From an uncultured Myxococcales bacterium (GTDB lineage Bacteria > Myxococcota_A > UBA9160 > SZUA-336), in NCBI GenBank assembly GCA_964566375.1, contig CAZMKX010000002.1, forward strand, positions 1 to 40,471: DNA of 40,471 nucleotides, in the 5' to 3' direction. Position numbers and translations under genes: made by a program. The notes beneath the pieces were generated by a model. The model saw only the letters and a program-made list of their open reading frames with translations. It was not told the origin of the DNA and did no database searches. Numbering within the stretch: position 1 is the stretch's first letter; every line of letters begins with the position of its first letter. Of the stretch, positions 1 to 40,471 are shown piece by piece.

Positions 1-522
1 CTGACGCCAGGCCTGAACGCGGATCATCGCGTCGCCGCCGCAGGCGCTCGTCTCGCCCGGCGGCGTATCCCACTCCACGTCGGCGAGCCGGTTCCACGGA
101 CTCGCCTCGGGAAAACGCTCGCGGCGGCGACCACACGCAACGGCGACATCCGGGTGCGCGGCGAGGTACGCCTGCGCCGCCTCGAGCCAGTCCGGCTGGA
201 CCTCGCAGTCGCCGTCGACCACCTGCACGAATTCCACGTCCGGATGCACCCGAACCAGGTGCTCGAAGCCCGCGTTGCGTCCGCGTGCCGCGGTGTACGG
301 CGCCGAGGCGTCGAGCACCACGACCTCCGCGCCGAGCGCGCGCGCGCGGGCCGGGCTGGCGTCCGTCGAGCCGCTGTCGGCGTACACCACCGCTTCCGCG
401 CGCCCGAGCACCGAGCGCAGGCAGCGCTCGAGGCGCTCCCCTTCGTTGCGGCCGATCACGACGATCCCGACGCTCACGCGGACCTCGGCTCCTGCACCAC
501 GCGCACCCTCTGCTCCGCTCAT
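1..522 (-). CDS. Glycosyltransferase family 2 (N-terminal part; C-terminus lies left of the window)
   Basis: Absent from the ORF track because it runs off the window edge. Reverse-strand translation from ATG at 522 (alternative GTG at 477) reads MSGAEGARGAGAEVRVSVGIVVIGRNEGERLERCLRSVLGRAEAVVYADSGSTDASPARARALGAEVVVLD..ARGRNAGFEHL..FVQVVDGDCEV. These are GT-A/GT2 motifs (IVVIGRNE, DSGSTD, DGD as the DxD). The frame stays open down to position 1. Confidence 0.75.
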   Translation of the reverse strand, partial: MSGAEGARGAGAEVRVSVGIVVIGRNEGERLERCLRSVLGRAEAVVYADSGSTDASPARARALGAEVVVLDASAPYTAARGRNAGFEHLVRVHPDVEFVQVVDGDCEVQPDWLEAAQAYLAAHPDVAVACGRRRERFPEASPWNRLADVEWDTPPGETSACGGDAMIRVQAWRQ

Positions 523-645
523 CGGCCGCCGCGGGCACGGAGCCGAGCCTGAAACCTTGCCGCGCGCGGAGGGTACGCGCGGCCTGGCAGCAGGGCAAAA
601 GTCGCCTATCCATCCTGCCGAATCTGAGCCAGGAAGGACCCTGCG

Positions 646-2025
646 TTGACGCGATCGAGTACCGGTGGGCGAGGCGCGGCAGCGTGCCGCGCGATTCTCA
701 CGACCCTCGCGGTGCTGTGCGCCGGGATCGCTCTCTTCGTCGTGCTTCGCCGCGAGACCTTCCTCTCGGGGCCGAAGGAGACCGCGTTCTTCCTCGGCCT
801 TCCCGTCTTGCTGGGAGCGGGCCTCCTCGCCGCGACGCGGCTCGCGGTCGAGAAGCAGCTTCGCCTGATCGCCCTGCTCTCGTCGAGCGCGCTGTCGCTC
901 CTCTTCGTCGAGCTCGCCCTCTTCGGCGTGAGCGCGATGCGCGAGGCCGCCGCCGCGCGCGCGATGGCCGAGGTCGTCGCAGAGCAGAAGCGCGCGATGA
1001 AGGACTACGACACGCGCACCACACGGCAGCTCTTCATCGACCGCTGGAAGGAAGGCGACCGCATCTACCCGCGGATCTACCAGCTCTCGAGCCGCACGGT
1101 CGAGGTGAACGGCGTCCGCGTGTTCCCGACCTCGAGCCTCTCGGACCGGCAGATCGTGGAGTGCTTCGCGGACGGCCGATACAAGATCTACACCTCGGAT
1201 GAGTACGGCTTCGCGAACCCGCGCGGCAGCCACCGCGCCGACGCGAAGATCGTTCTCGTGGGGGACTCATTCACGGCTGGCGAGTGCGTCTCGGTCGAGG
1301 AGGACGTCGGCGCGAGACTCCGGCAGACGTTTCCCGCCACCGTCAACCTCGGCGTCGGCGGCGCGGGGCCCCTGTGGGAGCTCGCGAATCTCGTGGAGTA
1401 CGGACTGCCGCTGCACCCCGAGTTCGTCTTCTGGCTCTACTTCGAGGGCAACGATTTCGCAGACCTCATGCACGAGGCGCAGTTTCCGGAGCTCACGCAA
1501 TACCTCGACGGCAAGACCCAGGGACTCCGGGCCGCGAAGGCTGCCGTCGACGCGCAGGTCGAGGCTCTCCAGACGACCGAGATCGAGAGCCTCGAGACGA
1601 CGGCAGCGAAGCCTTCGCGCGCGACGTCCCCGGCGTCGCAGCTGCTGCGCTCGCTCAAGCTGCCGCGAATCCGGATGGCGCTCGGACTGCACGGCGATTC
1701 CTCGCGCGCCATCGATCTGCAGGTCGATCTCCTTCGCCGGGTGATCGAGCGCGCGAAGAGCCTCGTCGAGGCTCAGGGCGGCCGGTTCGTCTTCGTGTAC
1801 GTACCGTTCTACGGCCGTTTCGCGGGCGGGTCGGAGAATTTCGAGCGGGAGCGGGTGCTCGAGATGATCGCCCGAACCCGGGTGCGATCGATCGACCTGC
1901 TCCTCCTGATGGAGAAACACCCGGACGTCCTGTCGCTCTATCCGCACCGGCAGTCCGGCCACCTCGACGCCGACGGGTACGCGTTCATCGCCGATCAGCT
2001 CCGCGCCGAGATCGCGCGGGACTAG
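646..2025 (+). CDS. Membrane-anchored SGNH/GDSL-like protein, AlgJ/AlgX-like (SGNH-1)
   Basis: 459-aa ORF. TTG start is preceded by AGGAAGGA (631-638). Three N-terminal hydrophobic helices. Block I is IVLVGDSFTAGE, block III is YFEGNDFADL and block V is SGHLDADGY. Normal amino-acid composition. Confidence 0.75.
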   Translation: MTRSSTGGRGAAACRAILTTLAVLCAGIALFVVLRRETFLSGPKETAFFLGLPVLLGAGLLAATRLAVEKQLRLIALLSSSALSLLFVELALFGVSAMREAAAARAMAEVVAEQKRAMKDYDTRTTRQLFIDRWKEGDRIYPRIYQLSSRTVEVNGVRVFPTSSLSDRQIVECFADGRYKIYTSDEYGFANPRGSHRADAKIVLVGDSFTAGECVSVEEDVGARLRQTFPATVNLGVGGAGPLWELANLVEYGLPLHPEFVFWLYFEGNDFADLMHEAQFPELTQYLDGKTQGLRAAKAAVDAQVEALQTTEIESLETTAAKPSRATSPASQLLRSLKLPRIRMALGLHGDSSRAIDLQVDLLRRVIERAKSLVEAQGGRFVFVYVPFYGRFAGGSENFERERVLEMIARTRVRSIDLLLLMEKHPDVLSLYPHRQSGHLDADGYAFIADQLRAEIARD

Positions 2026-3452
2026 CGCAGTCGAGGCGCCGGAAAAGCGGCCGGATCGGCTGCCGGAGCGGGTCGAGCGCGCTTGCCGCGGGCGTCGTAG
2101 GAGCGCGCGATGCCATAGAGCGCGCCCGACAGGAACACGGGCAGATTGTTCCACCAGCCGTTCGCGAGCAGGTCGACGCAGCGCATGGAGACGATCGCCA
2201 TCAACGACGCCAGGAGGATCTTCTCCTGCGGAACGCGCACCCGATCCAGCGCGCGCCAGGCGGTGATCACGGGCAGGATCAGCATGATGAAGCGCAGCTC
2301 CAGACCGAGCGCACCGTGGGTTCCCAAGCGGATCGCCCAGTACCCGTCGATCCCGCCCTCGTAGCCGCCGGCTTGCCAGCCGCCCAGACCTTCCGCGCCG
2401 GGCACGCGCGAGATGTTCCCCCAGCCGAACCAGATGCGATCTTCCATCAGGTCGAGCACGAAGTTCTCGTCGGCGAAGCGCCCCCAGAGCGAGTCCTGCC
2501 GCTCCTTGCCGAGCACGGCGGCCCACTCGACGAGCTGATCGTCGGGGAACACGTCGGTCGCGCGCAGGGCCGGGTAACCGCACACGATCACCGCGAGGAT
2601 CACCGAGATCCGCGCGACGTTCTGCGCGCGAAGCCACGTGATGGCCGCGCTCAGCGACGTCCCGTACAGGACGCCCGCCACGTTCCGCGAGAGCAGCAGG
2701 CCGACCCACGACAGAATCCAGACCAGTCGCGGTCGCAAGCCGTACACCGGGAGCTTCACGCGCGCGAGGCCCGCTGCAGCGAGCGCGCAGCTCGCCATCC
2801 AGGTTGCGAGCGACAGGCCGTGGTCCATGAACACCGTCGGCTGGACGACGCCCCAGCGGAAGGAGGCCTGCTGCGCGAGGTTGTACAGGAGCTTGCTCAG
2901 CTGGAAGACGTGAAACGGGACGGCCATCACGACCTCGACGAGGATCAGCACGCCGTAGCCGAAGCCGGCCGCGCCGAGGCAGATCATCAGCGTGCGCAGC
3001 GCAGCGCGGCCGGTGAACATCGCGCGGCCGAGGAAGAAGGGGATCGCGAACGTGAGGAGCTCGTCCGCACCGCCCGAGACGATGTCGTATGCCGAGAGGC
3101 CGGGCTCGAGACGCCCCTCGTCCCACATGGGGCTCGAGTTCGTCAGGATGGTCGCGACGTTCGCGATCATGAACACGCCCACGAGAGCTTCGGGGCCGAA
3201 CCCGGGTCGCGCCGCGGAGATGCTGCGCGACTGGAAGATGAGCGCGCCGATCAGGGCGCTCGCGTACGTGATCCGCTCCTTGTCGAACGGCGGAACGACC
3301 GGGAAGTCGAACGCCAGCCACTCGGGAAGCAGAACCGAGCCCGCGAGGATGACCACCGCGGTCGCGGACTCGCGCGGCAGTCGCGAGAACACGTAGATCG
3401 CGACCGGCAGGAAGCCGGCGAGAGCGAGGTAGGCGAGCAGGCTCGGCTGCAC
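2022..3452 (-). CDS. O-antigen ligase / Wzy-like polymerase family membrane protein
   Basis: Polytopic membrane protein with at least 10 hydrophobic segments. A large loop carries FGWGN..GIDGYWAIRLGTHGALGLE, resembling the Wzy_C/O-antigen ligase motif. The maximal ORF reaches 3632, but its first 60 aa are R/A-rich. I place the start at the GTG at 3452, giving VQPSLLAYLALAGF directly into TM1. Confidence 0.6.
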   Translation of the reverse strand: MQPSLLAYLALAGFLPVAIYVFSRLPRESATAVVILAGSVLLPEWLAFDFPVVPPFDKERITYASALIGALIFQSRSISAARPGFGPEALVGVFMIANVATILTNSSPMWDEGRLEPGLSAYDIVSGGADELLTFAIPFFLGRAMFTGRAALRTLMICLGAAGFGYGVLILVEVVMAVPFHVFQLSKLLYNLAQQASFRWGVVQPTVFMDHGLSLATWMASCALAAAGLARVKLPVYGLRPRLVWILSWVGLLLSRNVAGVLYGTSLSAAITWLRAQNVARISVILAVIVCGYPALRATDVFPDDQLVEWAAVLGKERQDSLWGRFADENFVLDLMEDRIWFGWGNISRVPGAEGLGGWQAGGYEGGIDGYWAIRLGTHGALGLELRFIMLILPVITAWRALDRVRVPQEKILLASLMAIVSMRCVDLLANGWWNNLPVFLSGALYGIARSYDARGKRARPAPAADPAAFPAPRLR

Positions 3453-3759
3453 TACGCGACGCCCTGCGCACCCACACGCCTCGAGGCGCGGCGCGGAGTG
3501 CTGGAATCGGTTCGCATTTCGACGGGTGCTCTCCAGTCGTGCGGCGAAGGAATGTAGGTGATCTTCCGCTGCGAGACCGGCTCGACGCGCGATGCCTTCT
3601 CGGCGTCCCGGGGCGGCGGCTTCTCCGCTCAAGTCACGCGCGACGCGCGCCGTCGAAGCCTCTGGTGCCGTTGATCGAGAAGAGTGGCTACCATGCGGCC
3701 CCGCGGGTGAGCGGCACCGCAGTCCGTGTCGTCACCCCGCGTCGAGACGCCAGGAGCGT

Positions 3760-5286
3760 ATGTCAGCGCCCAACGATGACGGCCTAGAGCCTTCCGCGGC
3801 CGCCGTTGCCGACGCCGGCCGGAGCGTGCGCGTGCGCGCCAGTCGCGGAACGATGGTCAGTCTCGTCGGCCAAGGGATCGCCCAGGTGCTCCGCCTCGGG
3901 GGCAATCTCGTCCTCGCTCGGCTCCTCTTTCCCGAAGCCTTCGGCGTCATGGCGATCGTGTACCTGGTCGTCTTCGCGCTGGACCAGATCTCGAACATCG
4001 GAATCGGCGCCGCGATCATGCGCTTCGATCGGGGCGAGGAGCCGGTCTTCCTCGACACCGCCTGGACGATGCAGGCGATCCGCGGGGTCGGTCTCTGGCT
4101 GGTCTCCGTCGCGGCAACGCCGCTGGTGGCGAGCTTCTACCACATGCCCGAGCTGACGACGATCCTGCCGATCGCCGCCTTCGGTGTCGTGATCACCGGC
4201 CTGACCTCCACGAAGCTGATGGTATTGACGCGCCGTCTGGATCTGACGCGCGCGGTCGCGATCGAGATCTCCGGTCAGCTCGCTGCGCTGGTCGTGATGA
4301 TGACGATCGCCTGGATGCACCCATCGGTCTGGGCGCTCGTCTGGGGCGGCCTGGTGAATGCGTTCGTCATCGCGCTCTTGAGTCACCTCGCGATTCCGGG
4401 CCCGGGCAACCGCTTCGCGTGGAACCGGGACGACGCGCGCGCGATCTACTCGATCGGCAAGTGGGTCCTGGCGTCGAGCGGCGTGTCTTTCCTGCTCGCG
4501 CAGATCGACGTTGCGCTGCTGGGGCGGCTGGTGCCGGCAGGGCTCCTGGGCGTGTACACGATGGGCTCCGTCATTCCCAGCCTGCTTCGCGACCTGTCCT
4601 TCCGGCTCTCGTCGTCCGTCCTCGCACCCGTCGTCGCCGAGGCGAACCGCGAGAGCCCCGGCGTCCTTCGCGAGCGCTACGCGGCGGCGCGCCGGCTGAC
4701 GTTGCCGACGGCGATGGTCGCTGCGCTCGGCGCGGCGGTGGTGGCACCCGCCTTCTTCGCGGTCCTGTACGACTCACGCTACGCCGACGCCGGCTGGATC
4801 GCGCAGCTCGCGCTGTTCCGGTACTGGTTCGCCTACCTGCAGGTCTCCGGCTGCCTGACCCTGCTCTCGATGGGGATCGGAAGCACGTGGGCGGTGTCGA
4901 ACGTCGTGGGCCTGATCGGGACCACCGCGGGCGGACTGATCGGCTTCCACGTCGGATCGCTGCCGGGCTTGCTCATCGGCGTCGCGATCGGCACCGCCCT
5001 GGGGGCCCTGGTTCCGATCGTGCACCTGCAGCGCCTCGGCGTCGCCTCTCCCCTTCCCGAGCTTCGCTACACGCTCGCGGGGCTGGCTCTGGCCGCCGTG
5101 CTCTACGGCGCCGTTCACTACTCCGATGGCGTCGTCGCGATCGCGAACCCGGCGCTCCGGACGCTCGTCGTCGGCGGGATCGCGGTTGCGCCGATCGCGG
5201 TGTGGGCGGCACTGCGGGTCCTGCCCGAGATCTCGCTGGGAACCCGCGGTCGGGTCGAGCCGGAGCCGACCGTCAGACCCGGATGA
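3760..5286 (+). CDS. Wzx-like oligosaccharide flippase (MOP superfamily polysaccharide biosynthesis protein)
   Basis: About 14 hydrophobic helices with typical Wzx layout (LVGQGIAQVLRLGGNLVLARLL, GKWVLASSGVSFLLAQIDVALLGRL). ATG at 3760 is preceded by AGGAG (3752-3756). The upstream 56 codons of the maximal ORF (from 3592) are R/P-rich and probably non-coding. Confidence 0.8.
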   Translation: MSAPNDDGLEPSAAAVADAGRSVRVRASRGTMVSLVGQGIAQVLRLGGNLVLARLLFPEAFGVMAIVYLVVFALDQISNIGIGAAIMRFDRGEEPVFLDTAWTMQAIRGVGLWLVSVAATPLVASFYHMPELTTILPIAAFGVVITGLTSTKLMVLTRRLDLTRAVAIEISGQLAALVVMMTIAWMHPSVWALVWGGLVNAFVIALLSHLAIPGPGNRFAWNRDDARAIYSIGKWVLASSGVSFLLAQIDVALLGRLVPAGLLGVYTMGSVIPSLLRDLSFRLSSSVLAPVVAEANRESPGVLRERYAAARRLTLPTAMVAALGAAVVAPAFFAVLYDSRYADAGWIAQLALFRYWFAYLQVSGCLTLLSMGIGSTWAVSNVVGLIGTTAGGLIGFHVGSLPGLLIGVAIGTALGALVPIVHLQRLGVASPLPELRYTLAGLALAAVLYGAVHYSDGVVAIANPALRTLVVGGIAVAPIAVWAALRVLPEISLGTRGRVEPEPTVRPG

Positions 5287-6028
5287 GCCCGCCCGACACG
5301 CGTCGGACCAGGCGCTTCAGGCGGCTGCGGATTCCGCCCTCCTCCACGAACACTTGACTGTGTAGGAAGATCTCGCCGTGCGGTCCACCGGCGGGCAGGC
5401 TCGCGACGGTCCGCGCGTGCGCGTACGCCTCCGCCGGATCGTCGCCGGTATCGCTCATGCGGGTGCGGTAGACACCGGCGAGGAGCTCGTTCACGAGAAC
5501 GTCGGGATGGCGCGCGCGGTCGACCTCGGACGCGAGCGCTTTCGTGAAGACGGTGACCGCCGCCTTGGATGCGGCGTACGCGGAGCTAGCGGGGATCGGG
5601 CCCTTCCAGGCGAACGACCCCATGTTGATGATGCGGCCGTGACCCCGCTCCAGCATGCCCGGAAGTGCCTTCCGGCAGCACAGAGCGAGCCCGATGACGT
5701 TGGTCTCGAACGCGTGCGTCCAGTCCGCGTGCGTCGAATCCAGGAAGAGCACCTTCGGATACTGCGCAGCGTTGTTCACCAGGACGTCGACCTTGCCGTG
5801 GAGCCGCATCGCCTCGGCGAAGAGCCGGTCGACATCGGCCTCGCTCACCACGTCGCCGACGACGAAGTGCATCCGCCCGCCGCAGAGCGCGGCCGTCTGC
5901 TCGAGATCGGCACGCGTCCGACCGATTCCGACGACGTCCGCTCCGTCGGCGCAGAAGCCGACGGCGAGACCCCGCCCCACGCCGGATCCCGCTCCGGTGA
6001 TCACGACCGTCTTGCCCGAGAAGATCAT
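5273..6028 (-). CDS. Short-chain dehydrogenase/reductase (classical SDR)
   Basis: TGAGSGVGRG (TGxxxGxG), NNAA and a catalytic YAASK (YxxxK). 251 aa. The start overlaps the stop of the upstream GMC gene (6025-6028). Confidence 0.9.
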   Translation of the reverse strand: MIFSGKTVVITGAGSGVGRGLAVGFCADGADVVGIGRTRADLEQTAALCGGRMHFVVGDVVSEADVDRLFAEAMRLHGKVDVLVNNAAQYPKVLFLDSTHADWTHAFETNVIGLALCCRKALPGMLERGHGRIINMGSFAWKGPIPASSAYAASKAAVTVFTKALASEVDRARHPDVLVNELLAGVYRTRMSDTGDDPAEAYAHARTVASLPAGGPHGEIFLHSQVFVEEGGIRSRLKRLVRRVSGGLIRV

Positions 6029-7707
6029 CGGCTGCTCCCCTTCGACAGGCGTTCGTCGATCACCTCGGCAACGCGAAGCGCGTTCGCCGCGATCGTCAGG
6101 CTGGGATTCGTACCCCCGCTCGACGGAAAGAAAGACGCGTCGACGACGTACAGGTTGTCCACCTCGTGCGCGCGGTTGTTCCGATCGAGAACGCTCGCGG
6201 CCGGATCATCCCCGAAGCGGATCGTCCCGCACGGATGCCCGAAGTTGAGATTCATCGGCCGGGTGAGCACGAGCACCCTCGTCCGGCCGAGGTGCCGGAC
6301 GAGCCCGCGCCGGAGCAGCGCGTTCCGCTCGCCGAGCTCCTCGCTGTACTCGTACTCGAAGCGCATCCCGTTCTTCGCGTCCGGATCGGGAACGACGCGG
6401 TTGTCGAGGTACGGAAGATCCTCGACGATCGAGCCGAACGCGACGGCATTGCGGAAGTAGTAGGCGGCGATGCGCGAGATGATCCTCAGCAGGAGCGGAT
6501 GCGCGAGCTGCTTGAGCCAGCGCGGGCCCTTGCTCAGGCTCGTCTGCAGATGAGCCATGACCGACCCGGTGTCGATGTGGACGCCCGTCGACTGCACGTT
6601 CCCGAGCTTGCGGCCCTCGTAGACGTAGAGGTCGTTGATCGACAGCGACTTGCTGAAGCTCTCGGAAGCCTGCCCCCGCCTCGCCCTCACCGCGATCATG
6701 TCGCCGGAGTGCAGCATCAGGTTCCGGCCGACGAGTCCGGAGCCGTTCGCGAGCCCTGTCTCCCCGCCGCCGCCCTTCGAGTTCAGCAGCAGGATCGGCG
6801 ACATCAGTGCGCCCGCAGCCAGCACCACGATCTTCGCGGCGATCGAACGCTCCCGTCCCTGCCAGGTGCAGCGGATCCTTCGGACCCCTGCGCGGTCGGC
6901 CTCGAGCTCGGTGACCTCGCACTGACTCATCAGCTTCGCGCCGTATTTCTCGATGGCGGGAACGACGCAGACACTGCCCGAGTCACTCTTGCAGTCGCGA
7001 AGACAGACCCTGCCCGGACAGCCGTCACAGCCGGGAACGAGCTGGCAGCCGATGTGCAGGCGATACGGATTCAATCCCTTCCGCACGAAGAGATCGTGGA
7101 CCTCCTGGTCCTGCTCGTTCATCGGCGGCGGCTCGGACAGCCCGCCGCTCCCAGGATGGAGCGGATCGGGCGTTCCGCGCACGCGGAAGAGCTGCTCCGC
7201 GCGGCGGTAGTACGGCTCCAGCTCTTCGTAGTCGACCGGCCACGCCTCCGGCAACGTCGAGCCCGACACCTCCGGGAAGTTCGACTTCGGCCGGAAGTCG
7301 GCGGGAAAGAAGCGCTCCAGCGTCGCGCCGAAGATGATCGTCGAGCCGCCCGTACCGCAACCCAGCGGCGCGAAGAACTCGACCTTGCCGAGGCTCAACG
7401 CGCCGCGGATCCGATCCGACCAGCGGCCGCCACTGACGCGGTCCCCGCGTCGCATGACCCCCTCGACCGGCAGCGGCCAGTGTCCCATTCGCAAGCGCTT
7501 CTTCGAATCCTCGCTCTGGTCGCCGAGCTCACCGCGCTCCGTGTCGGTCTCGCGCTGGACGAACCGGCCCTTCTCCAGAAACAGCACGCGATGGCCACGG
7601 CGGGCGAGATCGAAGCCGATCGTTGCGCCGCCCATCCCGGCGCCGATGACGGCGACGTCCCACTCGGTGGATTCGGGATCGACGGGTTCGTGAAGAGCAC
7701 GGTCCAC
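6025..7707 (-). CDS. GMC-family FAD-dependent oxidoreductase
   Basis: N-terminal DVAVIGAGMGGATIGFDLARRGHRVLFLEKG (FAD Rossmann fold). C-terminal GTIRFGDD..NLYVVDASFFPSSGGTNPSLTIAANALR (GMC C-terminal signature). A Cys-rich insert reads CQLVPGCDGCPGRVCLRDC. GTG start lies 3 nt after the stop of SGNH-2. Confidence 0.9.
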   Translation of the reverse strand: MDRALHEPVDPESTEWDVAVIGAGMGGATIGFDLARRGHRVLFLEKGRFVQRETDTERGELGDQSEDSKKRLRMGHWPLPVEGVMRRGDRVSGGRWSDRIRGALSLGKVEFFAPLGCGTGGSTIIFGATLERFFPADFRPKSNFPEVSGSTLPEAWPVDYEELEPYYRRAEQLFRVRGTPDPLHPGSGGLSEPPPMNEQDQEVHDLFVRKGLNPYRLHIGCQLVPGCDGCPGRVCLRDCKSDSGSVCVVPAIEKYGAKLMSQCEVTELEADRAGVRRIRCTWQGRERSIAAKIVVLAAGALMSPILLLNSKGGGGETGLANGSGLVGRNLMLHSGDMIAVRARRGQASESFSKSLSINDLYVYEGRKLGNVQSTGVHIDTGSVMAHLQTSLSKGPRWLKQLAHPLLLRIISRIAAYYFRNAVAFGSIVEDLPYLDNRVVPDPDAKNGMRFEYEYSEELGERNALLRRGLVRHLGRTRVLVLTRPMNLNFGHPCGTIRFGDDPAASVLDRNNRAHEVDNLYVVDASFFPSSGGTNPSLTIAANALRVAEVIDERLSKGSSR

Positions 7708-7710
7708 GGC

Positions 7711-9144
7711 TCAGTCGTCCTTCCCGACGCTGAGCGACCCGCCGTGCGGTCGGCGTTCGAGCAGGCCGCTCGCGACGAGCGAGTCCGCGACGACGGCTGC
7801 GGCGACGTCCTGGCCCGCATCACTCCAGTGATCGTCGAAGCCGCGGAAATAGATCGCCTCGCTGCCACGGCTCTGGAAGGTCGAGAAGAGATCGATGGTG
7901 GGAATGCCGCGGCGGCGCCCGATCTCCTCGATGATCGAGACCAGGCCCCGCGGCTGGTAGTCCGGGTATTTCGCGCGGTCGACCTCGCCGGTCGCGTGTC
8001 CACCGACGTCGACGGGGTGCGGAATCGGGATCACGACCAGCGGCGCGGATACCGTCGCGCAGACCTCGGCCATCCTTCCGATGATGCGATCCATGAGCTC
8101 GATCTTGTACCGCGCCGCGTCGCTCTTCGGTGTCAGACTCACGTCTGCGTCGTAGCTGTCCCAGGCCAGGTCCCGAAGCGTTCCGTCGCCCCGAACGATG
8201 TACTCCTCGTACTCGGCGACGTGGCGCTCGCGGAAATACTCCATCCGCTCGAGCGGGCTCATCGATTCCACACCGTTCGACGGCCCCTGGCGGAGGCCCA
8301 GACGAACCGCCAGTGCGTACACGCCGTCCCGGATCAGCCGCTTCAGGATCGCCTCTTCGCGGCCCAGCTTCATCGCTCGCTCGAGCGACGGCTCGATCAC
8401 GAACGCGTTCTCCTCGAGCTCGCCGTTCCCGTTCAGGCGGTAGAGCTTGTTCCGCAGGAGGTCTCCGAAGTCGTTGCCCGTGAAGATTCCGACGAGCACC
8501 AGGTCCGGCCTCAGGCCGGCCAGCTCGCGCTCCATCTTCCGCAGCTCCTGGTCCGGGCCGTAGCCGGCGACGCCCGCGTTCACGACCTCGATGTTCCGGT
8601 GCAGCCGCGAGGACAGCCGATCGGCCAGTCGTACGGCGAACGTGTTCGCGAGGCTCGAGTAGTAGCCGTGGACGAACGAATCGCCGTAGATCGCGATCCG
8701 GAAGTCGGGCCGAGCCTGCAGCTCGTCGCCGCGAAACCCCTGGCTGTTGATCGAGTAGGTGATCCGCTCGCCGCCGTTGATCTCGTCGCGCCGGCTGGTC
8801 TGGATCGCGCCGGGAACCGGCCGATAGAGCAGGCGTGCGTCGAGCTCGTTCTCGGCCTTGAAGCTCGCGGAGAACAGGAACTGGAGCGCGGCCTCCGTCG
8901 CCGACAACATGATCAGCGTCGAGAGGACGAGTGCGAGCACGCGCGCGTTCCACGCCAGGGGCAGCAGGCAGCTCGCGGCGACGGCGACCCCCACGAGCAG
9001 GAGGCCCGCCTGCGTGGAGCCGAATCCAGGCCCGCCGCCAATGAGCTTGTCGTCGGCGAACGCCCACGCGGCGAGGCCGGCGCCGACGAGCAGCGAGAGC
9101 ACGCGCACCACGAGCCGGAACCTTCTCGCGTCCCGCTCGTTCAC
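7711..9144 (-). CDS. Membrane-anchored SGNH/GDSL-like protein, AlgJ/AlgX-like (SGNH-2)
   Basis: 477 aa. GTG start is preceded by GGAGGGG. Three N-terminal helices. Contains INSQGFRGDE, IAIYGDSFVHGY (block I), FTGNDFGDL (block III) and FDDHWSDAGQ (DxHW-type block V). Confidence 0.75.
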   Translation of the reverse strand: MNERDARRFRLVVRVLSLLVGAGLAAWAFADDKLIGGGPGFGSTQAGLLLVGVAVAASCLLPLAWNARVLALVLSTLIMLSATEAALQFLFSASFKAENELDARLLYRPVPGAIQTSRRDEINGGERITYSINSQGFRGDELQARPDFRIAIYGDSFVHGYYSSLANTFAVRLADRLSSRLHRNIEVVNAGVAGYGPDQELRKMERELAGLRPDLVLVGIFTGNDFGDLLRNKLYRLNGNGELEENAFVIEPSLERAMKLGREEAILKRLIRDGVYALAVRLGLRQGPSNGVESMSPLERMEYFRERHVAEYEEYIVRGDGTLRDLAWDSYDADVSLTPKSDAARYKIELMDRIIGRMAEVCATVSAPLVVIPIPHPVDVGGHATGEVDRAKYPDYQPRGLVSIIEEIGRRRGIPTIDLFSTFQSRGSEAIYFRGFDDHWSDAGQDVAAAVVADSLVASGLLERRPHGGSLSVGKDD

Positions 9145-9166
9145 CGCGAGGCCCCTCCGGCGGCGT

Positions 9167-10438
9167 TCATCGCGTCGCGGTCCGCGCGAGGATGCGGCGG
9201 TAGAGCGCGAGCGTCTTCTCCGCGACCGCGGCGGGGCTCAACTGCGCGGCGCTCGTCTCGGCCGCCGCGCGGCCCAGGCGCGCCGCTCGGTCGGGATCGC
9301 GGAGCAGAGCGAGGATCGCCCGTGCGAGATCGTCCGGATCCGCGGGGCGGGCGAGCAGGCCGCTGACCCCGTCCGTCACCATCTCCACCAATCCGCCGGT
9401 CGCCGTCGCGACGACGGGGCAGCCGCAGGTCATGGCCTCGCCGAGCGTGTACGGGAAGTTCTCCCAGCGCGAGCAGACGACCGTCACGGCCGCCCGCATG
9501 CGGAGCTGCCGGATGACCGGCCCGGGCTGCGCGCCGAGATACTGAACCGCGTCGCGATCGGCTTGCTTCGGCAGCCGGTCGTCGATGAACTCCCGGGCGT
9601 GCCAGCGGCGGCCGTGCGCATCGGTGACGCCAGGATCGGCACCCGCGAAGATCAGCCGAGCGGACGGCTCGACCGCGCGAATCCTCGCGAACGCCTCGAT
9701 CGCGACGTCACCCGCCTTGTGGCTGTCGAAGCGGCCGACGAACAGGACCGTGCCCGGCTCGGATTTCCGCGCGTCCCAGCGCTCCGCCTCGGGAACGGCA
9801 GGAAGCGGATTCGGAATGACCTCGGCCTCGGCGAGGGGCAGACCGTAGAAGGCGCGCGTGCGCTCGAGCACGTCGCGCGAAGGCGCGCTGATTCCGGCCA
9901 CGCGCGCGATCGCCGCACCCTCCCGGCGCACGCGCCGCTTGAACGCCCGCGTGGTCGTGTCCTCCGTCATCGCCCCGTTCAAGAACCACGGACCGTGCAG
10001 GCGCGCGATCACCGGAACGGAGCACCTGGCGGCCACCCATCCGCACCAGCCGAACGACTCCTCCATCTCGACGACGTCGATCCCGTGCTCGCGAACGAGC
10101 CGCTCGATCTCGCCCGCGATCGCCATCTCGTTGGCGTGGTTTGCCGAGGCTCCGCGGCTGATCGCCTCCTGAAGTCGCTGTAGCGCGAGCAGCGGAACCC
10201 GGATCGGCCGCGGGACCGACACGTGCGCATCCGATCCGTCGGAGCCGTCGATGCCGGTCACGACGAAGACCTCGGCTCCCTTCGCACGCAGCGCCGGAAC
10301 GACGTGGGCCGCATAGGTCACGATGCCGTTCGCGATCTTCCCGCCGGGCCAGGCCGGTGTCAGGATCACGACCTTGAGCGGTCGGCCAGCGTCGGCCACA
10401 CCCGTCCCGATCGATCGTTGGGGAACGGGACTGCTCAT
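9167..10438 (-). CDS. Glycosyltransferase family 4 (GT-B)
   Basis: LKVVILTPAWPGGKIANGIVTY.., GRFDSHKAGD.. and the C-terminal EX7E-type region RWENFPYTLGEAMTCGCPVVATATGGLVEMV. Start set at the ATG at 10438. The maximal ORF start at 10519 would overlap the upstream gene. Confidence 0.85.
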   Translation of the reverse strand: MSSPVPQRSIGTGVADAGRPLKVVILTPAWPGGKIANGIVTYAAHVVPALRAKGAEVFVVTGIDGSDGSDAHVSVPRPIRVPLLALQRLQEAISRGASANHANEMAIAGEIERLVREHGIDVVEMEESFGWCGWVAARCSVPVIARLHGPWFLNGAMTEDTTTRAFKRRVRREGAAIARVAGISAPSRDVLERTRAFYGLPLAEAEVIPNPLPAVPEAERWDARKSEPGTVLFVGRFDSHKAGDVAIEAFARIRAVEPSARLIFAGADPGVTDAHGRRWHAREFIDDRLPKQADRDAVQYLGAQPGPVIRQLRMRAAVTVVCSRWENFPYTLGEAMTCGCPVVATATGGLVEMVTDGVSGLLARPADPDDLARAILALLRDPDRAARLGRAAAETSAAQLSPAAVAEKTLALYRRILARTATR

Positions 10439-10496
10439 GTCGGATGGGTCGGCGTCGCGGCACGCGTGCTTGACCCCCGCGTGGTCGGGATCGCAC

Positions 10497-11591
10497 TCAT
10501 TTCGCGTGCTCGCCGACATGCCGACACGTCGGTGGCCAGGTCTCGAGGATTCGCGCCGCTACGATGGCGTTTCCCTCCGGCGTCAGGTGGCCGTCGAAGG
10601 GCAGGAAGAGCGCTTCGTCCGTTCGGTCGGCCAGCGGCTGCGTGACGTCGATGAAGTCCGCTCCGATTCCACGCAGGATCTCCTCCGCTTCGCGCACAGG
10701 CCGAAGAGGATCGCGGATCTCGTTCACCATCGCACCGGCACGCGCCGCGTCGACCGCGGCCTGCGTCGGCAAGATCACGAAGCGGACCTCCGCGCCGTGC
10801 GCGCGCCCGACGTCCAGGATCCGCGCCATCTCTCGCGCGTAGGTCTGGCGTGCGCCGGCAAGAAATCCGCTGCTCCACGCGTTCGCGTCCGCGAGCTCCT
10901 CGAACATCTTCTCGAAGGGTGCATCCGGCCCGGGCGCAAAGCGGTGCAAGGCCGACGACGCCAGGCGATACAGGTGAAGGTGGGTCTTCAGCCAGCTCTT
11001 GAGGTCTCCACCGTGCCCCAGAATGCCCTCGTGTACCGCCACGTCCTTGTCCCAGACGGCGTCGTGGAAGTCGTTGCCGACGTAGGTCACGACGTAGACG
11101 GACTCGGGCGTACGCCCCTGGCGAAATGCCAGCTCGAGGAGCTCGCGGTACTGGACCGGGCCGTAGCCGGGCGCGGCGGTATTCACCTCGAGCACCTCGG
11201 GCGAGCTCGCCTGCACCCGTCCGACGATCGAGTCCGCATAGTCCACGCCGTGACCGAACGCGAACGAATCGCCAAGCCAGAGGGCGGAGCAGCGGGCGCC
11301 CACCGGGCGCGCGTCTCCGGTCCGGAACCCGTCCCCATCGGTGATGACGGTCCAGCGCGTCTCACCGGTGTCGACGAGCACGTTCTCGTCCGGCATCAGC
11401 GCGTGGAAGGGAAGCTCCGGGTGGCGACGGTAGATCGCCAGCCACGACGGCGACTGCGGTGCGACCACGCGCAGCGCCAGCTCCGCCAGCCCGAGCGACA
11501 GCGACGTGGACACGAGCAGGAGCGCGGCGCTCAGCGCGATGCGAGCCGCCCTTCGCTCCGTCGGCGTGCCGTCCCCGTCGGCGCTCTTCAC
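10497..11591 (-). CDS. Membrane-anchored SGNH/GDSL-like protein, AlgJ/AlgX-like (SGNH-3)
   Basis: Start set at the GTG at 11591, which overlaps the SGNH-4 stop (GTGA). Single TM (IALSAALLLVSTSLSLGLAELALRVV). Contains DGDGFRTG, LWLGDSFAFGHG, YVGNDFHDA and FDGHLTPEGN. The upstream 122 codons of the maximal ORF are R-rich and overlap SGNH-4. Confidence 0.7.
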   Translation of the reverse strand: MKSADGDGTPTERRAARIALSAALLLVSTSLSLGLAELALRVVAPQSPSWLAIYRRHPELPFHALMPDENVLVDTGETRWTVITDGDGFRTGDARPVGARCSALWLGDSFAFGHGVDYADSIVGRVQASSPEVLEVNTAAPGYGPVQYRELLELAFRQGRTPESVYVVTYVGNDFHDAVWDKDVAVHEGILGHGGDLKSWLKTHLHLYRLASSALHRFAPGPDAPFEKMFEELADANAWSSGFLAGARQTYAREMARILDVGRAHGAEVRFVILPTQAAVDAARAGAMVNEIRDPLRPVREAEEILRGIGADFIDVTQPLADRTDEALFLPFDGHLTPEGNAIVAARILETWPPTCRHVGEHAK

Positions 11592-12604
11592 GATTCGCGG
11601 TCCGCTGTGCCGGTCACGGGAATGCCCAGCCCGGGCAGACGTTCGAGGATGCGCTCGGCCGTGTAGACGTGACCCTCGCGCGTCCAATGGCCGTCGAGCT
11701 CGAAGTACAGGTCGGGGCGCACGGCCTTCTCGGGGATCTCGACGACCACGGCGCCGAGGCCGAGCGCCGCTTCGCGGAGCCAGCCGGCGCGCGGCTCGGC
11801 GACGTCGGTGAGGAGCACCATCACCGGCCAGTGATTCTCGCGACAGATCTTCACGGACTCCTCGACCAGTGCGAGCGTGAGCCGATCCACCTTTCCCGGG
11901 GACGCGGAGTCGGCGCTCGGCCCGTCGTCCGGCGGCTTCTGCAATCCACGCGGCCACGAGAGCTGCTTGGCCAGCCCTACCAGATACGAGAACGACAGCC
12001 CGGGCACGGCCTCGACGAGCGCCTGAACGCGCCGCGTCAGGCCGGGCGGTCGCGGCGGAAGCGCGATCAGCCCGCCGTCGGAATCCAGAGCGAAGAGGCC
12101 TTCGGCCGGATTGTCGGCGAAGTCATTGGCGTGGACCTGCAGCACCACCAGCCGCGGAGAGTACCGGCGCGCTTCGCCCCGCAGGAATTTCACCCAGCGA
12201 CCGTTCCCCGTGTCGCCGATGCCCGCGTTGATCACCGGAACGCCGCCGGGTGAGGTCGCGCTGAGCCGCTCGCGGATCAGGGCCGGGAACTCCTCCCCGT
12301 CGCTCACGCCGTAGCCCATCGTGAACGAGTCGCCGAGGAAGACGATCGCCCCCTGCGGCGGCTCCGCCGGCTCCGGTCCGCGAAAGCCGAGCGAGTTCGT
12401 CGTGAGGCGCATGCGGAACTCGGGCGCGATCCGTTCCGTCGAGTAGCTCGGCTTGAGCCGCTTGCCGTACTCCGCGTCGAAGACGGTGAAGGACGGACCG
12501 ACGTTGCGCACGACGACGAACGCGCGCACCAGCATCTCGCAGAGCAGGAGCGACAGACACGTCGTCGCGACGAGGGTCGCGACGCCTCTGATCGGTCCCG
12601 ACAA
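11588..12604 (-). CDS. Membrane-anchored SGNH/GDSL-like protein, AlgJ/AlgX-like (SGNH-4)
   Basis: Start set at the TTG at 12604, 5 nt after GGAAGGGAG. Single TM (VATLVATTCLSLLLCEMLVRAFVV). Contains TNSLGFRGPE, VFLGDSFTMGYG, VHANDFADN and LDGHWTREGH. The maximal ORF (to 12919) has an R/P-rich, implausible N-terminus. Confidence 0.7.
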   Translation of the reverse strand: MSGPIRGVATLVATTCLSLLLCEMLVRAFVVVRNVGPSFTVFDAEYGKRLKPSYSTERIAPEFRMRLTTNSLGFRGPEPAEPPQGAIVFLGDSFTMGYGVSDGEEFPALIRERLSATSPGGVPVINAGIGDTGNGRWVKFLRGEARRYSPRLVVLQVHANDFADNPAEGLFALDSDGGLIALPPRPPGLTRRVQALVEAVPGLSFSYLVGLAKQLSWPRGLQKPPDDGPSADSASPGKVDRLTLALVEESVKICRENHWPVMVLLTDVAEPRAGWLREAALGLGAVVVEIPEKAVRPDLYFELDGHWTREGHVYTAERILERLPGLGIPVTGTADRES

Positions 12605-12979
12605 TCGCGCTCCCTTCCGCGGCCGCCTCGAAGAGTCCCGTCTTCGAGCGATCGCGCGCCGGGACTTTAGCCGAGCCGGGCGTGCGGCGGCATCGGCCGC
12701 CGCCTCGCCAGGCCCGCGCGTCGGATTTCGCCGTCGGGAGGGATCGCCTATCGTCGGAGCTGCGGCCCGCCGAGGGGGAGGCTCGCGTGCGAGCGGTCGG
12801 CCGCGCGAGCCGCGGCAGGTCACCGGCAAGCGATTCTCGCGCGCGCCGTCTCCTCTGGCGGTTCTCGAGACCCCCGAACGCGAATTTCGGGATTGCGGGC
12901 GACTTGTGGGGCGCGTCACGGTGCCCTGCGCGATCGAACCCGATGTTACGGCCAGTCGTCGCGATGGGAGTGCACACGC

Positions 12980-15028
12980 ATGGGTCCGAGAATTCCAACT
13001 TCACTCTTTCTGTTGGCACTCGCTGCCACGCTCGGCGCCAGCCCCGCCGGGGCGGCACCCACGGCGAGGTTCACCGCTCGTCCGATCCAGGGCACGACCT
13101 GCGTGGCGCCGTGCGCCGTGCACTTCGACGCGATCGGCAAGGGAGCGCTGTCCCCCACGCCCTATGTGACGAGCGAGACCACGGATCCCGCCTTCCCCCG
13201 CCCGTTCCACAGCCTGCTCTTTGCCTGGGACTTCGGGGACCCGAACGGCGGCACCTGGCCGAACTCGGGCGTCGACAAGAACACCGCCACCGGCGGGATC
13301 GCCGGCCACCTGTACCGCAACCCCGGCACCTACACCGTCACGCTTCGCGTGACGAACCCCGCGGGCGAGGTGAGCACGACGACCCGCAGCGTCACGGTCG
13401 CGGACCCGGCCACCGTATTCTCGGCCGCGAACACCTACTGCTTCGCGAACGACGACTCGAACTGGACCGGTTGCCCGCTCAACTGCGCAGTCGACGACAA
13501 CTGCACGGTGACGAACAGCCTCGGCATGATGCTGACGGGCGGTGACAACTGCTCGGGCAACGACGACTGCGCGAACGCAGACGCCGGTCCGCGGCGAATC
13601 CTGCTCCGGCGCGGATCCACGTTCGCGTGGACCGACACGAGCTCGCTCGGCATGAGCCACAACACGAGCCCGGGCCTGGTTCAGGCGTTCGGCAGCGGCG
13701 CACGCCCGGTGCTCGACGTGAACGGCGGCTCGATCAGCGAAGGCAGCGGCTGGACGTGGAGCGACGTCGATCGGATCGACGCGGGCTACGGGCTCTACAT
13801 GCGATCGAACTCCAACAACCTCACCTACTACAACGTCTCGATCCGGAACTACAGCGGGTTCTGCTTCATCGAGGACGTCGCCCAGCCGAATTCCCTCGGC
13901 AGCCTTCACGCGTTCATCGACATGGACTGTCGAGGCGGCGCGAACACCTCGTACTCGATCTGGCCCGGCGCGCGGTACGTGCTGTGGATGGGCGGCACGA
14001 TCGACAAGAACAACGGCGCCGACTCGACGATGCGCGGCAACCACTTCCAGCACTACTTGATCCAGCACACGCGCTGGGTCAACTCGCCGTCCCGACGCGA
14101 GCACTGGCAGTTCCGCGCGTACGACGCGTTCCAGAACATGACGGCCGAGCAGGAATCGCTGCGCTTCCTGCTCGTCTCCGACAACGTGCAGAACCTCAAG
14201 GCCGACGCGACGATCGGATTCCGGATCTGCGCGGACTCGGGCTGCAACTGCGTCAACGGCGTCGGGCCCAGCGGCTGCGGCCCCAGCGGCGCCTACGAGT
14301 CCGGCCACATCGTCGACGTCGGCGACCTGATCTTCGAGCGCAACCTGTTCCGCTTCGAGTCGGGCTCGCCGAGCGGTCACAACGTGCTCGCGGACATCCA
14401 GGGCGGAGACATCTCCTTCCGGAACAACGTGGTCGACTACGGTTCGTCGATCAGCCCCGCGGCAACCGACCTGGTCTGGGCGATCGGCGAGACGGCGAAG
14501 GTCTCGGGCGCGAGCCGGCACACGGGAGTCTCGATCTACAACAACACCATCTACGCCTCGAATCCCGGCACCTCGACGTACCGCATGGCTCAGAGCCTGC
14601 GAATGGGTGGGTCCACCGGTTGTACGGCCGACTGCTTCGAGCGCAACAACCTGCTCGTGCTGACGAACGCCCCGACGGCGACGCTCTCGCCGTCCGGCGG
14701 CTTCGTCGGCTCGAACAGCGTGCTGGTGCGCACGGATCCGTTCGTCGGCACGATGCCCGCTCCCGGCACGTCGCAGATGGCGAACTTCGCGCTGATCTCA
14801 CCGAACACGAGCCTGATCAACGCCGGCTACAACCTGAACGTGGCGACGTCGAGCCGCGAGAGCACGATCTTCGCCGACGCGCTCGGCGGGTGCCGGTCGA
14901 CCGCGACTACCGGGCCGTGGGACATCGGGGCGCTCGAGAACGGCGCGACCGCCTGCAGCCTCAGCTCGGGTGGCGGCGTCACGCCGCCGCCGGCGGCCCT
15001 TCAGCCACCTCTTCTCCTCGCACCCTAG
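12980..15028 (+). CDS. Secreted PKD-domain + right-handed parallel beta-helix protein (candidate glycan lyase/hydrolase/epimerase)
   Basis: Signal peptide MGPRIPTSLFLLALAATLGASPAGAAP. PKD-like module (FAWDFGDPNGG..GIAGHLYRNPGTYTVTLRVTNPAGEVS). Cys-rich linker (CFANDDSNWTGCPLNCAVDDNCTV..DNCSGNDDCAN). Long N/G/S/T-rich repeats typical of pectate-lyase-fold beta-helices. Terminal PWDIGALE motif. Confidence 0.8.
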   Translation: MGPRIPTSLFLLALAATLGASPAGAAPTARFTARPIQGTTCVAPCAVHFDAIGKGALSPTPYVTSETTDPAFPRPFHSLLFAWDFGDPNGGTWPNSGVDKNTATGGIAGHLYRNPGTYTVTLRVTNPAGEVSTTTRSVTVADPATVFSAANTYCFANDDSNWTGCPLNCAVDDNCTVTNSLGMMLTGGDNCSGNDDCANADAGPRRILLRRGSTFAWTDTSSLGMSHNTSPGLVQAFGSGARPVLDVNGGSISEGSGWTWSDVDRIDAGYGLYMRSNSNNLTYYNVSIRNYSGFCFIEDVAQPNSLGSLHAFIDMDCRGGANTSYSIWPGARYVLWMGGTIDKNNGADSTMRGNHFQHYLIQHTRWVNSPSRREHWQFRAYDAFQNMTAEQESLRFLLVSDNVQNLKADATIGFRICADSGCNCVNGVGPSGCGPSGAYESGHIVDVGDLIFERNLFRFESGSPSGHNVLADIQGGDISFRNNVVDYGSSISPAATDLVWAIGETAKVSGASRHTGVSIYNNTIYASNPGTSTYRMAQSLRMGGSTGCTADCFERNNLLVLTNAPTATLSPSGGFVGSNSVLVRTDPFVGTMPAPGTSQMANFALISPNTSLINAGYNLNVATSSRESTIFADALGGCRSTATTGPWDIGALENGATACSLSSGGGVTPPPAALQPPLLLAP

Positions 15029-15056
15029 AGCGCACATCCCGCGTTCGGATCCGACC

Positions 15057-15103
15057 GAGGCCCCGAGCCGCCGCCGCACAGTGCGGCGGCGGCTCGGGGC
15101 CTC
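15057..15103 (+). terminator. Perfect 21-bp GC-rich stem-loop downstream of the beta-helix gene (intrinsic-terminator-like, no clear U tract)
   Basis: GAGGCCCCGAGCCGCCGCCGC (15057-15077), loop ACAGT, then GCGGCGGCGGCTCGGGGCCTC (15083-15103). The arms are exact reverse complements. It sits 29 nt after the stop at 15028. Confidence 0.55.
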
Positions 15104-15224
15104 GCCGTTCCTGGACGTCTCGCGCTCCCGAGCCACCGGCGGACCAGAAAACGCTACGATTCCGCGCATCAAGGACTCTGCCCGCGAATCCGAAAGCTCT
15201 GCAGACCCGCCCGGGAACCGCACG

Positions 15225-15947
15225 ATGTCGACGCTTCAGCTCTTCAAGGACTACAAGGAAGAAGACGACCTTCTGGAGCGCTACGTCAGGAGCCTGTACG
15301 ACGGGCAGTCGGAGCTGCGGATCCTCGAAGCGGGTTGCGGGCAGCACTGGCCGATGCGCCTCGACGGGATCCGCTACACGCTGACGGGCGTCGACCTCGA
15401 CGCCGAGGCGCTGCGCTACCGCGTGGACGTGTCGAAGGACTTGAACGAGGCGATCGTGGCGGACCTGCGCAGCCTCGATCTCGGGAACCGGAAGTTCGAC
15501 GTCATCTACAACGCCTTCGTCCTCGAGCACGTCGAGAACGCGACCCTCGTGCTCGAGAACTTCGCGCGCTGGTTGCGACCGGGCGGCCTGATCATCCTGA
15601 AGCTGCCCGATCGGAATTCCGTGTTCGGCTTCCTCACGAACGCGACCCCGTTCTGGTTCCACATCTTCCACCACCGGTACATCCTGGGTCACGAGAACGC
15701 CGGAAAGCCGGGATTCGGTCCCTACCCGACCCACTACGACCGCGTCGTCAGCCGCGATGGCATCCGCGCGTTCTGCGAATCCCATCGCTTCGCGGTCAAG
15801 GAAGAGCGCGGCTTCGGCGCCTACGTGATCGAGCGCAGCCTCCGAGCCCGGATCATTCGACTGATCGCGATCGGTGTGAGCGCACTCTCACTGGGCACGC
15901 TGCCGTGGCGACACAACAACCTCACCTATGTCCTAGAGAAGCAGTAG
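15225..15947 (+). CDS. Class I SAM-dependent methyltransferase
   Basis: Motif I is RILEAGCGQHW. It is followed by DVIYNAFVLEHV and LRPGGLIILKLP. 240 aa from the ATG at 15225. The upstream part of the maximal ORF crosses the hairpin and is R-rich. Confidence 0.85.
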   Translation: MSTLQLFKDYKEEDDLLERYVRSLYDGQSELRILEAGCGQHWPMRLDGIRYTLTGVDLDAEALRYRVDVSKDLNEAIVADLRSLDLGNRKFDVIYNAFVLEHVENATLVLENFARWLRPGGLIILKLPDRNSVFGFLTNATPFWFHIFHHRYILGHENAGKPGFGPYPTHYDRVVSRDGIRAFCESHRFAVKEERGFGAYVIERSLRARIIRLIAIGVSALSLGTLPWRHNNLTYVLEKQ

Positions 15948-15950
15948 ATC

Positions 15951-15969
15951 GTGATCTCGAGATTGGGTC
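15951..15969. repeat. IS terminal inverted repeat (transposase-distal end)
   Basis: GTGATCTCGAGATTGGGTC, starting 3 nt after the methyltransferase stop codon (15945-15947). Confidence 0.6.
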
Positions 15970-16017
15970 GCGGTAACGTTGCGGCGATGCTCTGAGGGAT
16001 TCTGAAGGCGACGTTCC

Positions 16018-17115
16018 CTAGTCTGCGTAGCGCCTTCGGTGCTCGGTCGGCTTCGCGATGCGCCTTGTCGGCGTCGCTCTTCGGTAGTAGCGGACGAGTC
16101 GCTCGGCGAGACGGGCGCGACTGACGAACAGCCGCCGCTCCAGAACTTCCGAGACGGCGAGGCGGCGAGACACGATCGCCAACCGCTGTGCCGGCGTCGA
16201 GTCGCGACGGCGCTCCGAGAACGACTTCATGTAGTTGCGCCAGACCGCGAACACGAACAGGCGCTCCGCCGCGCTCTGACGCCGCTTCGAGAACGCGATC
16301 GTCTCGCGCTTGTGGTTCGCGCTCGAGTGGCGGATCAGGAGATCGGCCAGGTTGACCGGGAAGAGCGGATTGGCCGGTGTCCGCGCGACGCGCGAGGGCA
16401 CCGTGCGATGCACCACGCGCAGATCCTTCAGGCGCCGGAGCGCGCGCGGGTAGGCGGGATGCTCATCCGAGAGGACCTCGAGGCGTGTGCCCGGTCCGGC
16501 GACCAGCTTCAAGAGCTCCGCCATCTCGCGCTCGATGGCGCGCGGGTCTGGTCGCCCGTGGACCCGCTCGAGCTCCGCTCGTCGCGCGCGCTGCGCCTGC
16601 GTCATGCGACCCTTGCGACGCAGCTCGGCGTCGGTGAATGCGTAGAGGAAGTGCGACGAAGCGCCGATGGCGAGGTTGAAGTGGACGGGGGTGTACTGGC
16701 TGAACTCGAAGGTCTCGAAGCCGTCGACGGCGAGGGCTTCGCGGGGCGCATGCCGCGGTCGCAGCCGCTCGTGGAAGAGCAGGCAGTGCCGCCCGAGGCG
16801 AGCGGTCTGCCCGAGCACGGTGGTGGGCGACACGCAGAGATCGCGTGCAATCTGTCGATAGCCGGCGCAGCCGACGAGGCGCATGAAGAGCTGAGGAAGG
16901 ACGTCCGGACGCTTCAGCCAGTAGGAACTTGCGAAGGTCTGTGAACTGAAGGACCGGTGGCAGTGAAGGCAGAGAAACCGCTGGATGCGCTGCGGCGCAA
17001 GGCGACGCGCGAAGAATCCTTTGCGCTTGAAGCGCCAACCGCGTGGATCCAGATGGAAAGCGCAGGCCGGGGCCGGGCAGAACAGCGGAAGAAAGCGCTC
17101 GAGTGATGGCCTCAC
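16018..17115 (-). CDS. IS1-family-like DDE transposase (fused InsA/InsB-type, no frameshift)
   Basis: N-terminal zinc finger CPAPACAFH..QRFLCLHCHRSF (compare IS1 InsA CPSC..QRYLCSHCRKTW). HTH-like GYRQIARDLCVSPTTV. Catalytic-core-like DGFETFEFSQY and SDEHPAY. C-terminal NLADLLIRHSSANHKRETIAFSKR resembles IS1 InsB [20 protein letters not shown]. Start set at the GTG at 17115, inside the IR. The maximal ORF start at 17190 lies outside the IR and adds a G/P-rich peptide. Confidence 0.7.
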   Translation of the reverse strand: MRPSLERFLPLFCPAPACAFHLDPRGWRFKRKGFFARRLAPQRIQRFLCLHCHRSFSSQTFASSYWLKRPDVLPQLFMRLVGCAGYRQIARDLCVSPTTVLGQTARLGRHCLLFHERLRPRHAPREALAVDGFETFEFSQYTPVHFNLAIGASSHFLYAFTDAELRRKGRMTQAQRARRAELERVHGRPDPRAIEREMAELLKLVAGPGTRLEVLSDEHPAYPRALRRLKDLRVVHRTVPSRVARTPANPLFPVNLADLLIRHSSANHKRETIAFSKRRQSAAERLFVFAVWRNYMKSFSERRRDSTPAQRLAIVSRRLAVSEVLERRLFVSRARLAERLVRYYRRATPTRRIAKPTEHRRRYAD

Positions 17116-17125
17116 ACACCCCGCT

Positions 17126-18349
17126 TCAGCACCCTTCGTGCCAGACCCATTCTCGAGAGCACAACCGGAGGGACCAGGATTGGTGGGCACGGATGGGCTT
17201 GGCCCGGCTCCGGATCAGCAGCTCCGTCAGCCGGTCCCGAGGGCGGCTCCCGTGAACCCAGAGGACGTCGCTGAAGCCCCGACCGTCGTCTCCGGTTCGC
17301 AAGAGCGGCACGAGAGACAGGCGGTAGCCGTGCCAGGCTCGTGTGGAGCCGATGCCGAAGGGCTCGTACCCCAGACCGCTCATGAACGCGAATATCTCGC
17401 TGGAGCTGCTCCTCGCGCGCCGGAGCTGCGCTTCGACGTTCTCCGTGACGACGTCGGGCCGATGGAGCTCGAGTGTTCTCTGGAGTCCGCTGAGGACGCG
17501 GAGCTCGTGACCTTCGACGTCGATCTTGATCGCTTTGATCGGCTTCGGATCCGGCATCAGAACGCGGTCGCCGCGCAGAACCGGAACGTCGAACATCGCG
17601 ATCGCGTCCTCGACCTCCGCCATCGTCGCGGTTCCGGTGTGACTCGACGTCAGGTTGAGCACGAGCGCTCCGTCGACGTCGGACAGACCGAGCGCATGGA
17701 GGTTCACGTTGGGGATGGCATTGCGGAGCAGCGACTCGCGCAGCAGTGCGACGCAGTTCGGGTTGGGCTCGAAGGCCTCGACGGTCCCGCCGGGTCCGAC
17801 CAGACGCGCGCCGAGCAGTGTGAGCATTCCGAGATTCGCTCCGATGTCGACGAAGCGGTCTCCCGGCGACAGCAGCCTGGCGAGAAGCGCCTGGACCTCG
17901 AACTCGTAGTAGCGTCCGAGGAAGTAGGTCATCCGCCCGGACCAGTCGGCGAGATCGCAGCGCATGCGGTATCCGTGCAGCTTGCCGCGGATCTCGACCG
18001 TCGGCGCGTCGTCCCAGCGGCAGTCACCGAGCGGGACGTTGACCTTCGCGAGCCGGAGCAGCCTGCCCCATCCACGCAGCTCGAGACGCGTGTAGGGAAC
18101 CAAGACGCGAGTCCAGATCGGATACAACGGTCGCCTTCCGGCCCGGTACCGACGGGCGAGCAACGCGCGGAACTGTAGCCCATCGACTCCCGCGCGCCGT
18201 CTCGGCTCGGCCGCTTTCGGGCACCGGCACTTCGGATCGCCCGAGAAGGCGGTCTCGGGGGCTCGGCCTCGAGCGGGAGCGACACGCTCAAGAGCGCGCA
18301 GCGCCGAGTCGAAGCTATCCTCGAGCCTCACCCGGCCGGAATGCCGCAC
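17126..18349 (-). CDS. FkbM-family SAM-dependent methyltransferase (start uncertain; last 11 codons and the stop lie in the IS)
   Basis: GDRFVDIGANLGMLTLLGARLVGPGGTVEAFEPNP.., IKIDVEGHELRVLSG (Methyltransf_21/FkbM signature). The N-terminal ~55 aa of the maximal ORF (GTG at 18349) are R/P-rich, so the true start may be downstream. The 3' end (17126-17162) lies inside the IS right inverted repeat. Confidence 0.7.
   Translation of the reverse strand: MRHSGRVRLEDSFDSALRALERVAPARGRAPETAFSGDPKCRCPKAAEPRRRAGVDGLQFRALLARRYRAGRRPLYPIWTRVLVPYTRLELRGWGRLLRLAKVNVPLGDCRWDDAPTVEIRGKLHGYRMRCDLADWSGRMTYFLGRYYEFEVQALLARLLSPGDRFVDIGANLGMLTLLGARLVGPGGTVEAFEPNPNCVALLRESLLRNAIPNVNLHALGLSDVDGALVLNLTSSHTGTATMAEVEDAIAMFDVPVLRGDRVLMPDPKPIKAIKIDVEGHELRVLSGLQRTLELHRPDVVTENVEAQLRRARSSSSEIFAFMSGLGYEPFGIGSTRAWHGYRLSLVPLLRTGDDGRGFSDVLWVHGSRPRDRLTELLIRSRAKPIRAHQSWSLRLCSREWVWHEGC
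17144..17162. repeat. IS terminal inverted repeat (transposase-proximal end)
   Basis: GACCCATTCTCGAGAGCAC is the reverse complement of GTGCTCTCGAGAATGGGTC. 17/19 match to 15951-15969. Confidence 0.6.
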
Positions 18350-18422
18350 GCCCCGGCGCGGCGCGTAGAATGGGCCGCGCTCGCGAATCCTCGCGCCTTC
18401 GATCGCACGGGAGTGGATACGG

Positions 18423-19676
18423 ATGAGAGCGCTTCTCTCCTCGAAAATCTTCTTCGCGCTCTACCTCGTCGCGATGGTGCTCTTCCTGTCGGAGCTGGGC
18501 GCTCGCGTCTACTTCGCGCTCGAGATCGGGCCGCGCGTGCTCGCATACGGCAGTGACTGGTATCGGAACAACGCTCCGGATCCGGAGGAGAAGCGGCGCC
18601 GCGAGATCGAGAGCGACGCCGAGTATGCGCGGCGAATGGAGGAGCATCTGAAGGCGGAAGCGCGCGACGACTCCGTGGAGAAGCACGGAAATGCGCGCGG
18701 CCCGTACTCGAAATTCTTCCCGAACGAGTCCAAGAGCACGCGCGACGCCGATACGGGCGAGCGCATCCCCGTCAAGATCAACAGCCACGGATTCCGCGGC
18801 CGCGAGTACACGGTCGAGAAGCCCGCGGGAGTCGTTCGCATCGTCACGCTCGGCTCGTCGTCGACGTTCGGCTACTACGATCGCGACGACGAAACCTACC
18901 CGCACTACCTCGAGACCTACCTCAACGAGCGCTGTCAGGGCGCGCGCACGTTCGAGGTGATCAACTTCGGAATCCCGCACATGTCCTCGGGGCAGATCGC
19001 GGACCTGTTCCTGGCCGAGGCGGTCCCGCTGAAGCCCGACGTGGTGACGTTCTACGAGGGCCGGAACGACAGCTCGGGCGGGCTGGAGCCGGGAGGTCTT
19101 CTCGCGAAGCTCCGCGCGGTGCTGATCCACCGATCGATCCTCGCGGCGTACATCGACCAGGTGCTCGTCGGCGAACGCGAGGCGATCGATGCGGGCAATC
19201 TGCGCCTCGATGTCGCCGGTGCGGAGTACAGCCGATACTTCCTCGGAAACCTGGAGAGGATCCGCAGCGCCGCCGAGGCGAACGGCATCCTGCTGATCGT
19301 CGCGAACCAGCAGGCCACCGCGGCGGCCGCCTACCCGCGACCGCCCGCGGAGCGACAGAGCATGCACGGGGTCACCTACCAGGACGAGACCGGCGCGATC
19401 CGCGCTCGTCTCGAGCGCGGCGAGAGCATCAGCATGTTCGAGTATCAGCTGCTGATCCACGAGCAGATGATGCTGGCTCTCGAGAAGTGGGCGAAGGAGA
19501 ACTCGGTCGAGTTCGTCGATCTGATCGGCGCGCTCAATCAGGACCGGGACGGCCTGCTCTCGTGGGTGCACCTGACGCCCGCGTCCAACCGGATGATCGC
19601 GCGCGCCCTTTCCGATTCGCTGGTCCGCCGCTTCTGCCCCGATCGCGTCGAGCCTGGGCCCACGGGCAGCCGCTAG
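18423..19676 (+). CDS. Membrane-anchored SGNH-like protein with divergent catalytic blocks (SGNH-5)
   Basis: ATG start. Single TM (IFFALYLVAMVLFLSELGARVYF). Contains INSHGFRGRE. Block I reads IVTLGSSSTFGYY (GSSS, not GDS). Block III is YEGRNDSSG. Block V is SWVHLTPASN, with no Asp before the His. Confidence 0.7.
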   Translation: MRALLSSKIFFALYLVAMVLFLSELGARVYFALEIGPRVLAYGSDWYRNNAPDPEEKRRREIESDAEYARRMEEHLKAEARDDSVEKHGNARGPYSKFFPNESKSTRDADTGERIPVKINSHGFRGREYTVEKPAGVVRIVTLGSSSTFGYYDRDDETYPHYLETYLNERCQGARTFEVINFGIPHMSSGQIADLFLAEAVPLKPDVVTFYEGRNDSSGGLEPGGLLAKLRAVLIHRSILAAYIDQVLVGEREAIDAGNLRLDVAGAEYSRYFLGNLERIRSAAEANGILLIVANQQATAAAAYPRPPAERQSMHGVTYQDETGAIRARLERGESISMFEYQLLIHEQMMLALEKWAKENSVEFVDLIGALNQDRDGLLSWVHLTPASNRMIARALSDSLVRRFCPDRVEPGPTGSR

Positions 19677-21187
19677 GGACCGAGTACGTAGACGTCGCCG
19701 TCGCGACGCCAGCGGCCGATCGGCGGTACGGACTGCGGGCGATCCCGGTCCCAGGGGATGAGCACGACCGGGTGGCCCGAAGCGACGGCGTCGCGGATGA
19801 AGGCATCGACCCCGGCCTCCTGCCACCAGGTGCTCTTGGGATCGTCCCAGCCCCGCAGCAGCGCGCCGTAGCGCACCGCGTAGTGACCCATCCAGTCCTC
19901 GAACACGATCCGACCGTGCGGCCCCGCCAGCTCGAGGACGTGGCTGCTCATCTGCTCGGCCGATCCATCGGCGACCGCCCACGGGGTCAGCAGATAGACG
20001 TAGTCGTCGCGGTACGGCTTGTTGCGAACGAAGCCCGCCAGCAGATGACTTCCGCGCGCCAGAGCGGTGGCTGCGGCGTAGGTCACGGGCGTCGCGACGA
20101 GGAGCAGCACCGCCGACACAGCCAGCCAGCGCCGAGGCGGGCGCGACTGCAACAGCGCCCACGCGCCGATGCCGCCGAAGACCGAGAGCATCACGTACAT
20201 CGGCAGGAAGAACGTGTACTGGTCGACGACGTCGTAGCGGAGCGCGAATGCGCTCTGCACCCCGAGAATTCCGAACAGCGCCCAGCGCACGACGGGCAGC
20301 ACGCCGAGGTCCCGCGCGCGAACCATGCCGAGGACGGCGGCCGGCAGCAGCAGGTTCGGGAAATTCAGCAGCGGATAGCCGACGTCGACGAGGATCGCGC
20401 GCCGCGAGATGCCGAAGCCCAGCACCTCGTTGTGCCACATCGTGCCGAAGAGCGCCGAGCGAACCGTGCCCGCGAGATCGCCGCTCGCCACGAGCTGGTT
20501 GACGACCAGTGCCGCGTACGGTGCGGCGCCCGCGAGCCAGAGGACGGTCGCGACGGCGAAATCGCCGAGCGTGATCCTGCGCTCGCGAGCCTCCTGGATC
20601 CCGACCGTGATCAGAACCAGCGCCGTCAGGCCGGACTGCATGTCGTTGGCGACGCCCAGCCCGTTCAGGAGACACGCGAGCCAGAGCGCGCGCCGATCCC
20701 CGCTCCGGCCGTAGCTCGAGAGGCTCCAGCAGACGGCCGCCAGCAGCGCCGCGCCGACGGTGTAGACCTCGGTGATCGTCGAGAGCCGCCAGAACGTATG
20801 CGCCAGCGCGAGCGAGCCGGCCGCGAAGAGCGCCGCGGCGGGCCGGCGGGTGAGGCTCCGGACGCAGCCGAAGACGTTCGCCACCGTCAGCGCGCCGCAC
20901 AGCGAGCTCACCAGCGTGATCGCGTAGGGCTGCGGGCCAGCGATGGCCACGGCCGCCCGGCCGAGCCAGTGGTGCAGGGGATGGGTGAGCGCGAGTCCCA
21001 GGTTTCCAAGCAGGTCCCCGGTCGCGATCTTGAACATGAAGTGGCTCGAGTCCTGCCACTGCACCCCGCGACCCGCCGTCGCGGCATACAACGCGAATGC
21101 GCCGAGCGCGACGCCGAGCCACGCCGGGAAAGCGGCCCCACCTGCGACGGGGTGACTCGGCTCGATCGACTCGGGTGCGGTCGCCAC
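19673..21187 (-). CDS. GT-C fold membrane glycosyltransferase, DUF2723/TMEM260-like
   Basis: About 11 hydrophobic helices plus a ~110-aa soluble C-terminal domain. After TM1 comes GVQWQDSSHFMFKIATGDLLGNLGLALTHPLHHWL, resembling (from memory) the DUF2723 N-terminal signature (..WDSGEF..HPPGYPL). Start set at the GTG at 21187, 4 nt after AGGAG. The maximal ORF starts with TTG at 21226. Confidence 0.65.
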   Translation of the reverse strand: MATAPESIEPSHPVAGGAAFPAWLGVALGAFALYAATAGRGVQWQDSSHFMFKIATGDLLGNLGLALTHPLHHWLGRAAVAIAGPQPYAITLVSSLCGALTVANVFGCVRSLTRRPAAALFAAGSLALAHTFWRLSTITEVYTVGAALLAAVCWSLSSYGRSGDRRALWLACLLNGLGVANDMQSGLTALVLITVGIQEARERRITLGDFAVATVLWLAGAAPYAALVVNQLVASGDLAGTVRSALFGTMWHNEVLGFGISRRAILVDVGYPLLNFPNLLLPAAVLGMVRARDLGVLPVVRWALFGILGVQSAFALRYDVVDQYTFFLPMYVMLSVFGGIGAWALLQSRPPRRWLAVSAVLLLVATPVTYAAATALARGSHLLAGFVRNKPYRDDYVYLLTPWAVADGSAEQMSSHVLELAGPHGRIVFEDWMGHYAVRYGALLRGWDDPKSTWWQEAGVDAFIRDAVASGHPVVLIPWDRDRPQSVPPIGRWRRDGDVYVLGP

Positions 21188-21517
21188 GTGTCTCCTGTCC
21201 GTACACGACGCGTCGCCCGGTCGCAACGTCGGCGAGGGAGCCGGTACGGTGACCCGGCTCGGCTGAGCGGCTCGCGGTCTATCGGTCGGGCTTCCGGGGC
21301 GGTTGATCGCGGGCCGGCGGGAGATCTGCTGCAGCCCGGCCGGGTTCTCGCGGTGGCGCGGGCGGGTCGGTCCGGAGCTGCACCCTGCTGATCAAAACCT
21401 CTGCTTGAGATCGTCGACGCAAGAGCCGATCCTGTGCACGTTAGCCCCCTTTGCCCACCGGCCGTCGGAGAGAGTCTCCCAAGCGCGCCCGGCGGAGCTC
21501 GAACGGAGCCGCTCGAG

Positions 21518-22609
21518 ATGCGATCGCCCGCGCCCGCTCGGGTGCTGATCCTGTCCGATCGCGAGGTTGCTCCGGCCATTTCGCGCTGCGGCACTTACGA
21601 GTTCGAGGACGTCGCGTGCGCGGTCGACGCCGTGGATCTGCGCCCCCTGGGCAGCGCGGCGAGCCGCCACGTCCGGCGCCTCGAGCGCCACGCTCCCGCG
21701 GCGTTCCGGACCCCGGACATGCTCGTCCGCGACGACCCGTACGACCTGCTGTACGTGTCGCTGCACTCGCTGCCCGAGCTGGCCCGCCTGCACCCGCTCG
21801 GGCGGATCCTCGCGCTCGCGCGGCACACCGTCGTCAGCATCGACGAGCTCTGGAGCAACGAGCTCGGGCAACACGCCAACGACCTGAAGATGCTGGCGCG
21901 TTTCGACGAGATCTGGAGCTGCTGCGCGACGGGAGCGGAGGCGCTCACGCGCTGGATCGGGCGGCCGGGTCACCATCTCGCGCCGTCGATCGACGCGATG
22001 CGCTTCGCGCCACCGACCCAGACACCGAAACGCGTCATCGATCTGCACCTGATGGGGCGGCGGCGGCCGGAGCTCCACCGCGTGTTGCGGGAAGCGGCGG
22101 CCAAGTCCGAGCGCTTCTACCACTTCGACACGATCCAGCTCAACCCGCGCGTCTCGGACCACGTCGAGCACCGCGTGCACCTCGCCGAGCTGATTCAGCG
22201 CACGCGCTTCTTCGTCGTCGACGTCGCGAACTCCGACCGGCCCGAGAAGACGGGCGGACAGGTCGAGTACGGACCGCGCTACGTCGAGGGCGCCGCCGGC
22301 GGCGCGATCCTGATCGGCCGCGCGCCGTCGACGCCGGCGTTCGAGTCGAATTTCTGGCCCGGCGCGGTGATCCCGATCGAGCCCGACAGCGCGGAGATCA
22401 CGCGCGTGATCGACGAGCTCGACCGCGAGCCCGAACGGGCCGACCGGATCCGCAACGCCAACGTCGCGCAGGTTCTGCGCCGACACGACGCCGCCTACCG
22501 CTGGGAGAGGATCCTGCGTTCGGTCGGGCTCGAGCCGCTGCCCGCGCTGGACGAGCGCAAGCGGAAGCTCGAGCGGCTGGCGGCGGAGTTCGAAGGCCGA
22601 AGCGCGTGA
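21518..22609 (+). CDS. Hypothetical protein with GT-B-like C-terminal half (CgeB/Glyco_trans_1_2-like), function unknown
   Basis: Normal composition. RFFVVDVANSDRPEKTGGQVEYGPRYVEGAAGGAILIG resembles the nucleotide-sugar-binding half of GT-B enzymes. Start set at the ATG at 21518 (MRSPAPARVLILSD). The maximal ORF starts at 21434. Confidence 0.45.
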   Translation: MRSPAPARVLILSDREVAPAISRCGTYEFEDVACAVDAVDLRPLGSAASRHVRRLERHAPAAFRTPDMLVRDDPYDLLYVSLHSLPELARLHPLGRILALARHTVVSIDELWSNELGQHANDLKMLARFDEIWSCCATGAEALTRWIGRPGHHLAPSIDAMRFAPPTQTPKRVIDLHLMGRRRPELHRVLREAAAKSERFYHFDTIQLNPRVSDHVEHRVHLAELIQRTRFFVVDVANSDRPEKTGGQVEYGPRYVEGAAGGAILIGRAPSTPAFESNFWPGAVIPIEPDSAEITRVIDELDREPERADRIRNANVAQVLRRHDAAYRWERILRSVGLEPLPALDERKRKLERLAAEFEGRSA

Positions 22610-22649
22610 CGGCTCCGTCGGCGCCGGCGGCCCGTCCCGGAGTGCGCGC

Positions 22650-23303
22650 TTGCTCCCGATGATTCTGGGCCGCGAGGCCGGCTCGCCGCTTCGAATCCTC
22701 TGTCTCGGCGCGCACAGCGACGACATCGAGCTCGGTTGCGGTGGCGCGATGCTCACGCTGCTGGCGGCGCATCCCGGAAGCCGGGTCCTGTGGGTGGTCT
22801 TCAGCGGCTCGGACGTGCGTGCCGCGGAGGCGCGGGCCAGCGCAGCCGACTTCCTGGCGGGCGCGAAGGAGCGCGACGTCCGAACGCTGGCATTCCGTGA
22901 GTCGTACTTCCCGAGCCAGGTGCCCGAGATCAAGCCCGTCTTCGAGACGCTCTCGGCCTTCGAGCCAGACCTGGTCTTCAGCCATCGCGGCGCGGACCTT
23001 CACCAGGACCATCGTACGATCGCGGAGCTGACCTGGAACACCTTCCGCGACCACGTGATCCTGGAATACGAGATCCCGAAGTACGACGGCGACCTCCGGA
23101 GTCCCCAGGCCTTCGTTCCGCTCGAGGCGGCCGTCGCACGCGAGAAGTGCCGGCTGCTCCGCACGCACTTCGCCTCGCAGCACTTCCGGCACTGGTTCGA
23201 CGATGAGCTGTTTCTCGGGCTGATGAAGATGCGCGGGATGGAGTGCCGTTCACGAACCGGATACGCCGAGGGCTTCGACGTGCGCAAGCTGGTGCTCGCC
23301 TAG
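22650..23303 (+). CDS. PIG-L/LmbE-family N-acetylglucosaminyl deacetylase
   Basis: LCLGAHSDDIELGCGGAML (AHxDD..G.GG) and HRGADLHQDHR (HxDH), the zinc-dependent PIG-L signature. TTG start at 22650; alternative ATG at 22659. Confidence 0.85.
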   Translation: MLPMILGREAGSPLRILCLGAHSDDIELGCGGAMLTLLAAHPGSRVLWVVFSGSDVRAAEARASAADFLAGAKERDVRTLAFRESYFPSQVPEIKPVFETLSAFEPDLVFSHRGADLHQDHRTIAELTWNTFRDHVILEYEIPKYDGDLRSPQAFVPLEAAVAREKCRLLRTHFASQHFRHWFDDELFLGLMKMRGMECRSRTGYAEGFDVRKLVLA

Positions 23304-24557
23304 ATGGATCCGTTCGCGACATTCCCGCCGTGCCGGCTCTGCGGCGCGCCGCTTCGCGCGGTCGCGGTCGACCTGGGCATGTCCCCGCTCTGCCAGACCC
23401 GCGTCCTGCCCGAGCAGCTCGAGCAGAGCGAGGAGTTCTTCCCGCTGCGCGTGCGCGTCTGCGAGCGCTGCTTCCTGGTGCAGCTCCCGGCGGTGGTGAC
23501 GCCCGAGAAGCTCTTCACCGAATCGCCCTATCCCTACTTCTCGTCGTACGTGGACGCGCTCGTCGAGGCGGGCCGGCGCTACTGCGAGGCCGTAAGCGCG
23601 CGCTTCGGCCTGGGCGCGAAGAGCCGCGTGGTCGAGATCGCGAGCAACGACGGCTACCTGCTGCAGCACTTCGTCGCCCGCGGGATCCCGGCGCTGGGCA
23701 TCGAGCCCGCCGAGAACGTCGCCGCGGCCGCGATCGCGCGCGGCGTGCCGACGCTCTCGCGCTTCTTCGGCGTCGAGACGGCGCGCTTCGTCGCCGCGCG
23801 CGACGGTCGCGCCGACCTGATCATCGGGAACAACGTCTTCGCGCACGTCCCGGACCTGAACGACTTCATCGCGGGGATGAAGATCCTGCTCGCGCCCGGC
23901 GGCGTGATCACGCTCGAGTTCCCGCACCTGCTCCGGCTGCTCGAGGGAAATCAGTTCGACACGATCTACCACGAGCACTTCTCGTACTTCGGCTACGCCA
24001 CGGCCGAGCGCGCGCTCGCGGCCCACGGCCTCATGGTCTTCGACGTCGACGAGATCGCGAACCACGGCGGCTCGCTGCGCATCTGGGCCCGCCACGCCGA
24101 CGACGCGAGCAAGCCGGTCGCGGCCGCGACGCGCGCGCTGCTCGAACGCGAGCGAGCGGCCGGCCTGCTCGGTCTCGAGCGCTACCGCGCATTCTCCGCG
24201 CAGGTCCACACCACCAAGAACGCGCTGCTCTCCGCGCTGATCGAGCTCAAGCGCGCGGGCAAACGGATCGCCGCGTACGGCGCCGCGGGAAAGAGCGTGA
24301 CGCTCCTGAACTACTGCGGCGTCCGCACCGACTTCGTCGACTACTGCGTGGACCGCAATCCGGTCAAGCAGGGAACGTATCTCGCGGGCGTGCGCATCCC
24401 CATCTACGCACCGGAGAAGATCGCGGAGACGCGGCCGGACTACCTGCTGATCCTGCCGTGGAACCTGCGAGACGAGGTGATCCGCTACACCGCGGGAATC
24501 CGCGAATGGGGCGGGCGCTGGATCGTGCCGATCCCGACGCTCGAGATCGTGACGTAG
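23304..24557 (+). CDS. NDP-sugar C-methyltransferase family (TylCIII-like; Zn-ribbon + class I MT + C-terminal C-MT domain)
   Basis: N-terminal Cys pairs CRLCG..CERC. MT core VVEIASNDGYLL..GIEPA..LIIGNNVFAHVPD. C-terminal IAAYGAAGKSVTLLNYCG..VDRNPVKQGTYLAGVRIPI..PDYLLILPWNL is typical of the sugar C-methyltransferase C-terminal domain. The ATG follows the PIG-L stop directly. Confidence 0.8.
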   Translation: MDPFATFPPCRLCGAPLRAVAVDLGMSPLCQTRVLPEQLEQSEEFFPLRVRVCERCFLVQLPAVVTPEKLFTESPYPYFSSYVDALVEAGRRYCEAVSARFGLGAKSRVVEIASNDGYLLQHFVARGIPALGIEPAENVAAAAIARGVPTLSRFFGVETARFVAARDGRADLIIGNNVFAHVPDLNDFIAGMKILLAPGGVITLEFPHLLRLLEGNQFDTIYHEHFSYFGYATAERALAAHGLMVFDVDEIANHGGSLRIWARHADDASKPVAAATRALLERERAAGLLGLERYRAFSAQVHTTKNALLSALIELKRAGKRIAAYGAAGKSVTLLNYCGVRTDFVDYCVDRNPVKQGTYLAGVRIPIYAPEKIAETRPDYLLILPWNLRDEVIRYTAGIREWGGRWIVPIPTLEIVT

Positions 24558-24565
24558 GGGGCGCG

Positions 24566-25678
24566 ATGAATTCTGCACGAGACGTGATCGAAGCCGACCT
24601 CGCAGGGCTGCGCGCGGCGCTCGCGACGGAGCTTCCGGCGCTCGCAGGCAAGCACGTCCTGATCGTCGGCGGCGCCGGCTTCCTCGGCTACTACCTGGTG
24701 CAGACCCTGACCTCCGCGAACCGCGCGGGTGCCGTCCCGACACCGATTCGCGTCACCGTCTGGGACAGCTTCGCGCGCGGCGAGCCCGCGTGGCTCTCGG
24801 ATCTCGCGCGCGAAGGGTCGGTCACGCTGACCCGGCGCGACGTGACGCATCCGATCGGCGCCGACGTTCCCGACTTCGACTACGTCGTGCACGCGGGCTC
24901 GATCGCCTCGCCGACCTACTACAAGCGCTTTCCGATCGAGACGATGGACGCGAACGTGAACGGGCTGCGGAACCTGCTCGAGTACGCGCGCCGCCAGGCG
25001 GATCGCGGCCGGCCGGTCGCGGGCTTCCTGTTCTTCTCGTCGAGCGAGATCTACGGCGATCCGCCGCCCGAGGCGATCCCCACGCCCGAGACGTACCGGG
25101 GCTTCGTGTCCTGCACGGGGCCGCGCGCGTGCTACGACGAGTCCAAGCGCTTCGGCGAGACGCTCTGCGTGAACTTCGCGCAAGCGCACGGCGTGCGCGT
25201 CGCGATGGCCCGGCCGTTCAACAACATCGGCCCCGGGCTGAAGATCAGCGATCGGCGCGTCCTGCCCGACTTCGCACGCGACGTCCTCGCCGGCCGCCCG
25301 ATCCAGATGCTGTCGGACGGCGGACCGCGCCGCACCTACTGCTACGTCGGCGACGCGATCGCGGGCTACTACAAGATCCTCGTCCGCGGCCGGCCGGGTG
25401 AGCCCTACAACGTCGGTGTCGAGTCCCCCGAGATCTCGGTCGCCGAGCTCGCCGAGCGCGTCGCGCGGATCGCCGGGTCGCTCTTCGGATACAAGGAGAA
25501 GGTCGTCCGCGCGAAGTCCGAGGACGCGACCTATCTCGAGGACAACCCCGTCCGCCGCTGTCCCACGATCGCCAAGGCGCGGACCGAGCTCGGCTACGCG
25601 CCGCGCATCGAGCTCGACGACGCGCTCCGGCGTTCGCTGCTCTGGTACCGCGACAACCCGAGCGCCGGGGACCAGTGA
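24566..25678 (+). CDS. Extended SDR, UDP-glucuronate decarboxylase (UXS)/ArnA-C-terminal-like NAD-dependent epimerase/dehydratase
   Basis: VLIVGGAGFLGYYL (GxxGxxG), FFSSSEIYGDP and CYDESKRFGE (YxxxK), as in the UXS family (STSEVYGDP / YDEGKR). Only the last 370 codons of the 811-aa track ORF are credible. ATG at 24566. Confidence 0.8.
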   Translation: MNSARDVIEADLAGLRAALATELPALAGKHVLIVGGAGFLGYYLVQTLTSANRAGAVPTPIRVTVWDSFARGEPAWLSDLAREGSVTLTRRDVTHPIGADVPDFDYVVHAGSIASPTYYKRFPIETMDANVNGLRNLLEYARRQADRGRPVAGFLFFSSSEIYGDPPPEAIPTPETYRGFVSCTGPRACYDESKRFGETLCVNFAQAHGVRVAMARPFNNIGPGLKISDRRVLPDFARDVLAGRPIQMLSDGGPRRTYCYVGDAIAGYYKILVRGRPGEPYNVGVESPEISVAELAERVARIAGSLFGYKEKVVRAKSEDATYLEDNPVRRCPTIAKARTELGYAPRIELDDALRRSLLWYRDNPSAGDQ

Positions 25679-27012
25679 TGCGGGTCTCGATCGTCGGCTC
25701 CGGCTACGTGGGGCTCGTGACCGGTGCGTGTCTCGCAGAGAAGGGTCACGACGTGATCTGCGTCGACCTCGACGCGGAGCGCGTCGCGCAGATCAACCGC
25801 GGCGCGTCGCCGATCTTCGAGCGCGGGCTGGACGAGCTCCTGGCGCGACACGCGGGCAAGCGACTCGTCGCGACGACCGATCTGCGCCGCGCCGTCGCCG
25901 ACAGCGAGCTGTCGCTGATCGCGGTCGGCACGCCGTTCGACGGTCAGGCGATCGACCTGCGACTGGTCGAGCGCGCGACGCGCGAGCTCGGCCTGGCGAT
26001 CCGCGCGAAGGCCGCCGACCACGTCGTGGTGGTGAAGAGCACCGTCGTACCGGGAACCACCGAGCGCATCGTTCGACCGTTGCTCGAGACCGCGGCCGGA
26101 CGGAGGGTCGGCGACGGGCTGGGCCTGGGCGTGAACCCTGAATTCCTCACCGAGGGCGAGGCCGTCGGGGACTTCATGGAGCCCGACCGGATCGTGATCG
26201 GCGCGAGCGACGCACGCACGCGCGAGGCGCTCGTGCGGCTGTACGCGGAGTTCCCGGGCGCCGAGACGGTGCTGACCAACAACTCCACCGCCGAGATGAT
26301 CAAGTACGCATCGAACGCGCTGCTCGCGACGCTGATCTCGTTCTCCAACGAGCTCGCCAATCTCGGCGCGGCCATCGGCGACATCGACACCGTCGACGTG
26401 AGCCGGGGCCTGCGCGCGAGCCGCTATCTCGCCTGCCCTCTCCCCGATGGCGGCACGAGCGTCGCGCCGATCTTCTCGTTCCTGCTCGCCGGCTGCGGCT
26501 TCGGCGGCAGCTGTCTGCCGAAGGACGTGGCGGCGCTGCACGCCGAGGGCCGCCGCCGCGGCCTGCCGATGGCGGTGCTCGAGGCGGTCCTGCGCGTGAA
26601 CGCGAGCCAGCCCGGCGAGGTGATCCGCAGGCTCGAGAAGCACTTCCCGGACCTCGCGGGGAAGCGCATCTCGATCCTCGGGCTGTCGTTCCGCCCCGAC
26701 ACCGACGACCTGCGCGAATCGCCCGCCATCCCGATCGTGCGCGAGCTCGCGGCGCGCGGTGCGCGGCTCGCTGGCTACGACCCGGCCGCGGCGGAGCACG
26801 CGCGCGCTCTGTTCGGGGACACACTCGAGATTCGGGGGTCGCTGGAGGCGGCGCTGCGCGACTGTGACGCGGCGGTCCTGGTCACGCGCTGGCGCGAGTT
26901 CGAGGCGGTGCCGGACCTCGTCGCACGCCTGAACCCCGGCTTGCTCGTCGTCGACGGCCGCAGGATGCTGCCCAAGGAGCGCCTCGCGCGCTACGAGGGA
27001 ATCGGCGTGTGA
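25678..27012 (+). CDS. ugd: UDP-glucose/GDP-mannose dehydrogenase family (UDP-glucose 6-dehydrogenase-like)
   Basis: VSIVGSGYVGLVTGACLAEKGHDVICVDLD, NPEFLTEG and the catalytic Cys in GFGGSCLPKDV. The ATG overlaps the upstream stop (TGATG). An in-frame GTG at 25675 is the alternative. Confidence 0.9.
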   Translation: MRVSIVGSGYVGLVTGACLAEKGHDVICVDLDAERVAQINRGASPIFERGLDELLARHAGKRLVATTDLRRAVADSELSLIAVGTPFDGQAIDLRLVERATRELGLAIRAKAADHVVVVKSTVVPGTTERIVRPLLETAAGRRVGDGLGLGVNPEFLTEGEAVGDFMEPDRIVIGASDARTREALVRLYAEFPGAETVLTNNSTAEMIKYASNALLATLISFSNELANLGAAIGDIDTVDVSRGLRASRYLACPLPDGGTSVAPIFSFLLAGCGFGGSCLPKDVAALHAEGRRRGLPMAVLEAVLRVNASQPGEVIRRLEKHFPDLAGKRISILGLSFRPDTDDLRESPAIPIVRELAARGARLAGYDPAAAEHARALFGDTLEIRGSLEAALRDCDAAVLVTRWREFEAVPDLVARLNPGLLVVDGRRMLPKERLARYEGIGV

Positions 27013-28322
27013 GACCGTTCAGCCTCGAGGATCTCGCTGCGCGACTCGGCATCGGCGACCCGGGCGACGAGATGCACGCGCTGATCCGCGAGCTGTATCC
27101 GCTCCCACGCAGCGTGACCGGGAACGGGGTACGCGACACGCTGCGCATCCTCGGCCGGAGTCTTCCGCTCGCGGTGCGGGAGACGCCGAGCGGCACTCCC
27201 GTGCTCGACTGGGTCGTTCCTCCCGAGTGGAACGTGCGCGAGGCGTGGCTCAAGGGCCCGGACGGCGCGATCGTCGCAGACCTGCGCAGGTCGAGCCTTC
27301 ACGTGCTGGGCTACAGCGTACCGGTGCGGGCGAAGCTGTCGCGCGCCGAGCTCGAACCGCACCTGCACTCGCTGCCCGAGCACCCGGACTGGATTCCGTA
27401 CCGGAGCTCCGTCTATCGCGAGGACTGGGGCTTCTGCCTGCCGCACCGGCAACGGGTCGCGCTACCCGACGGTGAGTACGAGGCATTCATCGACGCGGCG
27501 CTCGGACCGGGAAGCCTCACCTACGGCGAGGTGGTGCTGCCGGGTACGAGCGCCGACGAGATCCTGCTCTCCAGCCACGTGTGTCATCCCGCGCTATGCA
27601 ACGACAATCTCTCGGGCATCTCGCTTCTGTCACTGCTCGGGCGCTATCTGGAACGCGTCGGTCACCGGCACACGTTCCGGCTCTTGTTCGCGCCCGTCAC
27701 GGTCGGCGCGATCACCTGGCTCGCGCAGAACGAGAAGAACCTCGCGCGCGTCCGGCACGGGCTGGTCGTGACACTGGTGGGCGACACGGGTCCGATCACG
27801 TACAAGCGAAGCCGTCGCGGCAACGCCGTGATCGACCGGGCCTTTGCCCACGTCCTGTCCCACCGGGGTCCGCACCGGCTTCGCGACTTCGATCCGTTCG
27901 GATACGATGAGCGGCAGTTCTGCTCTCCGGGCTTCGATCTGCCGATGGGTTGCCTGATGCGCACACCGCACGCCGAGTTCCCCGAGTACCACACCTCGGC
28001 CGACGACCTCGACTTCGTGAAGCCGCACGCGCTGCGGGACTCGCTCGGCGCCGTGCTCGGCGTTCTCGACGTCCTCGAGCACGACGGCCGCTACCGGAAC
28101 CTGCAGCCGAAGGGCGAGCCACAGCTCGGCCGCCGTGGCGTGCTCGGCAGCGCGCCGTGGGGAGGCGAGCTGCAGCGCGCGATGGCGTGGGTGCTGAGCT
28201 TCTCCGACGGCCGCTTCAGCCTGCTCGAGATCGCCGAGCGCGCGCGGCTGCCCTTCACGTCGATCCACGAAGCCTCGAGCGCGCTCGTCGCACACGGCCT
28301 GCTGCGACGGGTCGAAGGGTGA
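27009..28322 (+). CDS. DUF4910 / aminopeptidase-like domain protein (COG4310-type) with C-terminal winged-helix-like tail
   Basis: LYPLPRSVTGNGVRDTL.., VPPEWNV, SSHVCHPALCNDNLSGI, FAPVTVGAITWL, YDERQF and EYHTSADD. This motif pattern matches the polysaccharide-locus-associated aminopeptidase-like family. The start overlaps the ugd stop. Confidence 0.7.
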   Translation: MRPFSLEDLAARLGIGDPGDEMHALIRELYPLPRSVTGNGVRDTLRILGRSLPLAVRETPSGTPVLDWVVPPEWNVREAWLKGPDGAIVADLRRSSLHVLGYSVPVRAKLSRAELEPHLHSLPEHPDWIPYRSSVYREDWGFCLPHRQRVALPDGEYEAFIDAALGPGSLTYGEVVLPGTSADEILLSSHVCHPALCNDNLSGISLLSLLGRYLERVGHRHTFRLLFAPVTVGAITWLAQNEKNLARVRHGLVVTLVGDTGPITYKRSRRGNAVIDRAFAHVLSHRGPHRLRDFDPFGYDERQFCSPGFDLPMGCLMRTPHAEFPEYHTSADDLDFVKPHALRDSLGAVLGVLDVLEHDGRYRNLQPKGEPQLGRRGVLGSAPWGGELQRAMAWVLSFSDGRFSLLEIAERARLPFTSIHEASSALVAHGLLRRVEG

Positions 28323-28329
28323 CCTCGCG

Positions 28330-29130
28330 ATGAAGGTCGTGCTGTTCTGCGGCGGCCTGGGTCTGCGCTTCCGCGGCGTCGCGGAGAACGTGCCCAAGCC
28401 GATGGTTCCGATCGGCTACCGGCCCGTGCTCTGGCACGTGATGAAGTACTACGCCCATCACGGGCACACCGACTTCATCCTCTGCCTGGGCTACAAGGCC
28501 GACGCGATCAAGAGCTTCTTCCTGAACTACGACGAAGCGATCTCGAACGACTTCGTGCTCTCCGGCGGCGACAAGGGCATCGAGCTCCTGCACCGCGACA
28601 TCGACAAGTGGCGAATCACGTTCTGCGACACCGGGCTCACGACCAGCATCGGCCAGCGCCTGCGCGCGGTGCGCAAGCACCTCGAAGGCGAGGAGTACTT
28701 TCTCGCGAACTACTCGGACGGCTTGACCGACCTGCCGCTGCACGACTTCAGCCGGCGATTCCTGGCCAGCGGAAAGACCGCGGCGTTCGCGTTGGTCCGA
28801 CCGACGCACAGCTTCCACGTCGTGACGATGCGCGAGAAGGACCTGGTCGCCGACATCCGCGACCTCGCCGTCTCGGACATCCGCATCAACGGCGGCTACT
28901 TCATGTTCCGCCACGACGTCTTCGACTACATCCGGCCGAACGAAGAGCTCGTCCACGAGCCGTTCCGCCGGCTGATCGACGCCAATCAGCTCGTCGCCTA
29001 CGAGCACCCGGGATTCTGGACGTGCATGGACACGTTCAAGGACCAGCAGCGCCTCGAGGACTTGTTCGGCTCCGGGCACGCGCCCTGGGAGCTCTGGCGC
29101 GAGCGCTCTCCGGACGACGACGGAACGTGA
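28330..29130 (+). CDS. rfbF: Glucose-1-phosphate cytidylyltransferase
   Basis: MKVVLFCGGLGLRFR..NVPKPMVPIGYRPVLWHVMKYYAHHGHTDFILCLGYK..FLNY..NGGYFMF..GFWTCMDTFKD. The RfbF signature runs over the full length, 266 aa. Confidence 0.9.
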   Translation: MKVVLFCGGLGLRFRGVAENVPKPMVPIGYRPVLWHVMKYYAHHGHTDFILCLGYKADAIKSFFLNYDEAISNDFVLSGGDKGIELLHRDIDKWRITFCDTGLTTSIGQRLRAVRKHLEGEEYFLANYSDGLTDLPLHDFSRRFLASGKTAAFALVRPTHSFHVVTMREKDLVADIRDLAVSDIRINGGYFMFRHDVFDYIRPNEELVHEPFRRLIDANQLVAYEHPGFWTCMDTFKDQQRLEDLFGSGHAPWELWRERSPDDDGT

Positions 29131-29140
29131 CGGCGGAGAA

Positions 29141-30052
29141 ATGGGCGTTTCGATCGTCATTCCCTGCTACAACGGCGGTCGCTACGTCCGCGAGGCGGTC
29201 GAGTGCGCGCTCCGCCAGACGATCCCGCCCGAGCAGGTGATCGTCGTCGACGACGGGTCGAAGGACGATTCGGTTCGCGTGGCGTCCTCGGTCGCGGGTG
29301 TGCGGGTGATCTCGCAGGAGAATCGGGGCGCCAGCCTGGCCCGGAACCGCGGGCTCGCCGAGGCGACGGGCGAGTACGTGATCTTCACCGACCACGACGA
29401 TCGACTTCTGCCCGACGCGATCGAGATCGGCCTTCGCGCCTTCGCGCAGCACCCCGAGAGCGGCTTCGTTTACGGCTTCCACCGCTCGATCGACATGCTC
29501 GGCCGTCCCGCGCCCGACATCGTCCGTCGCCACGTGGCGGACGCGAGCTACCGCCGCACGCTCGAGGGCGACACCCTGGTTCCGCCCGGCTGCGCGATGT
29601 TCCGGCGCGAGGCGCTCGACGCGGTCGGCGGCTTCCACGACGGGACCTTCCCTACCGAGGACTACGATCTCTACCTGCGCGTCAGCCGCTCGGCGCCGAT
29701 CTTCTGCCACAACCAGGTGGTGATCGAGTATCGCTGGCACGGCGAGAACGCGAGCGGTGTGAGTCCGAGCCGTGGACTCCGGTCCGCGATCCGGACTCTG
29801 GAACGGCAGCGCGACTTCGTGCGGGGAAACGCCGAGCTCGAGCGCGCGCTCGAGACGGGCAAGCGCCACTGGGGTCACGTGTTCGGCCCGGGCGTGGCGT
29901 TCGAGGCGGTCCAGCAGCTTCGCGACGGCGAGCTCGGCACTTCCCTGGCGACGCTCGCGCTCGCGCTGCGCTGGCATCCGCGCGGCCTCCTGGACGTCGC
30001 GATTCATTTCGCGCGCCGCGCCGGGGGAGCCCGGCCCGCGAGCGATCCCTAG
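29141..30052 (+). CDS. Glycosyltransferase family 2
   Basis: VSIVIPCYNGGRYVREAVECALRQT, VVDDGSKDDS, RGASLARNRG and FTDHDD (DxD). Confidence 0.9.
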   Translation: MGVSIVIPCYNGGRYVREAVECALRQTIPPEQVIVVDDGSKDDSVRVASSVAGVRVISQENRGASLARNRGLAEATGEYVIFTDHDDRLLPDAIEIGLRAFAQHPESGFVYGFHRSIDMLGRPAPDIVRRHVADASYRRTLEGDTLVPPGCAMFRREALDAVGGFHDGTFPTEDYDLYLRVSRSAPIFCHNQVVIEYRWHGENASGVSPSRGLRSAIRTLERQRDFVRGNAELERALETGKRHWGHVFGPGVAFEAVQQLRDGELGTSLATLALALRWHPRGLLDVAIHFARRAGGARPASDP

Positions 30053-31164
30053 AAGCGCGCACCGCAGGCATCGGCGGGGATCATTGCGCGCTCGACGAGC
30101 CGCGCCGCGATCGCTTGCGCGACGAAGCGGTTTCCCGCGGAGGAATAGTGCCCGCCCGGGCCGCGCTCGAGCGTCGCGGGCTGGAAGAGTGCGCGCCGCT
30201 CCGGGTCGGGCACGCGGCTCATCTCGTCGGAGAGATCCGCGAACGCCAGACCGTCGGCGCTGACGCGCGCGAGCGCCGCCGCGCCGAAATCCGGGAGCGG
30301 CGCGAGCGAATCGGGCCGCGCGGCCTCGAGGTGCGGAAGGTGCACGAGCAGCAGCTCCGTCCCGCGCTTCGCGGTGACCGCGTGCAGCGCGCGGAAGACC
30401 GCCTCGTCGACGCGCTCCGCGCCCGCGTCGTCGAGGCGTTGGCCGGGCACGGGCGCGGGCTTCGCGAAGTGCGCCCGGATGGCGCGGGGCAGCTCGACGA
30501 CCCGGAGTGTCTCGAGCAGGGACAGGTTCTGGGTGACTGCCGGAAGCAGATACGGCGCGCGCGGAACCGGAACGTTGGACGGGACCAGCACGCCGTCGAC
30601 GATCTCGAGGACGGGCTTCCCGTAGCCGGCCATGCGGTCCATCTGCACGCGCTTCAGGTCGTCCTCGATGAATGCCAGGACCAGCACCTGGTGCTCGAAG
30701 GCGGTGCCGTCGCGCAGGTACCAGAGATAGCTCTGGTCGATGCCGTAGCCCGACTGGCCCATGTTGGGAACTTCGAGCCCCGGACAGAGCCGCTCGAGCC
30801 AGGCCGGCCAGGAATCCGCGTCCCCGACGTCGTAGCCGAGGGTGAACGAGTCGCCGAGCGCGACGACGCGGGTCTTGCCCGGGGGCACCGAGTCCGCGAG
30901 CTCCGACGCGTTCCGGAAGCCGCGCGCGTTGGTCGTGACGTCGAGTCCGGGACCGAAGACGTCCCTTGCGACCGTGCTCTTTGCGTTCGACCAACCGAGC
31001 TCCGGGTCGTAGACGGTGTGCGCGCGCTCCGGAAGCGGCCTCCAGTAGTGCATGCGCGCCCACCAGACGAAGTACGCCAGGCTCGCCGCGCCTTCGACCA
31101 GCGCGAAGACGAGCCCCACCGCGAGCAGGCCCGAGAGCACGCGGCGGACGCGGGGCAGCTTCAT
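30049..31164 (-). CDS. Membrane-anchored SGNH-like protein, AlgJ/AlgX-like (SGNH-6)
   Basis: ATG at 31164. Single TM (LSGLLAVGLVFALVEGAASLAYFVWW). Contains TNARGFRNA and VVALGDSFTLGYD (block I). Block III is degenerate (FIEDDLKRV). Block V is PGGHYSSAGN. Confidence 0.7.
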   Translation of the reverse strand: MKLPRVRRVLSGLLAVGLVFALVEGAASLAYFVWWARMHYWRPLPERAHTVYDPELGWSNAKSTVARDVFGPGLDVTTNARGFRNASELADSVPPGKTRVVALGDSFTLGYDVGDADSWPAWLERLCPGLEVPNMGQSGYGIDQSYLWYLRDGTAFEHQVLVLAFIEDDLKRVQMDRMAGYGKPVLEIVDGVLVPSNVPVPRAPYLLPAVTQNLSLLETLRVVELPRAIRAHFAKPAPVPGQRLDDAGAERVDEAVFRALHAVTAKRGTELLLVHLPHLEAARPDSLAPLPDFGAAALARVSADGLAFADLSDEMSRVPDPERRALFQPATLERGPGGHYSSAGNRFVAQAIAARLVERAMIPADACGARF

Positions 31165-31314
31165 CGCCGCAGCTTATCCCGTCTCTCACGGGCTTTGCGC
31201 CGCGCGGGCCGGAGCGTCAGGATCTGACCCGGGAAGCGCCTTCAAGGGAACGCCCGTCCCGTCCGTTCTACGAGGCGTGGCGCGAATCGCCGGAACTCCG
31301 CGGAGCAATCGAGC

Positions 31315-32205
31315 ATGAAGCGCCGCTACGTCGTCATTACGCCCACGCGCGACGAGGAGACGACCGTCGAACGCACGATCCGGTCGATGCTCGCGCAAAC
31401 GGTGCCGCCGGAACGGTGGGTGATCGTGAACGACGGCTCGACGGATCGGACGCGCGAGATCGTCGCGCGCCACCTCGAGGAGGCGCCCTGGATGCGCCTC
31501 GTCGACCGCGCCGATCGCGGCTTTCGCGCGCTCGGCGGCGGTGTCGTGCAGGCCTTCGACGAAGGGCTCGCCCAGGTGGGGACGGATTGGGACTTCGTCG
31601 TCAAGCTCGACGCGGATCTCGAGTTCGCGCCCGACTACTTCGAGCGCATGCTCCGCCACTTCGACGCGAATCCGAAGCTCGGCATGGCGAGCGGCAAGAC
31701 CTTCCTCGTCAAGGACGGCGTGAAGTCGATCGAGTACTGCCACGACGAGCACGTGCGCGGTCCGGCGAAGATGTACTCCGCGGCGTGCTTCCGCGCGATC
31801 GGCGGGCTCGAGGCCGTGCGCGGTTGGGACATGATCGACGAGACCAAGGCGCAGATGGCGGGCTTCGAGACGCGCAGCTTTCTCGAGGACGAGATCATCC
31901 ACCTGCGCCCGATCGACGGCCGGCAGGCGAACGTGCTGCGCAGCCGGTACGAGATGGGTCGGCTGTACTGGTACCTCGGCTACTACTGGCTGTACCACCT
32001 GGTGCGCGCGGCGCGCAGCACGCTGCAGGACTATCCGCGCCCGCTGGGCGGTCTGATGCTCCTGGCCGGCTACCTCGCCGCGGCCTTGTCGCGTGCGCCG
32101 CGATACGACGCGCGCTACGTCGCCTTCGTTCAGGAGCGACAGCGCCGCCGGCTCAGCCTCGCGCATCTCCGCGACTTCGTGCAGGCCACCGCCGCCCGTC
32201 GCTAG
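31315..32205 (+). CDS. Glycosyltransferase family 2 (with C-terminal membrane-associated segment)
   Basis: YVVITPTRDEETTVERTIRSMLAQT, VNDGSTDRT, KLDADLEF (DxD). C-terminal hydrophobic stretch LYWYLGYYWLYHL..LGGLMLLAGYLAAAL. Confidence 0.85.
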   Translation: MKRRYVVITPTRDEETTVERTIRSMLAQTVPPERWVIVNDGSTDRTREIVARHLEEAPWMRLVDRADRGFRALGGGVVQAFDEGLAQVGTDWDFVVKLDADLEFAPDYFERMLRHFDANPKLGMASGKTFLVKDGVKSIEYCHDEHVRGPAKMYSAACFRAIGGLEAVRGWDMIDETKAQMAGFETRSFLEDEIIHLRPIDGRQANVLRSRYEMGRLYWYLGYYWLYHLVRAARSTLQDYPRPLGGLMLLAGYLAAALSRAPRYDARYVAFVQERQRRRLSLAHLRDFVQATAARR

Positions 32206-32445
32206 CGAGCGCTCGGCCACCAGCGGCGCTCCGGCGCTTCGCTCGCTCCCGGCTCATCTGCTAGCGTTCCCGTCGTTCCGATGGCCCGTGTGCGACACGA
32301 GCTTGGTTCAGCGCCACCGGCAATTCGTCCGAACAGTGCGGAGTGACGGTCACCCGGCGCGCGCGAGGGCAGGAGAAACCGTGAGAGTCCGCTGCGAGCC
32401 GACGACCGACGTCCGCCGTGCGCGGTACCAGCGAGTGTCCGGCGC

Positions 32446-33777
32446 TTGAGCCCGGCTCGGCAGACGCTTTCGGGCTGGGGGCGCTTCCCCGTGGTCGAGG
32501 GTCACGAGCGTGCGTCCGAAGACCTGCTTCGCGTCGCGCGTGGAAGCGCGCTCACGCGCGGGCTCGGGCGTTCCTACGGCGACAGCTCGCTGCCTTCTCG
32601 CGCCGACGCGCGTCTCGCGGGCTCCCGGCTCGCCGATCGGATCCTCTCCTTCGACCCCGAGAGCGCCATCCTCCGCGCCGAGGCGGGCCTTCCCCTCTCG
32701 GCGCTGAACCGCTTCGCGTTCGAGCGCGGCTTCGCGCCGCCGGTCTCGCCCGGCACACACTTCGTGACGCTCGGCGGAATGGTGGCCTCGGACGTCCACG
32801 GCAAGAACCACCACGTCGCCGGCTGCATCGGAGAGCACGTGCGCGCGCTGCGCATGCTCGTCGCCGACGGGCGGGTGCTCGAGGTGAGCGAGGCGTGTGA
32901 GCCGGAGCTGTTTCGCGCGACGCTCGGTGGCATGGGCCTGACGGGCCACATCCTCGAGGTCGAGCTCCGACTCGAGCGCGTTCCGTCCGCGTGGATCTAC
33001 TGCGAGAGCGAGCCCGTGCGCGATCTCGACGCGCTCGTCGGGACGCTTCGCGAAGCCGGCCGCGCATGGCCCTACACCGTCGCGTGGGCGGACGCCTCTC
33101 GCGCGCGGGGAGCGCTGGGACGCGGCTTCGTGACGAAGGCTCGCTGGGCGAGCGCAGACGAGGCTCCGCGTGCGACGCCCGTCGTGCGCGAGCGGCTCGG
33201 GGTTCCCTTCACGATGCCCGACTGGCTGATCGGCCGGTGGAGCGTGCGCAGCTTCAACGTCGCCTGGCAGCTGCTGCACGCGCGCCGGACGCGCGGCATC
33301 GTGCACCCGCAGACGTTCTTCTATCCGCTCGACGCGATCCGCGACTGGAATCGCCTGTACGGACCGTCGGGCTTCACGCAGTACCAGTGCGTGCTTCCGC
33401 TCGATCGCGAGCCCCGCGCCTACGCGCACCTGTTCGAGACGTTCGCGCGTCGCTGCGGCGCGTCCCCGGTGACGGTGATCAAGGACTGCGGGCCCGAGGG
33501 CAAGGGCGTGCTCTCGTTTCCGCGCCCGGGGATCACGATCGCGCTCGACGTGCCGATGCGCGGCGCCGGAACGCAACGGCTCGTCGACACCCTGAACGAG
33601 ATCACGATCGGGGCTGGCGGCCGGATCTACCTGGCGAAGGACGCGCTCACGCGACCCGAGCACTTCGCCGCGATGGAGCCGCGTCTGCCCCTCTTCCAGG
33701 AGATCCGCCGCAAGTGGGACCCGGACGGCGTGCTGCGCAGCGCGCAGTCGGTGCGGCTCTTCGGAGACACACCGTGA
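32446..33777 (+). CDS. dprE1: DprE1-like FAD-dependent polyprenyl-phospho-ribose 2'-oxidase
   Basis: Collinear motif matches to M. tuberculosis DprE1 (recalled sequence): LSGWGR, RGLGRSYGD, PGTHFVTLGGMVASDVHGKNHHVAG, ELFRATLGGMGLTGHI, FFYPLDAIRDWNRLYGPSGFTQYQCVLP, LSFPRPG, GGRIYLAKD, RRKWDP. TTG start at 32446. Confidence 0.85.
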   Translation: MSPARQTLSGWGRFPVVEGHERASEDLLRVARGSALTRGLGRSYGDSSLPSRADARLAGSRLADRILSFDPESAILRAEAGLPLSALNRFAFERGFAPPVSPGTHFVTLGGMVASDVHGKNHHVAGCIGEHVRALRMLVADGRVLEVSEACEPELFRATLGGMGLTGHILEVELRLERVPSAWIYCESEPVRDLDALVGTLREAGRAWPYTVAWADASRARGALGRGFVTKARWASADEAPRATPVVRERLGVPFTMPDWLIGRWSVRSFNVAWQLLHARRTRGIVHPQTFFYPLDAIRDWNRLYGPSGFTQYQCVLPLDREPRAYAHLFETFARRCGASPVTVIKDCGPEGKGVLSFPRPGITIALDVPMRGAGTQRLVDTLNEITIGAGGRIYLAKDALTRPEHFAAMEPRLPLFQEIRRKWDPDGVLRSAQSVRLFGDTP

Positions 33778-34511
33778 AGGTGGTCGTGCTCGGTGCGACG
33801 AAAGGCATGGGCCGCGCGCTCGCACGACGACTGGCGTCGCGCGGGGATGCGCTGTTCCTGCTCGGCCGAGACGAAGCCGAGCTCGCGCGCAGCGCGAGCG
33901 AGCTCGAGGTCCTCGGTGCGCCGAAGCCCGTGGGCTACGGCGTGGCGGATCTGGGCGCGCCGGAAGGCTTCGCGCGCGCGCTCGACGAGGCCGACGCCGC
34001 GCTCGAGCGCTTCGACGCCGTGATCGTGACGGCGGGTGACTTCGCGAGCCAGGAAGTGCTCGAGTCGGACGCCGGCCGCCTTCGCCGCCTGCTCGAGATC
34101 GACTACACCCACACCGTGCTGTTCTGCGAGGAGGCGCGAAAGCGCCTGATGGCGTGCGGCGGCGGAACGCTCTGCGTCTTCTCGTCGGTCGCGGGCGACC
34201 GCGCGCGCAAGCCGGTGATCCTGTACGGCGCGGCCAAGGCGGGTCTCTCGTACTATCTCGAAGGCCTCGATCACAAGTTCCGCTCCGCGGGACTGCGCAC
34301 CGTGACCGTGAAGCCCGGCTTCGTGCGCACGGGGATGACCGCCGGTCTGCAGCCGCCGCCGTTCGCGGGCGAGCCCGATGAGGTCGCGCGGCGCGTGCTG
34401 CGCGCGATCGACCGCGGCGCGCCGGTCGTGTACGCACCGCCGATCTGGGCGCTCGTCATGCTCGTGATCCGCGCGCTGCCGCGCGCCGTGATGCGACGGA
34501 TCGGGTTCTGA
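33774..34511 (+). CDS. dprE2: DprE2-like short-chain reductase
   Basis: The GTG start overlaps the dprE1-like stop (GTGA). VVLGATKGMGRALA (Rossmann), SSVAGDR..YGAAKAGL (S..YxxxK). The C-terminal tail VVYAPPIWALVMLVIRALPRAVMRRIGF parallels the DprE2 tail [28 protein letters not shown]. Only the last 245 codons of the 506-aa track ORF are credible. Confidence 0.8.
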   Translation: MKVVVLGATKGMGRALARRLASRGDALFLLGRDEAELARSASELEVLGAPKPVGYGVADLGAPEGFARALDEADAALERFDAVIVTAGDFASQEVLESDAGRLRRLLEIDYTHTVLFCEEARKRLMACGGGTLCVFSSVAGDRARKPVILYGAAKAGLSYYLEGLDHKFRSAGLRTVTVKPGFVRTGMTAGLQPPPFAGEPDEVARRVLRAIDRGAPVVYAPPIWALVMLVIRALPRAVMRRIGF

Positions 34512-34513
34512 GC

Positions 34514-35383
34514 GTGGTGACGCTTGCGCGCGATCTGTTCCTGCTCGCGAGGCCACGAGACTGGCTGAAGGGCGTCTTCGTGCTTCTGCCGGTGCCGTTC
34601 GCGCTCGCGACCGGCGCGCACCTGGAGCCTCTGCCCTTCGCGCTGGGACTTCTCGGCTTCTCGCTCGCGACCTCCGCGGTCTACACGCTGAACGACGTCG
34701 TCGACGTGGAGCTCGACCGCGCGCACCCGCGCAAGCGCGCGCGGCCCGTCGCAAGCGGCCGCGTCTCGCGGACCGCGGCGCTCGGCTTCGGGCTGGCGCT
34801 GGTCGCGCTCGGCACCGCCTGCGTGGCGGCCTCGGCGCGACCGACGGCGCTCGGGATCCTGGCGGCCTACCTCGTGCTCAACGTCTTCTATTCGTCGATC
34901 GGAAAGGCGATCCCCCTGCTCGACGTCTTCCTGCTCTCGTCCTTCTACGTGCTTCGGGTGCTGCTCGGCTGCGCGCTCCTGTCGGTGACCGCGTCGATCT
35001 GGCTCCTGCTCTGCTCCGCGTCCCTCTCGCTGTTCCTGGCGCTGGGCAAGCGGCGCGGTGAGCTCGGCGACGGGCTCGACCACCGTCAGCGGCCGAGCCT
35101 GGCCGGCTACGACCTCGCCTTCCTCGACCAGTCACTCGCGGTGATGGCCGCGGTCACCCTCACCTCCTACGCGCTCTACGCGGTCGAGACGGACGTGCTG
35201 GTGCCGGGACGCGAGTTCGCCTCGGTTCCCTTCGTGGTCTTCGGCGTTCTCGAGTGGCTGCGACAGGTGTACGTTCCCGGTCGCGGCGCCTCGCCCGTCG
35301 ATCTGCTCGCGAAGTCGCCGGCGCTGCTCGCCTGCGGCCTGGGGTGGGCGCTCGTGACGGTGTGGAGCGTCGGGCTGTTCTGA
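34514..35383 (+). CDS. UbiA-fold polyprenyl-phosphate phosphoribosyltransferase (Rv3806c-like)
   Basis: ARPRDWLKGVFVLLP, YTLNDVVDVELDRAHPRKRARPVASG (NDxxDxxxD + KRxRP, as in decaprenyl-phosphate 5-phosphoribosyltransferase), GKRRGEL. About 8 TM helices. The GTG start is 2 nt after the dprE2-like stop. Confidence 0.8.
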   Translation: MVTLARDLFLLARPRDWLKGVFVLLPVPFALATGAHLEPLPFALGLLGFSLATSAVYTLNDVVDVELDRAHPRKRARPVASGRVSRTAALGFGLALVALGTACVAASARPTALGILAAYLVLNVFYSSIGKAIPLLDVFLLSSFYVLRVLLGCALLSVTASIWLLLCSASLSLFLALGKRRGELGDGLDHRQRPSLAGYDLAFLDQSLAVMAAVTLTSYALYAVETDVLVPGREFASVPFVVFGVLEWLRQVYVPGRGASPVDLLAKSPALLACGLGWALVTVWSVGLF

Positions 35384-35391
35384 GTCCCGGT

Positions 35392-36579
35392 TCAGACTCC
35401 GCGCGTCGCGACGCGCGCCAGGTGATCGATCCTGCGCCGGAACTCGGTCTCGAAGTCACGCTCGCGCGCGAAGGCGAGCGCCTGGCGGGACAGCGTGGCG
35501 AGCCGCTCGCGGTCCGCGTCGAGCGCCCGGATCGCACCCGCGAGCGCACGATGATCGCCGATCCCCACCGATACACCGGAGGGTGTCATGCCGAGCAACC
35601 CCGCGAATGCCTCGTTCGCGTAGCCGGCGATCGGCACGCCGCAGGCGAACGTCTCCAGATACGTACAGGACGGATCGCCTTGCGGGTGGCAGCAGACGAA
35701 CAGATCGGCCTGTGTCGAGACGAACGGCACGAGCTCGGTCTCGAAGTCGAGCACGCCGCGGAGCTTCACGCGCTCGCCCAGGCCCTCCCGCTCGATGCCC
35801 TGCGCCAGCTCGCGCTCCAGCGGGCCACCGCCGCAGATCGAGAGCTCGAAGTCGCAGCCCTGCGCCGCCAGCTCGCGCGCGACGCGCAGCAGGTGATCGG
35901 CGCCCTTCATCCTGTTGAGGCGCCCGCTGAACACCAGGCGCAGGCGCCGCCGGGTGCGAAGCTCCTCGAGGCGGCGCTCGAGTGCCGCCTCCGCGAGCAT
36001 GAGCGAACGCGGCGTGCGCGTGTCGAAGAAGAGCAGCGGATCGGGCGAGAGCGAGCGATACGCGTGCCAGGTCGGCGTGCCGTTGCACTGGATCCCCTGC
36101 GCCATCCGGATGGCGGCGCGCTGTCGCCGTTCCAGATTCCATTCCCAGAGCGCGCGGCGCGCGCGCAAGACCGGGTTCGTGGTCTCCGCAAAGATGATCT
36201 GGATGCGCGTGCGCAGCGTGTACTCGGTGCCGAAGACGACCGGAATCCGGAGTGCGCGACCGATCCCGCTCACGTGGTTCAACTGGTCGGAGATGCCGCC
36301 GAGCACGACCGCCGCGCCCTTCAGCGTCTGCGCGAGCTCGGCCGAGCCGAAAGGCATCACGTGCACGCCGAAGCCGATGCTCGCGGGGTCGATCTCGACG
36401 TTGTCGAGGTTCGGCGAGAGCTCGGGATCGGGCTCGAGCACGGTCTCGACCGGGCCTCGCCAGAGCTCCGCGTACTCCTGCATCCCCGTGACGAACTTGC
36501 GCGTCATCACGACGCGCCCGCCCGGACGCGGCGTCGCGCGCAGGTTCGCCAACACGATCAGCGCGCCGTCGGCTGCCAA
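35392..36579 (-). CDS. Glycosyltransferase family 4/1 (GT-B)
   Basis: Start set at the TTG at 36579, 4 nt after AGGAGG and 23 nt downstream of the purF stop. LVFSGRLNRMKGADHLL.., GGGPLEREL, DLFVCCHPQGDPSCTYLETFACGVPIAGY (EX7E-like). The 903-aa track ORF is this gene fused in frame to a shadow frame across purF. Confidence 0.75.
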   Translation of the reverse strand: MAADGALIVLANLRATPRPGGRVVMTRKFVTGMQEYAELWRGPVETVLEPDPELSPNLDNVEIDPASIGFGVHVMPFGSAELAQTLKGAAVVLGGISDQLNHVSGIGRALRIPVVFGTEYTLRTRIQIIFAETTNPVLRARRALWEWNLERRQRAAIRMAQGIQCNGTPTWHAYRSLSPDPLLFFDTRTPRSLMLAEAALERRLEELRTRRRLRLVFSGRLNRMKGADHLLRVARELAAQGCDFELSICGGGPLERELAQGIEREGLGERVKLRGVLDFETELVPFVSTQADLFVCCHPQGDPSCTYLETFACGVPIAGYANEAFAGLLGMTPSGVSVGIGDHRALAGAIRALDADRERLATLSRQALAFARERDFETEFRRRIDHLARVATRGV

Positions 36580-36602
36580 GAGTCCTCCTGCGCCGGAAGC
36601 GG

Positions 36603-38069
36603 CTAGCGCGTCTCGCCGCCGGCTCCGCCCGCGTCGTCCGGCTCGGCCGGACCGTCGAAGAGCGCGAGCTGCGGATCGGCCACGGCGACCTCGTCGACCG
36701 GGATCACGTACTCGCCGGAGAAGCAGGCGTCGCAGAAGCCGTGCTTCATCGACGCCTCGATCCGGCGCAGCGCCGCGAGCGACAGGTACGCCAGGCTGTC
36801 CGCGCCGATCATCCCGCGAATCTCCTCGACGCTGTGGTTCGCCGCGATCAGCTCCGCGCGCGTGGGCGTGTCGATGCCGTAGTAGCAGGGGCCGGTGGTC
36901 GGCGGCGAAGACACCCGGACGTGAACCTCTCGCGCACCGGCGCCGCGGAAGAGCGTGACGAGCTTCGAGAGCGTCGTGCCACGCACGATCGAATCCTCGA
37001 CGACGACGAGCCGTTTGCCCGCCACCATCTCGCGGATCGGATTGTGCTTCACGCGCACGCCGAAGAGCCGGATGGATTGCTCCGGCTCGATGAACGTGCG
37101 CCGCACGTAGTGGTTGCGGATCAGCGCGTTCTCGTACGGTATCCCGGACGCCTCGGCGTAGCCGAGGGCCGCCGCAGCGCCCGAATCGAGCACGGGCACC
37201 ACCATGTCGGCCTCGACCGGGTTCTCGCGCGCGAGCTCGCGGCCGAGCTGCTTGCGTGTCTGGTAGACGTTCGCACCGAACACCAGCGAGTCGGGTCGCG
37301 CGAAGTAGATGTGCTCGAAAACGCACAGCTTCTCGGCGGCGCGCGGCAGCGGCTGCACCGAACGCAGGCGCCCGCGCTTGATGATCACGATCTCGCCCGG
37401 CTCGACGTCGCGCTCGTACACCGCGCCGATCAGGTCGAACGCGCAGGTCTCGCTCGCCACCACCCAGGCCTGGCCGAGCCGTCCGAGCGAGAGGGGCCGG
37501 AAGCCGTGCGGGTCGCGCGCCGCCACGAGCACATCGTCGACCAGGAAGACCGCCGACCACGCGCCGCGCACGCGCGAGCACATGTCGCCGAGTCGCTCCT
37601 CGAGCGTGCCGCGCGCCCGCGCGAACAGGTGCACGAAGACCTCCGAGTCCATCGTGCTCTGGAAGATCGAGCCGTGCCCTTCCAGCTCCGCGCGGATCGC
37701 GTCGGCGTTGGTGAGATTGCCGTTGTGCGCGACCGAGATGTTGGAGCGCCCCGTGTTCGCGAGAAACGGCTGCGCGTCGCGCAGGTTGCTCGAGCCCGCA
37801 GTCGAGTAGCGCACGTGGCCGATCGCGATCCGGCCCGGCAGCTTCGCCAGCACGTCCTGGGAGAAGATCTCGGCGACCAGTCCCATGCCCTTGTGGATGT
37901 GGCTCTCGCCGCCGTCGCGCGTGACGATCCCGGCGGACTCCTGGCCGCGATGCTGGAGCGCGTACAGCCCCAGGTAGGCCAGATTCGCCGCCTCGGGGTG
38001 GCCGGCAATGCCCATGACTCCGCACTCGTCGCGGAAGCGATCGGGCCTGTCGGCAATCTCGTCGCTCAT
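36603..38069 (-). CDS. purF: Amidophosphoribosyltransferase (B. subtilis type: propeptide and 4Fe-4S cysteines)
   Basis: [23 protein letters not shown] (propeptide + Ntn Cys), [60 protein letters not shown]. The ATG at 38069 overlaps the purL stop (ATGA). Confidence 0.95.
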
Positions 38070-40279
38070 CCCAGAGCCTCCGGCAGCGTACGGGCCCAGA
38101 CATCGTGCGCCTCGGCGATCGAGACGTCGACCCCGGGTGCGATCAGGATGCGCTCGCCGCCCGTTCTTCCGATGCGCGCGGCGGGGACGCCGTGACTTCG
38201 CGCCAGGGCGAGCAGATCGTCGGCAACTCCGGGCGAGCAGGAGACGACCGCGCGGCTGGCGGACTCGGCGAAGAGCGCGAGCTCGGGCCGGCCCTCGACG
38301 TCGCCCAGCGCGACCTCGACGCCAGTTCCGGAGCGGATCGCGCACTCGGCCAGCGCGATCGCCGCCCCTCCCTCCGAGCAATCGTGCGCGGAGCGCAGCA
38401 GCCCGCGCGACGCCGCGTCGACCAGGAGTGCGTGCAGGCGCCTCTCTGCGGCGAGATCGAGCGCCGGCGGTGCGCCGCGCTCGAGGCCGTGCCGCACCGC
38501 GAGGTACTCGCTCGCGCCGAGCTCCGGCAGCGTGCGCCCGAGCAGGATCACGGCGTCGCCGGCGGCGCGGAACGCCGCCGGCACGGCGCGCGTCACGTCC
38601 GCGAGCAGGCCCACCATGCCGATCGTCGGTGTCGGAGGAATTGCGCCCTCCCCGGCCGTCTCGTTGTAGAAGCTCACGTTGCCCGAGACGATCGGCGTGC
38701 CGAGCGCTTTGCAGGCCTCGCCCATGCCGCGGATCGCTTCGGCGAACTCCCACATGCACTCGGGTCGCTCGGGGCTGCCGAAGTTCAGGCAGTTCGTCGC
38801 CGCGAGCGGGCGCGCTCCCGTGACGGCGACGTTCCGCGCGGCCTCCGCCACCGCGTGCATCGCGCCCAGGTACGGGTCCTGGGCGCAGTAGCGCGGGTTG
38901 CAGTCGGTCTTCAGCGCGAGGCCGCGCTCGGTCTCCGGGACGCGCACGACCGCCGCGTCGCCGCCGGGCCGAAGCACGGTCGACGACTGCACGAGCTGGT
39001 CGTACTGGCGATACACCCACTCACGCGAGCACAGGTTCGGCGAGCCGAGCAGTGCGAGCAGCGCTCCGGACGGATCGCGCTCGAGCGGCAGCGAGGCCAG
39101 GTCGAGCTGCTGTCGCGCTTCGAAGTCCGCGGGCCGCGCGCGCGGGCGCTCGTAGACCGGCGAGCTCGCCGAGACCGGGTCGACAGGGATGTCGACGACC
39201 GTCTCGCCGTGCCAGCGAACGCGCATGCGGCCGTCGTTCGTCACGCGGCCGACCAGCGCCGCATCGAGATCCCACTTCGCGAAGACGTCCAGGATCTCCT
39301 GCTCGCGACCGGCCTCGGCGACCAGCAGCATGCGCTCCTGCGACTCCGAGAGCATCATCTCGTAGGGCGTCATGCCGGTCTCGCGCTGCGGCACGCGGTC
39401 GAGGTCCATCTCGATTCCCGTGCCCGAGTGCGAGGCCATCTCGAACGACGAGCAGGTGAGCCCCGCCGCGCCCATGTCCTGGATGCCGACGATCGCGCCG
39501 GTCTGCATCGCCTCGAGGCACGCCTCGAGCAGGAGCTTCTCCGTGAAAGGATCGCCGAGCTGCACCGTCGGACGCATCTCCTCGGTGTGCTCGTCGAACT
39601 CGGACGAGGCGAGCAGGCTCGCGCCGTGAATTCCGTCGCGGCCGGTCTTCGAGCCGACGTAGATCACGGGATTGCCGATTCCGGCGGCCTTCGCGAGGAA
39701 GATCGCGTCGGCGCGGGCGATGCCGACGTTCATCGCGTTCACCAGGATGTTCTTGCGGTAGCGCGGATGGAACGTGACCTCGCCGCCGACCGTCGCGCAG
39801 CCGAAGCAGTTGCCGTACGAGCCCACGCCGGAAACCACGCCGCGCACGAGGAAGCGCTGGTGTGGATCGTCGAGCGGACCGAAGCGGAGCGAGTCGAGCG
39901 ACGCGAGCGGCCGCGCGCCCATGGTGAAGATGTCGCGCAGGATCCCGCCGACGCCCGTCGCCGCGCCCGCGTGCGGCTCAACGAAGGACGGGTGGTTGTG
40001 GCTCTCGATCTTGAACACGCACACGTTGCCGTCGCCGATGTCGACCACGCCCGCGTTCTCGCCCGGGCCCTGGATCACGCACGCGCCCTTCGTCGGCAGC
40101 GTCTGCAGAAGCTTCTTGCTCGACTTGTACGAGCAGTGCTCCGACCACATCACCGAGAAGATGCCGAGCTCGGGGTACGTGGGCTTCCGGCCCAGGATCT
40201 CGAACACGAGCTTCGCCTCGAGCTCGGACAGCCCGTGCTCGCGAGCGAGCTCGAGGGTGACTTCGGGGTCCTTCTTCAT
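38066..40279 (-). CDS. purL: Phosphoribosylformylglycinamidine synthase subunit PurL (FGAM synthase II)
   Basis: 737 aa. [63 protein letters not shown]. Full-length PurL pattern. Confidence 0.95.
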
Positions 40280-40471
40280 CGCTTCTCCCGCGTCGCCACG
40301 CAGGCGGCCAGGAACGAGCGCAGCAGCCGCGCGCCGTCGGTGGAGCCGAGCAGCGGATCGACCGCGTGCTCGGGGTGCGGCATCAGCCCCATCACGTTCC
40401 CGGCATCGTTGACGACGCCGGCGATGTCGTCGGTCGAGCCGTTCGGGCTGCCGCCGACGTAGCGGAACGCG
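40276..40471 (-). CDS. purQ: Phosphoribosylformylglycinamidine synthase glutaminase subunit PurQ (C-terminal part only)
   Basis: Reverse translation to the window edge gives ..[57 protein letters not shown]. This is the PurQ C-terminus, including the catalytic HPE. Its stop overlaps the purL ATG (ATGA). Not in the ORF track because it is truncated by the window. Confidence 0.85.

Follow-up and report, generated by a model that had tools for sequence, protein, structure and literature searches.

We find that six membrane-anchored SGNH proteins, here called S1 to S6, are encoded in one polysaccharide locus of an uncultured Myxococcales bacterium; the window analyzed is the whole of contig CAZMKX010000002.1 (40,471 nt). 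The reading that we prefer, at a roughly even probability, is that they are six non-redundant, step-specific, putative ester-tailoring enzymes of a single glycan locus, working without a dedicated MBOAT or AT3 protein. The genes, and the motifs of their products, are:

646..2025, forward strand: S1, SGNH protein, 459 aa, three TM helices (SDEYGFAN, GDSF, N-x-G, GNDF, SGHL)
7711..9144, reverse strand: S2, SGNH protein, 477 aa, three TM helices (INSQGFRG, GDSF, NAG, GNDF, DDHW)
10497..11591, reverse strand: S3, SGNH protein, 364 aa, one TM helix (DGDGFRTG, GDSF, GNDF, DGHL)
11588..12604, reverse strand: S4, SGNH protein, 338 aa, one TM helix (TNSLGFRG, GDSF, ANDF, DGHW)
18423..19676, forward strand: S5, SGNH protein, 417 aa, one TM helix (INSHGFRG, GSSS, RND, WVHL)
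30049..31164, reverse strand: S6, SGNH protein, 371 aa, one TM helix (TNARGFRN, GDSF, NMG, EDD, GGHY)

All six open reading frames that the preliminary description had placed between 646 and 31164 were found there, with third-position GC of the coding type. Their GC at the three codon positions (0.66 to 0.75, 0.43 to 0.50, and 0.86 to 0.91) is as in genuine genes of this 70% GC window, so S1 to S6 are real genes. They also belong to one family, as had been proposed, with Pfam, profile, and hhalign matches in agreement. All match Lipase_GDSL_2 (E 1e-5 to 1e-12), S2 (7e-12), S4 (3.3e-11), and S5 (1.2e-12) above the gathering score and S1 (1e-5), S3 (6e-6), and S6 (6e-6) below it. A profile made from 40 S2 orthologues recovers S4 (E 3e-20), S5 (7e-14), S3 (5e-11), S1 (6e-11), and S6 (2e-7) and finds no seventh family ORF in the window; hhalign aligns S6 orthologues with the S2 profile over 283 columns (probability 98.9%, E 1.4e-17).

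The membrane anchors were described correctly from the outset: hydropathy and AlphaFold models give three N-terminal helices in S1 and S2, each of S3 to S6 has a single one, and a conserved Glu ends the anchor in every protein, being retained in 60/65 aligned S2 orthologues and 17/18 other family members. An N-x-x-G-F-R motif, whose invariant part in the six-way alignment is G-F, can be assigned in all six, as can SGNH blocks I, II, III, and V in the canonical order S-G-N-H. Besides the TM Glu and G-F, the invariant positions are the block I Gly and Ser, the block II Asn, the block III Asp, and the block V His. Ser of block I and His of block V are found in 95 to 98% of 117 aligned family members, across which block II N-x-G is retained as well, and GDSF, N-x-G, GND, and DDHW are invariant among the 40 S2 orthologues. 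The individual motifs are less uniform than first described: block I is not GDSF throughout, S5 having G-S-S, not G-D-S, and block III deviates from GNDF in S4 (ANDF), S5 (RND), and S6 (EDD, without the Asn). The block V His is present in all six, but the Asp two residues ahead of it only in S2, S3, and S4; activity has been described in SGNH enzymes with Ser-His dyads and with atypical oxyanion holes (PMC9487903). S2, S3, and S6 have an excess of Lys and Arg ahead of the anchor, consistent with an N-in, C-out topology, the charge count being ambiguous for S1, S4, and S5, and the catalytic domains of all six probably face the periplasm.

The gene content of the window, from a Pfam scan of its gene calls and the names of homologues, is that of a Wzx/Wzy glycan pathway; the locus is a Wzx/Wzy-dependent polysaccharide cluster with further genes for a polyprenyl-phospho-pentofuranose/GT-C side-branch system. 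The genes beside S1 to S6 are:

2022..3632, reverse strand: Wzy_C/O-antigen-ligase-like polytopic membrane protein with seven hydrophobic segments (homologue PF04932)
3592..5286, forward strand: Wzx-type flippase (Polysacc_synt_3, E 3.7e-45)
5273..6028, reverse strand: SDR oxidoreductase without signal peptide (adh_short, E 2e-45)
6025..7707, reverse strand: GMC-family FAD oxidoreductase without signal peptide (GMC_oxred_N and GMC_oxred_C)
9167..10519, reverse strand: GT4 glycosyltransferase between S3 and S2 (Glycos_transf_1, E 7e-33)
19673..21226, reverse strand: GT-C fold glycosyltransferase of PMT_2 type (PMT_2, E 7.7e-11)
29141..30052, forward strand: GT2 glycosyltransferase (Glycos_transf_2, E 6.6e-35)

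By adjacency alone, S1 pairs with the Wzy-like gene, S2 with GMC, SDR, and Wzx, S3 and S4 with GT4, S5 with GT-C, and S6 with GT2. The Wzy-like gene is convergent with S1, overlapping it by 4 bp, and probably starts later than annotated, giving a product of about 470 aa; this protein has no Pfam match itself, PF04932 occurs in one of its homologues, and a distant homologue bears the name "O-antigen ligase domain." The two genes are also adjacent in loci L007 and L088, and in several other assemblies their orthologues share a longest-contig figure, which suggests a shared contig. S4, S3 (overlapping by 4 bp), GT4, S2, GMC, and SDR follow one another in a run that ends with SDR, GMC lying directly downstream of S2. 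The order S4-S3-GT4-S2 recurs in locus L001, and the position of GT4 between S3 and S2 is kept in L001 and L003. Orthologues of GMC, to which FAD-glucose dehydrogenase 6a2u (2e-31) and fructose dehydrogenase 7w2j come closest among solved structures, lie near S2 in 41/83 loci, and those of SDR lie within 10 kb of it in 42/83. GT-C and S5 are convergent with an overlap of 4 bp, as are GT2 and S6, and a convergent GT2/S6-type pair is also found in L001 and L002. Across phyla, the family is linked consistently to glycosyltransferases, Wzx, and Wzy-like genes in glycan loci.

The six copies are anciently diverged subfamilies rather than recent duplicates, as judged from sequence scores, because each has orthologues elsewhere scoring 300 to 778 bits, against 37 to 58 bits between the window paralogues. 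Orthologues of S1 have 459 to 461 aa and up to 91% identity; those of S3 occur in loci L001, L008, L011, L027, and L065, those of S4 in L001 (72% identity) and L038 (45%), and those of S6, with identical motif quirks, in L001 (72%) and L008 (68%). The set is inherited, since five of the six recur in a relative (S2 ~64% identical), in the same, rearranged, 38 kb Myxococcota locus (GCA_040902485.1; L088/L001). Missing from that syntenic locus is the lower-GC S5 block (0.66 to 0.68 across 14 to 20 kb); the best orthologues of S5 are betaproteobacterial (L033 and L028, 50 to 52% identity). An IS-like ORF adjoins S5 in this block. Six is the maximum copy number among the 88 sources sampled, 63 of which have a single copy, so the locus is unusual as had been claimed, but "expansion" is a misleading word for six old subfamilies with orthologues of their own.

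Structure prediction, which had been proposed as a check of the SGNH fold, gives confident models of S1 and S2 (pLDDT 92.3 and 90.8), and in these both are canonical SGNH folds. The solved structures most like them are those of classical esterases and hydrolases (CgnD, 1yzf, AlAXEase, Axe2, and TesA): S1 matches TesA/TAP 1j00 best (7.6e-5), followed by other SGNH esterases, and S2 matches CgnD, a slow protease (PMC10070186), ahead of canonical SGNH esterases. PatB (7TJB) is a significant match of S2 at rank 44, and neither AlgJ nor AlgX is among the top 50 structural neighbors listed by Foldseek. With canonical GDSL/SGNH esterases (TesA/TAP 1IVN, 1YZF, Axe2, and AlAXEase 7DDY) the window proteins share the order and identity of blocks I to III and the fold (Foldseek probability 1.00, target-normalized TM-score 0.6 to 0.8). 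They differ in adding the TM anchor of one or three helices with its Glu, the upstream N-x-x-G-F-R in a beta-rich segment, and a mostly helical insert of ~120 to 140 residues between blocks III and V; in a block V that is D-x-H or Asp-less; and in being encoded within a glycan-assembly locus. The only curated models spanning the whole architecture are two NCBIfam hypothetical equivalogs from Leptospira, LA_2486, which S3 matches end to end (residues 26 to 350 on model positions 4 to 323 of 326), and LA_2490, whose N-terminal motif region is matched by S4 (E 2.6e-10). The window proteins score 28 to 40 bits (S3 28), far under the cut-offs of 300 to 325, and both families are uncharacterized.

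Kinship with AlgJ and AlgX, advanced in the preliminary description, is borne out only in part. Block V of S2 to S4 is D-x-H-W-like, as in AlgJ/AlgX (PF16822; 4O8V, 4KNC) and WssI, and not D-x-x-H; the S2-family profile places the DDHW segment on D-T-H-W of AlgJ (4o8v, E 7e-5) and also matches AlgX (4knc, E 0.011). Profile similarity covers ~110 residues running into block V: S2 (E 1.3e-8) and S3 (7.9e-8) exceed the Pfam ALGX gathering score, only across model positions 26 to 133 of 268, and S6 matches weakly, under threshold (0.015). AlgJ is likewise membrane-anchored, and these systems too involve an exported polysaccharide. However, in AlgJ/AlgX-type proteins the blocks are circularly permuted to H-S-G-N, block I reads GTSYS, and block III has a Tyr (PMC9487903), whereas S1 to S6 are unpermuted with GDS and Asn; membership of the AlgX family is therefore rejected. 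The match of the S2 profile to PatB1 of Bacillus cereus (5V8E), a DHHW-family protein with DHHW where S2 has DDHW, is weak (E 0.1), and none of the six matches Pfam DHHW at E ≤ 1; PatB1 is moreover permuted, has Arg in block II, and has the MBOAT PatA1 as its partner (PMC9487903).

It is nonetheless conceivable, although we think it unlikely, that S1 to S6 function in classical two-component O-acetylation, as do AlgJ/AlgX, PatB, WssI, or DltD, and accept an acetyl or other acyl group from the acyl-Tyr of an MBOAT or AT3 protein whose gene lies in another part of the genome; the Glu-bearing TM helix would dock on that protein. Besides the D-x-H block V, the AlgX/AlgJ/PatB1 profile matches, and anchoring as in AlgJ, PatB, and DltD, the MBOAT-SGNH and AT3-SGNH mechanism is itself known (PMC12148441), and a few S2-type loci have, within 10 kb, an MBOAT (L033, L052, and L053) or an AT3-SGNH fusion (L006, L014, and L044). 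PatB, the OatA C-terminal domain, the OafB SGNH domain, and DltD resemble the window proteins as canonical-order, extracytoplasmic SGNH domains acting on envelope glycopolymers, but they are fused to or beside a membrane acyl donor (PMC9487903, PMC12148441) and the window proteins are neither. The earlier statement that no MBOAT or AT3 is in view stands: a Pfam scan of gene calls covering essentially all of the window, hence of the contig, finds none, and all ORFs with 280 aa or more and five or more hydrophobic segments match window query proteins, including Wzx, Wzy-like, GT-C, and UbiA-type proteins. Known MBOAT-SGNH pairs are adjacent genes (algI-algJ, patA-patB, dltB-dltD, and wssH-wssI), while S1 to S6 have no adjacent AlgI/WssH-like gene, the 38 kb syntenic locus has neither MBOAT nor AT3, and of 83 loci around S2 orthologues at most 4 have an MBOAT and ~10 an AT3, as a rule not adjacent but 7 to 8 kb off or, for AT3, already fused to its own SGNH domain. 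The unpermuted architecture argues against this alternative as well.

A canonical motif set and esterase-like closest structures, together with dispensing with a trans-membrane donor, would suit pure periplasmic O-acyl or carbamoyl hydrolases that trim substituents added in the cytoplasm or borne by precursors and so tune the final decoration pattern; 27/83 S2-type loci have a NodU/CmcH-type carbamoyltransferase as a possible source of a cytoplasmic ester-like group. We consider this improbable: the window has, by Pfam, no acetyl-, acyl-, or carbamoyl-transferase to make the substrate, five to six conserved non-redundant esterases per glycan are hard to rationalize, and characterized polysaccharide esterases are generally soluble or lipoproteins, not proteins with one or three TM helices. 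Membrane-surface (phospho)lipases or lipid acyltransferases remodeling envelope lipids or the lipid anchor, rather than the sugar chain, could be imagined from TesA/lysophospholipase L1 among the nearest structures, homologues named "lysophospholipase L1-like esterase" in some sources, and tethering by a helix with an interfacial Glu, but the linkage to glycan-assembly genes across phyla, and a window in which Pfam finds no lipid-metabolism genes, make this very unlikely. Least probable, to the point of being hardly credible, are non-catalytic scaffolds or chaperones of the assembly machinery, or amidases or proteases like CgnD: CgnD does head the matches of S2, and blocks I or III are degenerate in S5 and S6, but the Ser and His are nearly universal, and orthologues within each subfamily share its motif variant, a sign that the active site is under selection.

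In the preferred reading of ester tailoring, each Ser-His(-Asp) enzyme would sit on the outward side of the membrane beside one assembly step, S1 with the Wzy-like polymerase/ligase, S2 with Wzx and the cytoplasmic GMC-flavoenzyme/SDR pair, S3 and S4 with GT4, S5 with GT-C, and S6 with GT2. Through a covalent acyl-Ser intermediate, it would attach, shift, or take off an ester group on the nascent polymer or the undecaprenyl-linked repeat unit, independently of any dedicated MBOAT or AT3 protein; here we infer the glycan as substrate, the ester chemistry, and the reaction direction. Acyl transfer by an SGNH/GDSL enzyme that has no MBOAT or AT3 partner has precedents in Aeromonas GCAT and Legionella PlaC, GDSL acyltransferases with phospholipid donors, although these are secreted and sterol-directed and are not known to have a specific sequence relationship to the window proteins. 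The canonical GDS/Gly/Asn/His set and the hydrolases among the nearest structures (TesA, acetyl-xylan esterases, and CgnD) count against transfer, and the likeness of block V to that of the dedicated transferases AlgJ/AlgX/PatB1 supports the ester-tailoring reading; we slightly prefer transfer to plain hydrolysis, since the locus has no further O-acyltransferase gene from whose product an esterase could get its substrate. S1 to S6 belong to a large, widespread, and uncharacterized family of inner-membrane-anchored proteins, on which our literature search found no paper, and position-specific O-acyl decoration of the glycan is a plausible, putative role for them.

The window holds a single polysaccharide-assembly locus, flanked on its right side by purF and purL. 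Its GC content of 66-72% makes long spurious ORFs common, and genes were called by third-position GC first and then by Pfam and NCBIfam matches, giving the following map, in which S1 to S6 are the six SGNH proteins.

Genes of the locus (coordinates, strand, product)
1-609, minus: GT2, partial
646-2025, plus: S1
2022-3632, minus: Wzy_C/O-antigen-ligase-like membrane protein
3592-5286, plus: Wzx flippase
5273-6028, minus: short-chain oxidoreductase (SDR)
6025-7707, minus: GMC oxidoreductase
7711-9144, minus: S2
9167-10519, minus: GT4
10497-11591, minus: S3
11588-12604, minus: S4
12893-15028, plus: secreted PKD-domain protein
14970-15947, plus: methyltransferase
16018-17190, minus: IS1-like ORF, Arg-rich, zinc-finger (weak IS1-transposase match, E 8e-4)
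17126-18349, minus: FkbM methyltransferase
18423-19676, plus: S5
19673-21226, minus: GT-C
21434-22609, plus: GT1-like
22650-23303, plus: PIG-L deacetylase
23304-24557, plus: C-methyltransferase
24566-25678, plus: epimerase/dehydratase
25675-27012, plus: UDP-glucose/GDP-mannose dehydrogenase
27009-28322, plus: DUF4910 protein (DUF4910/DUF2172/HTH_47, aminopeptidase-like)
28330-29130, plus: nucleotidyltransferase
29141-30052, plus: GT2
30049-31164, minus: S6
31315-32205, plus: GT2
32446-35383, plus: DprE1-like (NCBIfam E 4e-101), DprE2-like and UbiA-type polyprenyl-phosphate phosphoribosyltransferase-like genes
35392-36606, minus: GT1

The antisense ORF at 13001-14521 (-) is no gene, the plus strand there encoding the PKD-domain protein, and the ORF at 16018-17190 was rejected as an acyltransferase, being rich in Arg and free of TM segments, with a weak match to an IS1 transposase. 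The DprE1-like, DprE2-like and UbiA-type (decaprenyl-phosphate phosphoribosyltransferase-like) genes co-occur with the GT-C gene, a set resembling the extracytoplasmic pentofuranose "three-component" pathway of Kelly et al. 2024 (PMC11127046), compared with which the window version has an arabinofuranose-type epimerase pair.

The six SGNH ORFs belong to one family, as the preliminary description had proposed: searched with a profile of 40 S2 orthologues, the window yields the other five (E 2e-7 to 3e-20) and no seventh member, and a profile of S6 orthologues can be aligned with that of S2 along the entire catalytic domain (probability 98.9%, E 1.4e-17). Pairwise BLAST identities are 22-36%, mostly in the ~100 residues around blocks I-III. 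All six match Lipase_GDSL_2 (PF13472), with S2 (46.6 bits), S4 (44.5) and S5 (49.1) above the gathering threshold of 32.9 bits and S1 (26.5), S3 (27.3) and S6 (27.3) below it. The canonical SGNH/GDSL blocks I (GDS), II (Gly), III (Asn) and V (His) are present in order; the Ser, the N-x-G and the His are invariant, and the block III Asn is found in five of the six (S1-S5), with Asp in S6. Invariant columns comprise a Glu close to where the anchor helix ends, the G-F of the N-x-x-G-F-R motif, the G and S of block I, the N of block II, the D of block III and the H of block V. The motifs first listed for the family need amending in places: GDSF is found in five proteins but S5 has GSS(S) rather than GDS, block III reads ANDF in S4, RND in S5 and EDD in S6, and the block V Asp two residues before the His is confined to S2-S4 (S1 SGHL, S2 DDHW, S3 DGHL, S4 DGHW, S5 WVHL, S6 GGHY).

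The expected SGNH alpha/beta/alpha fold is recovered in confident AlphaFold models, built on orthologue alignments, of S2, a strong Pfam match (pLDDT 90.8), and S1, the weakest (pLDDT 92.3); for S3-S6 the fold is supported by profiles only. Both models begin with three helices and a small segment, rich in beta structure, that bears the G-F-R motif, followed by an SGNH core with a mostly helical insert of ~120-140 residues between blocks III and V, and Foldseek matches them to SGNH esterases at probability 1.00. Membrane anchors are present in all six proteins. In S2, the TM1-TM2 loop (residues 28-52, "DDxxxGGGPGFGxxQ") and several TM residues are nearly invariant across 40 orthologues of 40-76% identity, and the 3-TM domain of S1 is homologous to that of S2; given this conservation, the membrane domain of S2 and S1 probably has a role beyond anchoring.

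The AlgX and DHHW families share a circularly permuted H-S-G-N order and a D-x-H block V, have GTSYS (or KDS) as block I and have lost the block III Asn (PMC9487903). An AlgJ/AlgX-type assignment, suggested earlier, holds as far as the D-x-H block V, present in S2-S4, whereas the other three of these defining features are absent. AlgX proteins (PF16822) are permuted, but all six window proteins have GDS before blocks II and III and block V at the C-terminal end; AlgX block I is GTSYS, against GDSF in five window proteins and GSSS in S5; Tyr replaces the block III Asn that S1-S5 keep; and the AlgX D-x-H (not D-x-x-H) is seen in S2, S3 and S4 and absent from S1, S5 and S6. The ALGX Pfam model (cut-off 26.5 bits) scores 35.2 bits with S2, 32.7 with S3 and 15.4 with S6, with no match for S1, S4 or S5, and its match is partial, covering positions 26-133 of 268 only. 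In profile alignment, S2 "..lkglDDHWndaGqdlaaelvae.." falls on AlgJ "..LRTDTHWTPMGAEVAAQALAEA.." (4o8v, E 7e-5), placing DDHW on the AlgJ DTHW, and the N-terminal half of the S2 profile aligns to ordinary GDSL esterases (1yzf, E 3e-8).

The nearest structures to the S1 and S2 models in Foldseek are classical SGNH hydrolases (CgnD, 1yzf, AlAXEase, Axe2, TesA); AlgJ and AlgX are absent among the best 50 matches listed, and PatB ranks 44 among the matches listed. The top match, CgnD, is a slow leader peptidase of an unrelated RiPP pathway (PMC10070186), and we reject it as a functional relative, taking it as a fold neighbor only. No DHHW match is found by Pfam at E ≤ 1 for any of the six, and DHHW (PatB1-like) proteins have a permuted fold with DxRY in block II, whereas the window proteins have the canonical order with N-x-G. 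The only curated models covering the whole architecture are two uncharacterized Leptospira NCBIfam families of SGNH/GDSL-type esterases, LA_2486 and LA_2490 (cut-offs 300/325 bits), from which the window proteins fall far short (best scores 28.1 bits for S3 against LA_2486 and 40.2 bits for S4 against LA_2490). Because only the block V feature is shared, by S2-S4, and the Foldseek neighbors are classical hydrolases, we conclude that the six proteins are a hybrid, canonical-order SGNH proteins with an AlgX-like block V, and lie outside the AlgX family.

External orthologues of each paralogue score 300-778 bits, versus 37-58 bits for the best paralogue in the window, and subfamily quirks are common to orthologues: the S6-type "GGHYS", without the block III Asn, recurs in L001 and L008 (L numbers denote sampled loci in other genomes), and the S5-type "G[AS]SST...RND...WVHL" in two betaproteobacterial MAGs. 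The Myxococcota MAG GCA_040902485.1, whose S2 is ~64% identical to that of the window, carries on L088 and L001 together a rearranged version of the window locus with S1, S2, S3 (frameshifted), S4, S6 and the same neighbors; its S3 orthologue (L001 7641-8715) is split into ORFs of 283 and 71 aa, the second matching the family's C-terminal part, through either a frameshift (pseudogene) or an assembly error. The block of methyltransferase, IS1-like ORF, FkbM, S5 and GT-C genes is missing from this syntenic locus. Since this block (14970-21226) is also lower in GC (0.66-0.68, versus 0.69-0.72 elsewhere), S5, whose best orthologues are betaproteobacterial, was on sequence grounds probably acquired together with it as a horizontally gained add-on module.

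Family members were counted within ± 10 kb of S2 orthologues in 88 sources, a few of them duplicates: there is a single member in 63, two in 18 and three in 4, while the L001 locus has four and the window six; the window is therefore the extreme of a real multicopy tendency. The unusual expansion first described is thus right in its count, but it consists of six old subfamilies, not a recent expansion. The family is also large and widespread, since a profile of the six paralogues matches at least 1,283 clusters at 50% identity with E ≤ 1e-30, the best-scoring near full length, and 50,404 more at E ≤ 1e-10. Cultured carriers include Marimonas arenosa KCTC 52189 and Ruegeria arenilitoris.

We find the strongest linkage between S2, the GMC flavoenzyme and the SDR. 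Out of 83 nonredundant S2 loci (window included), 41 have a GMC orthologue, 42 an SDR orthologue and, at slightly different cut-offs, 39 both, from Myxococcota, Alpha-, Beta- and Gammaproteobacteria, Zixibacteria and a Spirochaetaceae MAG. This module (5273-9144 minus in the window; also L001, L003, L005, L008, L011, L012, L015 and others) often occurs with Wzx, and its SGNH protein is of the 3-TM type. Neither the GMC protein nor the SDR has a signal peptide, and the nearest solved relatives of the former are FAD-glucose and fructose dehydrogenases (6a2u, 7w2j); one guess is an oxidize-then-reduce sugar epimerization coupled to a periplasmic step. In the window, S4-S3-GT4-S2-GMC-SDR is a minus-strand run of tightly spaced or overlapping genes with Wzx divergent, an order kept in L001, with GT4-S2-GMC-SDR in L003. 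S1 and the Wzy-like gene are convergent with a 4-bp overlap and adjacent also in L007 and L088, and equal longest-contig values suggest that their orthologues share a contig in several other assemblies. S5/GT-C and S6/GT2 are likewise convergent pairs with 4-bp overlaps, the latter found also in L001 and L002, and the block UDP-sugar dehydrogenase-DUF4910-nucleotidyltransferase-GT2-S6 is kept, DUF4910 protein included, in the window and L001/L088.

Other genes recur near S2 orthologues. A NodU/CmcH-type carbamoyltransferase is present in 27/83 S2-type loci (L006, L012, L014, L019, L023-L026 and others), 16 of which also have an SxtJ-like gene, and an AMP-binding/luciferase-like/PP-binding protein in 11 of the 83; the window has none of these, and their presence hints that some lineages may use the family on carbamoyl groups or on acyl groups activated by a carrier protein. 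Upstream of S4/GT4, the relatives encode a conserved protein of 562 aa (L001 4939-6627, L003 6999-8687), with ~8 TM segments and without a Pfam match; the window lacks it, and there S4 is followed directly by the PKD gene. Three seemingly conserved clusters of "unknown" ORFs (665, 174 and 114 aa) have low-complexity, non-protein-like translations and were judged spurious out-of-frame ORFs, at least one overlapping the carbamoyltransferase gene on the opposite strand.

In agreement with the initial reading, a Pfam scan of the window genes found no MBOAT or AT3 protein, the membrane acyl donors that SGNH O-acyltransferases normally need; no hexapeptide or GNAT acyltransferase was found by Pfam in any window gene either. 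Every window ORF that reaches 280 aa and has five or more hydrophobic segments matches a window protein used as a query, Wzx and the Wzy-like, GT-C and UbiA-type proteins among them. We rejected the polytopic protein at 2022-3632 as a hidden MBOAT: no homologue has an MBOAT domain, one has Wzy_C, and another, distant, goes under the name "O-antigen ligase domain." The syntenic locus of GCA_040902485.1 has no MBOAT/AT3. In the 83 loci there were 69 TM-rich ORFs with no other assignment, of which 4 are MBOAT and 7 AT3 proteins, and three further loci have AT3-SGNH fusions, so that overall MBOAT occurs in at most 4 and AT3 in ~10; the MBOATs that could be placed lie 7-8 kb from the S2 orthologue. 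In MBOAT-SGNH and AT3-SGNH systems the donor is encoded by an adjacent gene or fused, a pattern from which the S1-S6 family departs. The known systems relay the acyl group via an acyl-Tyr on the membrane partner (PMC12148441). A distal MBOAT/AT3 partner elsewhere in the source genome would conform to this relay and to the few loci with such a protein nearby; set beside the window and its syntenic counterpart, it seems unlikely.

The reading we favor, to which we give about even credence, is step-specific ester tailoring without dependence on a dedicated MBOAT/AT3. The SGNH enzymes would act on the undecaprenyl-linked unit or nascent polymer, through ester chemistry via an acyl-Ser intermediate, with a putative N-in/C-out topology; the charge bias for this topology is clear in S2, S3 and S6 and ambiguous in S1, S4 and S5. 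We lean slightly toward acyl transfer over hydrolysis, since an esterase would need an ester to act on and no other gene of the locus could provide one. The canonical hydrolase-like motifs and predicted structural neighbors would argue the other way, and the SGNH review PMC9487903 gives no sequence-only rule separating transferases from esterases; that the proteins are pure esterases is nonetheless doubtful. Lipid-directed enzymes would suit one of the database names that members carry ("SGNH/GDSL hydrolase family protein," "lysophospholipase L1-like esterase" and "hypothetical protein" are the only ones), and the S1-S6 genes are linked to glycan-assembly genes; we regard this as very improbable. 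Noncatalytic or amidase roles are barely plausible beside the Ser-His(-Asp) SGNH active site that the six proteins and 117 relatives have conserved.

Ester tailoring without a dedicated donor can be extended to a broader reading, decidedly unlikely to hold in its entirety: the family would be a previously unrecognized MBOAT/AT3-independent route for extracytoplasmic glycan modification, in which membrane-tethered SGNH transacylases might use a membrane-resident donor directly (a phospholipid or lipid-linked intermediate), the site for the donor or partner might be built from the conserved interfacial Glu together with the conserved 3-TM domain found in S1 and S2, as many as six position-specific enzymes might serve one pathway, and S2-GMC flavoenzyme-SDR(-Wzx) might be a new kind of repeat-unit modification system.

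We found no paper describing this SGNH architecture or the S2-GMC-SDR module. Extracytoplasmic acylation of bacterial glycans is at present explained by MBOAT-SGNH and AT3-SGNH pairs; here, a large family with a hybrid active site and a conserved membrane segment occurs in glycan loci of many phyla without MBOAT/AT3 and can reach five or six copies in one pathway. If its members are transferases, a new donor mechanism is needed, and if they are esterases, an unrecognized layer of periplasmic editing is implied; either way, the family, and above all the S2-GMC-SDR module, is a clearly delimited target that is amenable to experiment.

Follow-up and report, generated by a model that had tools for sequence, protein, structure and literature searches.

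Three adjacent, translationally coupled genes in the 40,471-nt stretch of DNA analysed here (the window) encode homologs of DprE1, DprE2 and Rv3806c, and we consider it probable that they make a lipid-linked D-arabinofuranose (D-Araf) donor, polyprenyl-P-D-Araf, for periplasmic arabinosylation of a Wzx/Wzy-type glycan. The case would then, with the same good probability, exemplify three-component extracytoplasmic pentofuranose glycosylation, supplemented by a DprE1/E2-type auxiliary epimerase. In the proposed route, an unlinked phosphatase would remove the 5'-phosphate, the DprE1-like FAD oxidase and the DprE2-like short-chain dehydrogenase/reductase (SDR) would invert C2', and the resulting polyprenyl-P-D-Araf would be flipped to the periplasmic face. 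A GT-C enzyme, most plausibly the DUF2723/TMEM260-like protein of Table 1, would transfer Araf to the glycan of the surrounding locus; a protein acceptor is less likely. The observed basis consists of homology, catalytic-residue conservation, coupling, synteny, the GT-C fold and the association of GT-C and phosphoribosyltransferase genes in a relative. An earlier note on this DNA had suggested D-Araf or another 2'-epimerised pentofuranose, delivered from a lipid donor on the outer face of the membrane; this stands as the best reading, in which the flippase and the phosphatase, like the lipid, the sugar product and its acceptor, are inferred. Gene sets of this kind are widespread in bacteria, and a description of the pathway type appeared in 2024; we therefore regard the locus as an ordinary further example of a known pathway type in a probable Myxococcota polysaccharide locus.

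Table 1. Genes of the triad and of the surrounding locus
Feature	Position	Strand	Remarks
Polytopic membrane protein, divergent Wzy_C (O-antigen polymerase/ligase) family	2022..3452	-	ORF may extend to 3632
Wzx-like MOP-family flippase	3592..5286	+	Pfam Polysacc_synt_3 E 4e-45; NCBIfam MOP flippase 104 bits
Membrane-anchored SGNH/GDSL protein, convergent with GT-C gene	18423..19676	+	Pfam Lipase_GDSL_2 E 1e-12
GT-C fold glycosyltransferase (DUF2723/TMEM260-like, PMT_2)	19673..21226	-	Pfam PMT_2 E 8e-11, TMEM260-like E 5e-8
GT2 glycosyltransferase, directly upstream of triad	31315..32205	+	Pfam Glycos_transf_2 E 5e-20
DprE1-like FAD-dependent polyprenyl-phospho-ribofuranose 2'-oxidase	32446..33777	+	TTG start, 443 aa
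DprE2-like SDR	33774..34511	+	GTG start, 245 aa
UbiA-fold polyprenyl-phosphate phosphoribosyltransferase (PPPRS, Rv3806c-like)	34514..35383	+	GTG start, 289 aa
GT4 glycosyltransferase between triad and purF, convergent with triad	35392..36579	-	Pfam Glycos_transf_1 E 3e-16

The coupled triad

The GTG start of the SDR gene overlaps the stop codon of the oxidase gene by 4 nt (GTGA, 33774-33777), and 2 nt (34512-34513) lie between the SDR and UbiA genes. All three frames have a GC3 of 0.87-0.88, a typical value for real genes of this 70% GC window. Sequence comparison establishes genuine homology to DprE1, DprE2 and Rv3806c, the M. tuberculosis proteins that are their respective top matches among solved structures in the PDB. 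Since all three score under the NCBIfam equivalog cut-offs (339 vs 500, 142 vs 250 and 163 vs 234 bits), they are, at the level of these profiles, family members and not certified equivalogs. Pfam recognises them only as FAD_binding_4, adh_short and UbiA, all of them generic families, apart from a weak ALO match.

The DprE1 model (NF053785) was the top NCBIfam match of the oxidase and covered it end to end, and the best PDB matches were all DprE1 (E 6e-67). Residues 28-437 aligned with residues 40-457 of M. tuberculosis DprE1 (461 aa) at 36% identity. The translation contains LSGWGR (residues 8-13), RGLGRSYGD (38-46), DVHGKNHH (116-123), FYPLD..WNRLYGPSGFTQYQ (292-314), LSFPRPG and GGRIYLAKD. 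LSGWGR is invariant in the family and is retained only with the TTG start at 32446; the metagenome gene caller's version is shortened to 428 aa. In the alignment, the catalytic Lys418 of DprE1 corresponds to Lys398, the substrate-site residues H132, K134, Q334, Q336 and Y60 are kept, as is Y415, and Cys387 and Asn385 are replaced by Ala366 and Thr, respectively. Some mycobacteria naturally have Ala or Ser at position 387, and their enzyme is active. A gulonolactone-oxidase-type identity was ruled out, as lactone-oxidase models reached at most 51 bits.

The SDR carries the motifs GATKGMG, SSVAG and YGAAK and ends in a hydrophobic tail. Its best PDB match was DprE2 in the DprE1-DprE2 complex (21gq_C, E 2e-24, 89 bits; next SDR 65 bits). 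The uncharacterised model PRK07102 ranked first in NCBIfam (201 bits), followed by DprE2 (NF053786, residues 3-243 against 11-250 of 252).

For the UbiA-fold protein, the PRK12324 models scored 163 and 156 bits, with the decaprenyl-phosphate phosphoribosyltransferase model on top, and its PDB matches were Rv3806c entries only (8j8j and 8j8k, E 7e-26). NDVVDVELD and KRARP are present. Of the 12 PRPP/Mg-binding residues of Rv3806c, 10 are identical, among them K28, Y70 and Y157, which bind the 5'-phosphate, and the K/R cluster R22, K87, R90 and K143. The 5'-phosphate binders tell phosphoribosyltransferases from prenyltransferases and are not conserved across the wider UbiA superfamily. Heme-O synthase and 4-hydroxybenzoate prenyltransferase models stayed at or below 51 bits, ruling out a quinone/heme-O UbiA identity.

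It is thus highly improbable that the genes have nothing to do with glycans, the oxidase being of the VAO type, the SDR generic and the UbiA protein an enzyme that prenylates aromatic compounds in a quinone or secondary-metabolite pathway: the generic Pfam families and public annotations would fit this, but the model scores (at most 51 bits vs 339 and 163), the kept phosphoribose 5'-phosphate-binding residues and the location in a glycan locus had already disfavoured it.

These results bear out most of what the earlier note had read from the triad, namely the relationship to DprE1, DprE2 and Rv3806c, the coupling of the three genes, the DprE1 motifs, the Cys387-to-Ala exchange, the hydrophobic tail of the SDR and the NDxxDxxxD/KRxRP signature. 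Calling the operon complete was overstated, as the window has no 5'-phosphatase or dedicated small flippase and relatives have a HAD gene beside the triad.

Host and distribution

The triad lies near purF, purL and the 3' end of purQ, a neighbourhood that the earlier note had described. purF and purL are 82-95% identical to those of contigs related to Myxococcota MAGs, and the host is probably an uncultured Myxococcota bacterium; an origin in Corynebacteriales, where the triad would be ordinary, was ruled out. The notion that the triad occurs outside that order only in rare cases had to be abandoned: more than 8000 homologs were found at E<1e-20, and homologs occur in at least 593 GTDB species of many phyla and on 65 plasmids. 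Their public annotation is generic ('FAD-binding oxidoreductase', 'UbiA family prenyltransferase').

Three related contigs (L083, L085 and L086) have the triad in the same order beside purF; it also occurs in L002 and L015, from MAGs labelled Phycisphaerales and Spirochaetales. The oxidase/reductase pair is translationally coupled to the PPPRS gene here and in five other contigs. In L083 and L002, genes for a HAD phosphatase and a polytopic membrane protein of ~515-541 aa diverge from the triad. Among the 34 loci of the DprE1 clade at least 50% identical to the oxidase (a count that excludes L085 and L086, fetched later and both with the triad), UbiA lies within 10 kb in only four (L001, L002, L015 and L083), so linkage to PPPRS is not general in this subfamily. 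Most clade members, mainly from Myxococcota and Acidobacteriota MAGs, stand among housekeeping genes with no UbiA nearby.

The surrounding glycan locus

Polysaccharide genes make up most of the locus (Wzx, Wzy_C-like, GT2, GT4, nucleotide-sugar enzymes and SGNH/AlgX-like proteins), and its description as a flippase/polymerase-type locus is supported by the Wzx and Wzy-like genes. The latter protein has no direct Pfam match; 19 of 40 of its homologs matched Wzy_C (PF04932, best E 2e-8). It has 1883 homologs, with alignments starting at residue ~62, and hydropathy suggests ~8-10 TM segments. No transporter-like gene other than the Wzx-like one was found in the window. In L085, GT2 and GT4 genes occupy the same positions (88% and 78% identity), and on L001, a contig identical to the window, GT4 was called as 395 aa.

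The GT-C protein is the obvious candidate user of a polyprenyl-P-pentofuranose donor. Its gene and the triad are 11 kb apart and on opposite strands. In the PDB, the AlphaFold model (pLDDT 86.7, pTM 0.88) best matched ArnT, with STT3/PglB and AftA also among the top matches, and the Asp after TM1 (D59) is invariant in its family. The earlier statement that no emb/aft-type gene lies nearby is correct by sequence family but overlooked this GT-C gene, whose product has an ArnT/AftA-like model, in the same locus. In L088, the gene directly after that for a 61% identical homolog (P0124) encodes a HAD-UbiA fusion of the ORF15 type. In both L088 and the P0128 contig, GT-C homologs have a homolog of the Wzx gene and an SGNH gene as neighbours; the SGNH/GDSL protein of Table 1 is one of six paralogs in the locus.

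Use of the same donor on a protein, with the GT-C O-glycosylating a secreted or surface protein with Araf in the manner of TfpW, appears unlikely. In its favour, the Pfam matches belong to families named for protein O-mannosyltransferases, the oligosaccharyltransferases STT3 and PglB are structural neighbours, and one secreted PKD-domain protein is encoded in the locus and another near a GT-C homolog in L089. TfpW itself is reported to be a GT-C that arabinosylates pilin (bioRxiv 10.1101/2020.04.19.049825). Against this, the best structural match, ArnT, modifies a glycolipid, polysaccharide genes dominate, the locus has no pilin gene and no homology was detectable between the two PKD proteins.

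Somewhat less likely still is that the pair yields no arabinose and the transferred sugar is ribofuranose, a 2-keto-pentose derivative or another epimer, or that the pair acts on a different lipid-linked sugar. The PRK07102 score of the SDR, the housekeeping context of most clade members and the differences at N385 and C387 point this way, and the Citrobacter GT-C is donor-promiscuous (PMC11127046). L088 has a PPPRS and no epimerase pair within 10 kb of its GT-C homolog, so the GT-C family may handle Ribf. The conserved Lys418 and substrate-site residues and the recurrent coupling to PPPRS argue instead for D-Araf. Position 387 varies among active mycobacterial enzymes, and in M. tuberculosis, too, dprE1-dprE2 (Rv3790/Rv3791) is unlinked from ubiA (Rv3806c).

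No PAP2, HAD, GtrA or SMR-like genes were found in the window when the called ORFs were searched with Pfam and a subset of them with NCBIfam, as the earlier note had stated for PAP2 and GtrA, and no small hydrophobic ORF with coding-type GC3 was present.

Relation to known systems

Kelly, Duong, Nothof, Lowary and Whitfield (PNAS 2024, PMC11127046) described widespread three-component extracytoplasmic pentofuranose glycosylation by a polyprenyl-phosphoribose synthase, a flippase and a GT-C transferase, with Citrobacter youngae O1/O2 ORF15-ORF14-ORF12 as the prototype. The pathway type was shown experimentally for Ribf, and DprE1/E2 homologs were found wherever Araf side chains occur, as in Stenotrophomonas maltophilia and Rathayibacter (PMC11127046). 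Our locus shares the UbiA-fold PPPRS, which would use PRPP and polyprenyl phosphate, a GT-C encoded within the glycan locus itself, DprE1/E2-type epimerase genes as the mark of Araf, and the setting in a polysaccharide cluster of a non-Corynebacteriales bacterium. Unlike those systems, it has neither a HAD phosphatase domain fused to the PPPRS nor a separate phosphatase gene, and no 4-TM ArnE/EmrE-like or GtrA/SMR flippase. Its GT-C, encoded 11 kb away from the donor genes, is DUF2723/TMEM260-like rather than an EpsG-like GT136 with CBM, and the locus is of the Wzx/Wzy rather than the ABC-transporter type.

The mycobacterial decaprenyl-phosphoryl-D-arabinose pathway comprises Rv3806c, Rv3807c, DprE1, DprE2, Rv3789 and Emb/Aft GT-Cs. 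Three full-length homologs with active-site residues kept, and adjacent oxidase and reductase genes, are common to both, whereas DprE1 identity is only ~36%, scores are sub-cut-off, Cys387 and Asn385 are exchanged, and ubiA is joined into the same operon; an Rv3807c-type PAP2, an Rv3789-type GtrA and, by sequence, an Emb/Aft homolog are absent. The lipid is presumably undecaprenyl rather than decaprenyl, given a host that is probably a Gram-negative member of the Myxococcota.

Arabinosylation of group IV pilins in P. aeruginosa is reported to use the GT-C TfpW with PPPRS, DprE1 and DprE2 homologs (bioRxiv 10.1101/2020.04.19.049825), and thus resembles the route proposed here, with a Gram-negative making polyprenyl-P-D-Araf for a periplasmic GT-C. 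It differs in acceptor context, since our locus has polysaccharide genes and no TfpW-type protein.

UbiA-GtrA-FAD oxidoreductase-SDR cassettes occur in Alphaproteobacteria, e.g. on Salipiger profundus pTPRO6 and Rhizobium plasmids. They include a GtrA-family flippase, the Salipiger UbiA is longer (491 aa), and the SDR of the window falls in another subgroup, with no more than 38% identity along part of the protein. The earlier note also lists the noe genes of Azorhizobium as a case of the triad. As in the window, the cassettes unite the triad in one operon outside Actinobacteria, and their DprE1 homologs are ~38-43% identical to ours.

Three coupled genes with homology to DprE1, DprE2 and Rv3806c

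The triad consists of genes for a DprE1-like oxidase, a DprE2-like SDR and a UbiA-fold, Rv3806c-like polyprenyl-phosphate phosphoribosyltransferase (PPPRS). The genes are translationally coupled: the conserved GTG start of the SDR frame at 33774 overlaps the oxidase stop by 4 nt (...CACC GTGA AGG... at 33774-33777), and the SDR-UbiA junction at 34509-34516 reads TGA GC GTG, leaving a 2-nt gap. The triad frames have a GC3 of 0.87-0.88, as do the remaining genes of the window, which has a GC content of 70%. The open reading frames and their coupling are as the earlier note had described them, and every motif string quoted there for the triad was found in the translations. A metagenome gene call of the identical oxidase (P0001, 428 aa) starts 15 codons downstream and is devoid of the LSGWGR motif (residues 8-13 of the oxidase). 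Because LSGWGR is invariant in a 15-sequence family alignment, the TTG codon at 32446 is most likely the true start. It is preceded by a 240-bp intergenic region, and promoter/terminator and Rfam scans of the triad region returned no match.

Features of the glycan locus and the triad
Feature	Coordinates	Strand	Remarks
SGNH/GDSL (AlgX-like) paralog	646-2025	+	
Polytopic Wzy-like protein	2022-3452		19/40 homologs match Wzy_C
Wzx-like MOP flippase	3592-5286		export
SDR	5273-6028	-	4-nt overlap with GMC gene
GMC-family FAD oxidoreductase	6025-7707	-	4-nt overlap with SDR gene
SGNH/GDSL (AlgX-like) paralog	7711-9144	-	
SGNH/GDSL (AlgX-like) paralog	10497-11588	-	
SGNH/GDSL (AlgX-like) paralog	11588-12919	-	
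Secreted PKD protein	12980-15028	+	signal peptide, one PKD domain, long Asn/Gly/Ser-rich region
ORF	16018-17190	-	no Pfam match; weak IS1-family transposase match (NF033558, E 8e-4); zinc-ribbon-like Cys/His motifs
SGNH/GDSL (AlgX-like) paralog	18423-19676	+	
GT-C	19673-21226	-	Pfam PMT_2, E 8e-11; TMEM260-like/DUF2723
Nucleotide-sugar gene run	23304-29130	+	C-methyltransferase (Methyltransf_14/13), NDP-sugar epimerase/dehydratase, UDP-Glc/GDP-Man dehydrogenase, DUF4910/DUF2172 protein, nucleotidyltransferase
SGNH/GDSL (AlgX-like) paralog	30049-31164	-	
DprE1-like oxidase	32446-33777	+	TTG start, 443 aa
DprE2-like SDR	33774-34511	+	GTG start
UbiA-fold PPPRS	34514-35383	+	GTG start, 289 aa

The oxidase contains a VAO-type FAD-binding domain (Pfam FAD_binding_4), and its residues 8-438 align with positions 5-447 of the 449-position DprE1 model NF053785 (E 4e-101), scoring 339 bits against an equivalog cut-off of 500 bits. 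Its nine best PDB matches are all DprE1 (E 6e-67 to about 1e-66), the next match following at 8e-8. Alignment to the 461-aa M. tuberculosis DprE1 (36% identity) showed that Y60, H132, K134, Q334, Q336, Y415 and the catalytic K418 (M. tuberculosis numbering) are identical, and that N385 is replaced by Thr and C387 by Ala. The latter replacement, at the benzothiazinone-reactive position, had been noticed earlier and is borne out by the alignment; Ala at this position is a natural variant in some mycobacteria. Judged by its profile and PDB matches, the oxidase is a clear DprE1 family member, not an NCBI-certified equivalog.

The second protein is a classical SDR according to Pfam, and its translation contains the Gly-rich and Ser-Tyr-Lys motifs GATKGMG, SSVAG and YGAAK. 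Among NCBIfam models, the uncharacterised PRK07102 scores highest (201 bits, under that model's own cut-off of 267), followed by the DprE2 model NF053786, which it matches end to end with 142 bits against a cut-off of 250 that is not reached; residues 3-243 align with 11-250 of 252, C-terminal tail included. In the PDB, the DprE2 chain 21gq_C of a DprE1-DprE2 complex was the best match (E 2e-24, residues 3-243 versus 12-252), clearly ahead of generic SDRs. These alignments place the SDR in the DprE2 family, below the cut-off for a certified equivalog. Of 84 DprE1 loci, 75 also contain an SDR homolog; among the loci listed, this homolog usually begins no more than a few hundred bases away from DprE1.

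For the UbiA-fold protein, the top NCBIfam models were three decaprenyl-phosphate phosphoribosyltransferase (DPPRS) models and the HAD-UbiA model PRK08238; the scores of 163 and 156 bits do not reach the PRK12324 equivalog cut-offs of 234 and 207. Its PDB matches are Rv3806c entries only. A structural study of Rv3806c (PMC10994848) identified 12 residues as ligands of Mg, pyrophosphate, ribose and the 5'-phosphate, and 10 of them are identical in the window protein. They include a cluster of basic residues (R13, K74, R77 and K131, aligned with R22, K87, R90 and K143 of Rv3806c) and the 5'-phosphate binders K19, Y57 and Y145 (K28, Y70 and Y157 of Rv3806c), which prenyl-transferring UbiA enzymes do not share. 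The NDxxDxxxD Mg/pyrophosphate motif (N60, D61, D64, D68) is present as well. Q135 is replaced by Asn, and K208 aligns with Pro in a gapped region. The protein is, by this conservation, a clear member of the PPPRS family and not a certified equivalog.

We also considered whether the triad carries out chemistry unrelated to a donor pathway. Lactone oxidase, heme-O synthase and quinone prenyltransferase identities were rejected, as NCBIfam models of other VAO and UbiA clades scored at most 51 bits compared with 339 (DprE1) and 163 (DPPRS); the earlier assignment away from such clades holds, and we regard unrelated chemistry as extremely improbable.

The glycan locus and a candidate GT-C transferase

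Pfam scans delimited a glycan locus at 646-36579. The earlier description of a Wzx/Wzy-type locus is supported by the Wzx-like MOP flippase and by the polytopic protein with Wzy_C-matching homologs; neither an initiating phosphoglycosyltransferase nor Wzz, Wzc or Wza was detected in the window. The glycosyltransferases of the locus comprise two GT4, two GT2 and one Glyco_trans_1_2 protein. Nucleotide-sugar functions comprise an NDP-sugar epimerase/dehydratase, a UDP-Glc/GDP-Man dehydrogenase, a nucleotidyltransferase, a C-methyltransferase and a PIG-L deacetylase; further genes encode methyltransferases, the membrane-anchored SGNH paralogs, a secreted PKD protein and the pair of an SDR and a GMC oxidoreductase. 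The gene run at 23304-29130 suggests that the repeat unit contains a sugar that is C-methylated or in some other way unusual. The DUF4910/DUF2172 protein of this run is aminopeptidase-like, with a winged-helix domain. A GT2 upstream of the triad had been considered as a steady partner of the oxidase and SDR; its gene is conserved only in the closest relative, and the idea of a polyprenyl-P-hexose synthase was therefore dropped.

Several other features of the locus merit mention. The six SGNH/GDSL paralogs are divergent (25-36% mutual identity within 31 kb), and most have a hydrophobic N-terminal segment. This expansion is unusual and, from the sequences, suggests that several activities, of O-acyl modification or esterase type, act on the glycan. 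The SDR-GMC pair could, by analogy to DprE1/DprE2, be a second oxidase/reductase sugar epimerase pair; an SDR gene and the beginning of an FAD oxidoreductase gene likewise stand beside a GT-C homolog module in another contig (P0128, see below). The ORF at 16018-17190, which lies midway in the locus, may be what is left of a mobile element. The Asn/Gly/Ser-rich region of the secreted PKD protein looks like a parallel beta-helix, and the protein may serve the locus as an enzyme that modifies or degrades glycan. PKD proteins were rejected as a common acceptor, the window protein and that of L089, the contig of another GT-C homolog, having no detectable homology.

No window ORF matched Emb or Aft families in Pfam scans, or in NCBIfam scans of a subset. 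The earlier statement that the triad is not adjacent to such genes is thus correct at the level of sequence families; it overlooked the GT-C gene in the same locus, 11 kb away from the triad. An AlphaFold model of this protein built with 36 homologs (pLDDT 86.7, pTM 0.88) has a GT-C fold, with ArnT as its best PDB match (E 3e-7, TM 0.56), followed by STT3, PglB, AftA, DPY19, ALG9 and EmbB; AftA and EmbB are distant structural neighbours (ranks 13 and 19). GT-C fold enzymes use polyprenyl-phosphate-linked donors. The Asp just after TM1 (D59) is invariant among the homologs.

Since the 84 DprE1 loci (80 from GTDB genomes) contain no homolog of the window GT-C or Wzy-like protein, the link to the GT-C rests on a reverse look-up from the GT-C side. 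This look-up covered four contexts out of 249 homologs, one of which has a UbiA or HAD-UbiA gene beside the GT-C homolog. In that contig (L088), a GT-C homolog 61% identical to the window protein (P0124) stands only 8 bp upstream of the gene for a HAD-UbiA fusion of 485 aa that carries the NDxxDxxxD/KRFRP motifs and has the same architecture as the experimentally proven Citrobacter ORF15; the contig also encodes an SGNH protein, a Wzx-like protein and a methyltransferase 67% identical to that of the window. The context of a second homolog (P0128) reads Wzy_C-like, methyltransferase, Wzx, GT-C, SGNH and SDR, then the first part of an FAD oxidoreductase gene (a weak Pfam DAO match), and parallels the gene set of the window. 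No UbiA gene was found near the GT-C homologs in a Phycisphaerales MAG context or on a short JGI contig. Based on the L088 association, the P0128 parallels and the fold, the GT-C is the best candidate arabinofuranosyltransferase, with use of an arabinofuranose (Araf) donor predicted by association. If correct, this would provide a testable function, as candidate pentofuranosyltransferases, for the orphan DUF2723/TMEM260-like family.

Comparison with known pentofuranose systems and a proposed pathway

Kelly et al. demonstrated a 'widespread' three-component pathway of a PPPRS, a small flippase and a GT-C. In their account, each example that contains Araf also has DprE1/E2 homologs, and candidate systems are given for Burkholderia, Rhizobium, Xanthomonas, Bacillus and one phage (Kelly et al. 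2024, PMC11127046). Like these systems, the window combines a PPPRS gene with a GT-C gene in one glycan locus. In contrast to them, it contains neither a dedicated small flippase (ArnE/EmrE-like 4-TM or GtrA/SMR) nor a 5'-phosphatase (HAD PRP domain or separate protein). Pfam scans, tblastn and a small-ORF scan detected no HAD, PAP2, GtrA, SMR or ArnE-like gene in the window; no small hydrophobic ORF was present, only the Wzx-like MOP protein. The absence of a PAP2-type phosphatase and a GtrA-like protein had been remarked upon earlier and was confirmed, and the description of the triad as a complete operon was overstated.

Phosphatase partners do occur in related systems, fused to UbiA in L088 and beside the triad in a Myxococcota MAG (L083) and a Phycisphaerales MAG (L002). 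In the latter two, genes for a HAD-family hydrolase and a polytopic protein of about 515-541 aa lie divergent from the triad (L083 7758-9924, minus strand; L002 1670-5122, minus strand). The polytopic proteins have no Pfam match and no detectable BLAST similarity to each other or to the window GT-C. The hydrolases are probably the phosphatases of those systems, and the polytopic proteins are candidate GT-C enzymes. Neither the L083 HAD protein nor its 515-aa membrane protein had a tblastn match in the window. Dephosphorylation in the window system would therefore fall to unlinked genes, as would flipping unless the Wzx-like protein performs it.

In the pathway that we propose, PRPP and undecaprenyl phosphate would yield polyprenyl-P-ribose-5-P, which would then be dephosphorylated. 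Oxidation at the 2' position followed by reduction would give polyprenyl-P-D-Araf, and after flipping of this donor the GT-C would transfer Araf to the Wzx/Wzy polysaccharide. That the same donor serves a protein acceptor instead appears unlikely to us. The sequences themselves show homology, catalytic residues, translational coupling, conserved synteny, the GT-C fold and the association of GT-C and PPPRS genes; the pathway is inferred from these. The functional core of the earlier donor-pathway reading is supported; the rarity and completeness attributed to it are not, and the GT-C partner had been missed. If correct, a probable Myxococcota example joins the recently defined periplasmic pentofuranose glycosylation systems. 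What is new is modest, namely the probable Myxococcota host and the DUF2723/TMEM260-like GT-C; no new kind of biology is opened.

Host, family distribution and synteny

The closest labelled oxidase homologs among the matches listed are Myxococcota MAG proteins (62-65% identity). In the related contig L083, which carries an oxidase homolog (P0086) with the NCBI cluster label Myxococcota, PurF and PurL are 90% and 82% identical to those of the window; PurF of two further triad-bearing contigs (L085, L086) is 91-95% identical, and PurL of L086 90%. Based on these relationships, the host is probably an uncultured Myxococcota bacterium. A Corynebacteriales origin, in which the earlier note saw a possible refutation, is ruled out by the same Myxococcota homologs and purF/purL identities (82-95%).

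The triad had been thought to be known only from rare cases. Our survey does not bear this out: a protein search returned at least 8000 oxidase homologs at E<=1e-20, at least 593 stretches encode a relative when one genome per GTDB species is considered, and homologs also occur on 65 plasmids, of which 34 come from Rhizobium. The Salipiger plasmid pTPRO6, for example, encodes a UbiA-GtrA-FAD oxidoreductase-SDR cassette. The stretches from GTDB species are labelled, among others, Myxococcota, Acidobacteriota, Planctomycetota, Binatota, Methylomirabilota, Bacteroidota, Bacillota, Alpha- and Gammaproteobacteria and Actinomycetota. Together with the published systems (PMC11127046), these numbers make the rarity premise out of date, and the survey corrects the common assumption that DprE1/DprE2/PPPRS homologs are confined to Corynebacteriales and a few curiosities. 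Their wider occurrence matters for the spectrum of DprE1-targeting drugs, the window oxidase having Ala at the benzothiazinone-reactive position, and for predicting where D-Araf epitopes occur among environmental bacteria.

MAGs with the labels Myxococcota, Acidobacteriota, Planctomycetota and those of related groups contain many members of the oxidase/SDR subfamily of the window. One might speculate, though we consider it unlikely, that this subfamily and the bacterial DUF2723/TMEM260-like GT-C proteins mark a widespread, chemically uncharacterised modification of envelope glycans or proteins in these Gram-negative phyla of soil and sediment, by D-arabinofuranosylation or with another lipid-linked sugar epimerised at the 2' position. 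DUF2723 proteins would then be a new family of polyprenyl-P-pentofuranose-dependent transferases.

A neighbor-joining tree groups the window oxidase with those of L085, L086 and L083, and this subclade nests in a large clade (at least 50% identity) mostly from Myxococcota- and Acidobacteriota-labelled MAGs. Only 4 of 34 loci of this clade have a UbiA gene within 10 kb (L085 and L086, which are outside this count, additionally have the triad), compared with 35 of 50 loci with less than 50% identity. In the clade of at least 50% identity (L082, L084, L087 and most of L003-L032), the oxidase-SDR pair usually stands alone among housekeeping genes such as those for polyA polymerase/CCA-like and 3-hydroxyacyl-CoA dehydrogenase proteins and cysS. 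These UbiA-unlinked pairs leave room for a different substrate in that clade. For the window, we judge a product other than arabinose quite improbable. The lone pairs do not contradict the arabinose assignment, because dprE1/E2 are likewise unlinked to ubiA in M. tuberculosis.

The triad adjoins purF in the window, L083, L085 and L086, with varying orientation and varying genes in between: a GT4 gene in the window and L085, carbamoyltransferase and GT2 genes in L086, and the genes for the HAD and 515-aa membrane proteins in L083. From this comparison, a variable glycan region seems to occupy a conserved site of the chromosome here (35392-40470 in the window). PRPP is consumed not only by PurF but also by the UbiA enzyme, which may be a coincidence.
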